Shown here piece after piece: positions 1 through 41,779 of a stretch of DNA of 41,779 nucleotides. A program made the position numbers and the translations under genes. A model generated the notes under the pieces. The model searched no databases. It was not told where the DNA came from and saw nothing but the letters and a program-made list of their open reading frames with translations. The stretch lies in the UHGV virus genome UHGV-0015611; one strand, given 5' to 3'. Every line of letters begins with the position of its first letter. Position 1 is the first letter of the stretch. This DNA comes from a virus.

Positions 1-594
1 CCCCCCCTGGTTTTTAATTTCATCCAAAGTGTCACACTGTATCAAATTTGAAAATGTTGTGTTAATGTCAATCGTAGGGTCTTTAAATTTAGCATACATT
101 GCTAAAGCCAGGCCGACTCCTTTTGTATCTTCTTCATTGTTTTTTCCAAATGCAGCGTCAAGCTCATCCCCAGCTGTTTCTTTGATAAAAACCAAATATC
201 TTGGTAAAGCATTGGCAAGAGTTAAAGCATCTTGAGTGATTTCATTAATTTCTGACTTAGCTGTTGCAGGGGTTAAAAATTTAGTGTTGTTAATGCCTGC
301 CTTAGCCTCATCTTCAGTTGCTTTATCCAGAACCTTTTGGAGAACCGTGCTACTAAGATTATTAACAAATGTGCTAACAGCATCTGAGTCATTTGCATCG
401 TATCCATTGTTAACCATCATTTGGGCTATTGCATTAGCAACTAAAGTAGTTTGATATAATGTTTTGTTTTGAAGCTGTGAGCTTGCTACCCCTGATTGCA
501 CCCCCATAAGTCTTTGTGGGTCTGTAGCATAATCCCCATCAGATTTCATATTAGCTTTGTTTTCATCAAATAGTTTAATATTTGTGCTAGCCAT
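1..594 (-). CDS. Putative tail fibre/receptor-binding protein. The ORF is still open at position 1 and would be 199 aa if the sequence is circular.
   Basis: Minus-strand ATG at 594 with RBS AAGGAGG 6 nt upstream. The frame has no stop down to position 1. It is the last gene of the tail/baseplate block. Continuing the frame across the junction to 41779 gives Q then TAA. Confidence 0.45.
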   Translation of the reverse strand, partial: MASTNIKLFDENKANMKSDGDYATDPQRLMGVQSGVASSQLQNKTLYQTTLVANAIAQMMVNNGYDANDSDAVSTFVNNLSSTVLQKVLDKATEDEAKAGINNTKFLTPATAKSEINEITQDALTLANALPRYLVFIKETAGDELDAAFGKNNEEDTKGVGLALAMYAKFKDPTIDINTTFSNLIQCDTLDEIKNQGG

Positions 595-605
595 AATAGA
601 CCTCC

Positions 606-803
606 TTAAAGAACAATATACCAGTAGCTTCCTACCTGATAGTATTCTTTTACTTCTTTATCGAACAATTCAAAGAGCTCTAAGCCTGTTAAACTAATTA
701 CATCCCTTTCAATACCTTGTTTGGAAGCATCAATATAAATAATTTTAATGTAGCCAAGGTATGTGTCTATGAAAACCTTTTGAAACAAGTAACTTACCTT
801 CAT
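606..803 (-). CDS. Hypothetical small protein (65 aa)
   Basis: ORF in the same orientation, sitting between the baseplate and fibre genes. Confidence 0.3.
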   Translation of the reverse strand: MKVSYLFQKVFIDTYLGYIKIIYIDASKQGIERDVISLTGLELFELFDKEVKEYYQVGSYWYIVL

Positions 804-819
804 TTCTTTTCTTCCTCCT

Positions 820-1440
820 TTAACTAATTACCCAAGTGCCTTCATCCCAGCCAGCAATAAAGTCATTTTCCTTATCCCAGCCAAATGCCTTAGAGTTTTG
901 TATGTTGTAGTTAATTCTAACCCCAGAAGGTTTAGGAACTATGTAGCCTAAAGTAATTAAATCTTTAATTTCGTCCGTGATATTTGCATAAATTAAGTTT
1001 AGCGTGATAGTCATATCTTGATTGTCAATTAGCTCCCAAGGATAGTCAGGAAATATTTGACTTAAAATATTATTCATGCCTGAGAACGTGCCATCCCAAT
1101 TATTTTTAAGGATTTTAGCTTTTATAAGCATTCTGTAGATATCATCAGTTAATGGATTTGTGATATTTGCAGAGGTCGTAGGAAGTTTTCTGTTAATTCC
1201 AACCAATTGACCTAATACATCAAGCTGGGCTCCTACTGCAGTGTTTAAACCAAATAGCTCATTTGCTTGTAAATAGCAATTAACAATTCCTGAATTAGTT
1301 AATGGAATGTTTTGCCCTTCTTTTAAGGTGCCTTGACTTAATTGGTTTAAGAAAGCTGTAACATAAGCCTTGTACAATGGCTTTGTTTTATGCTGTGAAG
1401 TTATTAAGTCTAAATACTTCTCGTTATTATCAACCATCAT
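820..1440 (-). CDS. Baseplate/tail protein, gpI/DUF2313 (YmfQ/XkdU)-like. The likely start is MMVDNN at 1440, overlapping the upstream stop in an ATGA arrangement.
   Basis: It follows the baseplate J gene, as in PBSX/P2-like baseplate modules. The ATG overlaps the TGA of the upstream gene, and RBS AGAGGT precedes it. The track ORF extends to 1491. Confidence 0.45.
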   Translation of the reverse strand: MMVDNNEKYLDLITSQHKTKPLYKAYVTAFLNQLSQGTLKEGQNIPLTNSGIVNCYLQANELFGLNTAVGAQLDVLGQLVGINRKLPTTSANITNPLTDDIYRMLIKAKILKNNWDGTFSGMNNILSQIFPDYPWELIDNQDMTITLNLIYANITDEIKDLITLGYIVPKPSGVRINYNIQNSKAFGWDKENDFIAGWDEGTWVIS

Positions 1441-2609
1441 GATACCTCTACTGTAATGTTTGCTAAAGCAGTATTTGATACTTGGTTCCAAGCAATCTCA
1501 AAATCATCACTTGAGTAACTTGAGCCATCATCTGAGAAAGTAACTGCTGTAACTGAAAATGCAGGATTTAATAGACTTGGCATAACTCCCATAGCTATTG
1601 AAAATATTGAGCTCTTATAAACTGTTTCTGCTATTTGCATGTTATTAATGTATTCTGCAATAGCATTTTTTATGTCGTCAGTATAAGCAGTTGACCAAGA
1701 GTCTAAAGCAGTGATAGCTATTTTTACATAACATGTTTTGGTTGTTGGTCTTTCAAATCTAATTGTTATGCTAGAACCTGTTGTGGTTAAAAGTTCAGTA
1801 GCTGTATTGCCGTTGGTGTAACAACCAGGAGTTTTCTTGAAGTAAATTGTATCTGCAATGGTTTGAGTGTCGCCCCCTTCAACTACCACAGTAATAGAAT
1901 GGGCTGGATGTCCATATGAATTAACATCCCCTGTGTCATTCTCATAACCTTTGATGCGGGTTACTCCTTCTACATCTGCAATGCCAGCTAATATACCTTC
2001 AAATATTGAAGATGATGGTGAGTATGTAGAGTAAGCATAACGACCTCTTAACTCCATGTCTGATTCAACATTAGTTCCTGGATTGGCAGCCTGTGTATTG
2101 GTAACAGAAAGCCAGCCATAAACTGGGGTTTGTATCTTGTTAATTGTGTTTGGCAAAGCTATAATTTTGCCTGGCTCATGGGAAGTAGCAGAAACAATAA
2201 TAATGCCGTTATCTGGTATGGTAATAGATTCTGGTAAATCCCAAATATTAGTACCATCTGTTGCCTGACCATTAGTAATCACTGTGCCTGGGGAGCCTGT
2301 AACAGTAAGCTGAACTTGTGAGTATGTAGCAGGCTTCCTTGTAATACCAACCAAAGCACAAAGATTATCAAGTCCAATTCCAATTGCTGTGTTTGGAGTT
2401 CTATTGTTATAAACCAAAATACCAAGATTATTGGCATCATAGATTTTTCTTGCTAAGATTGAAATCTGCTGGTAATCCTGTGCATCAGGCCCTAAATAAA
2501 TATCATCGCCAAAGATTTGTTTCATTTGGGTAATTAAGTCGTCCCGGATATCCTCAAATGAAGGGGTATGTAATCCTGTACTATCTATATATGGTGTATA
2601 ATATGCCAT
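1437..2609 (-). CDS. Baseplate J-like protein (gp47/XkdT family)
   Basis: 390 aa with an N-terminus typical of Baseplate_J proteins (MAYYTPYIDSTGLHTPSFEDIRDDLI). It lies between the gp25-like and gpI-like genes. Confidence 0.6.
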   Translation of the reverse strand: MAYYTPYIDSTGLHTPSFEDIRDDLITQMKQIFGDDIYLGPDAQDYQQISILARKIYDANNLGILVYNNRTPNTAIGIGLDNLCALVGITRKPATYSQVQLTVTGSPGTVITNGQATDGTNIWDLPESITIPDNGIIIVSATSHEPGKIIALPNTINKIQTPVYGWLSVTNTQAANPGTNVESDMELRGRYAYSTYSPSSSIFEGILAGIADVEGVTRIKGYENDTGDVNSYGHPAHSITVVVEGGDTQTIADTIYFKKTPGCYTNGNTATELLTTTGSSITIRFERPTTKTCYVKIAITALDSWSTAYTDDIKNAIAEYINNMQIAETVYKSSIFSIAMGVMPSLLNPAFSVTAVTFSDDGSSYSSDDFEIAWNQVSNTALANITVEVS

Positions 2610-2962
2610 TATGCATTCACCTCAATTTCTTCTCCTGATGTTAATCTAACTGTTACTGTCATTGTAGCTTTCCTACCTTCTAATGTTACCTTAGAGTCTA
2701 ATAGGGTTTCTACTTCAGGGATTTCTTTAAGTCTTTTTTCAACCAACAAGCGGAATACTTCTGAAGTTGCTTGAGCATTTGAATTTCCCAAAATGCTTTC
2801 AAACATTGGTATTCCTAAGGAAGTATCCTCCCACCATTCCCCATAAAAGAGTAATAAGGATGTTTTAATCTTTTGAGCTATTGCTAACGTATCATGCGTA
2901 AAGTCATTTAAGTTAGCACCGAAGCTATAATCCCCTGTGTCAGTGAGTTTTCTATATTTCAT
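2609..2962 (-). CDS. Baseplate wedge protein, gpW/gp25-like (DUF2634/XkdS-like)
   Basis: 117 aa, immediately upstream of baseplate J. Its size and position match gp25-like proteins. Confidence 0.5.
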   Translation of the reverse strand: MKYRKLTDTGDYSFGANLNDFTHDTLAIAQKIKTSLLLFYGEWWEDTSLGIPMFESILGNSNAQATSEVFRLLVEKRLKEIPEVETLLDSKVTLEGRKATMTVTVRLTSGEEIEVNA

Positions 2963-2972
2963 AATTTTCTCC

Positions 2973-3653
2973 TTATGGTTTAGAAGTTGTGTAAGTAGTA
3001 TCCCCTACTGTAACTGTATGTGTATGATTAGAGTACTCCAATTTGTGCTGCATTAACTGGGTAGAAAGGGAGTAAGTTAAATCTTCTAAATCCTTAACCC
3101 TACCTTGCAACATCGTCATTGAAGCTTTAAGATTACTTATGTCATAATTGATTTGAGAAACATCTGTTTTTGCATAGGCTGTTTTAAACTCAATATTTGT
3201 TTTGGTAAAGTTTATTTGAACCTTGGGGGTTAACCCTTGTTTTGGTAAACTTAATGAGCAAGGTATTGCAATACCATCCGAAAGGTCATGCCTGCGAGCC
3301 TCAATAGGGTTTTGAATGTTTCCTTTCTCCCAAAAATTGTCTATGCTAAGGTCTGAGAAGATAACTAAAACCTCATCCCCTTTGCTAATTGGGAACTTAA
3401 TGCCATAAAGTCCTGTATGGGGGAAGACAACAGGGACATTAATTAGTAGAGGTAAATTAACATATTGGGTAGTGTTATCCGAATTTATGATGTTCTCCCG
3501 AATAGCAGGTTGACATTCTATAGTGTTATTATCACTGTCATAAGATTGGACTATACATGGAATGGAACATCTAATCCGATAACCTGATTCGCTAACTATT
3601 TCATCATATGTTCTAGCAGCACTGCCTTGTGTTTGTGAAAGTCTATGTGACAT
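2973..3653 (-). CDS. Putative baseplate hub/spike-associated protein (226 aa)
   Basis: Assigned from its position between the M23 tail lysin and the gp25-like gene. No diagnostic motif was recognised. Confidence 0.3.
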   Translation of the reverse strand: MSHRLSQTQGSAARTYDEIVSESGYRIRCSIPCIVQSYDSDNNTIECQPAIRENIINSDNTTQYVNLPLLINVPVVFPHTGLYGIKFPISKGDEVLVIFSDLSIDNFWEKGNIQNPIEARRHDLSDGIAIPCSLSLPKQGLTPKVQINFTKTNIEFKTAYAKTDVSQINYDISNLKASMTMLQGRVKDLEDLTYSLSTQLMQHKLEYSNHTHTVTVGDTTYTTSKP

Positions 3654-3802
3654 TACTTCTCCTTTGTCATTTTAATGGCTTTGGTTAACAGTTTAGCAGC
3701 CTTAAGAGTAGCATAAGTTTTAATAAAGTCTTTTGGGACTTCTTTTAAAAGGTCTTCAAGTTCCTCTGATTTTTCTCTGTATTCTTTTGCAAAATCCTTC
3801 AT
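3653..3802 (-). CDS. Small hypothetical protein (49 aa, MKDFAKEYREKSEELEDLLKEVPKDFIKTYATLKAAKLLTKAIKMTKEK). It is not in the ORF track.
   Basis: RBS GGAGG (plus 3809-3813) lies 6 nt before the ATG at 3802. Its TAA overlaps the ATG of the next gene (TAATG). A sigma-A promoter sits immediately upstream at 3831-3859. Confidence 0.35.
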   Translation of the reverse strand: MKDFAKEYREKSEELEDLLKEVPKDFIKTYATLKAAKLLTKAIKMTKEK

Positions 3803-3830
3803 ATTTTACCTCCATGTTTTATTTTGTATA

Positions 3831-3859
3831 TTATATCATAACATAAAAGTATTGTAAAG
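3831..3859 (-). promoter_or_regulatory. Sigma-A-type promoter (-35 TTTACA, 17-bp spacer, -10 TGaTATAAT)
   Basis: On the minus strand the -10 is at 3831-3836 and the -35 at 3854-3859. It belongs to the conserved promoter family. Confidence 0.55.
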
Positions 3860-3866
3860 GCAAAAT

Positions 3867-5372
3867 TTAATTTATGAAAGTTCCAGAGTTTTGGGCCAAG
3901 CCAGGTAATGTTCCCACCTGTGTTATAGCATCTATATTTAAATACCAATCAGAACCCCAAGTATCACCTGTGTACTGAATTTTGATTACTCTGTAAATTC
4001 CATCTGCATCAAGTGGAATTTGATATGAGCCTAATGAAAGCCTTGCTGTTCTTACTTTAGTGTTATCTATGTGAAACAAAGAATTGATTTTAATTAAAGG
4101 GTTCATTAAGCATTGGCAAGTAATGCCTTGTTGACTTTGGGAAGGTGAGCCAACTAAGCCTGACTCTGGGGTTAAATCAAAGATTTCATTATTTGAAATA
4201 TCTGTAGCTGAAACTATATTCGCTTGCCCATTTTCAATATAGTAAGTTGAGTCCGTTGTTCTCTCTATCTGTTTTAAGAGTACATCAGAAACTCCAAACA
4301 ATACTTTGCCCCTTGGATATGTAATTTCATTTGTTTTATTTGTAATAACTCCTTGATTTATTGGTGAGGTTATGGCATTTACTGCCTGCCTCATTGAAGA
4401 TTGGGCTATAATTGTTGTGTTAGTTACATTGTATAGAGAATATACATAGGTGTCATAAGCAATGATAGAAAGAACAAAATCTGTGCCATTTTCTTTAGCT
4501 CTAAGCGTTTGAAATACATTGCCTGTATAAATTTGACCGTAAAACTCTCCTGCATATCCAGCTTCGATTGTAACTTTATCCCCTTCCTGAATGATTCTGT
4601 TTTCATCGTTAGCATTTAAATTATAAACAGAAACCATGCAGTAATCTTCCTTACGCTCCCAAGATTTAGTTATTTCAAATGTGCATCGAAGGGAAGAGAT
4701 GTCTAAAGTTTGACCTGATTTAAGAGTAACAAAGATGCGATACTTCCTACCATACATAAGGTCATATGAAGTACCAGTCAATCCATCTATTTTGTAATGC
4801 TCCCCAGACTCTGTAATTTGTGAAAGGGTATTATTCGCTTGTTCATATTCAGTTTGCTGAACCTCCCCAGCTGTAAGCATACCTGAGCCATCAAGCTGTG
4901 TGTGCTTTTTGTCCAAATACTCTGTAGCCAAGGTGCCAAAGTAAACCATAGGGTTAATGTAATAAGCATTTCTATTTTTTTGAGTTTCTGAGAAGCTCGG
5001 GGATTTGCTAACTTCAAAATGAAGATGGGCTCCAGAACCAACTCCCGTATTTCCCATGTACCCAACAGGGGTTTTAGCATTTACCTTTTGCCCTGTCGTT
5101 ACATAAGTTTTAGCTAAGTGCTGATACATTGTTCCGAACCCATCTTCAGTTGATATCCAAACATATTTGCCTCTTGTTTTATTGTAACCAACTTCTGTAA
5201 CTGTTCCCGGGGAAACTGCAACTACTGTCCAATCCCCAAGAGAAACCAAGTCAACCCCTTTATGGTCAGTACTTGCCCCAGCTATTCCTGTATTTCTTGG
5301 ACCAAACCTTGATGTTATTTTGAACTTTCCTAAAAAGGGGTAGCATCTGCCTAATTGATTGTTAGTACTCAC
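3867..5372 (-). CDS. Tail-associated peptidoglycan hydrolase with an N-terminal M23 peptidase domain
   Basis: Carries M23 motifs HKGVD and GAHLHFEV. It is 501 aa and sits downstream of the tape measure gene in the tail module. Confidence 0.6.
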   Translation of the reverse strand: MSTNNQLGRCYPFLGKFKITSRFGPRNTGIAGASTDHKGVDLVSLGDWTVVAVSPGTVTEVGYNKTRGKYVWISTEDGFGTMYQHLAKTYVTTGQKVNAKTPVGYMGNTGVGSGAHLHFEVSKSPSFSETQKNRNAYYINPMVYFGTLATEYLDKKHTQLDGSGMLTAGEVQQTEYEQANNTLSQITESGEHYKIDGLTGTSYDLMYGRKYRIFVTLKSGQTLDISSLRCTFEITKSWERKEDYCMVSVYNLNANDENRIIQEGDKVTIEAGYAGEFYGQIYTGNVFQTLRAKENGTDFVLSIIAYDTYVYSLYNVTNTTIIAQSSMRQAVNAITSPINQGVITNKTNEITYPRGKVLFGVSDVLLKQIERTTDSTYYIENGQANIVSATDISNNEIFDLTPESGLVGSPSQSQQGITCQCLMNPLIKINSLFHIDNTKVRTARLSLGSYQIPLDADGIYRVIKIQYTGDTWGSDWYLNIDAITQVGTLPGLAQNSGTFIN

Positions 5373-5703
5373 TATTATCCCCCCATATCATTAGGTATGT
5401 TTGGCCAAGGTTTGTATCATTAGGCATTGTATTTTGCTCTTCGCTTGTTGGGGCTATAATGCAAAATCCAATTCTTAAGTAGTCCAATTGACAAAATGTA
5501 TCTGCAAACCTTGATTGGGAAGCTAACAAAGGGATGTTGGTTAAAATCTCCAAATTATCAATTAGCCTTGTTAAAGTCATAAGCCAGTATCCAGCTTGGT
5601 CATTGTAGGTTAAGAAGAATTTAAACCTAACATTCTCACCATTTACTGGAATATTGCAAGTGAAAGTTTGATTTGGTGAAGTTGTTAATGGAATTTTATA
5701 CAT
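5362..5703 (-). CDS. Hypothetical tail protein (113 aa)
   Basis: Lies in the tail module and is translationally coupled to its neighbours. Confidence 0.3.
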   Translation of the reverse strand: MYKIPLTTSPNQTFTCNIPVNGENVRFKFFLTYNDQAGYWLMTLTRLIDNLEILTNIPLLASQSRFADTFCQLDYLRIGFCIIAPTSEEQNTMPNDTNLGQTYLMIWGDNSEY

Positions 5704-6275
5704 TAGTTGTTACCTCTAAACAAATAGTATAATGCTGATACGTTTGTTGATTGGGGGTTAACCTCTGGTAAACTAGTTTTATTAGTTGTTTGTGGGGCAG
5801 AACTTATTTTTAAAGTTCTTACTCTTGCTATTGGAATTTCTCTAAGAGTTACATCTGCGTTTAAAGCATTATATGTTTCGTATGTATCCGTTGCTGTTAT
5901 TCTCTGAATTAACATGTTATCATAGAGGCCTAATTTTGTTAAAACGGAAACTGGAATTCTATCTGCCTGGATTTGTTTTAAAAGGTTCCAAGCATTTACA
6001 TGCCTTGCTAATGAACCTGAAAATTGACCTTCAATGAAAGAAGCATGTACATCAGAAACCATGATATTCATGGAAAGCTCTGCTGGCTTAATGTAAGCAT
6101 GGTCAACTATCGAAGCCCCTGTTTCAACTGGGTGCTCTGTAATTTGGGCCTCTATACTATGGTCTATTTTGATGAAACCATCAAAGAAGTAACCCCCAAT
6201 ATTAGTCTTGCAATAAAGGAGAGCATTGTATGTCATTCCATTTGTGTTTGTAGCAGATATTGCTCTATATGCCAT
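5703..6275 (-). CDS. Hypothetical tail protein (190 aa), probably a distal tail protein by position
   Basis: Immediately downstream of the tape measure gene. Confidence 0.35.
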   Translation of the reverse strand: MAYRAISATNTNGMTYNALLYCKTNIGGYFFDGFIKIDHSIEAQITEHPVETGASIVDHAYIKPAELSMNIMVSDVHASFIEGQFSGSLARHVNAWNLLKQIQADRIPVSVLTKLGLYDNMLIQRITATDTYETYNALNADVTLREIPIARVRTLKISSAPQTTNKTSLPEVNPQSTNVSALYYLFRGNN

Positions 6276-6285
6276 AATTACCTCC

Positions 6286-7695
6286 TTAAACTATTGGGGA
6301 AGGGCCAAACCAATTTGCTTGAATAATTCCGTTAGCCTTTTTAGTTTGAAGACTAGCAGCCTCCTCAGGACTTTTCACGTTATTAGTTGAGTTGTCATAG
6401 TAGTTGATACTATTATTGGATGTAGGATTATACCATTGCTGGGTCCCCATGCCTGCCATGTTTGTAAGGGTTTGTTGCATCATACCTGTTCCCGGTAAAA
6501 ATCTTAAAGCCCCCGCAAGGGAGTTAAGAAGTAAGTTTTTGATAAATGAGTTAGAGTTTGGTGAAGCACCCTCTAGGGTTTTATCCCCTGTGCCGAAAAA
6601 CTCTTTAATAGGTTTAGAAATTTTATTCCAAATTACTCCAAGTTGATTTAAAGCTTCAATAACAGTTTTTATTTGAACTGCCCAGTCTGCAAAGTAATTG
6701 ACTACAAATTGAAGTAAACTAATTCCTGCATCTGAGAATAATCCTTGTAAGTCAAAAGCATCAACAAATTCTTTCCATGTCTCGGTTAATTCCGTAATAG
6801 CTTTATCAAAACCTCCCCAGTCAAGTAAAGCTTTACCCCCTGATTTCCAAGTTAAGTAATCATCGATGAATAAGGCAATTAACGTGAGTATGCTTAAAAT
6901 CTTTCCTAAGGGGCCTAAAGCAAATGCTCCTATCAAAGGAAGTAGTTTAACAAACCCCGGCATTTTATCAAAGATTTTAAGTAAGTCAATGACTACTTTG
7001 CCTATTACTACTGCTACTTTGCCTAGGGCTATTGATAATCTAAGAACTAAAGTAAGAACTTGGGCTATGTTCTTTGCTATAGTAGGCATGTTCTTGATAA
7101 GTTTGTCAATAAATTCGCTTATTTGATTTTTTAGTTTAATAAGCTCTGGGCCCATTGCTTGACCTATATAATAAACTACCCATCTTCTTGCATTATTAAC
7201 TAAAATATTAAAGCGTTTAACCTGAAAAGCTAAAGAACTGAAAAGCTCTGTTGTTTCTTTTAACCCTTCTGGAGCTTTAATTTGTTGGCCTAATTGGATA
7301 AGCTCTTTGTACTGGCTTATAGTTTGTTCATCAGCCCAAAACAAATCTTCATAATCTGTAATGCCTATATCTTTAAACTGGGCTAAAGACTCGTTATAAG
7401 CCATCATTGTGTCTGCATTAACAAAATATTGTTTGGCAGCCATTCTGTTGATTTTATCAAGCTTAGTTGTTTCGTTTATAAGATTAGTTGTGGCCTTGGT
7501 AACAGCTGTAAGAGCAGATACTGCGATTCCTGCTGCAGCCATATAGCCTTTGCCAGCCCCTTTAGTCCAACCATCAATTTTAGTAAACAAGTCCCCAATG
7601 AGCTTTTGGGCTTTATTCATGCCTTGTTTATCAACATCCCAACCAATTGCTACTAAGTATTGGCTTGCATTGTTTGCTAAGTTGTTAAAAGCCAT
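6286..7695 (-). CDS. Tail tape measure protein
   Basis: 469 aa, alpha-helical, with a hydrophobic central segment (VLTLVLRLSIALGKVAVVIGKVVIDLL). It follows the chaperone frameshift pair. Confidence 0.55.
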   Translation of the reverse strand: MAFNNLANNASQYLVAIGWDVDKQGMNKAQKLIGDLFTKIDGWTKGAGKGYMAAAGIAVSALTAVTKATTNLINETTKLDKINRMAAKQYFVNADTMMAYNESLAQFKDIGITDYEDLFWADEQTISQYKELIQLGQQIKAPEGLKETTELFSSLAFQVKRFNILVNNARRWVVYYIGQAMGPELIKLKNQISEFIDKLIKNMPTIAKNIAQVLTLVLRLSIALGKVAVVIGKVVIDLLKIFDKMPGFVKLLPLIGAFALGPLGKILSILTLIALFIDDYLTWKSGGKALLDWGGFDKAITELTETWKEFVDAFDLQGLFSDAGISLLQFVVNYFADWAVQIKTVIEALNQLGVIWNKISKPIKEFFGTGDKTLEGASPNSNSFIKNLLLNSLAGALRFLPGTGMMQQTLTNMAGMGTQQWYNPTSNNSINYYDNSTNNVKSPEEAASLQTKKANGIIQANWFGPSPIV

Positions 7696-7696
7696 G

Positions 7697-8313
7697 TTAG
7701 CTCCTTTCTATAAGGTCTTGTTGTCTAAGTTCGTTTTCGGATTTAACCTCAATTATTTCTATGGCATCTAACCAATCGTTAAAGGTGTAAGTCCCGTCCC
7801 AGAGTTCATGTTGTTTCCACATGCCTTGAATTACTGGTAAGTAAAGTAAAGCATTTAAGTTAGGGTATGTGCAAACCTCAAACTCTACTGCTTTGTGAAG
7901 TTTTCTAGTGACGGGAGTTCTCCGAAAAAATCCTTAAAGTTAAATGCAATAGAAGCTCCTAAAAGTCTTAGTGTTAAACCAAGAGTAATATCTGTAATAC
8001 CATATGTTCCATTTTCCCGAAGAACTGGGGTAGTGTTACCTCCTGGAAGCTCCTCTGAGATAGTTTTTAAAATATCTTTCTGAAGCTGCATAAAATCTTC
8101 TTTAGCCATAGGCTTTTGTGTGCCAAAACTAGGTAAAGCTGATTCGCCTTCACTTCCTAAGTTTAATTGGCTTTTGATAATTTCTCCTAGCCCAAGTGGG
8201 AGAGCAAAAGCAAGAAGTTGAGTTAAAATGTAATTGCCTTCCATTGGGTCGTAAGAAGAAATGATGAAGGTTCTTCCATTTTCTTTGTATCGTTTTGTTG
8301 TTTCCCTACTCAT
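7697..8313 (-). CDS. Tail assembly chaperone, long form made by a -1 programmed ribosomal frameshift (gpGT-like)
   Basis: The slippery heptamer T_TTT_TTC lies at 7924-7930 on the minus strand, in frame as X_XXY_YYZ. The -1 frame stays open for 74 more codons and ends with a TAA at 7697-7699, which is 1 nt before the tape measure ATG. Confidence 0.6.
7885..8313 (-). CDS. Tail assembly chaperone, short form (XkdN/gpG-like)
   Basis: 142 aa between the tube and tape measure genes. It carries a slippery heptamer near its 3' end. Confidence 0.55.
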   Translation of the reverse strand: MSRETTKRYKENGRTFIISSYDPMEGNYILTQLLAFALPLGLGEIIKSQLNLGSEGESALPSFGTQKPMAKEDFMQLQKDILKTISEELPGGNTTPVLRENGTYGITDITLGLTLRLLGASIAFNFKDFFGELPSLENFTKQ

Positions 8314-8393
8314 TTTTATGTTCTCCTTAAAAGCTCTAATTTTAATTTTAAGGCCCTTTTATTTTATTGCCTAAGGTTTTATATTAAAGTTAT

Positions 8394-8435
8394 AAAAACT
8401 TTTCTTATAGGCCCAAATAGGGGCCAATTACGAGC
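8394..8435. repeat. Degenerate copy of the dispersed element, lying between the tube and chaperone genes
   Basis: AAAAACTTTTCTTATAGGCCCAAATAGGGGCCAATTACGAGC. It includes the hairpin GGCCC-aaatag-GGGCC. Confidence 0.4.
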
Positions 8436-8436
8436 T

Positions 8437-8871
8437 TTAATTATTAGTGATGTTAGCTGCCATAATGTTCCATGTAATTGTTTGAGCTTCACTTGCAAAT
8501 GTTTCTGAGGGCATTTGCTGGTGGGAGCATCCTGTTGCTACGTAACTATCACCAGTGGACCTATTTGTTATAGTAATAGTTGTGTCTGCAAATACAGAAG
8601 CTGAAGATTGCTCCAAAATCTTAGCCCAACGTTTAAGCCAAGCATTAAAGTCACTAGACTGTAAAATCTGAAACTCAATAGAGCCGTTCTTAACTGCAAA
8701 CTTGGAAACTACTACAGCTAAGTCAGCAGCTACTGCATGCGAAGTAACATTGCCATCATAGCTAATAGAAACCTGGCCAATGCCTGTTCCGTATGCTGAG
8801 TAGTTTCCAACATTAGGATGGCTGATTGTTACTGTAGTGTCCTCAAAGGAGTAAGTAAATGTTTTAGCCAT
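8437..8871 (-). CDS. Tail tube protein (XkdM-like)
   Basis: 144 aa, immediately after the sheath gene. Confidence 0.5.
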   Translation of the reverse strand: MAKTFTYSFEDTTVTISHPNVGNYSAYGTGIGQVSISYDGNVTSHAVAADLAVVVSKFAVKNGSIEFQILQSSDFNAWLKRWAKILEQSSASVFADTTITITNRSTGDSYVATGCSHQQMPSETFASEAQTITWNIMAANITNN

Positions 8872-8881
8872 TATTGCCCTC

Positions 8882-10009
8882 CTATCTATTAACGAATACT
8901 GTAATTACTACATGCTCAATTGCACCTGAAGAAAGAAGTGCAACATGAATTGGTGGGGAAATTCTTGAAGCTCTCTCTGCTGGGGTCTGATTAGCAACTG
9001 AATCAGCATAAATGTAATAGCCGTTTTCAATGGCGTCCCCTGTTGCAAGGGTATCCACTGGCTCCCCTTTCCAAATACCAGAGGCTATTAAACCAACATT
9101 AGCCATTCTATTGCAAGCTCCTGCAATAGCATTTGTGATAATGTTTACACCAGAATCTGTCTGTGGAATTTTCTTCTGATTCACCAAAGTGTTAACTACA
9201 GTGTTCTGAATCAACGACTTTGCAACATCCATTAAGTAGATTTCATCTACGTGATATCCGCCTCCTGAAACTCCTGGATAAACAAAGTCATAAGAATCAC
9301 TGAAGTTAAGGTAAGCATTGCCATTATATCCAACCAGAATATCAACCTGAGCATCTGTGATATCCTCTGAAGAAACTCCAGCCAAGGTTTTATATGCTAC
9401 TGTATAAGCTGAATTAGCCTGCATTGTGTTAAGTCCAGAAACCAAACCAACCATTGCAATTGCTGTATCAATACCATGATTCTCTGAGACATAAAAGCCA
9501 AACGAACGAGTCCAATTGTTTGTCTGAGCTGTTTTAAGAATGTTAGTAGAGCCGGAAACTAAGCACTGCGGGTCATCTGTTGTATAGAAGAAAATACTTG
9601 GTTTAGCTGAAGCTTCTACCAAAGCTGCTATTGCTGTAATCTCCTGAGTTGTTAATTCAAAAGCATAAGTGAATGCATAAAAGGAACTATTAGCTCTAGC
9701 CCAAGTAAAAGCTGTATCTGGGGTTTTTACTGTAGCATCCGTCGTGCTATACTGTGCAATATCAAGTGAGCCTGGTCTTGAGCTCTGAGCAAAGTACTTA
9801 GTAGCAAGTGCATACTCCGGAGAACTAGTTGTAAAACCATCAGTAATCATTTGAGTTGCATAATTTGAAGCTGTATAAGTTTTAATTTGTCCAGCAAGGG
9901 AAGCAACTGACTTACCAATAATACAGCCTAAATTGAAGTCATTTGAAATAGAAGAAGTAGCAGATACCTGAACTGTTACATCAACTATTTTGTTAAGTGA
10001 AACGCTCAT
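8882..10009 (-). CDS. Contractile tail sheath protein
   Basis: 375 aa, upstream of the tube-chaperone-tape measure trio, in the canonical myovirus order. Confidence 0.5.
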   Translation of the reverse strand: MSVSLNKIVDVTVQVSATSSISNDFNLGCIIGKSVASLAGQIKTYTASNYATQMITDGFTTSSPEYALATKYFAQSSRPGSLDIAQYSTTDATVKTPDTAFTWARANSSFYAFTYAFELTTQEITAIAALVEASAKPSIFFYTTDDPQCLVSGSTNILKTAQTNNWTRSFGFYVSENHGIDTAIAMVGLVSGLNTMQANSAYTVAYKTLAGVSSEDITDAQVDILVGYNGNAYLNFSDSYDFVYPGVSGGGYHVDEIYLMDVAKSLIQNTVVNTLVNQKKIPQTDSGVNIITNAIAGACNRMANVGLIASGIWKGEPVDTLATGDAIENGYYIYADSVANQTPAERASRISPPIHVALLSSGAIEHVVITVFVNR

Positions 10010-10021
10010 GTTGTTTCCTCC

Positions 10022-10558
10022 TTATTGTTGGGTGATAACTTCTAGGTCAAGGCTTTCAATTAAGTCAGTTTCTTGCTCTAATGTAACTGAGTTATAAAAA
10101 CCAACTGTTAATTCAGCTCTTTCCCAAAACCTATTGTTAATTTCTTCATGTATTTTGTTTTCTAAAGTAATATCTGAAGGAATGATAGCCAAATTATTTT
10201 GATGTAACCAATCATTAGTACCAGGAAAGTATAATAGTTCTTTTAAAGTAATTGAGTTAATATCAGCTAATGAGCCATAAAATGTAAATTGAACTGAAAT
10301 CTTCCTCATTGATGTTTGAGTTATTTTCCACTTGTCATCCTCTTTAACATAACCTTCCTGTCTGTTTTTGTACATTTGAACAAAATCTGATTCTTCAGAG
10401 GTGTGAACAAAACAAACATTATCTTTATAGTGTGGCATTGGTTGGCCTTCATCTGCATAAGAAATGAAAACCTTGTTTTTGTTCATTCCTAAGAAATTGA
10501 CTACAAAATTGGAGAATAATTCATCAAATGCATCTAATGAAGTTATCATGTTGGCCAT
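10022..10558 (-). CDS. Head-tail connector/tail completion protein (hypothetical)
   Basis: Position between the capsid and sheath genes. Confidence 0.3.
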   Translation of the reverse strand: MANMITSLDAFDELFSNFVVNFLGMNKNKVFISYADEGQPMPHYKDNVCFVHTSEESDFVQMYKNRQEGYVKEDDKWKITQTSMRKISVQFTFYGSLADINSITLKELLYFPGTNDWLHQNNLAIIPSDITLENKIHEEINNRFWERAELTVGFYNSVTLEQETDLIESLDLEVITQQ

Positions 10559-10560
10559 TG

Positions 10561-10941
10561 TTACATATCCTCCGGATTTATTTTATAAGCTGTAGACCTG
10601 CAGAAGCCATATTGTGAGTCATCCAAACATTCCCTTACTATGTAATCTTCATTGTTAAAGTGAACTATGTCAGCCCCATACTCAATACCTGAAGCTTTAT
10701 CAATTCCCGCTGAATAAAGTCTATCATAAGTAAATATGTTTATGCCTTCTGTATTTCTATCGCCATTTTGCTCTAAAGCGTCAACGTTTTGATTGTTGAT
10801 TGTGATAATACCTTGCAATGTAATTGTTGTAGTTGTTTTTACTGGTCTAAAGTTTTCATAAGTTATGGTAGATCTTTTAATAGTAATTCCGTTTGGTTGT
10901 TTAAAATCAGGGTCTTCAATTAACTCTGAAATGTTAATCAT
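10561..10941 (-). CDS. Head-tail connector protein (hypothetical)
   Basis: Position. Confidence 0.3.
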   Translation of the reverse strand: MINISELIEDPDFKQPNGITIKRSTITYENFRPVKTTTTITLQGIITINNQNVDALEQNGDRNTEGINIFTYDRLYSAGIDKASGIEYGADIVHFNNEDYIVRECLDDSQYGFCRSTAYKINPEDM

Positions 10942-11465
10942 TTCTTTGGACCTACCTCCCTTTTGTTTTTATTAACTAAAACATATGTGATTGATTTAAG
11001 TAATTCTTGGGTGTCAATTAAAGGCCAAATCGTTGTTGAACCTTTCCTTATCTTTCTTCTTGCTGTTGAAGGGGCATTAGGAGGCCAACCATTCTCTGGG
11101 TCCTTAAACCATCGTCTAATTAAATTTGTAGCATCTATACCTGCTTTTTTTAATTCTCCTAAGGCCTTTTCTTCATCCCCAGTTTCTAGCAGTGTTTTAA
11201 TACCAAGATTTACTCTTTTTTGAATTCTTTGTTTGTTCTTTTCTAAAGCTGGCTCTATTACTGGCCTTGGGGGTATGTTTTTAATTGGTGAGCCATTTGT
11301 ATGTATAAATAATAGCTCTGCATTTGTTACTCCTTCTTTACGGTCTGTATGCTCTTGAGGGATTCCAACATATAATTGATTATCTGCTAGAAAAGCCATT
11401 TTCTTTTGCATATCAATTAAAGTTGATAAGTCTTTTTTTGCCTTGAATTTCATCCGTTTATCCAA
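10938..11465 (-). CDS. Head-tail joining protein (gp10/minor-tail-like, hypothetical)
   Basis: Position. Its ATGA start overlaps the neighbouring gene. Confidence 0.3.
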
Positions 11466-11971
11466 GCTCCTGTATGACCATAAATTTTAGTTAATGTGAT
11501 TAACTGTTGACCATAAGCTGTTTGTTTCCAAGTGCCATAACCAGCATAATCCCCATCATTAGCCCATGTAAAATCGTAACTAATTGATAAACCATCAACT
11601 GATTTACTTGAAGCCAATCCAATAGGCAAAGCAGTCTTTAAAGCATTAGCTGCTGTGGGGTCCCCTGTTTGAGTCTGTAAGTAAAGGGTTAAGTGGTGGG
11701 CAATGTATAACCCCATCAAATACTTCCAATTACTGTAATATCTATCGTGTTTAATAGAGTGATTGGCCATGCCTAAGAACAAATTGAAAACTTCTTCAGG
11801 AATTTCATCCTCCCCATTCCCAATTGAAAAAACTGGGAATATAGCAGAAAAATCCTCCTGTGTGTAGGGAGGATTATCTGTCGTTATAACAGGGATAGCT
11901 CCTTTAAACAGGACTAACATATTCATGAGGGCTGAAGTATTGTCGCCTAGCATATCATAAAAGTTAAACAT
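11450..11971 (-). CDS. Head-tail connector protein (hypothetical)
   Basis: Position. Confidence 0.3.
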
Positions 11972-11997
11972 GTTGGAGCCTCCTTGTTTTTAATAAA

Positions 11998-12435
11998 TTA
12001 CTCAAGCATAAGCTTGTAAGCTTCAAGTACTCTTTTCTTATTCTGCTTAAGGGGTTCATCTTCAACAAATTCTGCATTATATTTTTCAGCTTCTGCCTTA
12101 ACCTCTGCAGCATTCATTTTACGAAGGGTTTCATAGTATTCATCAATAGTTGACGTTTCTTTGGTTCCCTCTTCTTCTTCTATGGGTTCCTCAACCTTTG
12201 GAGTTTCAACATTTGCCGGATTAGGAGTAATGCCCGAAACCATTGTAGGGTTGTTAACAATAGTAATTTCTCCAGCCTTTACAGCAGCCTTAAATGTAGG
12301 GTCATCTGTGTACTTCTCCGGCATATCCTGGAAAGAAAGTGGAACTGTGATAAAATATTCAACCTGAGGATTACCTTTCTGTGCTCCTGGTCCAATAGCG
12401 AAAGTCTTTTTTGAAAAAATTCTAATTGTGCTCAT
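11998..12435 (-). CDS. Hypothetical protein with a Glu-rich C-terminus, possibly a capsid decoration or head fibre protein
   Basis: Immediately downstream of the major capsid gene and its hairpin. Confidence 0.3.
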   Translation of the reverse strand: MSTIRIFSKKTFAIGPGAQKGNPQVEYFITVPLSFQDMPEKYTDDPTFKAAVKAGEITIVNNPTMVSGITPNPANVETPKVEEPIEEEEGTKETSTIDEYYETLRKMNAAEVKAEAEKYNAEFVEDEPLKQNKKRVLEAYKLMLE

Positions 12436-12462
12436 TGTATTCTCCTTTGTTTTATGAAGGCA

Positions 12463-12479
12463 GGGGCCTTTATGGCCCC
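12463..12479. terminator. GC-rich hairpin directly after the major capsid gene stop (GGGGCC-tttat-GGCCCC). It could act as a partial terminator or an mRNA-stabilising hairpin.
   Basis: 6-bp all-GC stem. On the plus strand it is followed by a T-rich tract. The minus-strand context is less U-rich. Confidence 0.35.
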
Positions 12480-12494
12480 TTGCTTACTTATTTA

Positions 12495-13535
12495 TTAAAT
12501 ACCGTCTGCGTAACGAATAGGCTGAGTGTAAAGAATCTTAACCTGACCCATCTGAGCAGCAAAGATTGTGATATATGCAAACTGAAGTGCAACTGGCTGA
12601 GTCATTGCTCTTGTAAGCGGAACAGGAAGGTCGAAGTAAAGGAAGTTCTTGTCGTTTACATAAGCAACCATTCTATCAGCTCCGCCTGTGCCAGCTCCAG
12701 CACACCATCTGCAAGGGAAAATCATAAGCTTCTTGCCCTGCTGATTAGCAATGTTGTTCTTAAGAATATATCCAAGGATATTTTCATCAGCTGAAGTACC
12801 AATTCTTGTAGAAACCAAATATGCATACTTAGCTGGCGGGAGAAGTAAGTGATTAGGCATTGCAGATTCGTCATATTCAGCAGCTGCCCAAGCTTCTGTA
12901 AGCACCTTGTTGATATCCCAGAGAATTTCATCTACTGTTTTAGTTTCCCAGCCTGTCTGACCTGTTGCTCCTGTTGGAACCATAGAAGCTGTAACAAGCG
13001 TACTATTGATAAGGCCTGTAATTCCAACATTAGTAAAGCCCTGATAAACAAGCTGGTCAATGGACTTGTTGTAATTAAGTCTAATGCCTCTATCAAGCAT
13101 CTGGTCAATGCTTCTGCCAATAGTCTGGAGCTTCTGGCCATCAACAAAAGGAACCTTCATTGCCTGTGCCCATGTGAACACCTTGTAAATGTCCTTGTTG
13201 AGGTTAGCTTCTACCATTGGAATAACATCTGTCGAACCTCCAATAAGGGAGTTCTGGTTAGGGGCAGATGTTGCATAATCAATGTCCATAGTAGAGGTGA
13301 AATCTACCCAGCCTCCTCCTGTTTCAGCTACAATGTCCCGCTGCCAAGTTACTGAAGTGAGTGGCTCCCTAATTTTTGGATCACGCTTTTCAAGTTCACC
13401 TTCCAGAAAGGCCATTCCTGTAGCAACGCCTGCAGCATCTAAAGCTCTACCAGAGCCAAGGGAGCTATCCTGCATTACTTTAATATTGTTGTTGGTACCA
13501 AAGGAGATACCAGACTGTGTAATAATGTTAGCCAT
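12495..13535 (-). CDS. Major capsid protein
   Basis: 346 aa, following the scaffold-like acidic protein and preceding the connector genes. A GC-rich hairpin follows its stop codon. Confidence 0.5.
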   Translation of the reverse strand: MANIITQSGISFGTNNNIKVMQDSSLGSGRALDAAGVATGMAFLEGELEKRDPKIREPLTSVTWQRDIVAETGGGWVDFTSTMDIDYATSAPNQNSLIGGSTDVIPMVEANLNKDIYKVFTWAQAMKVPFVDGQKLQTIGRSIDQMLDRGIRLNYNKSIDQLVYQGFTNVGITGLINSTLVTASMVPTGATGQTGWETKTVDEILWDINKVLTEAWAAAEYDESAMPNHLLLPPAKYAYLVSTRIGTSADENILGYILKNNIANQQGKKLMIFPCRWCAGAGTGGADRMVAYVNDKNFLYFDLPVPLTRAMTQPVALQFAYITIFAAQMGQVKILYTQPIRYADGI

Positions 13536-13548
13536 GTATCTTTACCTC

Positions 13549-14055
13549 CTATGCCTTAGCTCTTGTTTTAACAGTTACTTCAGTCATTCCATTGGAATCA
13601 ACTACTCCTGTTGTCCATTCAATATTAGTTACCTGAACTGAGTTAGCCCCATCAGCACTAGCTTCAAAGCCTCCAACTACTGCGTTTGGATATGCCTGAT
13701 TTGCTGTGATTCTAACATAAACTGCACTACCTGCTGTTGGGGTTCCTCTCTGGCACTTAACAATAACATTGCCTCTTGTAAGTACATCACAGATTGTCCC
13801 ATCCATATAGTCTGGGTTAGACTGTGGGTCATATGTGTTTGCCTGAACAACGTTTCTTACTGCAATGCCTGCTACGTCAGCAGCTGTGTCGCCTGTTGCT
13901 ACTGCCTTCCACTTATTATCAGAGGTAAGCTTTACTGCCTTACCAAACTTAATTTCCCCTTCAGCAACTCTTGCCTGAATGATAGCATCTGCTGTTCTTG
14001 ACTGTGTGCCTTCCCAGCCAGCTTTCAATGAAATACCAATTGTTCTACCTGGCAT
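13549..14055 (-). CDS. Putative capsid-associated structural protein (168 aa)
   Basis: Lies between the scaffold and major capsid genes. Confidence 0.3.
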   Translation of the reverse strand: MPGRTIGISLKAGWEGTQSRTADAIIQARVAEGEIKFGKAVKLTSDNKWKAVATGDTAADVAGIAVRNVVQANTYDPQSNPDYMDGTICDVLTRGNVIVKCQRGTPTAGSAVYVRITANQAYPNAVVGGFEASADGANSVQVTNIEWTTGVVDSNGMTEVTVKTRAKA

Positions 14056-14056
14056 A

Positions 14057-14731
14057 TTAGTTCTCCTCCTTGTTGTAATGTGGATTGTATTTAGCAGCCC
14101 ACTGATTACCTAAATCTTCTGTATTAATGATAGACTTGTGGTCCTTTGCTGAGTTTCTGCTTGCCTTAAGAATAGAAGCATAATCTGCCGTTCCCTTGTT
14201 AATTTTAAGAGCCTTAGCAAAACTATTAGCAAGAATTCGTCTATCCCTGCTATCCTTAACATTTGCAATGATAGGTTTTACCTTTTTAAGCAAAGCTCTT
14301 GCAGCATCCTGATTATTAATGACCTTAGGGTCTACTGTGTTATCGTCTTCCGATTCAATCTCAATTTCTTCGTCCTCTGCTTCTTCCTCAAGTTCTTCTT
14401 CAAGTTCATCGAGAGAAGCCATGCAAGCATCTTTTACCATGCCGTACTTCTTGAGAGCTCTAATGATTGAGTCTTCTACCTTTTTCTCAATCTTTTTTTC
14501 AACATTGGCATTTAGTTTATTGGGTTTAGAAATGTCATCATCATCTGTTTCGATTTCAATTTCATCCTCATCGTCAACATCAATTTCTTCTTCCTCTTCA
14601 AGAGCATCCTTAACTTCTTCAGTCATTTGGAGTGCATCTTCTGCTAATTCCTCTGGAAGCTCTTCATCCAAAGCCTTAAGCTTAATAAGGAAATCCCTGA
14701 TTGAGTCCATAGCCTTTCTTTTATTAGCCAT
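14057..14731 (-). CDS. Scaffolding-like protein with acidic coiled-coil character. The likely start is MANKRK at 14731.
   Basis: Contains long runs of E/D. RBS AAGGAGGA lies 5 nt before the ATG at 14731. It sits between the protease-like and capsid genes. Confidence 0.45.
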   Translation of the reverse strand: MANKRKAMDSIRDFLIKLKALDEELPEELAEDALQMTEEVKDALEEEEEIDVDDEDEIEIETDDDDISKPNKLNANVEKKIEKKVEDSIIRALKKYGMVKDACMASLDELEEELEEEAEDEEIEIESEDDNTVDPKVINNQDAARALLKKVKPIIANVKDSRDRRILANSFAKALKINKGTADYASILKASRNSAKDHKSIINTEDLGNQWAAKYNPHYNKEEN

Positions 14732-14751
14732 TATTTTCCTCCTTGAAACAT

Positions 14752-15345
14752 TTAGCATTCTTTGATTGCTTTTTCTAGTGTTTTAACAAAATTATACTTT
14801 GAAGTAAGTTGTGGCTTACGTTTTTCATCTTTAATCCTAACTGAACTTCCTGCCCTACCTGCCTGAACTAATGCAACATGATTACCTCGAATGTTCTTCT
14901 GGTAAACCTTGCCATCCCGTTCTTCATATTCACATTCATAACCAGCTGAAACTTCCCGTTTGCAACCAGATTGAATCTCGCTAATAACAATAGGGTCTCG
15001 AACCAATATGTCAGCAATTAATTTGTCTGAATCTTCCCCAGTTCCTCTCCTGATGTTTGTGAGCTCCCCTTTGCTATAAACTGACCAATTATCAGCTGTA
15101 ACATCTTCAGAAGGGTGTGTATCTGTAAAAGCTTTACCCTCAAATGAAGCCATTGTCGCTTTATTAAAAACTTCATCTTCTGTTCTAAAAACATTAATAA
15201 TAGAATTGCCAGAAAGACCAAGCTCACTAGAAAGATATTGATAGGTTCCTGTTCTAGCAATAGGAACATTAAAGCAAACTAAGCAACCATTATCAAGCTT
15301 AGTGATGTTGTCTGAAATTTTACTGCCATAATAAGCTCTTGCCAT
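14752..15345 (-). CDS. Putative prohead protease/core protein (DUF2213-like)
   Basis: 197 aa, immediately upstream of the scaffold gene. The family assignment is from memory and is uncertain. Confidence 0.3.
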   Translation of the reverse strand: MARAYYGSKISDNITKLDNGCLVCFNVPIARTGTYQYLSSELGLSGNSIINVFRTEDEVFNKATMASFEGKAFTDTHPSEDVTADNWSVYSKGELTNIRRGTGEDSDKLIADILVRDPIVISEIQSGCKREVSAGYECEYEERDGKVYQKNIRGNHVALVQAGRAGSSVRIKDEKRKPQLTSKYNFVKTLEKAIKEC

Positions 15346-15358
15346 ATTTGTTGCTCCT

Positions 15359-15643
15359 TTAATACTCCAACTCTAAATGATTATGAATGTAGTTCCTTGC
15401 TTGGTTGAGAAGTTCTGTAAGTTCTTTTATTTGTTTATTTTCAAGAGAAGGGTCACTTTTAATTGATTTGTTTAAATCTTCTAGAGCAGCGTTAAATTTG
15501 TTTAGCTGATTAGTCAAATTTTTAGAAGTTGTGATAAGACCTTTGGCCTCCCTTTTGATTTGCTCATATCCTCTACCAGCATCTTTTGCTTTTATAGAGT
15601 TTGGCAAATTTAAACATAAAAGTGAATCATAATATTTATCCAT
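15359..15643 (-). CDS. Hypothetical coiled-coil protein (94 aa)
   Basis: An ORF that follows the promoter at 15668-15696. Confidence 0.3.
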   Translation of the reverse strand: MDKYYDSLLCLNLPNSIKAKDAGRGYEQIKREAKGLITTSKNLTNQLNKFNAALEDLNKSIKSDPSLENKQIKELTELLNQARNYIHNHLELEY

Positions 15644-15667
15644 GTGAACCCCTTTTACTTATAATTT

Positions 15668-15696
15668 ATTATATCACATAAGTTTTTATTTGTAAA
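15668..15696 (-). promoter_or_regulatory. Sigma-A-type promoter with an upstream AAAACTTTTCAAAAA UP-like element
   Basis: -10 TGATATAAT at 15668-15673, 17-bp spacer, -35 TTTACA at 15691-15696. An AT-rich UP-like tract lies at 15700-15720. Confidence 0.6.
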
Positions 15697-15726
15697 TGAT
15701 TTTTTGAAAAGTTTTTAAAATATTTT

Positions 15727-16089
15727 TTATTTGTAAACCTGCCTGTTACAGTAAATGTTATAACCATCTGTGAAGAACTCATATACTATAGTCATACCAT
15801 TTACTGGTGTAATTTCTTCCCCAGAGTATAATGTTGAGTTTGCTGGAAAGATTAACTGATTTTGTGTAGTTGCTCCATTAGCAACCACGATAGTATAGTC
15901 AACCCCCTGTCGCATATGTTCAATATCCTTAATGGTTATATCCCCTGATTCAGAAGCCAAACTAAGGTGCATGTTCCTATGGCCTTCCATGTCAAGGCCG
16001 TTTGGGTTATTTAAGAGTTCTACTGTAACCTCTTCAAATTTTTCAATGTCAGCGGGGTCAAACCCACAATCTGCTTTAACGATATTCAT
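15727..16089 (-). CDS. Hypothetical protein (120 aa)
   Basis: Follows 16099..16422 with a 9-nt spacer. Confidence 0.3.
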   Translation of the reverse strand: MNIVKADCGFDPADIEKFEEVTVELLNNPNGLDMEGHRNMHLSLASESGDITIKDIEHMRQGVDYTIVVANGATTQNQLIFPANSTLYSGEEITPVNGMTIVYEFFTDGYNIYCNRQVYK

Positions 16090-16098
16090 AATCCCCTC

Positions 16099-16422
16099 CT
16101 ATTCCCCCGTTCCGTTGTTAACTATGGTTACTGGTTCACTTGGCATTGTAAAAGATAACGAGTCATAAATTGTGCCTTCAGTATATGTAACGTTAATTGC
16201 ATCTAAATCATTTGTGATAGTTGTTTTTACTTGCACATCTGAACCTTTCTTGTAGTAAAGCTTTACCAAATCCCCTGCACTATAAACTGAGTTAACATTA
16301 GTTACAGGCTCTCCTGTAACAACTAAAGGATACTGATTAGGATGGTCAATTTGCCATGCAGGGAAAGGAATTTTGGGTTTAATGTCATCGATATTTCCTA
16401 ATGGGCGTTCTGGTGTTGGCAT
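16099..16422 (-). CDS. Hypothetical protein (107 aa)
   Basis: Has a strong RBS GGAGGAAACC upstream. Confidence 0.3.
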   Translation of the reverse strand: MPTPERPLGNIDDIKPKIPFPAWQIDHPNQYPLVVTGEPVTNVNSVYSAGDLVKLYYKKGSDVQVKTTITNDLDAINVTYTEGTIYDSLSFTMPSEPVTIVNNGTGE

Positions 16423-16448
16423 TATGGGGTTTCCTCCTTCCTTTAATA

Positions 16449-16491
16449 GGTCGTATAAGGGCTTTATTTGGCCGTATGGTAAAAGTTTTTG
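16449..16491. repeat. Copy of the dispersed element in reverse orientation, lying between the head morphogenesis gene and the 107-aa gene
   Basis: Its segment GGCCGTATGGTAAAAGTTTTTG is identical to 40339-40360. Confidence 0.5.
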
Positions 16492-16519
16492 CCTTGGTTA
16501 AGGTTTTATATTAAAGGCC

Positions 16520-17353
16520 TTATAAAAGTTCCTTAAATTTATTTTTTGTCATTTTTTGAATTCTTCCTTGATAGTAAACTTTATGTGGCCAAGTGTAATC
16601 ATCAAGCTCTATGATTGGCTCTGGGTAACACCTGCAATTCCAAATATTCCCTGCGTGATAAAAGCCTACTGATTTCTCCCCCACTAAATTTTCTGGGCTT
16701 GGGGGTTCTGACCAATTAACAAATACATCTTCCATATTGCGATGAGCCTTTCTAACCCTTGGCCCGTCTAAAGCTGTTCTCCAACAATACCAATTGATTC
16801 CTAACTCTTGGGACCTTGCTTGAGTTAAAGCTGTAGTAGCCTTACTAACCTCTGTTCTTGCTATTAGTTTAGCTGAAGCTCTTGAGTGTTTGTTGGTTTC
16901 CTGCTCTATTATTTTAGCTATCTCACTAGCTCTAAGACCTTTGTATGAAAGGGCTGTAATATTTTTAACTACTTTATTTGATACATCTGTTGGCAATGTT
17001 GAGATTAAACGAGCATTATCTTCTATCATGTAGTTTATGGTTTTGCCAAGGCCTTTTTCCATCTCTTGTAGTAAGCCTTTGTAAAGTAGTTGCCCTTTCA
17101 TTGCCTTTTGCGAAGCTTGCCTCCAAGTCTTATAGTTTTGATTAGCAACTCCTGTAATCATGTTAGTAACAGCTAATCTAATATAATCCTTATAAGCATT
17201 AGAGTTTTGAAAGCTTTTAATGTACTGTTGATATTTGTCAAGGTCAGAGCCAGCTGAATTTGCTATTCTTTTAAGCTGTTTGCAAACTTCTTGTAAAGCC
17301 TTTAGGAATTTGTATTCATTTGTCAGGGATTGTTTCCACTTTTTAAACTTCAT
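16520..17353 (-). CDS. Head morphogenesis protein, SPP1 gp7/Mu F family
   Basis: 277 aa with the C-terminal motif YHAGNIWNCRCYPEP that is typical of Phage_Mu_F. It is downstream of the portal gene. Confidence 0.6.
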   Translation of the reverse strand: MKFKKWKQSLTNEYKFLKALQEVCKQLKRIANSAGSDLDKYQQYIKSFQNSNAYKDYIRLAVTNMITGVANQNYKTWRQASQKAMKGQLLYKGLLQEMEKGLGKTINYMIEDNARLISTLPTDVSNKVVKNITALSYKGLRASEIAKIIEQETNKHSRASAKLIARTEVSKATTALTQARSQELGINWYCWRTALDGPRVRKAHRNMEDVFVNWSEPPSPENLVGEKSVGFYHAGNIWNCRCYPEPIIELDDYTWPHKVYYQGRIQKMTKNKFKELL

Positions 17354-17423
17354 TATTTCTCACGTCTATCAATTTCTTTTCGAGCCTCTTTTTTCGTTTA
17401 TAGCTTTTATGAATTACCCCTTT

Positions 17424-17960
17424 CTAATCAGACCACTTCATACCATAAAGTTTTGTGTTAATTGTCTTCAAGGCCTTCATGATTTCTGGGGTTTTATTTC
17501 TCAGGGCTACATCCCAAAGGTCCTCACCCGTATTGTCCTCAAGAGTTTCACTCAGCTTTTCAACAAATTCCTTAGTGTGTTCCTTATTGGTAGAAACATG
17601 TTTGTTTAAAACTGAATTGAGAGATTTCCCAATTTTCTCAGCCCTCTTTTTGTCCACTTCCCCGCTTTCATAAGTGAGATCATCAACCTCTTGTAATACA
17701 CTACCAGCTTCTGTATTATTTGAGAAATCATTGTAGTTTTTAAAACTTGTGCTTCCCCTCTTACTAGTAGTACTTCCCTTAGAGGTTCCACCAGATTTCT
17801 TGCCTTTCATGGCAGCAATAAGTTTAGGATTTCCAGCAATTGGATTTCCAGAGCCATCAATTTTAATATGACTGCCCCGCACCGTAATCCAGCGCTCCCC
17901 GCTTTCATCTGCGTCTGTTACTCTAATTGCCCTATCTAATGTCCTTGTGAATAAACTCAT
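17424..17960 (-). CDS. Hypothetical protein with a Gly/Ser/Lys-rich low-complexity centre, possibly an internal virion protein
   Basis: Lies between the 3D-domain protein gene and the head morphogenesis gene. Confidence 0.3.
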   Translation of the reverse strand: MSLFTRTLDRAIRVTDADESGERWITVRGSHIKIDGSGNPIAGNPKLIAAMKGKKSGGTSKGSTTSKRGSTSFKNYNDFSNNTEAGSVLQEVDDLTYESGEVDKKRAEKIGKSLNSVLNKHVSTNKEHTKEFVEKLSETLEDNTGEDLWDVALRNKTPEIMKALKTINTKLYGMKWSD

Positions 17961-17970
17961 AATATACCTC

Positions 17971-18561
17971 CTACCAAATCAACGTAATTTCTTTTTTGCC
18001 TAAGTTTAAAGCTTCTTGGTGATTACCTGTAAATATGTCTATTTTATTGCCTTGAATTGCCTTGCCTGTATCAGCAGCTTCATATTGGTTACCTAAATCA
18101 TCTGTTAATATTGTGCCTAAAGGAATAATGTTAGGGTCTACTGCTATTGAGTAATACGGGGTTAATAAAGTTCCTTGGGCCCCATAAGCTATTTCTTCGT
18201 AACCATCTGAGTATTTGCCACAACATTTACTGCAACCACAATAGTATGTTGCTGTAAAGGTTTGTGTGTTTTCTGGTTTTAAGACAGTTTGGTTAACTAA
18301 AGGCTCTATAACAATTTCTGTTGAAGTATAGCTGACTTGTTTATTTAGCTCTTCCTTAGGATTTAACCAATGATAAGTAAAAATACCAAATGCCGTAATT
18401 GCTGCCAAACAGGCCGTTAGGAAAAAGAAAAATCTTGGCTTAAGATAATATACCTTACCTGGGGTTTTCTTGCTTCTAATAGTCAAATAAAGCCCTTTAC
18501 GCTTACTGTAATTTGTAAGCTTAATAGCTTTATTTAATTTTTTTTTAGCTCTTCTACTCAT
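17971..18561 (-). CDS. Membrane-anchored 3D-domain protein (MltA/RlpA/YocH-like lytic transglycosylase fold)
   Basis: Has a basic N-terminus, one transmembrane helix (FFFFLTACLAAITAFGIFTY) and the motif TATYYCGCSKCCGKY. Conserved Asp residues follow (DPNIIPLGTILTDDLGNQYEAADTG ... IDIF). Confidence 0.5.
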   Translation of the reverse strand: MSRRAKKKLNKAIKLTNYSKRKGLYLTIRSKKTPGKVYYLKPRFFFFLTACLAAITAFGIFTYHWLNPKEELNKQVSYTSTEIVIEPLVNQTVLKPENTQTFTATYYCGCSKCCGKYSDGYEEIAYGAQGTLLTPYYSIAVDPNIIPLGTILTDDLGNQYEAADTGKAIQGNKIDIFTGNHQEALNLGKKEITLIW

Positions 18562-18601
18562 ATTCTTCCTCCTGTTATGTTGTGTTTTATTTTACATAGC
18601 T

Positions 18602-18630
18602 ATTATATCATAGTTGTTTATGCTTGTAAA
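18602..18630 (-). promoter_or_regulatory. Sigma-A-type promoter upstream of the 3D-domain and head morphogenesis genes
   Basis: -10 TATAAT at 18602-18607, 17-bp spacer, -35 TTTACA at 18625-18630. Confidence 0.55.
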
Positions 18631-18633
18631 TAG

Positions 18634-20133
18634 TTAAAGGGGAAGCTTTTCATCTTCTTTTTCCTGTTGCTCTTTAACATTGGCTTCTTGGCCTTGCTGG
18701 CCTAAAATTTGATTTACTGTGCCTCCAAGATTTTCTTTAGCAAGAGCTTCCTGTTCTTTAGCCTCTTTGTCTTCATTTTCTGCTTCATCTATCATTTCAT
18801 CCGTAATGTTAGTGAACATGCCGGTAATAGAGCTTTGAGTTTTAAGCTCTCTAAGAACTGCTGCCTTAGTAAGAATTCCAGCATTAAAGCCATCAAACAG
18901 AAGCTGAGCCTGTTTAGAAGCTAAATCTGCCTTCTCCTGGTCACTTGGTCTTCTAATTGGGTTAAAAGAGATTTCAAAGTCTTCCGGTATTTGACCAAGA
19001 CATGACATTGTAATCATTTTGAGTAGCTTCTCTAAAGGCTGTCTAACATAGGCCTCCTGTTTCTCCTGAACCATATCGTAATAGTTTTGGAGTGTTTCTT
19101 CCCCAGCATTAAAACCTGATGGGGACCTGCCAAATAGTTTGTCGATTGGGATCTCAGCTGCTCCAGAGATATCAAGCATGAAACTTTCATATATGTCATT
19201 GATTCCAGTAAATGTGTATCCTTGCATTTCAAAGTTATCCTCACTATCCATGGCCAAAGTGCCTGTATTGCACATCAAAGCATTTAAGGAACGCATTGTT
19301 TCAAAGACCTTATTAGCTGAGTCCTGGTCACCTAGAGTAATTAATTGACCTAAATCTGCCATTTTAAAAATTCTGATGTTGGCCAAGAAAATTAAAAAGC
19401 TAATGTTTGAAGAGGTATCATCCCTCTTTTTTAACTCTGAGAATACATGTTCTAATTCACTAGCCCCCCAAAAGCTTTCTGCTACTTCTTCCCAATAAGG
19501 AAGCTGTCTGCCAATCATCTTAATAACTCGAGAATGGTGAATCCTTGTAACTTTATTATCTGAAGGGTCTGATACGTCATAAAATACTGGTTGACCAAAC
19601 TCTGGGTCATTAATGTCATCTACCAACTCTAAAGATGGAGAGACCCCAGACCATCTATCAATAGTAAAGCAGCCCTTAAAACTGTCTATATCAATTGTGT
19701 CATAATCTAAGGGTTCACTAAGGTCTTCTTGGCCTTCTAACATTGGAATTAACAAACATCCCCCAAATAAACGAGACCATTTAAGGCAATCGAGAAATTT
19801 GTCCCTAGACCTTGTTTGGGTCCAGGCCTTATATATTTTGTCTAATTTACTTGGTTCTAATTGTGTTTGAATTTGAAAGCCGTTTTTTAACATTTCATTA
19901 GCAGGTTTTTCAATAATAGCCTTGGCAATCCAGTTATTTCTGAAGAGGATTTGTAATGTCCAATAATCCCAAGTGAACCTCTCCATTACATAACCAGCTG
20001 TTTGTGCTAAATTGTTGGCCCCTGCCCCAAGATTAGCTGGAATGTTAGAGTAGCCATCTAAAGCTTTCTTTACATCAAGTATTTGAGCTTTATCATTTAT
20101 TATACCTGGGCTTGATTTGCTTTTCTTTGCCAT
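18634..20133 (-). CDS. Portal protein
   Basis: 499 aa, immediately downstream of the terminase large subunit, with an acidic C-terminus. Confidence 0.6.
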   Translation of the reverse strand: MAKKSKSSPGIINDKAQILDVKKALDGYSNIPANLGAGANNLAQTAGYVMERFTWDYWTLQILFRNNWIAKAIIEKPANEMLKNGFQIQTQLEPSKLDKIYKAWTQTRSRDKFLDCLKWSRLFGGCLLIPMLEGQEDLSEPLDYDTIDIDSFKGCFTIDRWSGVSPSLELVDDINDPEFGQPVFYDVSDPSDNKVTRIHHSRVIKMIGRQLPYWEEVAESFWGASELEHVFSELKKRDDTSSNISFLIFLANIRIFKMADLGQLITLGDQDSANKVFETMRSLNALMCNTGTLAMDSEDNFEMQGYTFTGINDIYESFMLDISGAAEIPIDKLFGRSPSGFNAGEETLQNYYDMVQEKQEAYVRQPLEKLLKMITMSCLGQIPEDFEISFNPIRRPSDQEKADLASKQAQLLFDGFNAGILTKAAVLRELKTQSSITGMFTNITDEMIDEAENEDKEAKEQEALAKENLGGTVNQILGQQGQEANVKEQQEKEDEKLPL

Positions 20134-20153
20134 TGTTAACTCCTTATGTTAAC

Positions 20154-21455
20154 TTAAAAAACTTCATAATTTTGTGTTGTGGTTTTAATTAAGTATCTGA
20201 GAGCATCTAAAGCATGGTCCTTCTTTTTTACTACCTGTTCTTTTCCAAGCTCTGCCTTTTTGTCATCCCAAATGTAAGTTCCAAGTTCATTTATTAGATT
20301 AGGACAGTTATCAATGTTAATATGAATGTGTCCTGTCGCCATCAATGAATAAACCATCCTAATGCCCTCTAAAACGTCGTTTTCAGCTCGAACCACCTTC
20401 AAGGAGCGCTTCCGAAAGGCTGCTATGAGAGAACTGGCTGAAGGGTCGATTGCAACAAACCTATAATTTTTATCCCCTTTAAACCTAATAAAATCTTCTG
20501 TATACTCTTCATCTGTTTTTTGAGAGTAAGCTGTTTTAGAGTTATAATAGTATTCGTTATCAATGTAAAAGTGTGGAACCTTGTCCCCTACTAACCTTAC
20601 TTTATAACCTTCTAAAAATACCATTGGATTGTTGATCCCGTAGTCTGAGCCATAAATAGCAGAGCCGCCATTTGACGTGTCATTTTCAAGTATTTGTATT
20701 GGGAGGATTTTTTGTTTTTCTGACTCTTTATAAGTATGTTTTTCTTTATCAAAACAATCATACACTATTCCTTGAGCAAATACCCACTCTCCTAAAATAA
20801 AACGTTTGTAGAATATGCCTGTAAACATACTCTTGTAACGATTTATAATGTTTTGGGAAAGGGATGGGTTGTCCTCTAAATTAAAGTGTAATACAATGTA
20901 GTTTTTTAAATCAGCTTGTAATATATGCTCTGTATAAAACCAATGGGAAGGGCCTTCTGGGTTGCAGTTGAACCAAAACTTGGAGCCTTCCACTGAGCAT
21001 CTACCTAAAGCTTGCTCTACAAAGCTTCTTGGCATAAGAGCTACTTCGTCAAAATATACTCCTGCCAATGTTACTCCCTGAATTAAATCTTGTGAGCTTT
21101 CATCCTTACCGCCAAATAAATAGAAAGTGTTTGTTGTGTTTTTGTCTGAAACCATAAGTAAGTTAGACGTTTTTCTCTCTATCACTTTATAGCCTCGGTT
21201 ACGTAACACTTCCTTTAATGGAGTTATAACGTTACGATTAAGGGAGCCAATTGATTTACCACAAATTGCAAACTGCTGCCTTTTAAATGTAGTCATTGCC
21301 CACACTACAAAACTAAGGGACATGATTAAAGTTTTTCCTGCTCTAATTGAGCCCTCAGCTATGATTCCGTTTTTTTCTGGATTGTGCATCCACCAAGTTA
21401 AAAGTTGTAATTGCTTGTTGGAAAATGTGCTCCACTTAACCATTGAAAACTCCAT
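20154..21455 (-). CDS. Terminase large subunit (PBSX/XtmB-like). The alternative start MVKWS at 21443 has a better RBS.
   Basis: Walker A motif GSIRAGKT near the N-terminus. 433 aa, upstream of the portal gene. Confidence 0.7.
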   Translation of the reverse strand: MEFSMVKWSTFSNKQLQLLTWWMHNPEKNGIIAEGSIRAGKTLIMSLSFVVWAMTTFKRQQFAICGKSIGSLNRNVITPLKEVLRNRGYKVIERKTSNLLMVSDKNTTNTFYLFGGKDESSQDLIQGVTLAGVYFDEVALMPRSFVEQALGRCSVEGSKFWFNCNPEGPSHWFYTEHILQADLKNYIVLHFNLEDNPSLSQNIINRYKSMFTGIFYKRFILGEWVFAQGIVYDCFDKEKHTYKESEKQKILPIQILENDTSNGGSAIYGSDYGINNPMVFLEGYKVRLVGDKVPHFYIDNEYYYNSKTAYSQKTDEEYTEDFIRFKGDKNYRFVAIDPSASSLIAAFRKRSLKVVRAENDVLEGIRMVYSLMATGHIHINIDNCPNLINELGTYIWDDKKAELGKEQVVKKKDHALDALRYLIKTTTQNYEVF

Positions 21456-21606
21456 TCTTTTTATTATAACGAATGTATGAAGTGCATGTTTTGTTAAAGT
21501 CTAAATAATTGCCATACTGTTGTGACTTAGGGTTTGTGCAAAGTATTATGTTAGAGTTTTTATGCTCCTTAACTTTATGTTGACATGTTTTACATTTACC
21601 TTGCAT
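21436..21606 (-). CDS. Small Cys-containing hypothetical protein (56 aa, MQGKCKTCQHKVKEH...). It is not in the ORF track.
   Basis: Found by manual reverse-complement translation. Its stop overlaps the terminase start region. It has a CxxC motif plus two further Cys residues. Confidence 0.25.
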   Translation of the reverse strand: MQGKCKTCQHKVKEHKNSNIILCTNPKSQQYGNYLDFNKTCTSYIRYNKKNGVFNG

Positions 21607-21625
21607 ATTTACATCCTTTATACAT

Positions 21626-21666
21626 CCCGTAATTGGGCTCTAATTTGACGTATAAGAAAAGTTTTT
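21626..21666. repeat. Copy of the dispersed element in reverse orientation, upstream of the small Cys ORF and terminase genes
   Basis: CCCGTAATTGGGCTCTAATTTGACGTATAAGAAAAGTTTTT. Confidence 0.45.
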
Positions 21667-21681
21667 ATTTAAGTAATGATA

Positions 21682-21996
21682 TTAGTCATTGTCCTTAAGT
21701 TGCTGAGCCCTTAACTTCTTGATTTTTCTACACTCTGGACATCTCTTGGGAACTGAAAGTCCCATTCGCTTAAAATAACTTTCCTCATTTAAGTTAAGAG
21801 TGAATTCTTTATTGCAGTCCTTGCAAATGTATGTATTAACAGAAGCTTTATTGTCTCTACAGGATTTACATCTTTTAGGAAGTGTGTAACCTTTTTCTAA
21901 ATAAAACTTCTGCTCTGCTGGGCTCATTGTGAATTCTTCGCCACAATCAATGCAAGTAATTGTAATTGTGTTTAACTCCGGTAAATTATTTGCCAT
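21682..21996 (-). CDS. Double zinc-ribbon protein (four CxxC pairs)
   Basis: Motifs CIDC...CKSC and CKDC...CPEC, giving two repeats of about 45 aa each. Confidence 0.45.
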   Translation of the reverse strand: MANNLPELNTITITCIDCGEEFTMSPAEQKFYLEKGYTLPKRCKSCRDNKASVNTYICKDCNKEFTLNLNEESYFKRMGLSVPKRCPECRKIKKLRAQQLKDND

Positions 21997-22007
21997 GTTT
22001 ATACCTC

Positions 22008-22664
22008 TTATTTATTGTCCCAAATTGCTTTAGCTGATTCTTTTATTGCCTTGATAAAACCATCATCTTCTTGCTGTGGATTCTCAAGGTCTATCAATTT
22101 CTTTTTAAGCTGGAATTCTTGTTCTGCCAATTCCATTTTTCTTTCTTCTAAGCTCTGTTTGTAATCTTTAGGCATGTCAGCAATGTATTTTGCTAAATTA
22201 TCCAATGCCTTCATTTTGTCCTGAAGTTCTATCGAAGTGCCTGTTCTACCAGAAGAAATTGATTTAACCAATTGGCCATCAATGTGTGAATTCGGTTTAA
22301 GATTTATGTGATTAGGTTGAATCTCTATGAAATCTGTGATGTCTGCAAAAGCTATTCTAGCCCATTGGTCTAAAATGTCTTGTGCATTTACCATACATTG
22401 TTTTAAGGCTCTAACTTTTAACCATTGGATATAAATTTGAAGCCGTTTATGGGATAGTAACCTTCTAGCGTCAGAAGTGTTAATTTTCTTTCTATATCCC
22501 GCCTTAAAAAGAGCTTGTCGGAAATTATGACCTTCAACATAATATTCACAAAATCTTAGGTATTTCTCTGGTAACCCCTTAGTCACTTCTTCATATGTCA
22601 TTGCCAATAATTCTTCTTCTGTAAATGTATTATTTACTATTGGCTTTCGTCGTTCTGATGGCAT
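22008..22664 (-). CDS. Terminase small subunit (Terminase_2/XtmA-like)
   Basis: The N-terminal motif RFCEYYVEGHNFRQALFKAGY with a downstream ARRLL resembles the conserved small-subunit HTH. RBS AAGGAGA precedes it. It overlaps the RNase H gene by 35 nt. Confidence 0.55.
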   Translation of the reverse strand: MPSERRKPIVNNTFTEEELLAMTYEEVTKGLPEKYLRFCEYYVEGHNFRQALFKAGYRKKINTSDARRLLSHKRLQIYIQWLKVRALKQCMVNAQDILDQWARIAFADITDFIEIQPNHINLKPNSHIDGQLVKSISSGRTGTSIELQDKMKALDNLAKYIADMPKDYKQSLEERKMELAEQEFQLKKKLIDLENPQQEDDGFIKAIKESAKAIWDNK

Positions 22665-23130
22665 TTGCTTTCTCCTTGATAATACCCTTGGCTAGCTGAT
22701 CTGCTAACTCATTGTATTTATTTCCAGAGTGACCCTTGATTTTTACAAAATTTATTATGACTTTTGATTTTCTTTGTGGATAGAGAATTTTGTAAAGTGT
22801 AGTCCAAAGCTTTAAATTTGCTATTGGTTTATTACTCGAGTTTCTCCAACCTTTTTCTTTCCAGGATTTTAACCAGCCTAAATTTATTGGGTTTAAGCAA
22901 TATGCTGAGTCGGAATAAACTGTAATATCCAAGGATAACGCTGAACATTTTTCTTTTAATGTTTTTAGTGCCTTAACTATTGCCAGTAATTCCATCTCAT
23001 TGTTTGTAGTTTGTGAAGAGTATCCTTTTTGTGTATATGTAATTTTGTCGTCTTTTACAAAAATGAAAGAATACCCTCCAGGGCCTGGATTTTTAGAGCA
23101 GGCCCCGTCAGTGTATATTTCGTATTTCAT
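22630..23130 (-). CDS. rnhA: Ribonuclease HI
   Basis: The motif YTDGACSKNPGPGGYSF is the classic RNase H N-terminus. The catalytic residues E (NNEMEL), D (YSDS) and D (ELADQLA) are conserved. Confidence 0.7.
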   Translation of the reverse strand: MKYEIYTDGACSKNPGPGGYSFIFVKDDKITYTQKGYSSQTTNNEMELLAIVKALKTLKEKCSALSLDITVYSDSAYCLNPINLGWLKSWKEKGWRNSSNKPIANLKLWTTLYKILYPQRKSKVIINFVKIKGHSGNKYNELADQLAKGIIKEKANAIRTTKANSK

Positions 23131-23214
23131 ACTTATTTATAGCCCCTTGGTGGGTGTAATAAACATTTATCTAAGGAGAATCAAATGGAAATTTTCCAAG
23201 GGGCTTCCTTTCAT

Positions 23215-23703
23215 TTAATCAAAATCAAAGTCAAAGTCGTCATCGTCCTCATCATCTTCATCAGTTGCCTTCTTAGCCTTCTTTGATTTCTTGTTAGCCT
23301 TGGACTTCTTGGACTTTTTCTTAGGAGCTTCTTCTACTTCTTCATCCTCGTCCTCTTCGTCCTCTGCCTCTACTTCTTCGTCTTCGTCATCCTCTTCTTC
23401 CTTGGATTCCTTGAATTTCTTAATCTTTCTCTCTGCTCTCTTTGCCTTTCTCGCTTCCTTTTCCTCTTCAGAAATTTCCGGAGCTTCTACGCCAATAGCT
23501 TCTTCAAGAGCCTTGTTGATTTTACGAGCTGTGCAATTAAGCGGAAGTGCCTTGAGGATTTCCATGCCCTCTTCGTTAACAAGAGTAGCATAATGGGTGA
23601 AGAGTGGAAGTCTCTTTGAAATATCCTTGAAATCTTCATAATTATCCTTGTTAACGTTTCTTACAATAACTGCTGCCTCATGAGCTGACCAATTTGTTGC
23701 CAT
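23215..23703 (-). CDS. Highly acidic protein with a Lys-rich linker and a poly-D/E tail that ends DDDDFDFDFD
   Basis: Composition. The N-terminal 80 aa look globular. Confidence 0.4.
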   Translation of the reverse strand: MATNWSAHEAAVIVRNVNKDNYEDFKDISKRLPLFTHYATLVNEEGMEILKALPLNCTARKINKALEEAIGVEAPEISEEEKEARKAKRAERKIKKFKESKEEEDDEDEEVEAEDEEDEDEEVEEAPKKKSKKSKANKKSKKAKKATDEDDEDDDDFDFDFD

Positions 23704-23723
23704 AGTTTGGTACCTATCCTTTC

Positions 23724-24092
23724 TTACTTTCTAATGTTTGCTCTAAAAATAAATGCTGTGTCTTCCCTCATTAGGTTAACAAAATTCTTTTGTGCAACCT
23801 GTTCTGAGCCAGATTTAAAAGTGATAACTGAATTACCATTGCGATCAACTTTAATGTTGCCAATGGTAAATGTTCCAAGTGGAATGAGTGCTTCTTCGTC
23901 TGTTTCAGCCTCGATAGCTTCAAGAACGAAAGGCTTGCCAATTCCAGCAATGAACTGTAAAGAGTCTGCCAAATTCATTTCATTAAACTTAGCAGAGAGC
24001 TGAACCTCAAAATTCTTTTTAGTTCTAACCCCGTTAAAGTAACCAGTTGCTTCAATAAAGTTTTCTTCTGGGTTTACTTTTTCTTTTGCCAT
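23724..24092 (-). CDS. Hypothetical protein (122 aa, start MAKEKV)
   Basis: RBS AAGGAGGA lies 8 nt upstream of the ATG at 24092. The track ORF extends to 24173 but has no RBS there. Confidence 0.35.
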   Translation of the reverse strand: MAKEKVNPEENFIEATGYFNGVRTKKNFEVQLSAKFNEMNLADSLQFIAGIGKPFVLEAIEAETDEEALIPLGTFTIGNIKVDRNGNSVITFKSGSEQVAQKNFVNLMREDTAFIFRANIRK

Positions 24093-24522
24093 AAGCTGTG
24101 TCCTCCTTTTCTTTGTAGAAATTACTTCTAGCTTTCTTCGTAGATTTAATTTGCTTTGTTTCTTCAACATCATTACATGTTGTAATAATCAAATTAGTTT
24201 GTTTTGTTGGCTCCTGATTAGGAAGTATTGTGTTTAAGACCTCTATAGGAACCAAACCATAAATTCTTTCCTCCTGAAGGAATTGTATGAGAAAAACTGG
24301 AATCTTATGACTAACTGTTGAGTTGTGCTCCAGTTTTTTAATGTCTAGTAAATGTAAAGTATATGAGTCTTTGTCTGTGCTTTTGAGTTGGGCTAAAATT
24401 TTATCTGACTCCATATCCTCCTTAGATATCCAACCTGAACCTGAACCAGGTATTGGTTTTAATCCTAAGAGCTTAGCAACTTCTTTTTCATTTTTAAAGT
24501 AAAATTTAGATGTCCTTTTCAT
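24052..24522 (-). CDS. Hypothetical protein (156 aa), possibly nuclease-like
   Basis: An ORF that overlaps its neighbour by 41 nt. It has a GSGSGW motif and a basic C-terminus. Confidence 0.3.
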   Translation of the reverse strand: MKRTSKFYFKNEKEVAKLLGLKPIPGSGSGWISKEDMESDKILAQLKSTDKDSYTLHLLDIKKLEHNSTVSHKIPVFLIQFLQEERIYGLVPIEVLNTILPNQEPTKQTNLIITTCNDVEETKQIKSTKKARSNFYKEKEDTAYGKRKSKPRRKLY

Positions 24523-24850
24523 AGTTTGTCTTGTATTGTGAAACCCATTGATTTAAACGAAATGGAGTGAATGTTATAATTGTGTTGCCTTGATATGCTA
24601 CCAACCATTGTTTTGCTATATCATATTTATATTTTCTACCAGATTTTGAAATGTAACCTTCTATTCCGCCTTGTCCAATTTTGTTTGCAGGGGTTAATGA
24701 AAGTTTTTCTGCTTCCTGTAAATATCTTTTAGGTGACATCCCCATTTGTTTAGAGTGTTTAGTAATGTGTTGTGTAGCATTTTCCCGATAGAACCTAGCG
24801 TCATATGTGATTTTAATTGCCAGGTCAAATGGGTTAAGATTCCTCTTCAT
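24506..24850 (-). CDS. Hypothetical protein (114 aa)
   Basis: ORF. Confidence 0.3.
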   Translation of the reverse strand: MKRNLNPFDLAIKITYDARFYRENATQHITKHSKQMGMSPKRYLQEAEKLSLTPANKIGQGGIEGYISKSGRKYKYDIAKQWLVAYQGNTIITFTPFRLNQWVSQYKTNYEKDI

Positions 24851-25043
24851 CGTTTATTCCTAACTCCTTTAAACAATCACTCCGGATATCTGCCATTAAG
24901 GATATGAATTCTTCGTTGGTTAGTTTTAAATCTGATAGTGCCAATGCCATTGAGGCCTCCCAGTTAAAACCTCTTGTGATGTATTGGTCTTGAATTTTGC
25001 TTAAAGCCAAGATTATTGTGTTTTGCATTTTTGTGATGTTCAT
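24834..25043 (-). CDS. Hypothetical protein (69 aa)
   Basis: An ORF that follows the promoter at 25083-25111. Confidence 0.3.
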   Translation of the reverse strand: MNITKMQNTIILALSKIQDQYITRGFNWEASMALALSDLKLTNEEFISLMADIRSDCLKELGINDEEES

Positions 25044-25082
25044 GTTTTGCCCTCCTTGTTGTCTTAAATTGATTATGCAAGT

Positions 25083-25111
25083 ATTATATCATAACAAAAA
25101 TATTTTGTAAA
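25083..25111 (-). promoter_or_regulatory. Sigma-A-type promoter with an UP-like element
   Basis: -10 TGATATAAT at 25083-25088, 17-bp spacer, -35 TTTACA at 25106-25111, then AAAACTTTTCAAAAA upstream. Confidence 0.6.
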
Positions 25112-25130
25112 TGGGGTTTTTGAAAAGTTT

Positions 25131-25415
25131 TTATAAAATTTCTTCAGGCCCTGGACAAATAAGAAATGTGATTGTGCCATTTGAAGTTTTATTAAAACCA
25201 TTTTGAATTAACAAATCAATTATATTTTGTGCCTTCTCCTGAGTTCTAAAAGTAGTAGCTCCCCATTTGTTAACTGGTTTAATTGAAAGAGGTTTTGTGA
25301 AGATTTTTAAGTAAGCAGCTTTTGAAGAAGTTTGATTTCCTTCCCTGTTATAAGTTGTCACCCTTTCTTGAATTAACCAAGTTTGATGTGGTCTAGGTTT
25401 TCCTCCTCTTTTCAT
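25131..25415 (-). CDS. Hypothetical protein (94 aa)
   Basis: ORF. Confidence 0.3.
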   Translation of the reverse strand: MKRGGKPRPHQTWLIQERVTTYNREGNQTSSKAAYLKIFTKPLSIKPVNKWGATTFRTQEKAQNIIDLLIQNGFNKTSNGTITFLICPGPEEIL

Positions 25416-25723
25416 CTTGAACCTCCTAATAAGCCGTAAATAACAGATGGGGATATGCTGTATTTGTTGAAAAGGATTTCAATTACATCTGCTGTGTTAA
25501 TAGCTGCCCTTTCCGGTAAATCTTGATGAAGTGTAATTGAGTGAAAGAGTTTTTCGTTAAAGTCCTTTAGCTCTTTATCTCGGAAGTTGTAATTCTCAAC
25601 TAGAATTAAATAAATTGAAGGTAACACTAAATGAAGTGTATCCCTAGCCATTCTCTTTCTTTCATTGTCAATTCTTCGTTGATTCATTTTGATTGTGTGT
25701 GCCTTATTTTTAGTGTTCTTCAT
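25412..25723 (-). CDS. Hypothetical basic protein (103 aa), possibly DNA-binding
   Basis: ORF with a Lys/Arg-rich N-terminus. Confidence 0.3.
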   Translation of the reverse strand: MKNTKNKAHTIKMNQRRIDNERKRMARDTLHLVLPSIYLILVENYNFRDKELKDFNEKLFHSITLHQDLPERAAINTADVIEILFNKYSISPSVIYGLLGGSR

Positions 25724-25976
25724 TTGGGTTCCCCTTTGGAAAACATTCTACGATTGAAACTTCTACAGTCCAGAAATTTAAAGTTTCCTCTGCTTTAACA
25801 AATTGATTGTAGTAAGCAAGAGATTGAACAGCTTCTGATTTTCTTGGGAAGCATTCAACCAAATTTCTTTTTGTTAGTTCTTTGTGCCCTTTACCAAAGA
25901 AGTATGTTTTAATTGTTCCCGGTTTATATCTTGGGTTATTGTCTGTTGCTGTGTACTTAAGTCTTATCATGTACAT
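25710..25976 (-). CDS. Hypothetical protein (88 aa) with the internal repeat VECFPRK/VECFPKG
   Basis: ORF. Confidence 0.3.
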   Translation of the reverse strand: MYMIRLKYTATDNNPRYKPGTIKTYFFGKGHKELTKRNLVECFPRKSEAVQSLAYYNQFVKAEETLNFWTVEVSIVECFPKGNPNEEH

Positions 25977-26015
25977 AATGTTGTGTTCTCCTTGTGTTTG
26001 GTTTATTACAAATGC

Positions 26016-26044
26016 ATTATATCATACCTTAAAAAGTTTGTAAA
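26016..26044 (-). promoter_or_regulatory. Sigma-A-type promoter at the edge of the origin-like repeat region
   Basis: -10 TGATATAAT at 26016-26021, 17-bp spacer, -35 TTTACA at 26039-26044. Confidence 0.6.
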
Positions 26045-26085
26045 GGCATATTTTGAAAATTTTTAAAAAATATTTTTAACCTAAA

Positions 26086-26398
26086 ATTTAGGGGACATTA
26101 GAGGTTAGAGGTTAGGTTAGAGTTAGGTTAGAGTTAGGGGGCCTTAAGGTTAGTCTAGTTGATATAACAAATAAACAAAGGTATAGGTAACCTTAGACTA
26201 ACCCTAACTAACATAAACAAGTTGATATAACAGATAGAGTAGAGTAGTTAAGTATAAGTAGTATAGAGTATTATATATTATATGAGTATATGAGTATATG
26301 AGGGATATAAGTATTATATATAGTTATACTATATATGATACGTTATCCCGATATATACGATATATACGAATATGGCGTACATATGCGTGCGTAAAGGA
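26086..26398. repeat. Non-coding repeat-dense region, a putative origin of replication
   Basis: It contains (GGTTAGA)n-like tandem repeats at 26090-26140 and the inverted repeat GGTTAGTCTA/TAGACTAACC (26147-26156 and 26193-26202). GTTGATATAACA occurs twice as a direct repeat. ATGAGTAT occurs three times and CGATATATACGA twice. It also has GTA-rich iterons and (TA)n tracts, and no ORF. Confidence 0.45.
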
Positions 26399-27034
26399 TT
26401 ATTCCTCAAGTAACAGTTTGTAGGGCCCTCCATAATTTCCATAAAGGGCTATACATGCTGCGTCAGCTGCATCATCATCATAAACCAAGGTTTTTGTGTT
26501 TTTTCTAGTTATTTCCTTTTCAAACCCTAAGTTAATTACATGTTGAATTTCCATAGCTTTCTTTGGGTTTTTAACCCCTTCCATGTGTTTTTCTAATGGT
26601 TTTGAAGTCCCTAACACTGCTTTCTTCCATGCCCTTGTATCAACTGAGTAAACTTTTATTTTGTGTTTGTAAGCAACATCAACAATAGTGCAAACTAAAG
26701 CTGCTTGTGCTTTAATGAATGAAATGCTAAGGTTTTTATTGTTTTTAGGAGTTTGGGAAAATGTTCTGATTCTTTCAACAATAATTGTGATTTCATTTGT
26801 TTTAAAGTATTTCCTACATGTTTTTATCAGTTTTTCAACATCTTCTGATACTCTTTCCCTCTTCAAACTTTTACTTTTTAATCCTTTAAAATTCTCTGAA
26901 GTTATAAGTCTTAACTTGCCATCAGCATAAATTGCAAAACCTGTGCATGTATAACTTTGGTCAATACCAATAATGCACCTTGTTGGCTTATAAAAATTTT
27001 TATCACTATTTTTCACCTTAACCTCCTTGACCAA
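26399..27034 (-). CDS. RuvC-like Holliday junction resolvase (phage type)
   Basis: The N-terminal motif CIIGIDQSYTCTGFAI and the C-terminal DDDAADAACIA match the RuvC fold catalytic motifs. Confidence 0.6.
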   Translation of the reverse strand: MVKEVKVKNSDKNFYKPTRCIIGIDQSYTCTGFAIYADGKLRLITSENFKGLKSKSLKRERVSEDVEKLIKTCRKYFKTNEITIIVERIRTFSQTPKNNKNLSISFIKAQAALVCTIVDVAYKHKIKVYSVDTRAWKKAVLGTSKPLEKHMEGVKNPKKAMEIQHVINLGFEKEITRKNTKTLVYDDDAADAACIALYGNYGGPYKLLLEE

Positions 27035-27046
27035 TTTTAAAAGCTC

Positions 27047-27156
27047 GTAATTGGGCCCTAATAAGCCCGTAGGTAAAAGTTAATGGCCTTTTAATATAAA
27101 ACCTTAGGTTAAAGGAAAACTTTTATTATACGGCCAATTAGAGCCCAATTACGGCA
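27047..27156. repeat. Inverted pair of the dispersed intergenic element, lying between the nuclease and resolvase genes
   Basis: Left copy at 27047-27081. Right copy at 27117-27156 (AAAACTTTTATTATACGGCCAATTAGAGCCCAATTACGGC). Confidence 0.5.
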
Positions 27157-27166
27157 TTTGACATTT

Positions 27167-27955
27167 TTACTCTGATTTGCCCGCTTTGGACCGTTCCTCT
27201 TTGGTTAATGGGACCCTCCCAATACCTATGTTAAAGCAGGCTGACCTCATTACACATTTACTGGCCTTTTTACATTCACTATTAGAGCACTCTCTTTTAG
27301 GCATGATGTGCTCCTCCATAAAAGTTTCTTTAAACTCTTGAATGGTCTTTAATCTTTCAATGTAGGGGGCTGCTTTATCTGGATTGTATTTAACAGGGAT
27401 AACTTTAATTTCACTATCATTTTTATTGTCAACTAAAACAAACCCATTTTCATAAGGTTTTCCCGTGTAATGTGAGTAGGCCCATAAGTAAAAATTTACC
27501 TGTGCCTCCCCTTTGGGGTGACCTTTAGATTTAGTAAAAGTAAAAGAGTTCTGACTCTTAATGTCCATGATGTACTCTTTGCCTAAAATCTTAATAATGG
27601 CGTCTATTGTAAATGATAAGTCGTACTCAGGAATCCATAAAGTTCTTTCAATTGCTACATCAATGTGGGAGGCCCTAAACATAGAATACCATTTTTCATG
27701 CATGGCGTTACCTTGTTTAAATATTTTTAAAGATTTTATAGGGAGCTGATGGCCTTGGTCTTGCCTAAAGAATAGGGATAAAACCTGAGCCCTATAACAA
27801 AATTCTCCTTCTGGGGCTATAACAGCAGAAGCATGAAGGCCGTAACGGTCTTTGTCGTTACGGTCCTCCAAGAATAATTTCTCCAGCCTATTTTTGATAA
27901 GTACTGCCTCCATGTTCCCTTTATTGTATTCGCTTAAATCTTTAGTAATACTCAT
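27167..27955 (-). CDS. PD-(D/E)XK family nuclease with a C-terminal 4-Cys cluster (Cas4/RecB-like exonuclease)
   Basis: It has a MDIKSQ D/E-x-K segment. The Cys cluster is CSNSECKKASKCVMRSAC. It sits next to the RecA-like and resolvase genes. Confidence 0.45.
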   Translation of the reverse strand: MSITKDLSEYNKGNMEAVLIKNRLEKLFLEDRNDKDRYGLHASAVIAPEGEFCYRAQVLSLFFRQDQGHQLPIKSLKIFKQGNAMHEKWYSMFRASHIDVAIERTLWIPEYDLSFTIDAIIKILGKEYIMDIKSQNSFTFTKSKGHPKGEAQVNFYLWAYSHYTGKPYENGFVLVDNKNDSEIKVIPVKYNPDKAAPYIERLKTIQEFKETFMEEHIMPKRECSNSECKKASKCVMRSACFNIGIGRVPLTKEERSKAGKSE

Positions 27956-27956
27956 A

Positions 27957-28223
27957 TTATTCGATCACTCCTTTTCTAATTAAATCCATGTAGCACCATT
28001 TATTGATTTTTTCATCTGAAAATTCTGTCATAATCATGAGTTGTGTATCTATTTGGTGTTTGTAAATTCTGATTGCTTCTCTTTGCTTTTTAATGTTTTC
28101 TCCAAAATAGTCACATCCAGCTTCGAGGTCAGATATCATGTTTTTAATCATAGTATTCAATAAAGCTTTTTTATCATCTAACCAAATCTTGAAATAATCT
28201 GTGTTCTTGTCGTATCTTTTCAT
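27957..28223 (-). CDS. Hypothetical protein (88 aa)
   Basis: ORF coupled to the nuclease gene. Confidence 0.3.
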   Translation of the reverse strand: MKRYDKNTDYFKIWLDDKKALLNTMIKNMISDLEAGCDYFGENIKKQREAIRIYKHQIDTQLMIMTEFSDEKINKWCYMDLIRKGVIE

Positions 28224-28259
28224 TTCCTATTCTCCTTTGTTTTTGTAAATTACATTTTT

Positions 28260-28288
28260 ACTATAACAGGGAAAAAGCCGTTTGTAAA
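28260..28288 (-). promoter_or_regulatory. Sigma-A-type promoter (-10 TATAGT)
   Basis: -10 at 28260-28265, 17-bp spacer, -35 TTTACA at 28283-28288. Confidence 0.45.
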
Positions 28289-28316
28289 CAGCTTTTCTTA
28301 AAGTTTTTTAAGTTTT

Positions 28317-29204
28317 TTAACTACGATACATTTCTTTATGGGTTTTCATAAGTTCATTTCTTATAGGTTTGATATTATCAAAGGAGCAAAACCCCTTATC
28401 AAAAAAGAATGGTAGCTCAGCTTCACCATAAGGATTTCCAACTTTTGACTTTTGAATTTTAGCTTTCATTATAAGCCCAACTTTTTCTTTTTCAGAGCTT
28501 ACTGCAGGATTGTAGTTAGGGATTTCTATCCAAGCCCTCCTTGCTACTTTTATTCTTAAACTTGTGTAGAACTTAATAGCATTTCCTCCTGGAGTGTCTT
28601 CCTTTTCCCCAAATAACATAGCATCCATCTTGGCTCTTACTTGATTTATAAGAATAACAGTTGTGCCTGATTGCTCACATACATGAACTATACTAGGGAG
28701 CATTTTAGAGAATAGTCTTGCTGTGCCTCCTATTCTTAGCTCATTTTCTGCGTCCTTCTCTATTTTCTCCAAGTCAGCCTTAGGCTGGCAAGCAGGAACT
28801 GAGTCTAAACAAATAATGGGAATCCCTGCTTTTGCAAACTTTAAAATGTCATTTAAGGCCTCTTCGCCATACTGGGCCCTGTGCACTATCATTTGGCCTG
28901 GTTTAACCCCAATAGCAATAGCTCTATCCTCATCATAGGTTCCCTCTATTGGTATGTAAAGTCCTAGTTTATGTAAACTCATCAACCAATAGGCTAAAGA
29001 AGTTTTTCCTGAGCTAGCAGGCCCAAAAATCTCAATAACTCTGCCCTTAGGCATACCCCCGCCTATAATAGAGTCTAAGCTTTCTATTCCTGTGCTCCAT
29101 CTTGGAATTTGCAGGTTAGAGGTTTTGCCAATTGTAAATATTGCCCCTTTACCAGCTTTCTTTTCAATCTCCTTACAAAGACTTTGAATTTGAATTAAAT
29201 CCAT
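28317..29204 (-). CDS. RecA-family recombinase (UvsX/Sak4/RadA-like)
   Basis: Walker A motif GPASSGKTSLA. A RecA-type signature is also present (TPGGNAIKFYTSLRIKVAR). Confidence 0.65.
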   Translation of the reverse strand: MDLIQIQSLCKEIEKKAGKGAIFTIGKTSNLQIPRWSTGIESLDSIIGGGMPKGRVIEIFGPASSGKTSLAYWLMSLHKLGLYIPIEGTYDEDRAIAIGVKPGQMIVHRAQYGEEALNDILKFAKAGIPIICLDSVPACQPKADLEKIEKDAENELRIGGTARLFSKMLPSIVHVCEQSGTTVILINQVRAKMDAMLFGEKEDTPGGNAIKFYTSLRIKVARRAWIEIPNYNPAVSSEKEKVGLIMKAKIQKSKVGNPYGEAELPFFFDKGFCSFDNIKPIRNELMKTHKEMYRS

Positions 29205-29239
29205 TTTTACCCTCCTTAATGATTTATATTAACCTTTAT

Positions 29240-29278
29240 GAAAACTTTTACCATACGGCCTATTAGAGGCCTTATAGG
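29240..29278. repeat. Single copy of the dispersed element (GAAAACTTTTACCATACGGCCTATTAGAGGCCTTATAGG), lying between the DnaE-like and RecA-like genes
   Basis: It contains the 5-bp hairpin GGCCT-attag-AGGCC. Confidence 0.5.
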
Positions 29279-31998
29279 CGATGATAGGTTTTACTTAACA
29301 TGGCTATATTAAAGGATTCTACTCGCCTTATAAATTCTTTTTTGTTCCATTCCAAAGCCCCTGCCTCCTTAAGTAAGTTAAAGGTTCTATTGTTAAGCAC
29401 CCTGCCAGGAAGCCTTTCTTCAATGTCTGCTGTGTTTAGGTATGGGCCATTCTTTTTCTTTTCTTCTTCTATAGCATAAGCTACTTTTTCTCCTATGCCC
29501 TTAATAGAGGTTAAACCTCTTTGAATACAAATTTCACCATCAATTTCTTTTAAAGAGTATTGAGCTGAGCCATTTACATGGGCTAAAAAGATGATGTTGC
29601 CTGAAGCTACTGCCTCCCTTTCTAGCTGGAATATGTTACTTTCAATAGGACAATAACGAAGTTTACTCCACCAAAATTGGCTAGGATAGTAAAGTTTATA
29701 AAACATCTCCTCAACAGATATTAAAGAGTAACCTAAAGCATGCCCTTTATTAAATGAGTAAACTAGCATAGAGTTAAAAACCTCTTTAGCCTGGGACTTA
29801 GTTAAACCGTTTTTTGTAGCTCCTTCAACAAACTTATTGGAAAGCTCTTGTTTATCCTTCTCAAATTGGATTTTAGCGTCTTCACTTTGGGATTGGCCTC
29901 CAATCATTTTCATTACCTTGTCAGCGTCCCCCCAAGTCATATTACCAATTTCAACACATACCTTTTGAATTTGCTCTTGGTACACTACTGTTCCATATGT
30001 GTCTTTAGTGAAGTTATAATATAGGGATTTCTTAGCTTCTTTTGGGTGCTCCTTATTATAAGCATATAAAGCAGGAACCCCTGTTGATAAAGGGCCAGGT
30101 CTGTTAAGGGCATTAGCAGCTACTATGTCCTCAAAACAACTACAATTAATTTCCTTTAGAAGCTTTTGAACTGCTGGTTTGTCAAACTGAAATACTCCAG
30201 TAGTTTCTTGATTTCCAAAAGCTTTCATAATCTTTTTATCATTTGTAGCTTTTTCATAATTAACTGTTACTCCTGTTGTTTTTCTTAAGGCCCCAAGCTC
30301 CTCCATTGTCATTAACCCTAAAATATCAAACTTAATAACATTGATGTTTTCCAAATCATTGAGGTCATAATTGGTGTAAAGTTGGCCTGACTTACTATCA
30401 ACTCTAAGTGAAGTGTAATCTAAAATGTTTCCCCCAGTAATAGCTACTCCAGCAGCATGAGTTCCAATGAACCGCATCTTCTTATAAAGCTTAGTGAAGT
30501 GTGTGCATATATTATCATATAAAGCGTTGTACTTTTTAGTTAACTGGCTGCTTAGGAAAGTTTCAGTTAACAAGTTACCTTCTTCATCTAAATACTTGTT
30601 AATGTGCTCCTTTATTTTAGCAATAACTTCTTTATGTTCTAAGGCGTCCTCATCATCCTTTTTAGTTCCTAGCCCACAAACTTTAGCTAAGTCGTTAACC
30701 AAGTTATCAACCTTGTACAAACCATAGGAAGCTATTCTTGCTGTGTGCCCTTTATGCCTATTTATGATATAGTCAATGACCTCCCCACGACGGGACTTCT
30801 CAAAATCTAAATCTATGTCAGGCATTTTCTTTTTGTCTAACCTTAAAAACCTCCTAAAGTCTAAGCCATAATATAAGCTGTCAACTTCAGTTATGCCTAA
30901 GGCATAGGCTACTTCGCAATTGCAACAAGAGCCTCTTCCTGGCCCTACTGCTATGCCATGGGATTTAGCCCAATTAACATAATCATAAACCATGAGAAAG
31001 TAATCGTCAAATCCTAAAGACTCTATGACATGAAGCTCCTCTTTAACCCTGGCTTTATACTCAGGAGTCCATTTGCCCTTAGCTTTAAGTCCTCTAACGA
31101 CAAGCTCCCTAACTGTTACTCCTAACTGCTCTTGCATATTAGGGAGGGTTTGCTCTAGGTCTTTAAAAATATCTTCCTCTATTTTATTAAACAGCTCCTT
31201 GTGATTGCTCATATAAGAAATGCCAAGCTCCTTATCCTTATGCATTAAAATAAAGCGTTTAAGCATTTCTTTAGGGGTTGGCATGTAACGCTCTTTATAG
31301 GTTGATGTTATATGCTCTAAGTCATGTCCTGCCATTTGGTGCATTTTAAGGTATGTGTCAAAGTCTAGCTTATTTCCAAAGTGGGAGTCTGATGTAAGTA
31401 ATACTTTTACCTTGTGCTCCCTAGCTAACCCCATTAATTTGTCATTAACAGATTCTTGTAAACCTTCTTCAGATATGCTATAAGGTTGAACCTCTATGTA
31501 AAAGTCATCGCCATAAATGCTCTTAAGCTTTCTAATAAAGCCATTAGCAGCTTCTAATTTCCCTTCCTTTATAGCTTGGGATAAATAACCAGCAATACAA
31601 GCTGTTGTACATATAACCCCTTCACTATACTTTTCTAATAAATCCAAAGTCCAAATTGGATTATAATACTTTTGTTTTTCCCCTTCATACTGGAGGGTGT
31701 TTATGTTAGAGTAACCCTTAGCATTTTTAGCAAATAAGCATAAGTGATAACCTCTATGTTTTTCCTTATATTTTGGGAGCATGTAGCCTTCTACTCCTAA
31801 AACAGGTTTAATTCCTACTGACTTACAAGCCATATAGTGTTGAACTAAACCATTAGTGTTGCCATGATTGCTAATGCCTAAAGCAGGATAGCCATACTCC
31901 TTAGCTAACTTGGCTAACTCCAAGGCTTTGCCAAAGCCATCAAAGCTACTATACTCATCATGCCTATGAAGATCAAACCAATAATTTAATTTGCTCAT
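29272..31998 (-). CDS. DNA polymerase III alpha-like replicative polymerase (DnaE/PolC family, with an N-terminal PHP domain)
   Basis: The PHP motif is HLHRHDEYSSFDGFG. The 908-aa protein follows the DnaE architecture. No proofreading-exonuclease domain is evident. Confidence 0.65.
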   Translation of the reverse strand: MSKLNYWFDLHRHDEYSSFDGFGKALELAKLAKEYGYPALGISNHGNTNGLVQHYMACKSVGIKPVLGVEGYMLPKYKEKHRGYHLCLFAKNAKGYSNINTLQYEGEKQKYYNPIWTLDLLEKYSEGVICTTACIAGYLSQAIKEGKLEAANGFIRKLKSIYGDDFYIEVQPYSISEEGLQESVNDKLMGLAREHKVKVLLTSDSHFGNKLDFDTYLKMHQMAGHDLEHITSTYKERYMPTPKEMLKRFILMHKDKELGISYMSNHKELFNKIEEDIFKDLEQTLPNMQEQLGVTVRELVVRGLKAKGKWTPEYKARVKEELHVIESLGFDDYFLMVYDYVNWAKSHGIAVGPGRGSCCNCEVAYALGITEVDSLYYGLDFRRFLRLDKKKMPDIDLDFEKSRRGEVIDYIINRHKGHTARIASYGLYKVDNLVNDLAKVCGLGTKKDDEDALEHKEVIAKIKEHINKYLDEEGNLLTETFLSSQLTKKYNALYDNICTHFTKLYKKMRFIGTHAAGVAITGGNILDYTSLRVDSKSGQLYTNYDLNDLENINVIKFDILGLMTMEELGALRKTTGVTVNYEKATNDKKIMKAFGNQETTGVFQFDKPAVQKLLKEINCSCFEDIVAANALNRPGPLSTGVPALYAYNKEHPKEAKKSLYYNFTKDTYGTVVYQEQIQKVCVEIGNMTWGDADKVMKMIGGQSQSEDAKIQFEKDKQELSNKFVEGATKNGLTKSQAKEVFNSMLVYSFNKGHALGYSLISVEEMFYKLYYPSQFWWSKLRYCPIESNIFQLEREAVASGNIIFLAHVNGSAQYSLKEIDGEICIQRGLTSIKGIGEKVAYAIEEEKKKNGPYLNTADIEERLPGRVLNNRTFNLLKEAGALEWNKKEFIRRVESFNIAMLSKTYHRL

Positions 31999-32071
31999 AT
32001 TTACCTCTTGCAGAAATTTTAAAATTAGGCTCCTTTAATATTAAGGTAATATAAAAACTTAACCGGCCTAT

Positions 32072-32110
32072 AAACTTTTCTTATACGGCCATTTAGGAGC
32101 CTTATACGAC
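32072..32110. repeat. Single copy of the dispersed element, lying between the ThyA-like and DnaE-like genes
   Basis: AAACTTTTCTTATACGGCCATTTAGGAGCCTTATACGACC. Confidence 0.45.
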
Positions 32111-32113
32111 CTA

Positions 32114-32809
32114 TTAAAATACTCCCTGTATATCCTTATTATAAACATGAAGGCTAAAGATAGTATGGGTAAATGTGCCCACTGGGTACTTAGAGTAATA
32201 GGCGACATATTCCAAAAGCTTAATGGCCAAATAAACATCATTTACAAAGTGAGTAGCAAAGTCAGATGAGCGCATTACATAATGCATATTTAACTTACCA
32301 TCCCTAACCTGAAAGTTATAACCAAGTGAGCAAGGGACCCGAGAAATCCCTCCTATATTGTCCATGTCCTTAGTAACATCCCAGATACTCAACCAAAGCT
32401 GGCGTGAGTTAGGGTCATTCTCAATTGCTTTAATGATTTTCCAAACCTGATTATTACCCATTAACCTTTCATTATAAGTATAGGAGAATTTACCATCATG
32501 AAGGAACTCATCCCAGACCTCTTCCCTTGCTTTGTAGGCCTGGCCTGGGTTAACTGTGCCTGAAAGGTCAATTCTTTCAATGAACTCTTCATCAGCCCAA
32601 GGGAGGGTTACATTAAGCTGGTTAGCAATTTCTTTTGAGCTTGGACTAATTAACATGTAAGAGTAGTTCTGAAGCTCCTTAGTTTCATAATCAGGGTTTC
32701 CTTCAATTACTTTGTCTTGCATTGTTTTAGGTTTAATTAAGATTCCCATTTCAGCAAGGTCCCTTTTAATTTCCCCGTACATCTCTTTAGGGTTTAAATA
32801 GTATCTCAT
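32114..32809 (-). CDS. Divergent thymidylate-synthase-family enzyme (ThyA-like), a candidate dUMP hydroxymethylase or methylase
   Basis: Its C-terminal half aligns with ThyA. NDPNSRQLWLSIWD matches NDPDSRRIIVSAWN. VPCSLGYNFQV matches APCHAFFQFYV, with the catalytic Cys kept. DGKLNMHYVMRSSD matches DGKLSCQLYQRSCD, and the FVN Asn is kept. It is only 231 aa and the N-terminal TS motifs are missing. Confidence 0.55.
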   Translation of the reverse strand: MRYYLNPKEMYGEIKRDLAEMGILIKPKTMQDKVIEGNPDYETKELQNYSYMLISPSSKEIANQLNVTLPWADEEFIERIDLSGTVNPGQAYKAREEVWDEFLHDGKFSYTYNERLMGNNQVWKIIKAIENDPNSRQLWLSIWDVTKDMDNIGGISRVPCSLGYNFQVRDGKLNMHYVMRSSDFATHFVNDVYLAIKLLEYVAYYSKYPVGTFTHTIFSLHVYNKDIQGVF

Positions 32810-32840
32810 TTCGCTTCCTCCTTAAAAATATTATATAAGC

Positions 32841-32869
32841 ATTATACCACAATTTACTTAACCTGTAAA
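32841..32869 (-). promoter_or_regulatory. Sigma-A-type promoter that drives the ThyA-like/DnaE/RecA operon
   Basis: -10 TGgTATAAT at 32841-32846, 17-bp spacer, -35 TTTACA at 32864-32869. Confidence 0.6.
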
Positions 32870-33606
32870 TAGTCATCTATAGTTTTATTTGAGAGTACTA
32901 AAGGGTGTAACATAACAGCTCCGTTATAAACAGCTTTCATCCGGGAAACAGATTTATATGAAGGGTTCTTAAGGCCTTCTAATACCTCTTCTTTGAACTT
33001 AATAGCATAATCATGCACTCTATTGCCTTTGGTTAATTGGTACCATGAAAAGCAAAAGATACTTCTAAATGTTGCTGAAGCCCTAACATTTATATATGAA
33101 GAGGGTAAAACAAAAGTTATCGTTTTTATTTCTGGGGTAAACTCTTTAAACCACATAGACAACAAGGCCAAATCTGCAGCAAACCTACGATTGATTTCTG
33201 TTGCTCTGTAATACACAAATGCTTTAGTCCAAGCCTTTTTATTAGCCCTTGTTAAAACTATGGAAAGTAAACAACTTCCATTAAGCCCCGATGTTCCTTT
33301 CTTAGGCTTATTAGGGTTAAAGTTGAAAGTTATTGCAGTTCCCGTAGTGTTTTTAAGTTTATCAGAAAAACCCTTGTACTCATCTTTTAAAACATAAGTA
33401 TTGATTAGCATAGTCATTTTAGCAGGGGTGTAACCTAGCTTACTTAAATCAAAATTAAATGAGCTGTTTCTTGTAGTAACAATTAAGGGGCAAAGTGTTG
33501 GTCTTTGCCCCGTTAAACCTATTGAGTATTTATTTACATTTAAGAAAAGCTCTTTATTTAACTCTATGAACATACTTGTAAAATCTTCATACTCAAAACT
33601 GAACAT
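32854..33606 (-). CDS. Hypothetical protein (250 aa) embedded in the nucleotide-metabolism module
   Basis: No recognisable motif. It lies between the ThyA-like and MazG-like genes. Confidence 0.35.
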   Translation of the reverse strand: MFSFEYEDFTSMFIELNKELFLNVNKYSIGLTGQRPTLCPLIVTTRNSSFNFDLSKLGYTPAKMTMLINTYVLKDEYKGFSDKLKNTTGTAITFNFNPNKPKKGTSGLNGSCLLSIVLTRANKKAWTKAFVYYRATEINRRFAADLALLSMWFKEFTPEIKTITFVLPSSYINVRASATFRSIFCFSWYQLTKGNRVHDYAIKFKEEVLEGLKNPSYKSVSRMKAVYNGAVMLHPLVLSNKTIDDYLQVK

Positions 33607-34251
33607 TTAATAATTACTCCTTTGTCTAAACTTGTTAACTTGTGACTTTTTTAAATAAGTGTCTACTACTTCATTGCAGTCATCAAATGCGTAAAACAAA
33701 ATGCAAAAATAAGCTTTCCAGGTTTCTAACAGTCTTTCATAAAATACCTCTTTATCAGTAAGCATTTGGGATTGTTTCCAAGGCTTGTTTTTAAGGGAAT
33801 TACAAGTCATTCCTAATTTTTGAATAAACCGGGAAACAAAAGTCTCCAAGTTGTATCTGTATTTAAGTTTGGGGATGTTAAACAAAAATTCTAAAGCATT
33901 AGGGCTTGGCAAATACTTTGCAATAACTGTAGGGGTAAATCCAGCTAGAATGCTAAACTCTGTTAGAAAATGCAGGCCATCCACAAGTTCCTCTTTGAAG
34001 TGCTCTCTATCTTTATCTACATAAAGGGAGTCTAATGCCTCCCCCAATTCTTCAGTAATTCTCCAAGCAAAATCCTTGAGTCTTGCCTGACCTTTTTTAT
34101 CATCTAAGTTGACTGGGCAATCTGGGGTTTGAAGTAAACCTGATTTAGCCTCAATATTATGGTAGTTATCCATAAGCTCCTTCTGTCTATCGAATATAGC
34201 CTGTAAAGGGTCTTTGGTGACCTCTTCACTAATTGCGTCTTTAATGTTCAT
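33607..34251 (-). CDS. All-alpha NTP pyrophosphohydrolase (MazG/dimeric dUTPase/dCTPase family)
   Basis: The acidic EExxE/ExxD motifs RITEELGEALDSL and EELVDGLHFLTEF are typical of MazG-like dNTPases. Confidence 0.5.
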   Translation of the reverse strand: MNIKDAISEEVTKDPLQAIFDRQKELMDNYHNIEAKSGLLQTPDCPVNLDDKKGQARLKDFAWRITEELGEALDSLYVDKDREHFKEELVDGLHFLTEFSILAGFTPTVIAKYLPSPNALEFLFNIPKLKYRYNLETFVSRFIQKLGMTCNSLKNKPWKQSQMLTDKEVFYERLLETWKAYFCILFYAFDDCNEVVDTYLKKSQVNKFRQRSNY

Positions 34252-34796
34252 TGATGTCCCTCCTTAAATAAGTAATTTACTTGGTCTAAAATTATATTAG
34301 CAAGGTCTTCCCAATTATCTTCCATAAAATTGTAATTAAAAACTCTGGAGGTGATTTTATGAATGTAAGGAAAAGCTTTATAACCTTCGATGAGTTGTTT
34401 AGCATTTTCCTTTATGCCTTTCATTTGCTCCCTTTCGCCCCATTCTAAGATTTTATCCTCCCCAGGGTTACAATGAATAAAGAATGTAATTTGATTAAGC
34501 ATGTTACTAACATATGTTGCATGCGATGAGAAGTTGTTACGGTTTCTTAAAATGTTACCACAAACTTCTTCTTCAATAATAGGAAATCTATCGAATATCT
34601 GAATGTCGTTGTCAGTAAATTTAACATCTGTAATATGTTTATCCATAAACCTTACTTGCTCCGAAAGTGAAGCAGGCCCCAAACTTTTAATTGGTGTTGC
34701 TGGCTGGCCATTTTCCCAGAGATACTGAACCAAGTTGTTTGTTAGTGTAGTCTTACCTGAGTTGTCGCATCCGTAAACTACTATGTTAATCTTCAT
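34248..34796 (-). CDS. P-loop deoxynucleotide monophosphate kinase (dNMP/thymidylate-kinase-like)
   Basis: Walker A motif VVYGCDNSGKTTL. It also has FDRF, a DRY-like motif. 182 aa. Confidence 0.5.
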   Translation of the reverse strand: MKINIVVYGCDNSGKTTLTNNLVQYLWENGQPATPIKSLGPASLSEQVRFMDKHITDVKFTDNDIQIFDRFPIIEEEVCGNILRNRNNFSSHATYVSNMLNQITFFIHCNPGEDKILEWGEREQMKGIKENAKQLIEGYKAFPYIHKITSRVFNYNFMEDNWEDLANIILDQVNYLFKEGHQ

Positions 34797-35583
34797 CCTC
34801 TTCTGTCTCCTTTTCCGTCTTTAGTTCATCGTAAGCTTCCTGAAGGTCTTCTTCCTCATAATTATCAAAAAGCTCATCTATCAAATCTTCAACCTCATCA
34901 AATGCCTTAAGCTCCTTCTTGGTCATTCCAAAATCTAAGGCAATATTTTTGACCTCATCATAATCAAGTTCATCGAGGAAATGCTCCTTGAGAGTTTTCT
35001 TAGCCTTTTTAATTTTCTTTGACTTTTTAGGATTTTCCTCCTCTACTTCATCATCCTCTTTGTCTGCTTCCTGGTCAGATGTATAAGCCTTTGTAAGTAT
35101 ATCAAGCATTTCAGCTCTACTAAATGGCTTTACTTTAATTCTGAACTTTTCCTTTTCCAAAGGGAGAACTGTAAACGAAGAAGATTGGCCTGCTCCAACC
35201 TTTTTAATCTTATAGTCCCGGTCCATTATAGTGCCAAACTCATCATACATACTAATAAGAGCTGGAGCTGCTGACTGGGAGGTGACCCTGCTTTTAAAAA
35301 TTCTTACTTCGTTAGAATCATAATCCCAAACTGACCAACAATATTCAGACTTTAAATTAACCCCCTGTTGACAAAGTGGGCAATCTTCATGGTCCTCTGG
35401 GTCTTTGCAGAGTTCATAAATCTTGTTGTTGAAATCTGAATGAAAAACAAATTCTTCGCCTGTATCAAGCTCTTGTAGAAAACGAATTCTTTTAACTGTG
35501 TCTGCCTTAAAGTACATTACCTTGCTTCTTGACCCGCCTGACTGAGCTATCTTCTGTTTCATTAACTGTACTAAATTTGCCAT
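34786..35583 (-). CDS. Single-stranded DNA-binding protein, T4 gp32-like
   Basis: It has an H/C zinc cluster (CKDPEDHEDCPLCQQ). Its C-terminal tail is strongly acidic (EEEDLQEAYDELKTEKETEEDED). Confidence 0.45.
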   Translation of the reverse strand: MANLVQLMKQKIAQSGGSRSKVMYFKADTVKRIRFLQELDTGEEFVFHSDFNNKIYELCKDPEDHEDCPLCQQGVNLKSEYCWSVWDYDSNEVRIFKSRVTSQSAAPALISMYDEFGTIMDRDYKIKKVGAGQSSSFTVLPLEKEKFRIKVKPFSRAEMLDILTKAYTSDQEADKEDDEVEEENPKKSKKIKKAKKTLKEHFLDELDYDEVKNIALDFGMTKKELKAFDEVEDLIDELFDNYEEEDLQEAYDELKTEKETEEDED

Positions 35584-35618
35584 CTTCTAAATCCTCCTTA
35601 ATTTTATTTGGCATTTTA

Positions 35619-35647
35619 AGTATATCACTTTTGTTTTGACTTGTAAA
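35619..35647 (-). promoter_or_regulatory. Sigma-A-type promoter that overlaps the 3' end of the primase gene (-10 TGaTATACT)
   Basis: -10 at 35619-35624, 17-bp spacer, -35 TTTACA at 35642-35647. Confidence 0.5.
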
Positions 35648-36605
35648 TGAGTTTTTCAAATTGTCCTTTAATTTCTTTTAACTCTTGTGTGTTTTTGTTT
35701 ATGTCCCCAAAATCTTTTACTTCCTTAGGATACTTTAACCTGTAAACTTTTATATCTTCTGTTTTACATATTTGTTTTAAGTATGTGTATCCCTTGTTTC
35801 CTGCCTCATCATTATCTAAGGCGCATATTATAGTTGTTATGTGTTTACGTTTTATTTTGTTTAGTTGCTTTTTAGAGATTTTCCAGCCTAGTAAAGCTGC
35901 TACGTTTTTAAAACCTAATTGCAAAGCTTTTAAACAGTCTAGGTAACCTTCTACTAAAATAATTGGTTCCTCTTTGTTATATTTGCCTGGTAGAGTTAAC
36001 TGCCTTCTAAAACCTGTGTTATATAAGTACTTTCTTTTACTTTCTATTTCTGGATTAAATGTTCTTAAAACGTATCCCCTAAACACCTCATTTTCAACTA
36101 AAGGAAATATTATAGGATAGTTTGGGTTTAAAGAAGGTTTGGATCCAATGTCAGTAAGTAGTTTGTTAGAAAACCCCCTAGACTTCATGTACTGCCTACA
36201 TAATAAAGTTTCTTCGTGTATAGCTTGATTTTCCCTTGGCTTATACCAATTAGGGTCAGGTAAGCTTTCATAATATGCTCTTGCTTGAGTTACTGCTTGT
36301 TTTTGTGAAAGCCTTTTAGTTGTTATTACTTGAGCGTCTAAGGCTTTAAATGGGGTTTTAAGGCCCCTTTGGGTGATTTCTTGTAATTTAATGTTAGCTT
36401 GTAGTTTATTAAGGCCTGGCTCAAAATATGTAATTAACTCTAAAGGCCCTCCATGGGCTTCGCACCCATAACAATGAAAGTAGCCCTTAACAACATTGAT
36501 TTGTAAACTTGGGTTTTTGTCCTTGTGAAATGGGCAAATAACTTTATATACTGGAGAGTCTAAGAATAAACCATAATGCTCCAGGACTTTAACAAACTCA
36601 TTCAT
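35625..36605 (-). CDS. DNA primase (DnaG-like, with a CHC2 zinc finger and a Toprim domain)
   Basis: Zinc finger CPFHKDKNPSLQIN...FHCYGCEAHG. Toprim segments EGYLDCLKA and ALDNDEAG. Confidence 0.65.
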   Translation of the reverse strand: MNEFVKVLEHYGLFLDSPVYKVICPFHKDKNPSLQINVVKGYFHCYGCEAHGGPLELITYFEPGLNKLQANIKLQEITQRGLKTPFKALDAQVITTKRLSQKQAVTQARAYYESLPDPNWYKPRENQAIHEETLLCRQYMKSRGFSNKLLTDIGSKPSLNPNYPIIFPLVENEVFRGYVLRTFNPEIESKRKYLYNTGFRRQLTLPGKYNKEEPIILVEGYLDCLKALQLGFKNVAALLGWKISKKQLNKIKRKHITTIICALDNDEAGNKGYTYLKQICKTEDIKVYRLKYPKEVKDFGDINKNTQELKEIKGQFEKLIYKSKQK

Positions 36606-37077
36606 TTTCTTTTTTTACTCTTGTAACTATAGATTTTTTGTAAGTAACATCCATAAAAGGTTTTATTTCATTTAAGGTGATTTCTTGGCTGTTGTATAAT
36701 GCGTCAAGTTTTTCTTTGTTAACTTGTCTAGTAACCTCAAAGAATTCTTTAACATCTTGTGGTTTAATGTCATGCTCTCTAAAAACATTAAGTAAGCCTT
36801 TCCAATCGTTAACCTTATACTCTGTGTCAATGAATTTATTTCCTAATGTTTTAGGGAGTTCTTTAAACATTGCCTTTACATTGTATGTAACAAAGACCCT
36901 GTCTTGAACAAATACCTGGCCGTTATCGCTTCTTAAACTACTAGTGCCTGACTTTTCAAAGTAGTTAGCCATGATGGACTTCTTTTCTGCCTTTATCTGC
37001 TCCAACCTATCTATTTCTTTTTGGGTGTTTAACAATTCATCAAATACTTTATTGATGTCAATCTTCTTTTTTGCCAT
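36598..37077 (-). CDS. Hypothetical protein (159 aa, start MAKKKIDINK), possibly a replication or recombination accessory protein
   Basis: RBS AAGGAGGG precedes the ATG at 37077. The track ORF extends to 37167. Confidence 0.35.
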   Translation of the reverse strand: MAKKKIDINKVFDELLNTQKEIDRLEQIKAEKKSIMANYFEKSGTSSLRSDNGQVFVQDRVFVTYNVKAMFKELPKTLGNKFIDTEYKVNDWKGLLNVFREHDIKPQDVKEFFEVTRQVNKEKLDALYNSQEITLNEIKPFMDVTYKKSIVTRVKKENE

Positions 37078-37327
37078 GATTTGTGCCCTCCTTTTGTTTT
37101 GTGTATATAAGTGAGTTGTAAACTCCTTTAGGGTATTTAGAGCCTTTCTTGACCCAAACAATATCATTTTTACTTATTGTGTATATTGAGTTATTTAGTG
37201 TTTTAACAACATAATTATTGGGGTCAATTTCTATAACTTTGCCTGTAAGCATATAATTGCCAAGTTTAAAGGCTATGTTACTTCCTAAAGTTATTGAGTT
37301 TATAAAGTCTTCCTTAGTTTTAACCAA
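37058..37327 (-). CDS. Hypothetical protein (89 aa)
   Basis: RBS AAAGGAGG. It is preceded by the leader-ORF and hairpin element. Confidence 0.35.
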   Translation of the reverse strand: MVKTKEDFINSITLGSNIAFKLGNYMLTGKVIEIDPNNYVVKTLNNSIYTISKNDIVWVKKGSKYPKGVYNSLIYTKQKEGTNHGKKED

Positions 37328-37361
37328 TATGAAAACCTCCTTTCATTAAACTACATAAAAT

Positions 37362-37391
37362 ACAGGACGGTTTAGGGTCCTGTATGTATCA
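37362..37391 (-). terminator. Intrinsic-terminator-like hairpin placed just after the stop codon of a 9-codon leader ORF
   Basis: Stem ACAGGAC/GTCCTGT (7 bp, at 37362-37368 and 37377-37383) with an 8-nt loop. On the minus strand it is followed by ATTTTATGTAGTTT. The leader ORF MLITYLHLP spans 37389-37418 and has RBS AAGGAGGA. Confidence 0.4.
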
Positions 37392-37460
37392 TGGCAAGTG
37401 TAAGTATGTAATTAACATTTGGGCTCCTCCTTAAGAGTAGTAAATTTGGGGTGTGTATGT

Positions 37461-37489
37461 ATCATACCACTAAATTATAAGTTTGTAAA
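37461..37489 (-). promoter_or_regulatory. Sigma-A-type promoter P2 (-10 TGgTATGAT)
   Basis: -10 at 37461-37466, 17-bp spacer, -35 TTTACA at 37484-37489. Confidence 0.5.
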
Positions 37490-37545
37490 TGGTTACTTGT
37501 AAGGGAAGTTAGCCATATAGTTCCTTTCCCTTTGTGTCAGGAACA

Positions 37546-37574
37546 ATTATATCACATAAAGTTTAATTTGTAAA
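37546..37574 (-). promoter_or_regulatory. Sigma-A-type promoter P1 (-10 TGATATAAT), in tandem with P2
   Basis: -10 at 37546-37551, 17-bp spacer, -35 TTTACA at 37569-37574. Confidence 0.6.
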
Positions 37575-37600
37575 TGGGTAAATTAAAAATATTTTTTAAA

Positions 37601-37702
37601 GGGCCTAATTTGACGTATAAGGCATTTTATTTTGGTAAAGGCATAATATCATTAAGGAAGGATTTTCTTTTCTTATACGGCTTATTAAGGCCCTTATACG
37701 GC
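37601..37702. repeat. Inverted pair of the dispersed intergenic element, lying upstream of promoters P1 and P2
   Basis: Left copy at 37601-37640 (GGGCCTAATTTGACGTATAAGGCATTTT...). Right copy at 37664-37702 (TTTTCTTTTCTTATACGGCTTATTAAGGCCCTTATACGGC). Confidence 0.5.
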
Positions 37703-37710
37703 ATATTAAG

Positions 37711-37896
37711 TTATTCCTTGTTACACTCATTATTAATTATGCGAGTCTTATCTGGCTTAGTGAAAAAGAATGTCATAATTGAGCCATATGTTGTGCAATA
37801 AAGGGCCAAAATTTCTTTAGGCGGATTTATTGGTAAGAACATACAAGCTACAAGAACTAAAGTAAGTATGATGGTAACAAAGCTTCTTACATTCAT
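37711..37896 (-). CDS. Putative holin (61 aa, two transmembrane segments)
   Basis: Hydrophobic stretches FVTIILTLVLVACMFL and ILALYCTTYGSIMTFFF. It is downstream of the endolysin gene. Confidence 0.4.
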   Translation of the reverse strand: MNVRSFVTIILTLVLVACMFLPINPPKEILALYCTTYGSIMTFFFTKPDKTRIINNECNKE

Positions 37897-37897
37897 T

Positions 37898-38209
37898 TTA
37901 CTGCTCCTCCTTATGTAAGGGTAAATTACGGACTTGATTGATTAAGTTATCTAGCTGGCCATTCCAGCCTACTCGTTTATACAAATTATGATAGTCCTCG
38001 GCGTATTGCTTTTCTGCATAAGATGCCTCCCCGATTTCCACTAAATCCCTTAGATAGCGAGTTAAGCTCTCCATTGCTAAAAACTTTAGGATTTCATGTT
38101 CTATGTTATTCTTTTCTTCTTTCTTCCAACGGTGCTCTAAGTAAACTATGAATATACCTGAGCTACTTAGGCATGGGATTAAAATGTTAAGAAAAATGTC
38201 AGTAACCAT
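37898..38209 (-). CDS. Membrane protein (103 aa, one N-terminal transmembrane helix), holin/antiholin-like
   Basis: N-terminal hydrophobic helix IFLNILIPCLSSSGIFIVYL. Its ATG overlaps the endolysin stop (ATGA). Confidence 0.35.
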   Translation of the reverse strand: MVTDIFLNILIPCLSSSGIFIVYLEHRWKKEEKNNIEHEILKFLAMESLTRYLRDLVEIGEASYAEKQYAEDYHNLYKRVGWNGQLDNLINQVRNLPLHKEEQ

Positions 38210-38844
38210 TATTTGTCCTTTCTCATTAACATAGTAATTACTTGCTCTCTTGTAGTATAGCCTTTTGGTCTTGTGCCATCTGTAATACCTTTGTTTATAG
38301 CTTGGTTCCAGTAGGGCTTAGCCCATGAGCTTACCTGGGAATCATTTGCAGCAAGCTCTTCTTTAATTACTTCCTTAATAAAATTCTTAAGCTCTTCGTT
38401 TGTCATTGTTGTAAGCACATCCTCCTTTATGTTTAATAAGTAGGGAGTAGGATTTATTGGAATGCCATTTAACAGAAGCTCAAAATGTAAATGTTTAGCT
38501 ATTTTAAGAGTTTTGCTAGAATTTCCCATAACTCCTATTTGCTGACCTGCATAAACCTTAGAGCCTACTGAAAGTAAACTTTGCTCCTTTAAGTGTTGGT
38601 ATAACGTGCTGTATCCTGAGTTGTGGGAAATAACTAAAACCCAACCTCTTGTGTCATTCCAATAATTACGAGTAATGGTTCCTGGGGCTACACATAATAT
38701 TGGGGTTTCTACAAGGTCTTTGTTAGCTCCTAAATCTACTCCTTTGTGATTTGTTGTTGCCCCAGAAATATTTGTTTTACGTGGGCCATAGCTTCCTGTT
38801 ATACGTAAAGGAATTACTGGCAAACTGTTAAATACCATAAACAA
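38209..38844 (-). CDS. Endolysin: M23 peptidase with a C-terminal SLH-like cell-wall-binding domain
   Basis: M23 motifs HKGVD and HLHFE. The C-terminal SSWAKPYWNQAINKGITDGTRPKGYTTREQVITML resembles the S-layer-homology consensus. Confidence 0.55.
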   Translation of the reverse strand: MFMVFNSLPVIPLRITGSYGPRKTNISGATTNHKGVDLGANKDLVETPILCVAPGTITRNYWNDTRGWVLVISHNSGYSTLYQHLKEQSLLSVGSKVYAGQQIGVMGNSSKTLKIAKHLHFELLLNGIPINPTPYLLNIKEDVLTTMTNEELKNFIKEVIKEELAANDSQVSSWAKPYWNQAINKGITDGTRPKGYTTREQVITMLMRKDK

Positions 38845-38901
38845 CCCTTTCTAAAATAATAGGGCAGGTTTGGGCCTGCCCAAAAGAGGATAGAAAAATG
38901 T

Positions 38902-39132
38902 TTACAGGTCTTTTACAACCTGATTAAAATCTTCCCAGTTAAATGTATCTGCCCCTTCAAATGGGTAAACAATGGTTTCCCCTGCATTGTGCTGTTTTGC
39001 ATTGGCTAAGAGCATATCGAAAAGTACGTTAAGGTCATACTCACTACCATCTTCCTTTTTGTTAAGTTTGCTGATTTCAACAAGAACTGGGAAATAATGG
39101 TGAATAGCCTCCAAACGGTTTTTAAGAAACAT
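38902..39132 (-). CDS. Hypothetical protein (76 aa, start MFLKNR)
   Basis: RBS AAGGAGG lies 7 nt before the ATG at 39132. The track ORF extends to 39201. Confidence 0.3.
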   Translation of the reverse strand: MFLKNRLEAIHHYFPVLVEISKLNKKEDGSEYDLNVLFDMLLANAKQHNAGETIVYPFEGADTFNWEDFNQVVKDL

Positions 39133-39151
39133 AATGCAACCTCCTTGCTTT

Positions 39152-40297
39152 TTATTTCTCCAAAATTTGAACTTTCTTTTCTTTCTGGATCCAATCAACA
39201 TAGCAGTTAAGAGCCTCAGCTATAAAACGAATGGGAACCAATGTTCTATTGTTTTTGTCAATGTAAGGGGCTACATCCAAGTAAGTTTTTAAGCCATTTA
39301 CGTAAGCTATGTCACTACCTGTTGTTAGAGTTATTCTATTAGCCCCTTTATCGATAATAACAGTAATTGATTTGTTGTCGTTCATTCTCCAATAGACTTT
39401 AGCTCCAAGGGCCTCTGAGATAACCCTAATAGGAACCATGATTCTCCCTTGATTGTTAACTGGCTTTGTGTCCATTGTGTAGCTCTCCCCATCAATGAAG
39501 TACTCATTTGTAGTAGTTTTCATTGTAATGTACTTTTTGTTCCAATCGGGTAACACTGGCATTCCCCAACCGGTGTATCTATCATGGCCAGGACCTTCTA
39601 AATCAGTACAAATCATTTTAAGGTATTGATGTGTTTCCTGTTGGCTCATATGACCATATCTTTGCATTAACATGGAGATTTGTCCTGCCAATGCTGGAGT
39701 AGAAGCTGATGTCCCCGAGTACCATAGAACCAATTGGGAAAAGTCAATGTCCTCCCCTACTGAAGAGTAGTTAGCTCTTTCTATAACTTCAGGCTGGCCC
39801 TTATATTTAATAAGGTTTAAAGCCCCTACCACATGGGAGATTTCTGTAGGGAATTTAGCATTAGTAGTATCCTTGTCTTTATCCCTTGCCTCCCCTTCGT
39901 TACCAGCGCATTGGCAAATAACAAGATTGTACTTTTTAGCAAGGTATCTAATGTACTCCTGCCATTCTTTGCAAGGATTATATCCTACTTTAGAGGAAGT
40001 TATAATATCAATTTTATACTTTTTGATAAACTCCTCCATGCCTAAATCCCTTTTTGTTAAAGGGTCTGAAATTGAAAGGGAAAGGATTTTGTCCCCTTCT
40101 GTTGTAAGGTTTATGCTTCCCCAGTAAACAAAAGCATGTGGATTTACATCTAGCACTATTTGTCCGGTGCAGGCTCCGTGATTAGCATTCTCCTCGATGT
40201 TCCAGACGTTTACTGGATTTATGTTGTAGAAGTGCTGCCTCCATTGGGTAACTCCCATTAAAGGAAGTTGTTTGTTAAGGTCTTGTTGTTTACTCAT
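39152..40297 (-). CDS. Subtilisin-like serine peptidase (S8 family) with two copper-amine-oxidase-N-terminal-like cell-wall-binding repeats
   Basis: Ser motif GTSASTPALAGQ. Oxyanion-hole motif AGNEG. His motif HGACTGQ. The C-terminus carries the duplicated repeats IMVPIRVISEALGAKVYW and TLVPIRFIAEALNCYVDW. Confidence 0.5.
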   Translation of the reverse strand: MSKQQDLNKQLPLMGVTQWRQHFYNINPVNVWNIEENANHGACTGQIVLDVNPHAFVYWGSINLTTEGDKILSLSISDPLTKRDLGMEEFIKKYKIDIITSSKVGYNPCKEWQEYIRYLAKKYNLVICQCAGNEGEARDKDKDTTNAKFPTEISHVVGALNLIKYKGQPEVIERANYSSVGEDIDFSQLVLWYSGTSASTPALAGQISMLMQRYGHMSQQETHQYLKMICTDLEGPGHDRYTGWGMPVLPDWNKKYITMKTTTNEYFIDGESYTMDTKPVNNQGRIMVPIRVISEALGAKVYWRMNDNKSITVIIDKGANRITLTTGSDIAYVNGLKTYLDVAPYIDKNNRTLVPIRFIAEALNCYVDWIQKEKKVQILEK

Positions 40298-40321
40298 AAT
40301 GGCCCTCCTATATAAATGTGA

Positions 40322-40430
40322 TGTATAAGGTCCCTAACAGGCCGTATGGTAAAAGTTTTTGACTTAGTAGTGTATTTTATAAGGAGTGATATTTTCTTTC
40401 CTTATACGGCCTGTTAGGGACCTTATAGGA
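40322..40430. repeat. Inverted pair of the dispersed ~40-bp intergenic element. The 24-bp perfect inverted repeats at 40324-40347 and 40404-40427 flank an 56-bp AT-rich core.
   Basis: TATAAGGTCCCTAACAGGCCGTAT and ATACGGCCTGTTAGGGACCTTATA are exact reverse complements. Confidence 0.6.
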
Positions 40431-40433
40431 ACC

Positions 40434-40658
40434 CTACATTTTTTTGATTAACCATTTAGCAGTTTCTTCATCTGTAGCTACCATAAGAGCTTCATATAAA
40501 TTGTCTGTAGTAGCTTCAAATAATTTAAAATCCTCTGTTATAGCTGCTGCGTGTACGCAATCAAAGTCATTTGATGGGGTATAGAACTCCTCGATTATGA
40601 TTCTGGATTTAGCAAATTTGCCCCAGCCGATATCCTCAAATGTTGTCGTCTTTTTCAT
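40434..40658 (-). CDS. Hypothetical acidic protein (74 aa)
   Basis: An ORF that follows the promoter at 40704-40732. Confidence 0.3.
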   Translation of the reverse strand: MKKTTTFEDIGWGKFAKSRIIIEEFYTPSNDFDCVHAAAITEDFKLFEATTDNLYEALMVATDEETAKWLIKKM

Positions 40659-40703
40659 TTTCTTTTCCTCCTTAAGATGTGTGTTATTGTTTATTGCAAT
40701 TGC

Positions 40704-40732
40704 ATTATATCAGAGGAGGAGTAGTTTGTAAA
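40704..40732 (-). promoter_or_regulatory. Sigma-A-type promoter with an UP-like tract
   Basis: -10 TGATATAAT at 40704-40709, 17-bp spacer, -35 TTTACA at 40727-40732. Confidence 0.6.
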
Positions 40733-40748
40733 TGAGTTTTTAAAGTTT

Positions 40749-41189
40749 TTAATAAAACAATGTTGAAAAAGTTTGCACATCATTATTGGTATCACTAAAA
40801 AAGCTGGATGTTCTCGTTATCACTGTGTAAATTCCAGCAGTTGTAATATTTACAGAGTTATAAGGGACAACCACATCTTCACTGTCATCCGTGGGCCTAG
40901 CAATAAGTTTTGTATAAACTTGCTCTCCATTGATTAAAACCGAAAAAGTAACATCACTTCTTCCAGAAGCATGGGTTCCACTATTGAAATGGAAAACCAT
41001 GCTTCCTTTTAAAATATCATTTGAAGAAATAATCAAAGAGTGCTCTACATCATTTGTTTTATTTTGGTTTTTCCCCCAAGAAGTATCTAAATCCAAACTT
41101 GATATCATTTTATTTGAAGCGTAATTTGATAGGGCTTCTAAAGTAACAATGTTAGAGTTACTCCAATTTTGTTGTAAAGCTGTTGCCAT
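40749..41189 (-). CDS. Putative tail fibre/receptor-binding accessory protein (146 aa, Ser/Thr/Asn-rich)
   Basis: Composition. If the sequence is circular it lies directly downstream of the fibre gene. Confidence 0.3.
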   Translation of the reverse strand: MATALQQNWSNSNIVTLEALSNYASNKMISSLDLDTSWGKNQNKTNDVEHSLIISSNDILKGSMVFHFNSGTHASGRSDVTFSVLINGEQVYTKLIARPTDDSEDVVVPYNSVNITTAGIYTVITRTSSFFSDTNNDVQTFSTLFY

Positions 41190-41201
41190 TATAACCTCCT
41201 T

Positions 41202-41747
41202 TTAAGAAATGGATAACCAGATTTTTTTGACAACCATTGTGGCTGTATATTGGGAAGAACTTGTTGAGCCATATGTATCACAAACAAGTTGTATGTTGAA
41301 GCTATCGCCTAATGCTCCAAGCTGGGATAAATTATTAGAAATTTCTTGGTCATAAAATACCTCAGAATTAGAGTGATTTTGCCCAGTAAACATAGTTTGG
41401 CCAAAAGATGAAATGGAGCAATTAGCCTTAGCAGAGCTACCTATCTTGTATGAAATTGAAAAATTTATTGTATTGTAAATTCCCAAGTTTAATGAAAATA
41501 GACTTCCATTATTATTTGAAAAAGTAACAGAAGCCCCTGCAGAGCCATATTTGTTTATTATGCTGTAAATCTCTATGTTGCCATCTTGTAAAATAGCATA
41601 AGAATGTGCATATTGTACTCCAGAATCTACATTGAAAATTAAACTGCCAAGCCCTTGAACTGTCCCATTCCCAAATATAGTATAAGTTAAACCCCTATAA
41701 TCCAAATACTGCAAAGCATAAGGGGATTTATTAAATAGTGTAGCCAT
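41202..41747 (-). CDS. Putative tail fibre/receptor-binding protein (181 aa, Ser/Gly/Asn-rich)
   Basis: Composition. RBS AAAGGTG. It sits 23 nt after the inferred stop of the gene that crosses the junction. Confidence 0.3.
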   Translation of the reverse strand: MATLFNKSPYALQYLDYRGLTYTIFGNGTVQGLGSLIFNVDSGVQYAHSYAILQDGNIEIYSIINKYGSAGASVTFSNNNGSLFSLNLGIYNTINFSISYKIGSSAKANCSISSFGQTMFTGQNHSNSEVFYDQEISNNLSQLGALGDSFNIQLVCDTYGSTSSSQYTATMVVKKIWLSIS

Positions 41748-41779
41748 TCCAACACCTTTTGTTAAAATTTCATTTACTG

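Follow-up and report, generated by a model that had tools for sequence, protein, structure and literature searches.

Arm-and-core cassettes repeated between the genes of a phage genome: candidate sites for a lineage-specific protein

The stretch of viral DNA that was analysed (41,779 nucleotides, hereafter the window) carries an intergenic cassette that is a real, selectively maintained element with a design common to related phages. A tentative reading is that it acts at the level of DNA, as a row of sites at which a lineage-specific protein would control events at the junctions within operons.

Copies and anatomy of the cassettes

The repeat family that had been proposed from the sequence is real. 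All 11 coordinates in the original prediction contain a copy, and the inventory of arms in the window comes to 13 (10 strong, one degenerate, and two partial). An nhmmer profile of the arms retrieved 10 copies (E = 1e-11 to 9e-9) and nothing comparable anywhere else in the window. The 19-nt core AAACTTTTMYYATAYGGCC was matched seven times with at most three mismatches against 0.26 matches expected, and 0 of 100 shuffles, the control that had been named as a possible refutation, reached seven. Every copy lies in one of eight intergenic gaps with minus-strand genes on either side, and look-alikes within genes are weak and limited to 36336-36370 (in the primase gene) and 18388-18427.

Each arm consists of about three direct sub-repeats of 10-11 bp and is phased with the DNA helix; the predicted period of ~10.5 bp is reflected in self-match peaks at offsets 10-12 (z = 5.9-7.4, values that are inflated because they were computed from related copies). 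The full unit runs from a stop codon through a reversed arm, an AT-rich centre (TTAATATAAAACCTTA), and a forward arm to the ribosome-binding site (RBS). Every reversed arm comes after a stop codon and every forward arm before an RBS, which had been overlooked, as had the conservation of the centre motif. Three pairs of facing arms (27.1k, 37.6k, and 40.4k) are present as described, and solo arms occur at 29.2k, 21.6k, and 16.4k. The 5-bp GGCCT/AGGCC hairpin that had been ascribed to the element is found in the 29.2k copy and in no other.

At 40.4k, the arm that is reversed in mRNA sense (40391..40436, plus strand, nhmmer E = 4.9e-9; AAACTTTT...ATACGG on the plus strand) lies 6 nt past the stop codon of gene 40434-40658. 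It is part of a perfect 24-bp inverted repeat, located as predicted at 40324-40347 / 40404-40427. The AT-rich centre (40361..40390; centres are given without strand) forms the loop of the hairpin, and the forward arm (40316..40360, minus strand, E = 1.7e-10) stands immediately 5' of the RBS of an S8-peptidase/Cu_amine_oxidN1 gene (39152-40297, Pfam). The 37.6k cassette starts with an arm after the stop codon of gene 37711-37896 (37662..37707, plus strand, E = 1.2e-9), continues with a centre that is nearly invariant in three genomes (37641..37661), and ends with the degenerate, register-shifted eleventh copy as forward arm (37598..37640, minus strand), with a T-rich stretch and two sigma-A promoters (37574 and 37489) after it.

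The gene order ThyA-like, DnaE, RecA that had been given as an example was recovered with Pfam, and two cassettes lie within it. An arm at 32.0k (32070..32114, plus strand, E = 4.2e-11) follows the stop codon of the ThyA-like gene, the centre (32037..32069) carries its core motif at 32046-32061 on the strand opposite to transcription, and a partial forward arm upstream of DnaE (32021..32036, minus strand, AAAATTAGGCTCC) pairs with GGCTCC of the full arm, with one compensatory pair in the related genome L090 (GGCCCC/GGGGCC). The solo arm at 29.2k (29241..29282, plus strand, E = 5.3e-11) overlaps the DnaE stop codon, and its centre (29214..29240, TTAATATAAATCATTA) adjoins the RecA RBS. At 27.1k, an arm after the stop codon of a Cas4-like exonuclease gene (27116..27159, plus strand, E = 1.4e-11) and a forward arm upstream of a RuvC-like gene (27040..27084, minus strand, E = 8.6e-9) enclose a centre (27085..27115, core motif 27091-27106) with 31/31 positions identical in three genomes, whose core is also kept in L091 and L092.

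The solo forward arm at 21.6k (21622..21666, minus strand, E = 5.1e-10) precedes a small ORF and the gene for the large terminase, and its L091-type counterpart is L216 2963-3005. The one at 16.4k (16446..16489, minus strand, E = 3.4e-10) lies upstream of gene 16099-16422, with a centre (16490..16519, core motif 16499-16514) directly 3' of the stop codon of a MuF-like head gene. Finally, the 8.4k cassette lies behind the tail-tube gene (8437-8871), whose stop codon is followed by an arm (8394..8438, plus strand, E = 1.8e-10), a centre (8357..8393, core motif 8372-8387; 62/64 positions identical to L217), and a partial forward arm (8330..8356, minus strand, AAAGCTCTAATTTTAATTTTAAGGCCC) whose pairing partner is the outer portion of the full arm.

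Conservation and concerted change among related phages

Absence from close relatives had also been named as a possible refutation, and all eight gaps were found to be occupied in three related metagenomic phages as well. Occupancy is the same at 8/8 junctions in the four genomes, which span 70-89% nucleotide identity, and no presence/absence polymorphism was seen among them. The window phage is a gut phage of the Clostridia type. Between the window and its relatives of ~86% nucleotide identity, 0.888 of arm positions (n = 457) and 0.917 of centre positions are identical, compared with 0.711 at codon position 3. Purifying selection acts on the cassette copies. Intergenic DNA elsewhere reached a similar identity in the same comparison (0.898), so that the arms share this constraint with other intergenic sequence.

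Two relatives at ~86% nucleotide identity have the same arms as the window, whereas one with 85% DnaE identity has a different arm sequence in every gap; in L091 and L216, the window-type consensus is replaced throughout by another. The arm sequence shifts in concert across the genome, and solo arms remain solo in relatives yet take on each genome's own arm type. Moreover, blocks have been swapped between cassette copies, which points to gene conversion. In relatives at 73-78% DnaE identity the arm family is absent. A far relative (54% DnaE identity) has the same design in unrelated sequence, built from three repeats of 10 nt and from inverted arms around an AT-rich centre of ~50 nt. Periodic self-similarity of 10-11 bp was observed in three unrelated sequence sets, namely those of the window, of the L091 type (z about 3.8), and of L041 (GAGGCATCCA / GAGGTCATCT / GAGGTCATCG; z = 8.2), both scores being inflated by related copies. 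L041 also has arms in direct rather than inverted arrangement (15345/15413), and L072 has a perfect 33-bp inverted repeat.

The layout of the cassette is independent of orientation: the centre motif TAATATAAAMCC is kept but inverted at three of five comparable junctions, which speaks against both a directional promoter and an RNA loop recognised by its sequence. Promoters for a sigma factor other than sigma-A or for another polymerase, the third of four roles originally proposed, are thus not supported, and searches of the window for a sigma factor or RNA polymerase of phage type were negative; the cassettes also contain no sigma-A promoter, in line with the earlier statement that such promoters do not account for them. 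In halovirus HF2, intergenic repeats with AT-rich motifs are likewise conserved in sequence and position within a virus genus (PMC8707807). Those repeats, however, are described as demonstrated promoters of an archaeal virus, whereas in the cassettes the AT-rich core changes orientation from one relative to another and has no -35/-10 arrangement of the sigma-A kind.

Proposed sites for a DNA-binding protein

Of the four roles, sites for a DNA-binding protein fit best; in favour are the helical phasing, which recurs in lineages with unrelated arm sequences, the solo, inverted, and direct arms, the two-way centre, and the concerted change. The cassette would be a cis-element acting on double-stranded DNA, in which an arm would provide about three binding sites one helical turn apart; the putative box in the window phage is approximately TTATACGGCC / TTAGAGCC, that is CGTATAAG on the other strand, at 21-bp spacing. 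An oligomeric sequence-specific protein, differing between phage lineages, would most likely bind the arms, one or two of which would flank a conserved AT-rich core that may be easily bent or melted. The resulting nucleoprotein complex would sit between a stop codon and the next RBS inside long sigma-A-driven operons, where it would most likely tune transcription passing into, or starting toward, the downstream genes (DnaE, RecA, RuvC, terminase, head, and tail genes). A sigma-A promoter or a cassette occupies the large intergenic gaps, the two occurring together in just one of them. At two-arm loci the transcript would also contain a long hairpin, which may add an effect at the RNA level.

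On the other hand, no binding protein was found: the small ORFs of the window match no Pfam or PHROG DNA-binding family, and comparison of the genomes yielded no protein restricted to those bearing cassettes. The perfect inverted repeats (24 bp in the window, 33 bp in L072) are not needed by a protein-site model and suggest hairpin or cruciform formation or recent conversion, and a few stem pairs change in a compensatory way, which also counts against it, as do the similar conservation of other intergenic DNA and the lack of the arm family in relatives at 73-78% DnaE identity.

Stoperators of mycobacteriophage L5 are short sequence-specific sites repeated in intergenic regions that lower downstream expression. 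A further precedent is Gp36 of phage D29, which is reported to bind GC-rich direct repeats and to repress downstream genes (PMC12266134). Like the cassettes, both are short sequence-specific intergenic repeats in long operons (PMC12266134 for Gp36). The cassette unit differs in being a 40-45-bp array of three phased boxes, often duplicated in inverted form around a conserved AT-rich core and present in both orientations, and no repressor or MerR-like protein was found.

Less likely alternatives: hairpins, selfish repeats, origins, and recombination linkers

Cassettes in polycistronic mRNA might alternatively fold as long hairpins and thereby, whether as sites of RNase III processing, 3' exonuclease barriers, or leaky attenuators, determine how strongly adjacent genes are expressed relative to each other. 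All copies lie between genes of the same transcription direction, and folding far exceeds that of shuffled controls at 40.4k (z = -7.5) and 27.1k (z = -5.9). For RNase III, a stem length of at least 24 bp would suffice. Long-range stems at 32.0k and 8.4k have been retained in three genomes, where one or two changes are of the compensatory or wobble type, and in distant relatives the same Cas4|RuvC and ThyA|DnaE junctions still have inverted repeats (10-33 bp, unrelated in sequence) on either side of an AT-rich spacer. Nevertheless, this account is rather doubtful. Three of the eight loci are solo arms without a significant fold that are conserved all the same, the direct 10-11-nt sub-repeats and the two-orientation loop motif are left unexplained, and the sense strand folds no more favourably than its antisense counterpart (at 27.1k in L090, substitutions even favour antisense, -45.3 vs -36.6 kcal/mol). 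T7-type RNase III hairpins, the earlier comparison, are also repeated structured elements between co-transcribed genes, and at two cassette loci the stems would be perfect or nearly so over at least 20 bp, but solo arms, phased sub-repeats, a conserved loop motif, and the lack of a sense folding bias set the cassettes apart; such a role could apply only to the paired-arm loci at 40.4k and 27.1k. An Rfam search of the cassettes returned no family matches. Canonical terminators were ruled out, as loops measure 31-56 nt and none was flagged by a terminator scan.

Less probable still is a selfish palindromic repeat, comparable to foldback, MITE, REP, or Correia elements, that spread into permissive intergenic sites and persists by its own copying or by gene conversion without benefit to the phage. 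MITEs are known from viral genomes (PMC11602168). REP/BIME, Correia, ERIC, and MITE sequences are described as small non-coding imperfect intergenic palindromes, sometimes with a central protein-binding motif, that are co-transcribed with flanking genes and evolve in concert (PMC2817692, PMC3116915, PMC11602168), all of which recalls the cassettes. The structure does resemble a MITE, as had been suggested, with terminal inverted arms of sub-repeats and no coding capacity; furthermore, the family is confined to one subclade, blocks are exchanged between copies, arm-like copies lie inside the primase linker, and relatives have 'empty' orthologous junctions (12 bp separate DnaE from RecA in L092 and L214, and in L214 the ThyA and DnaE genes overlap). 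However, these are phage sequences whose full copies lack target-site duplications, no transposase, RAYT, or integrase is encoded in the window, and a scan of 185,579 species genomes gave no multi-copy genome for the arm family among the matches listed. Fixed occupancy in the four genomes and a divergence well under the third-codon-position rate also speak against this reading.

It is quite improbable that the cassettes are origin-like or primosome-loading sites, i.e., iteron arrays beside an AT-rich unwinding element that a replication protein would bind at several initiation or priming sites. Iterons adjoin an AT-rich core in lambda ori and plasmid origins, a classic design; the 11-bp repeats of plasmid R1 parC flank a promoter, and lambda ori lies inside gene O. 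Such origins and centromeres share with the cassettes direct repeats that have a period close to one turn of the helix and adjoin or flank an AT-rich or promoter core, a repeat sequence that varies with lineage, and a copy within a replication gene: the primase genes of L091 and the window, and independently that of L041, contain arm-like sequences of the lineage's type, much as gene O contains lambda ori. Function would not depend on orientation, and CGTATA, which occurs 12 times, is shared by arms (9) and the repeat-rich non-coding region 26354-26368 (2), although the 9-bp tandem repeat on which it depends makes this link weak. Iteron systems have one or two copies, whereas eight cassettes are dispersed over 42 kb between stop codon and RBS, an unusual number of origins, and three of them belong to the structural module. 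Neither an initiator nor a ParR-like protein was found in the window, and a separate origin-like region (25977-26398) is kept in relatives without arms.

Equally improbable as a function are recombination linkers at module boundaries, where junction repeats would promote exchange or insertion of gene cassettes between co-infecting phages. Published precedents are the PeSLs of T4-type phages, intergenic repeats at hyperplastic junctions linked to gene-cassette indels (PMC4122927). As described there, a PeSL joins an early promoter to a terminator stem-loop, while the cassettes have neither a sigma-A promoter nor a canonical terminator; linkage would moreover be an evolutionary by-product rather than a molecular function and leaves the phased sub-repeats and conserved core unexplained. 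Conversion between copies is nonetheless observed, and the cassette junctions are insertion hot spots across the family, with DnaE-to-RecA distances of 2 to 5786 bp and Cas4-to-RuvC distances of -38 to 3403 bp. L216 has five extra genes right after the 21.6k-type cassette, and in the window and L217 the 16.4k cassette is followed by two additional genes.

Anatomy of the intergenic cassettes

The original prediction of a dispersed repeat family was borne out, as an nhmmer profile recovers 10 arms (repeat units of 40-45 bp) at E = 1e-11 to 9e-9 together with one degenerate and two partial arms; the arms were recovered three ways, by repeat finding, direct reading, and the nhmmer profile. A 19-nt degenerate core has 7 matches versus 0.26 expected, a number reached by 0/100 shuffles. 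Every copy lies, as claimed, between genes, within 8 gaps separating co-directional genes. Read along transcription, the unit is composed of the stop codon, 0-13 nt, a reversed arm, an AT-rich centre, a forward arm, 19-30 nt, and the ribosome-binding site (RBS). These units, here called cassettes and named by their position in kb, measure 105-125 bp, occupy 8 loci, and have no coding capacity. Two full arms are found at 40.4k, 37.6k, and 27.1k, a full and a partial arm at 32.0k and 8.4k, and a single (solo) arm at 29.2k, 21.6k, and 16.4k. The centre often reads TTAATATAAAACCTTA, with three exact copies and two more carrying two mismatches, 5/5 of them in cassette gaps. About three direct sub-repeats with a period of 10-11 bp make up each arm (self-match z = 5.9-7.4 at offsets 10-12), in agreement with the proposed spacing of ~10.5 bp, and the perfect 24-bp inverted repeat at 40324-40427 was verified. 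The 5-bp GGCCT/AGGCC hairpin could not be upheld as a general feature, being strong in the 29.2k copy alone.

A second, unrelated repeat family is formed by sigma-A promoters (TTTACA-17-TGnTATAAT), of which 11 near-consensus copies (cccaTTTACAAA-N14-TGnTATAAT) lie on the minus strand at 40732, 37574, 37489, 35647, 32869, 28288, 26044, 25111, 18630, 15696, and 3858. This set is separate from the arms and, as had been stated, does not account for them. The promoters are spread over early and structural genes alike, offering no obvious basis for temporal control, and the family is common to all relatives examined. Large gaps hold either a sigma-A promoter or a cassette, and both at 37.6k alone.

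A 42-nt stretch at 18388-18427, inside the gene at 17971-18561, is 79% complementary to the 27.1k arm and its flank, which is probably a chance match (nhmmer E = 0.6). Other intergenic hairpins of unrelated sequence are located at 23131-23214, 12436-12494, 38862-38881, and 37360-37385; they include a 10-bp GC-rich stem with a 45-nt loop (AGCCCCTTGG...CCAAGGGGCT), one hairpin after the major capsid gene, and two terminator-like stem-loops.

Distribution and evolution among related phages

The 77 IMG/VR relatives retrieved via DnaE, all at ≤69% identity, have the sigma-A promoters in common with the window, but not the arms. Closer relatives, represented by partial loci, were obtained through DnaE and MuF homologues. 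Two of these genomes, with 84-89% nucleotide identity to the window (L090+L219 and L218+L217), carry window-type arms at 8/8 junctions, and a third (L091+L216, 85% DnaE identity) is likewise occupied at 8/8 junctions, with arms of a different consensus, GTATAAGG-sYC...TAAGG(CCC)TTTTAT. With the window, four genomes are thereby occupied at all 8 loci. L091-type and window-type arms have in common the TATAAGG box and a box spacing of ~21 nt alone, and the solo-arm loci of the window are also solo in L091+L216, but with an L091-type arm. At 73-78% DnaE identity (L092, L213, L214) the arm family is absent; the DnaE-to-RecA gap measures 12 bp in L092 and L214, and ThyA overlaps DnaE in L214.

At Cas4|RuvC or ThyA|DnaE, distant relatives with a gap have GC-rich inverted repeats of 10-33 bp that are unrelated in sequence, set around an AT-rich spacer of ~20-56 nt (L072, with a perfect 33-bp repeat, L038, L037, L040, L041, L085, L087, and L092). 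In one of them, L041 (54% DnaE identity), a separate dispersed family is present, whose arm consists of three 10-nt direct repeats (GAGGCATCCA / GAGGTCATCT / GAGGTCATCG; offset-10 z = 8.2) and whose arms are placed inverted or direct about a TATA-rich core. Judged from these relatives, the cassette design is family-wide, with sequences that are unrelated between lineages. No match was found in known phage DNA (INPHARED) by megablast and blastn. Exact-pattern scans of IMG/VR and 185,579 species genomes gave single, chance-level matches among the matches listed, so that, as far as these scans show, the cassettes do not appear to be a host-borne repeat.

When the window is compared with its ~86%-identical relatives by site class, identity is 0.888 in the arms (457 sites), 0.917 in the centres, 0.896 in the sigma-A promoters, 0.898 in other intergenic DNA, and 0.933, 0.962, and 0.711 at codon positions 1, 2, and 3. 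Given the values of arms and centres against that of third codon positions, the cassettes evolve far slower than near-neutral sites, but no slower than the rest of the intergenic DNA. All 31 positions of the 27.1k centre are identical, and the 37.6k cassette is nearly invariant (three genomes). Where orthologous arms differ, blocks have often been switched to variants found in paralogues, for example ACC<->CTT, GGCCTGTTAGGGGCC -> GACTAAATAGAGCCC, and a left 40.4k arm that was overwritten to match its partner, which indicates gene conversion among copies and concerted evolution. Furthermore, at 32.0k, 29.2k, and 16.4k the centre motif has kept its sequence but lies in opposite orientations in the window and in L091/L216. 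Neither a directional promoter nor a sequence-specific RNA loop would be compatible with such an inversion, which would fit an orientation-independent DNA site.

In L029 (19086-19135, with homologous positions in L025, L028, L031, L032, and L034) a centre-like ATTATATTAAAG comes after a canonical terminator, AGGCCTTAGA...TCTAAGGCC-TTTTTATTTTAT. As this arrangement resembles the L091-type arm and the window's 8.4k cassette read on the plus strand, it hints that the cassettes and the terminators of the family may be of shared ancestry.

Candidate functions of the cassettes

The best-supported reading, which we put forward tentatively, is that each cassette is a DNA-level array of putative, helically phased binding sites. 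These sites would be recognized, on one or both sides of the conserved AT-rich core, by an oligomeric protein specific to the lineage, and the complex formed at operon-internal junctions would modulate transcription into the downstream genes. That the design persists at the same operon junctions as its sequence is replaced lineage by lineage is the characteristic pattern left when a cis-element and a trans-acting factor co-evolve. Searches of the small ORFs of the window turned up no sigma factor, RNA polymerase, or recognizable DNA-binding protein, and no protein confined to genomes with cassettes emerged; a phyletic table yielded no clade-specific DNA-binding protein, the candidates being membrane-like or low-complexity proteins alone. 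The conserved gene upstream of primase has four close homologues only and encodes a coiled-coil-like protein; its assignment as a Gam- or Gp157-like accessory protein is a guess, and no family search matched it. Dispersed intergenic regulatory repeats are a known kind of feature in phages, and for an uncultivated phage such repeated motifs usually offer the most direct clue to how gene expression or replication is organized. To our knowledge, the combination of three phased boxes per arm, inverted arms about a flippable core, and fixed junction occupancy with genome-wide arm replacement has not been described, nor has the recurrence of one design, in unrelated sequences, throughout a large family of uncultivated gut phages. 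Published parallels are offered by the direct-repeat sites of D29 Gp36 (PMC12266134) and, for conserved positional intergenic repeats, by halovirus HF2 (PMC8707807).

Identification of the trans-acting factor would bring to light a layer of regulation or replication in a widespread group of gut Clostridia phages and could explain why cassette junctions are hot spots for new genes. The question would then be experimentally tractable, since relatives are in culture (Agathobaculum phages AB434P2 and P3). Important to note here is that the candidate readings are compatible with each other, as a two-armed cassette bound as DNA still puts a long hairpin in the mRNA.

Such RNA hairpins, serving in processing, stability, or attenuation, are a possible but unlikely explanation of the family. 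They would agree with the exceptional folding of the sense RNA at 40.4k (z = -7.5) and 27.1k (z = -5.9), and with a few compensatory or wobble changes in the stems (GGCTCC/GGAGCC versus GGCCCC/GGGGCC at 32.0k; AGCTC/GAGCT versus GGCTC/GAGCC at 8.4k). Folding is marginal at 8.4k, 37.6k, and 32.0k, and solo loci show no significant fold (z = -0.5 to -1.6); sense dsRNA of ~20 bp or more, the T7-type RNase III criterion, is predicted at 40.4k and 27.1k, marginal at the same 8.4k, 37.6k, and 32.0k, and absent at 3 loci. An RNA-only function is disfavoured by the conservation of solo arms, by the direct phased sub-repeats, for which hairpins give no reason, and by the centre motif that is conserved despite its inversion. 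The sense strand also has no systematic folding advantage over the antisense strand, and selection on sense-strand RNA was rejected on this lack of asymmetry. Rfam 15 covariance models at gathering score found no match in the window and tRNAs alone in seven relatives.

Selfish palindromic repeats are distinctly unlikely. The suggested MITE-like character holds as far as the terminal inverted arms (at 3 loci, partial at 2 more), the small size, the non-coding nature, and the spread over 8 loci are concerned; it fails for target-site duplication, transposase, and insertion polymorphism. The flanks of full copies differ (GGGTTC / ATCACA at 40.4k; AAATGC / AGCTTT at 27.1k), the only hint of a target-site duplication is an ambiguous TAAGG repeat at DnaE|RecA that overlaps the RBS, and no transposase domain was found in the window ORFs. 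REP/BIME elements (20-40-nt imperfect palindromes with a RAYT) were rejected because single arms lack a significant fold, the GGCC...GGCC mini-hairpin is strong in 29.2k alone, and no RAYT was found.

It is improbable that an entire family of Clostridia phages from the gut, the DnaE-encoding, myovirus-like relatives of the Agathobaculum and Clostridium phages, carries an undescribed system in which dispersed, lineage-specific iteron cassettes act as multiple sites of replication/primosome loading or gene-cassette recombination and co-evolve with an unrecognized DNA-binding protein; in such a system three phased boxes would face three inverted boxes across a TATA-rich core. Origin-like or primosome-loading sites as such are very improbable. 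The cassettes do show the repeat layout of an iteron origin, at least three direct repeats at helical phasing beside an AT-rich region, but simple membership is disfavoured by the presence of eight copies and a separate origin-like region at 25977-26398, and no initiator was recognized. This 422-bp non-coding region after the RuvC-like gene is rich in short repeats (CGTATATAT twice and CGTATCATAT; ACTCATAT three times; TGTTATATCAAC twice; runs of CTAACCT / CTAACTCTAACC) and probably serves as the replication origin or as some other cis-acting site. L092 has a comparable region after RuvC (15155-15447), and sequence of the same kind is seen at the ends of L090 and L091. A CGTATA link between the arms and this putative origin was judged too weak to rely on.

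Arm-like sequences of each lineage's own type also occur inside the primase gene (window 36336-36370, L091 5649-5680, L041 5586-5621; nhmmer E = 3e-4 to 7e-4); they lie in the linker that joins the Zn-ribbon to the Toprim domain and appear in two independent lineages. The L041 copy is 81% identical to an intergenic arm. By analogy, these copies are reminiscent of origins that lie within replication genes, or of palindromes inserted in frame.

Recombination linkers resembling the PeSLs (PMC4122927) are also very improbable. They would account for cassette junctions being insertion hot spots across the family, but a T4-type PeSL combines an early promoter with a terminator stem-loop, whereas cassettes and sigma-A promoters occupy separate gaps here, except at 37.6k. 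The hot-spot junctions are ThyA|DnaE (32.0k), DnaE|RecA (29.2k), Cas4|RuvC (27.1k), zf|TerL (21.6k), and MuF|next (16.4k). The DnaE-to-RecA distance in relatives ranges from 2 to 5786 bp, five extra genes directly follow the 21.6k-type cassette in L216, and two come after the 16.4k cassette in the window and in L217. Integron attC sites were rejected, as no tyrosine recombinase and no IntI integrase were found in the window ORFs and the outer ends read CGTATAAGG / CCTTATACG instead of RYYYAAC / GTTRRRY, with AAAAC/GTTTT-like runs at the inner ends.

Sigma-A promoters and canonical terminators were rejected. A sigma-A/sigma-70 promoter has -35 and -10 hexamers separated by 16-18 bp and one set orientation relative to its gene, which the inverted core lacks, and the scan gave only chance-level 9/12 matches (32044-32016 and 8373-8345). 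The proposal of promoters for a non-sigma-A polymerase or sigma factor is unsupported, given the same inversion and the failure to find either protein among the small ORFs of the window; ECF-type (AAC...CGT) and T4-late-type (TATAAATA) promoters misfit in spacing by eye, and phage sigma factors were not detected. Genome-wide, ATATAAAW shows no enrichment (14 matches versus 13.7 expected), and -10-like hexamers are only weakly enriched in the loops of the family-wide inverted repeats (18/84 versus 12.7 ± 3.1). An intrinsic terminator has a GC-rich stem, a loop of 3-8 nt, and a U-tract, whereas cassette loops span 31-56 nt and a terminator scan flags none; T-runs follow some copies only (8.4k, 27.1k, 32.0k, 37.6k) and are not conserved in L216.

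The phage and its genes

The window covers nearly all of a 41.9-kb metagenomic phage contig (ENA ERZ27287185 k141_1639742), has a G+C content of 36%, and carries all genes on the minus strand. Searches against Pfam and PHROGs identified genes for replication and repair (primase, SSB-like, thymidylate-kinase-like, MazG-like, ThyA-like, DnaE, RecA, Cas4-like exonuclease, RuvC-like resolvase, and RNase H) as well as for packaging and structure (TerS, TerL, portal, MuF-like head protein, major capsid, sheath-like, tube, and baseplate proteins). By DnaE, the closest cultured relatives are Agathobaculum phages AB434P2 and P3 (55% identity) and Clostridium phages CS266P1-4 (48%), so the host is probably a gut bacterium of the class Clostridia.

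The cluster at 32114-34796 encodes ThyA-like, MazG/dUTPase_2-like, and thymidylate-kinase-like proteins and a 250-aa protein of unknown function. Together with the annotation of the AB434P2 ThyA homologue as a dUMP hydroxymethyltransferase, it suggests a possible hmdU-type thymidine replacement or hypermodification of the phage DNA. Some palindromes are strongly avoided in the window (GATC 11 versus 135 expected, CGCG 0 versus 43, GCGC 5 versus 43), suggesting restriction avoidance or CpG depletion. GGCC (103 versus 43 expected) and AGCT are over-represented, and a restriction-site hypothesis for GGCC was rejected as the site is not depleted. Finally, the gene at 23215-23703 encodes a 162-aa protein with a low-complexity tail that is strongly acidic and lysine-rich, and analogous charged-repeat genes are present in L013, L014, L080, and L092.

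Follow-up and report, generated by a model that had tools for sequence, protein, structure and literature searches.

A widespread four-gene phage cassette with two thymidylate-synthase-fold proteins that probably supplies a modified cytosine

Organization of the Locus

The window analyzed here (the whole 41,779-nucleotide stretch of virus genome UHGV-0015611, AT-rich with a GC content of ~36%) carries a cassette of four adjacent open reading frames, all on the minus strand. The original prediction, made from the letters and a list of open reading frames, had placed the four genes at exactly these coordinates. The features of the cassette and its surroundings are the following:

34248..34796, minus strand: predicted dNMP kinase, thymidylate-kinase-like P-loop protein, 182 aa (phrog_761)
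33607..34251, minus strand: predicted all-alpha dNTP pyrophosphatase, homologue of the T4 gp56 dCTPase/dUTPase, 214 aa (Pfam dUTPase_2)
32854..33606, minus strand: divergent protein with a predicted thymidylate-synthase fold, 250 aa (phrog_34294, no Pfam model)
32114..32809, minus strand: ThyA-family enzyme with a putative cytosine-type active site, 231 aa (Pfam PF00303)
32841..32869, minus strand: promoter-like site, TTTACA, 17 nt, TGgTATAAT (consensus match)
32817..32823, minus strand: Shine-Dalgarno AAGGAGG, 7 nt 5' of the ATG of the 231-aa gene (sequence reading)
29272..31998, minus strand: DnaE-type DNA polymerase, directly downstream (Pfam PHP, DNA_pol3_alpha, finger, HHH_6)
34786-35583, minus strand: SSB-like gene, upstream
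35625-36605, minus strand: DnaG-type primase gene, upstream

As can be seen, the kinase gene comes first in the cassette, its first 11 nt being shared with the end of the SSB-like gene. The kinase and pyrophosphatase genes overlap by 4 nt (ATGA), and a 44-bp gap separates the 250-aa and 231-aa genes. The promoter-like site, with 11 of 12 consensus matches and an extended -10 element, had been taken as common to all four genes. The site itself is real in sequence; however, it is internal to the cassette, covering the 250-aa gene's stop codon at 32854-32856 and reaching into the 44-bp gap. It therefore precedes just two genes, those for the 231-aa protein and DnaE, and the kinase, pyrophosphatase and 250-aa genes are all located upstream of it.

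The motifs VPCS, MRSSD, FVN and PLIVTTRN were all found in the translations, and assignment of the products to the ThyA family, the all-alpha dNTP pyrophosphatases and the P-loop kinases mostly holds in comparisons with Pfam and PHROGs. A PHROGs scan of 28 ORFs of the window, spanning the replication region plus a few genes for packaging, detected no DHFR, canonical ThyA or ThyX, glycosyltransferase or DNA methyltransferase, and no 5-HMUDK, aGPT-Pplase or other thymidine-hypermodification genes.

The Pyrophosphatase and the Kinase

The 214-aa protein matches Pfam dUTPase_2, an all-alpha NTP pyrophosphatase family, with an E of 1e-7, and belongs to phrog_12184 (E 6e-41) and phrog_173 (E 2.4e-10), the same two PHROGs that contain T4 gp56. 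BLASTP aligned it with gp56 at E 1e-3, an N-terminal KDPLQ motif being common to both proteins, and an HMM made from the NTPases of related modules matched gp56 (E 2e-8) and gave no match to SPO1 gp22.1. The EExxE, ELxDxxHF and KNKPWKQ motifs are invariant in the module NTPases. The shared PHROGs, the HMM match and the metal-binding EExxE...ExxD motifs place the 214-aa protein in the T4 gp56-type family as a predicted dCTPase/dUTPase homologue.

The 182-aa protein matches phrog_761, annotated as "thymidylate kinase", at E 1.1e-14; its scores with Pfam Thymidylate_kin (E 0.065) and TIGR00041 (18.9 bits, cut-off 83) are both below threshold. All nine module kinases compared share the P-loop GCDNSGKT [GxDNxGK(T/S)] and a DR(F) motif. 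We take the protein to be a putative thymidylate-kinase-like dNMP kinase; it comes from a different PHROG than T4 gp1 (phrog_139). A 5-hydroxymethyluracil DNA kinase was considered and judged improbable, since the DR motif is of the thymidylate-kinase type and the other enzymes of the cassette appear to be of cytosine type.

Active Site of the 231-aa ThyA-Family Enzyme

The 231-aa protein matches Pfam Thymidylat_synt (PF00303) above the gathering score (E 1.9e-17; 63.8 bits, cut-off 24.3), but the match covers no more than positions 77-217 of the 266-position profile. Each NCBIfam equivalog model for thymidylate synthase gives a score far short of its cut-off (13-72 bits against 108-576). The enzyme had been described as truncated and as lacking the canonical N-terminal folate-binding motifs. 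The AlphaFold2 model (pLDDT 87) has a complete ThyA-like core; the loss is mainly at the other end, in the C-terminal lid, which in ThyA closes the folate site for hydride transfer: 8 residues follow Y209 vs. 55 in E. coli. The top Foldseek matches of the model were MilA and PDB entries 9iqc/9iqu, which the fold-search descriptions identify as flavin-dependent 5-hydroxy-dCMP synthases.

We aligned the protein with E. coli ThyA, T4 gp42, XP12 gp59, SPO1 gp29 and a Mosigvirus 5hodCMP synthase. Three independent alignments, all without gaps between Cys146 and N177, and a phmmer alignment to 9iqu place Asp191 at the position of the uracil-recognising Asn of E. coli ThyA (N177). Asn190 of the FVN motif, which had been read as the uracil-specifying Asn, lies one position earlier and aligns with E. 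coli F176 and T4 N178; the alignments thus do not confirm that reading. The remaining site residues are Cys160, Arg180 and Asp183 (the D169 equivalent). Arg157 occupies the hydrophobic Leu143 position, three residues before the catalytic Cys (Cys-3), and Tyr110 is located at Tyr-2; both are invariant in the clade, and none of R157, C160, D183 and D191 varies among 35 homologues. The folate machinery is retained (D183, Y112, W99-D-E-F, H221 and Y223), and the clade has Arg-Gln at positions 126-127.

An Asp at position 177 has been linked to dCMP substrates and to contigs with modified cytosine (PMC13326640, PMC8670742, PMC6400193, bioRxiv 10.1101/2024.12.05.627091), and the N177D mutation shifts true thymidylate synthases to dCMP (cited in PMC8670742, PMC13326640). 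The N-D pair at 176-177 is exactly as in T4 gp42 (N178-D179), and the 231-aa enzyme resembles this dCMP hydroxymethylase in its catalytic Cys, its D169 equivalent and its short C-terminus. However, the hydroxymethylase signature consists of Asp/Glu at Cys-3 and Ser/Thr at Tyr-2, the D145N mutant being inactive (PMC6400193), while the 231-aa enzyme has Arg in place of the essential Asp145 and Tyr in place of Ser94.

A second known type of enzyme, the dCMP methylase, acts together with a 5mC-selective deaminase in the 5-methyl-dC replacement of Xanthomonas phage XP12 and PaMx74-type phages (bioRxiv 10.1101/2024.12.05.627091). Like XP12 gp59, the 231-aa enzyme combines Asp at 177 with a non-acidic residue at Cys-3; unlike it, the enzyme lacks the lid, since gp59 has a full one (61 residues after Y209). 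XP12 also has a neighbour gene with the GenBank note "dihydrofolate reductase", whereas no DHFR was found in the scanned window ORFs or in related loci; a host DHFR could substitute. Another type, represented by the flavin-dependent 5-hydroxy-dCMP synthases RB69 gp48, DLP3 gp80 and HY126 AfhB, is diagnosed by D169N (PMC13326640); the 231-aa protein retains Asp183 at this position. Finally, SPO1 gp29, a dUMP hydroxymethylase of 383 aa, shares Arg-Gln at 126-127 and comes from a phage of Gram-positive hosts, but its residue at 177 is Asn and that at Cys-3 is Asp, where the 231-aa enzyme has D191 and R157.

Thus, comparison with the active sites of thymidylate synthases and of dCMP and dUMP hydroxymethylases reveals a cytosine-type Asp and no fully matched product signature. 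Since the Cys-3 and Tyr-2 residues deviate and the lid is absent, neither known cytosine product is positively indicated. On the alignments, the 231-aa protein is a predicted Arg-type dCMP enzyme fitting none of the three published signatures for thymidylate synthase, dCMP hydroxymethylase and 5-hydroxy-dCMP synthase (nor does the 250-aa protein described below), and its product could be 5mC, 5hmC or something new.

A Hidden ThyA Fold in the 250-aa Protein

The 250-aa protein had been described as belonging to no recognisable family. In keeping with this, it has no match in Pfam or NCBIfam and hits only phrog_34294, whose function is unknown; a Pfam scan of 42 diverse family members gave no match, and no fused domains were revealed by Pfam in the longer members (300-483 aa). 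Its predicted structure nevertheless places it in the thymidylate synthase superfamily at the level of fold. AlphaFold2 produced a thymidylate-synthase fold with a pLDDT of 91, and hhalign retrieved this fold at a probability of 94.7%, a result obtained only with a diverse alignment from an exhaustive search (shallow alignments gave <1%). The original prediction had seen a weak hint of a ThyA-fold relic in the PLIVTTRN motif. We conclude that this is a ThyA-fold family missed by the domain databases, in which, judging by the model, the catalytic Cys and the Arg166 equivalent are in register.

The candidate catalytic residues are Cys112, Arg134, Glu137, Asp145 and Tyr171. The Cys, Arg, Glu and Asp, which would make up a complete pyrimidine-activating site, are invariant (the Glu nearly so) in the 42 diverse members. 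Asp145, at the 177 position, sits five residues into a helix that starts seven residues past the Arg, as in ThyA. Glu137 falls at the D169 position and is Glu in 40 of the 42 members, so the D169N substitution of the 5-hydroxy-dCMP synthases is absent here too. Outside the Cys-to-Asp core, where the mapping to ThyA is of low confidence, the protein appears to be without the Arg126/Arg127 phosphate clamp ("KLKNTTGTAITFNF" aligns to "QLKNDPDSRRIIVSAW") and without the Glu58 general base, as no conserved acidic residue is found three positions before W64. In ThyA enzymes, the Glu58 equivalent activates the folate cofactor.

By structural and profile proximity, the flavin-dependent dCMP 5-hydroxylases appear to be the closest relatives of the family, but in these enzymes the counterparts of Glu58 and Arg126/127 are kept. 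What the 250-aa protein does is a matter of conjecture. A covalent-catalysis deaminase was also considered and is disfavoured, since the Gram-negative cassettes already have a zinc deaminase.

Distribution of the Cassette

Megablast of the region against cultured phages returned no match, and relatives surfaced only in protein-level searches. The same four-gene order was present in all of ~30 phage loci examined (16 of 16 IMG/VR loci and about a dozen further ones), a recurrence far beyond chance. Carriers include gut contigs and cultured phages of Clostridium (C. perfringens; CPD4 and P21 among them), Serratia (Serbin) and Yersinia (P744). The kinase gene is always first in the IMG/VR loci, and SSB-like and DnaG-type primase genes precede the cassette in most related loci. 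The downstream slot is occupied by DnaE, a UDG-PolA fusion or PolA; the cassette moves among phages with three different polymerase types. In the Gram-negative cassettes (Serbin, P744, L022), a dCMP-deaminase-family gene and PolA are located beside the ThyA homologue, as in XP12 and PaMx74-type phages. The annotation of the XP12 locus examined shows no 250-family gene, and XP12 is absent from the tblastn matches of the Serbin 250-family protein.

The 250-family gene always lies directly upstream of the 231-type gene or within two small genes of it. Even distant family members (E ~1e-14) have a ThyA-like gene immediately downstream or a single small gene away, and these partners show the same Arg/Asp signature. 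In some loci the 250-family gene is duplicated, with both tandem copies retaining the invariant residues. The family comprises at least 437 clusters at 50% identity, and one ThyA-like homologue is indexed in 254 blocks of a contig collection, with contigs of 20-50 kb in 170 of them. The conserved order, the start/stop overlaps and the co-occurrence in distant lineages argue that the cassette is a functional unit.

Proposed Pathway and Alternatives

The original prediction had likened the module to the T4 gp42/gp56/gp1 pathway, a three-part logic of dCTPase/dUTPase, dCMP hydroxymethylase and dNMP kinase that our analysis supports. It had favored a dUMP-derived base, 5-hydroxymethyl-dU or a modified thymidine, and here we differ: given Asp at 177 in both ThyA-fold proteins, Asn in SPO1 gp29 and a gp56-type NTPase, the sequences make a cytosine-derived base appear much more likely. 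We consider it probable that the cassette is a portable, pre-replicative, T4-like system replacing cytosine, not thymine, with a modified cytosine. The likeness to T4 has its limits, as the kinase belongs to another PHROG, there is an extra ThyA-fold paralogue, glucosyltransferases are missing and the phage, whose genome is ~42 kb, encodes a polymerase of DnaE type. In a difference from the 5-hydroxy-dCMP systems, no genes for arabinosylation or other glycosylation turned up among the ORFs scanned.

By homology, the gp56-like pyrophosphatase would cleave dCTP (probably dUTP too) to the monophosphate, keeping ordinary dCTP from phage DNA and feeding dCMP forward. In the 231-aa enzyme, Cys160 would then attack C6 of dCMP, with Asp191 reading the cytosine, and the one-carbon unit of methylene-tetrahydrofolate would be put on C5. 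A working rule in the field assigns 5-methyl-dCMP to enzymes that have Asp177 but no acidic residue at Cys-3, which would make this the product of the second step; the absence of both the C-terminal lid and a DHFR gene, however, fits a hydroxymethyl-type or other non-reductive product better. In the third step, the weakest, the 250-aa protein would act as a second ThyA-fold enzyme that depends on a Cys and is of cytosine type. Most likely it would carry out chemistry without folate, either on dCMP or on what the second step yields, or form a hetero-oligomer with the 231-aa enzyme. The kinase would phosphorylate the 5-substituted dCMP, making it usable by the host's NDP kinase and by the DnaE polymerase of the phage, which would need to accept the modified dNTP. 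As a net result, C, not T, would be largely replaced in phage DNA, presumably guarding it against host nucleases.

A bolder form of the cytosine reading, which we put forward tentatively and hold to be doubtful, is that the 250-aa protein and the Arg-type dCMP enzyme make a cytosine derivative undescribed in DNA that replaces C in a large group of phages from the gut, Clostridium, Serratia, Pseudomonas and Yersinia. Such a derivative might bear a C5 one-carbon group oxidised or substituted at the nucleotide level, and would differ from 5mC, 5hmC and 5hoC.

Alternatively, cytosine may be the target while the 250-aa protein serves as an obligatory heterodimer partner or regulator of the 231-aa enzyme, with simple 5mC or 5hmC as the product. 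ThyA enzymes are obligate dimers whose active site borrows Arg126'/Arg127' from the partner subunit, and the lack of both arginines in the 250 family, next to Arg-Gln in the 231 clade, would suit such an arrangement, as would the adjacency or near-adjacency of the two genes in very distant lineages. On the other hand, the invariant Cys, Arg, Glu and Asp argue for catalysis by the 250-aa protein itself, and both copies of the tandem duplicates retain them. We regard this arrangement as unlikely.

It is quite unlikely, in our opinion, that the cassette is an ordinary dTTP supply line without DNA modification, in which a dUTPase yields dUMP, thymidylate synthase dTMP and thymidylate kinase dTDP, the 250-aa protein being an accessory or degenerate paralogue. 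The family names (dUTPase_2, Thymidylat_synt, "thymidylate kinase") also suit this scheme, and GenBank annotations of the P21, CPAS-15, Serbin and P744 homologues agree with it; the AT-rich genome is consistent with it, and the uracil-DNA glycosylase fused to polymerase in relatives suggests concern over uracil. Against it stand the clade-invariant Asp at 177, the conversion of real thymidylate synthases to dCMP by N177D, the low equivalog scores, the absence of both lid and DHFR, and the strict conservation, with catalytic Cys and occasional duplication, of a second ThyA-fold gene.

Replacement of thymidine by 5-hydroxymethyl-dU or a further-modified thymidine, as in SPO1, is very improbable: the trio of ThyA homologue, dNTPase and dNMP kinase fits SPO1 equally with T4, and the deaminase of the Gram-negative cassettes could supply dUMP, but the gp29 signature, the out-of-register Asn, the NTPase profile and the lack of thymidine-hypermodification genes among the scanned ORFs all speak against it, and dCMP deaminases also occur beside Asp-type ThyA homologues in 5mC phages (bioRxiv 10.1101/2024.12.05.627091).

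No report of modified DNA in cultured cassette-bearing phages was found in the literature searched, and the Serbin and P744 papers are silent on DNA modification and restriction resistance. No paper was found behind the GenBank product name "pyrimidine hmase", which probably derives from a conserved-domain label. A modified cytosine, if present, would mean resistance to many restriction enzymes and CRISPR nucleases, and sequencing and cloning methods could mis-handle these genomes, a point that matters for C. perfringens phages under development for biocontrol. Biochemically, the two ThyA-fold proteins represent new active-site variants within a textbook family of enzymes, and several hosts and cassette-bearing phages are already in culture.

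Layout of the Cassette

ORF calling in the interval 32114-34796 returned four genes, with exactly the coordinates that had been proposed for them:

34248-34796, minus strand, 182-aa ORF (kinase)
33607-34251, minus strand, 214-aa ORF (NTPase)
32854-33606, minus strand, 250-aa ORF
32114-32809, minus strand, 231-aa ORF (ThyA-family enzyme)

An SSB-like gene and a gene for a DnaG-type primase are located upstream of the cassette, and genes for a DnaE-type polymerase and a RecA/UvsX homologue are located downstream. The kinase gene overlaps the SSB-like gene by 11 nt and the NTPase gene by 4 nt (ATGA), the NTPase and 250-aa genes directly abut, and a 44-bp gap containing an AAGGAGG ribosome-binding site precedes the 231-aa gene. 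The promoter-like site of the original prediction (TTTACA, 17 nt, TGgTATAAT, at 32869-32841) does exist and matches the consensus well. It is not, however, common to the four genes: since it spans the end of the 250-aa gene and the 44-bp gap, it can serve only the 231-aa gene and the DnaE gene.

The 231-aa Protein as a Putative dCMP Enzyme

The 231-aa protein matched Pfam Thymidylat_synt (E 1.9e-17) and scored far below every NCBIfam thymidylate synthase equivalog cut-off. It was aligned with E. coli ThyA, T4 gp42 (dCMP hydroxymethylase), XP12 gp59 (dCMP methylase), the Mosigvirus 5-hydroxy-dCMP synthase and SPO1 gp29 (dUMP hydroxymethylase). Between the catalytic Cys and the specificity residue, the alignments are gap-free, except for one extra residue with SPO1 gp29, and give the following correspondence:

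E. coli C146, Cys160 of the 231-aa protein
E. coli R166, Arg180
E. coli S167, Ser181
E. coli D169, Asp183
E. coli N177, Asp191

The Asn that had been read as specifying uracil is Asn190, which aligns with E. coli F176 and T4 N178, while the N177 position holds Asp191. This N-D pair also occurs in T4 gp42 (N178-D179), a phmmer alignment to PDB 9iqu gave the same register, and D191 is invariant among 35 homologues. In SPO1 gp29, which serves as the model of thymidine replacement, the 177 position is Asn, unlike in the 231-aa protein. It is established that an Asp here determines specificity for dCMP, and in metaviromes this residue shows a statistical association with contigs containing modified cytosine (PMC13326640; PMC8670742; PMC6400193; bioRxiv 10.1101/2024.12.05.627091). 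Judged from these residues, the 231-aa enzyme is predicted to be of the cytosine and not the uracil type.

Hydroxymethylases are marked by Asp/Glu at Cys-3 and Ser/Thr at Tyr-2 (offsets from the catalytic residues), and T4 D145N is inactive (PMC6400193). The clade of the 231-aa protein fails this signature, having invariant Arg157 and Tyr110 instead, and the enzyme also fails the D169N signature of 5-hydroxy-dCMP synthase (PMC13326640). The field's working rule predicts 5-methyl-dCMP from Asp177 without an acidic Cys-3 residue. However, the 231-aa enzyme ends 8 residues past the Y209 equivalent and thus lacks the C-terminal lid with which E. coli ThyA and the XP12 methylase close off their active site for hydride transfer (PMC6400193). 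Neither the window ORFs scanned nor any of the related loci yielded a DHFR gene. The product of the 231-aa enzyme is not assignable from published signatures. All ThyA-like partners of the 250-aa family carry an Arg / Arg-Gln / Asp-Asp signature and make up a distinct clade within the ThyA family.

The 250-aa Protein as a Putative Thymidylate-Synthase-Fold Enzyme

Searches of Pfam, NCBIfam and PDB sequences with the 250-aa protein gave no match; it was recognized only by phrog_34294, which has no assigned function. The family comprises at least 437 clusters in an exhaustive profile search, none of 42 diverse members matched Pfam, and the closest relatives in BFVD are listed as uncharacterised. 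Two GenBank records name homologues "pyrimidine hmase synthase"; no supporting literature was found.

An AlphaFold2 model built from a 35-sequence alignment reached a pLDDT of 91.4 and a pTM of 0.90. A profile of diverse family members aligned with the ThyA superfamily at an hhalign probability of 94.7% (E 1.2e-8), with Cys112 placed at C146, Arg134 at R166, Glu137 at D169, Asp145 at N177 and Tyr171 at Y209. In the model, Asp145 is the fifth residue of a helix starting seven residues past the Arg, which matches ThyA exactly. Y59, K63, L67, Y71, C112, R134 and D145 are invariant in the family, and W64, F96, E137 and R/K141 nearly so. Among single sequences, the closest to the profile was the Mosigvirus 5-hydroxy-dCMP synthase (probability 85.8%, 160 columns, including a common N-terminal helix motif), the remaining references reaching 27% or less. 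In two segments of lower alignment confidence, the family has "TTGTA" opposite "DPDSRR", so that the trans-subunit phosphate arginines are absent, and it lacks a conserved acidic residue where Glu58 would be. Taken together, the profile and the model indicate a thymidylate-synthase-fold enzyme. This bears out the earlier guess, in which the protein was a candidate for a new modification enzyme and retained a relic of ThyA.

The NTPase and the Kinase

The 214-aa protein matched dUTPase_2, phrog_12184 and phrog_173. Both PHROGs also include T4 gp56 (dCTPase/dUTPase), which has the N-terminal KDPLQ motif in common with the 214-aa protein. An HMM from nine cassette NTPases matched T4 gp56 at E 2e-8 and did not match SPO1 gp22.1. 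The 182-aa protein is a P-loop protein of phrog_761 ("thymidylate kinase"). Its P-loop and DR motif are invariant and of a kind typical for thymidylate kinases, and this scaffold would suit 5-substituted pyrimidine monophosphates. By their sequences, both predicted enzymes fit a cytosine pathway. None of the 28 window ORFs searched against PHROGs, which come from the replication region plus a few packaging genes, matched a glycosyltransferase, DNA methyltransferase, canonical ThyA/ThyX, DHFR or deaminase.

Conservation of the Cassette

Gene order in the cassette is conserved, running kinase, NTPase, 250-aa family, ThyA-like. Ten C. perfringens phages carry a 250-aa homologue, and this order was seen in the loci inspected, P21 and CPAS-15. 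It recurs in Serratia phage Serbin, Yersinia phage P744, gut-metagenome contigs with DnaE, contigs whose polymerase is a UDG-PolA fusion, and all 16 IMG/VR loci retrieved via the 250-aa family. For Pseudomonas phage PMBT14 and four other Pseudomonas/Stutzerimonas phages, presence of the 250-aa gene was recorded. The ThyA-like protein of the window is 59-65% identical to its C. perfringens phage counterparts, the 250-aa protein only ~25%.

Two very distant family members (E ~1e-14 to the profile) have a ThyA-like gene directly downstream or one small gene away. Another, P0264 (483 aa), instead comes after a canonical ThyA of the Asn type whose C-terminal tail is complete, on a contig of only 2.2 kb (L020:2-658); pairing with an Arg/Asp-type partner may therefore differ in remote branches. 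Some phages carry tandem 250-aa genes, ~50% identical, both with the full candidate catalytic set (Cys/Arg/Glu/Asp), and in others a third, more divergent copy follows the ThyA-like gene, which suggests diversification or hetero-oligomers.

Additional genes in related phage loci
L008:10001-11738, extra 250-aa gene copies
L018:4484-6004, extra 250-aa gene copies
L034:6989-8487, extra 250-aa gene copies
L030:8759-9457, extra 250-aa gene copies
L036:8762-9460, extra 250-aa gene copies
L009:12051-14504, UDG/exonuclease/PolA fusion
L010:6435-8888, UDG/exonuclease/PolA fusion
L011:10509-12947, UDG/exonuclease/PolA fusion
L015:10429-10965 and 11665-12075 (also L016, L017), gene with a faint ThyX match and Pyr_excise gene

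In relatives resembling the C. perfringens phages, the cassette adjoins a polymerase in which uracil-DNA glycosylase, a 3'-5' exonuclease and PolA are fused. A comparable fusion has been described for SP-15/YerA41-type phages with modified thymidine (bioRxiv 10.1101/2025.03.26.645540), whereas in the cassette relatives it accompanies cytosine-type ThyA homologues. Abundant gut-phage relatives have two further genes just downstream of DnaE, neither of which is present in the window: one encodes a 177-aa protein that matches ThyX (Thy1) faintly, the other a pyrimidine-dimer glycosylase of the T4 endonuclease V type (Pyr_excise).

Proposed Pathway

The residues and gene linkage are best accounted for by a portable, T4-like, pre-replicative cassette through which a C5-modified dC probably replaces dC. 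The NTPase would clear dCTP and supply dCMP, the 231-aa enzyme would add a folate-derived one-carbon unit, and the kinase would bring the modified product back into the dNTP pool. The 250-aa enzyme would be either an obligatory partner subunit or a second catalyst, most plausibly of non-folate, perhaps flavin, chemistry on dCMP or the first product.

The database names imply an ordinary dTTP supply line of dUTPase, thymidylate synthase and thymidylate kinase, which we consider unlikely, the invariant Asp at position 177 and the conserved extra paralogue being the chief contradictions. Replacement of thymidine by a base of the 5-hydroxymethyl-dU type, as originally predicted, was not borne out and is very improbable, for position 177 holds Asp, not Asn.

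While the overall logic of the proposed cytosine-modifying cassette is already known, two elements are new: an Arg-type dCMP enzyme clade that departs from all three published product signatures, and a large ThyA-fold family, closely linked with this clade, that domain databases miss. Among papers accessible without subscription, we found none on either of them, nor any on DNA modification in cultured cassette-bearing phages. 9g-like phages have deazaguanine-modified DNA. Serbin is reportedly a relative of the 9g group but lacks its queuosine-synthesis gene cluster (PMC6509536); that it carries another kind of modification cassette would fit this picture, though only suggestively.

Other Features of the Window

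The window (~42 kb) is an essentially complete metagenomic phage genome, for which no close DNA relative was found among cultured phages. All function-assigned ORFs are on the minus strand (1-41779), the cumulative GC skew falls steadily, and no tRNA gene was detected. For the 381-aa ORF at 39152-40297, a weak protease-like match in PHROGs was the only one, and several early ORFs at 36598-37167 and 40749-41747 belong to no family.

The 5' part of the 250-aa gene contains a stable GC-rich hairpin (GGGGCAAAG...CTTTGCCCC, 33487-33511, minus strand) with a dG of -16.6 kcal/mol versus -11.4 +/- 1.5 in codon-shuffled controls. A comparable hairpin, absent in ten other homologues, is present within the initial ~145 nt of the corresponding gene in P21, Serbin and a further related locus (L029), and the Serbin GenBank record has a "terminator" annotated at this position.
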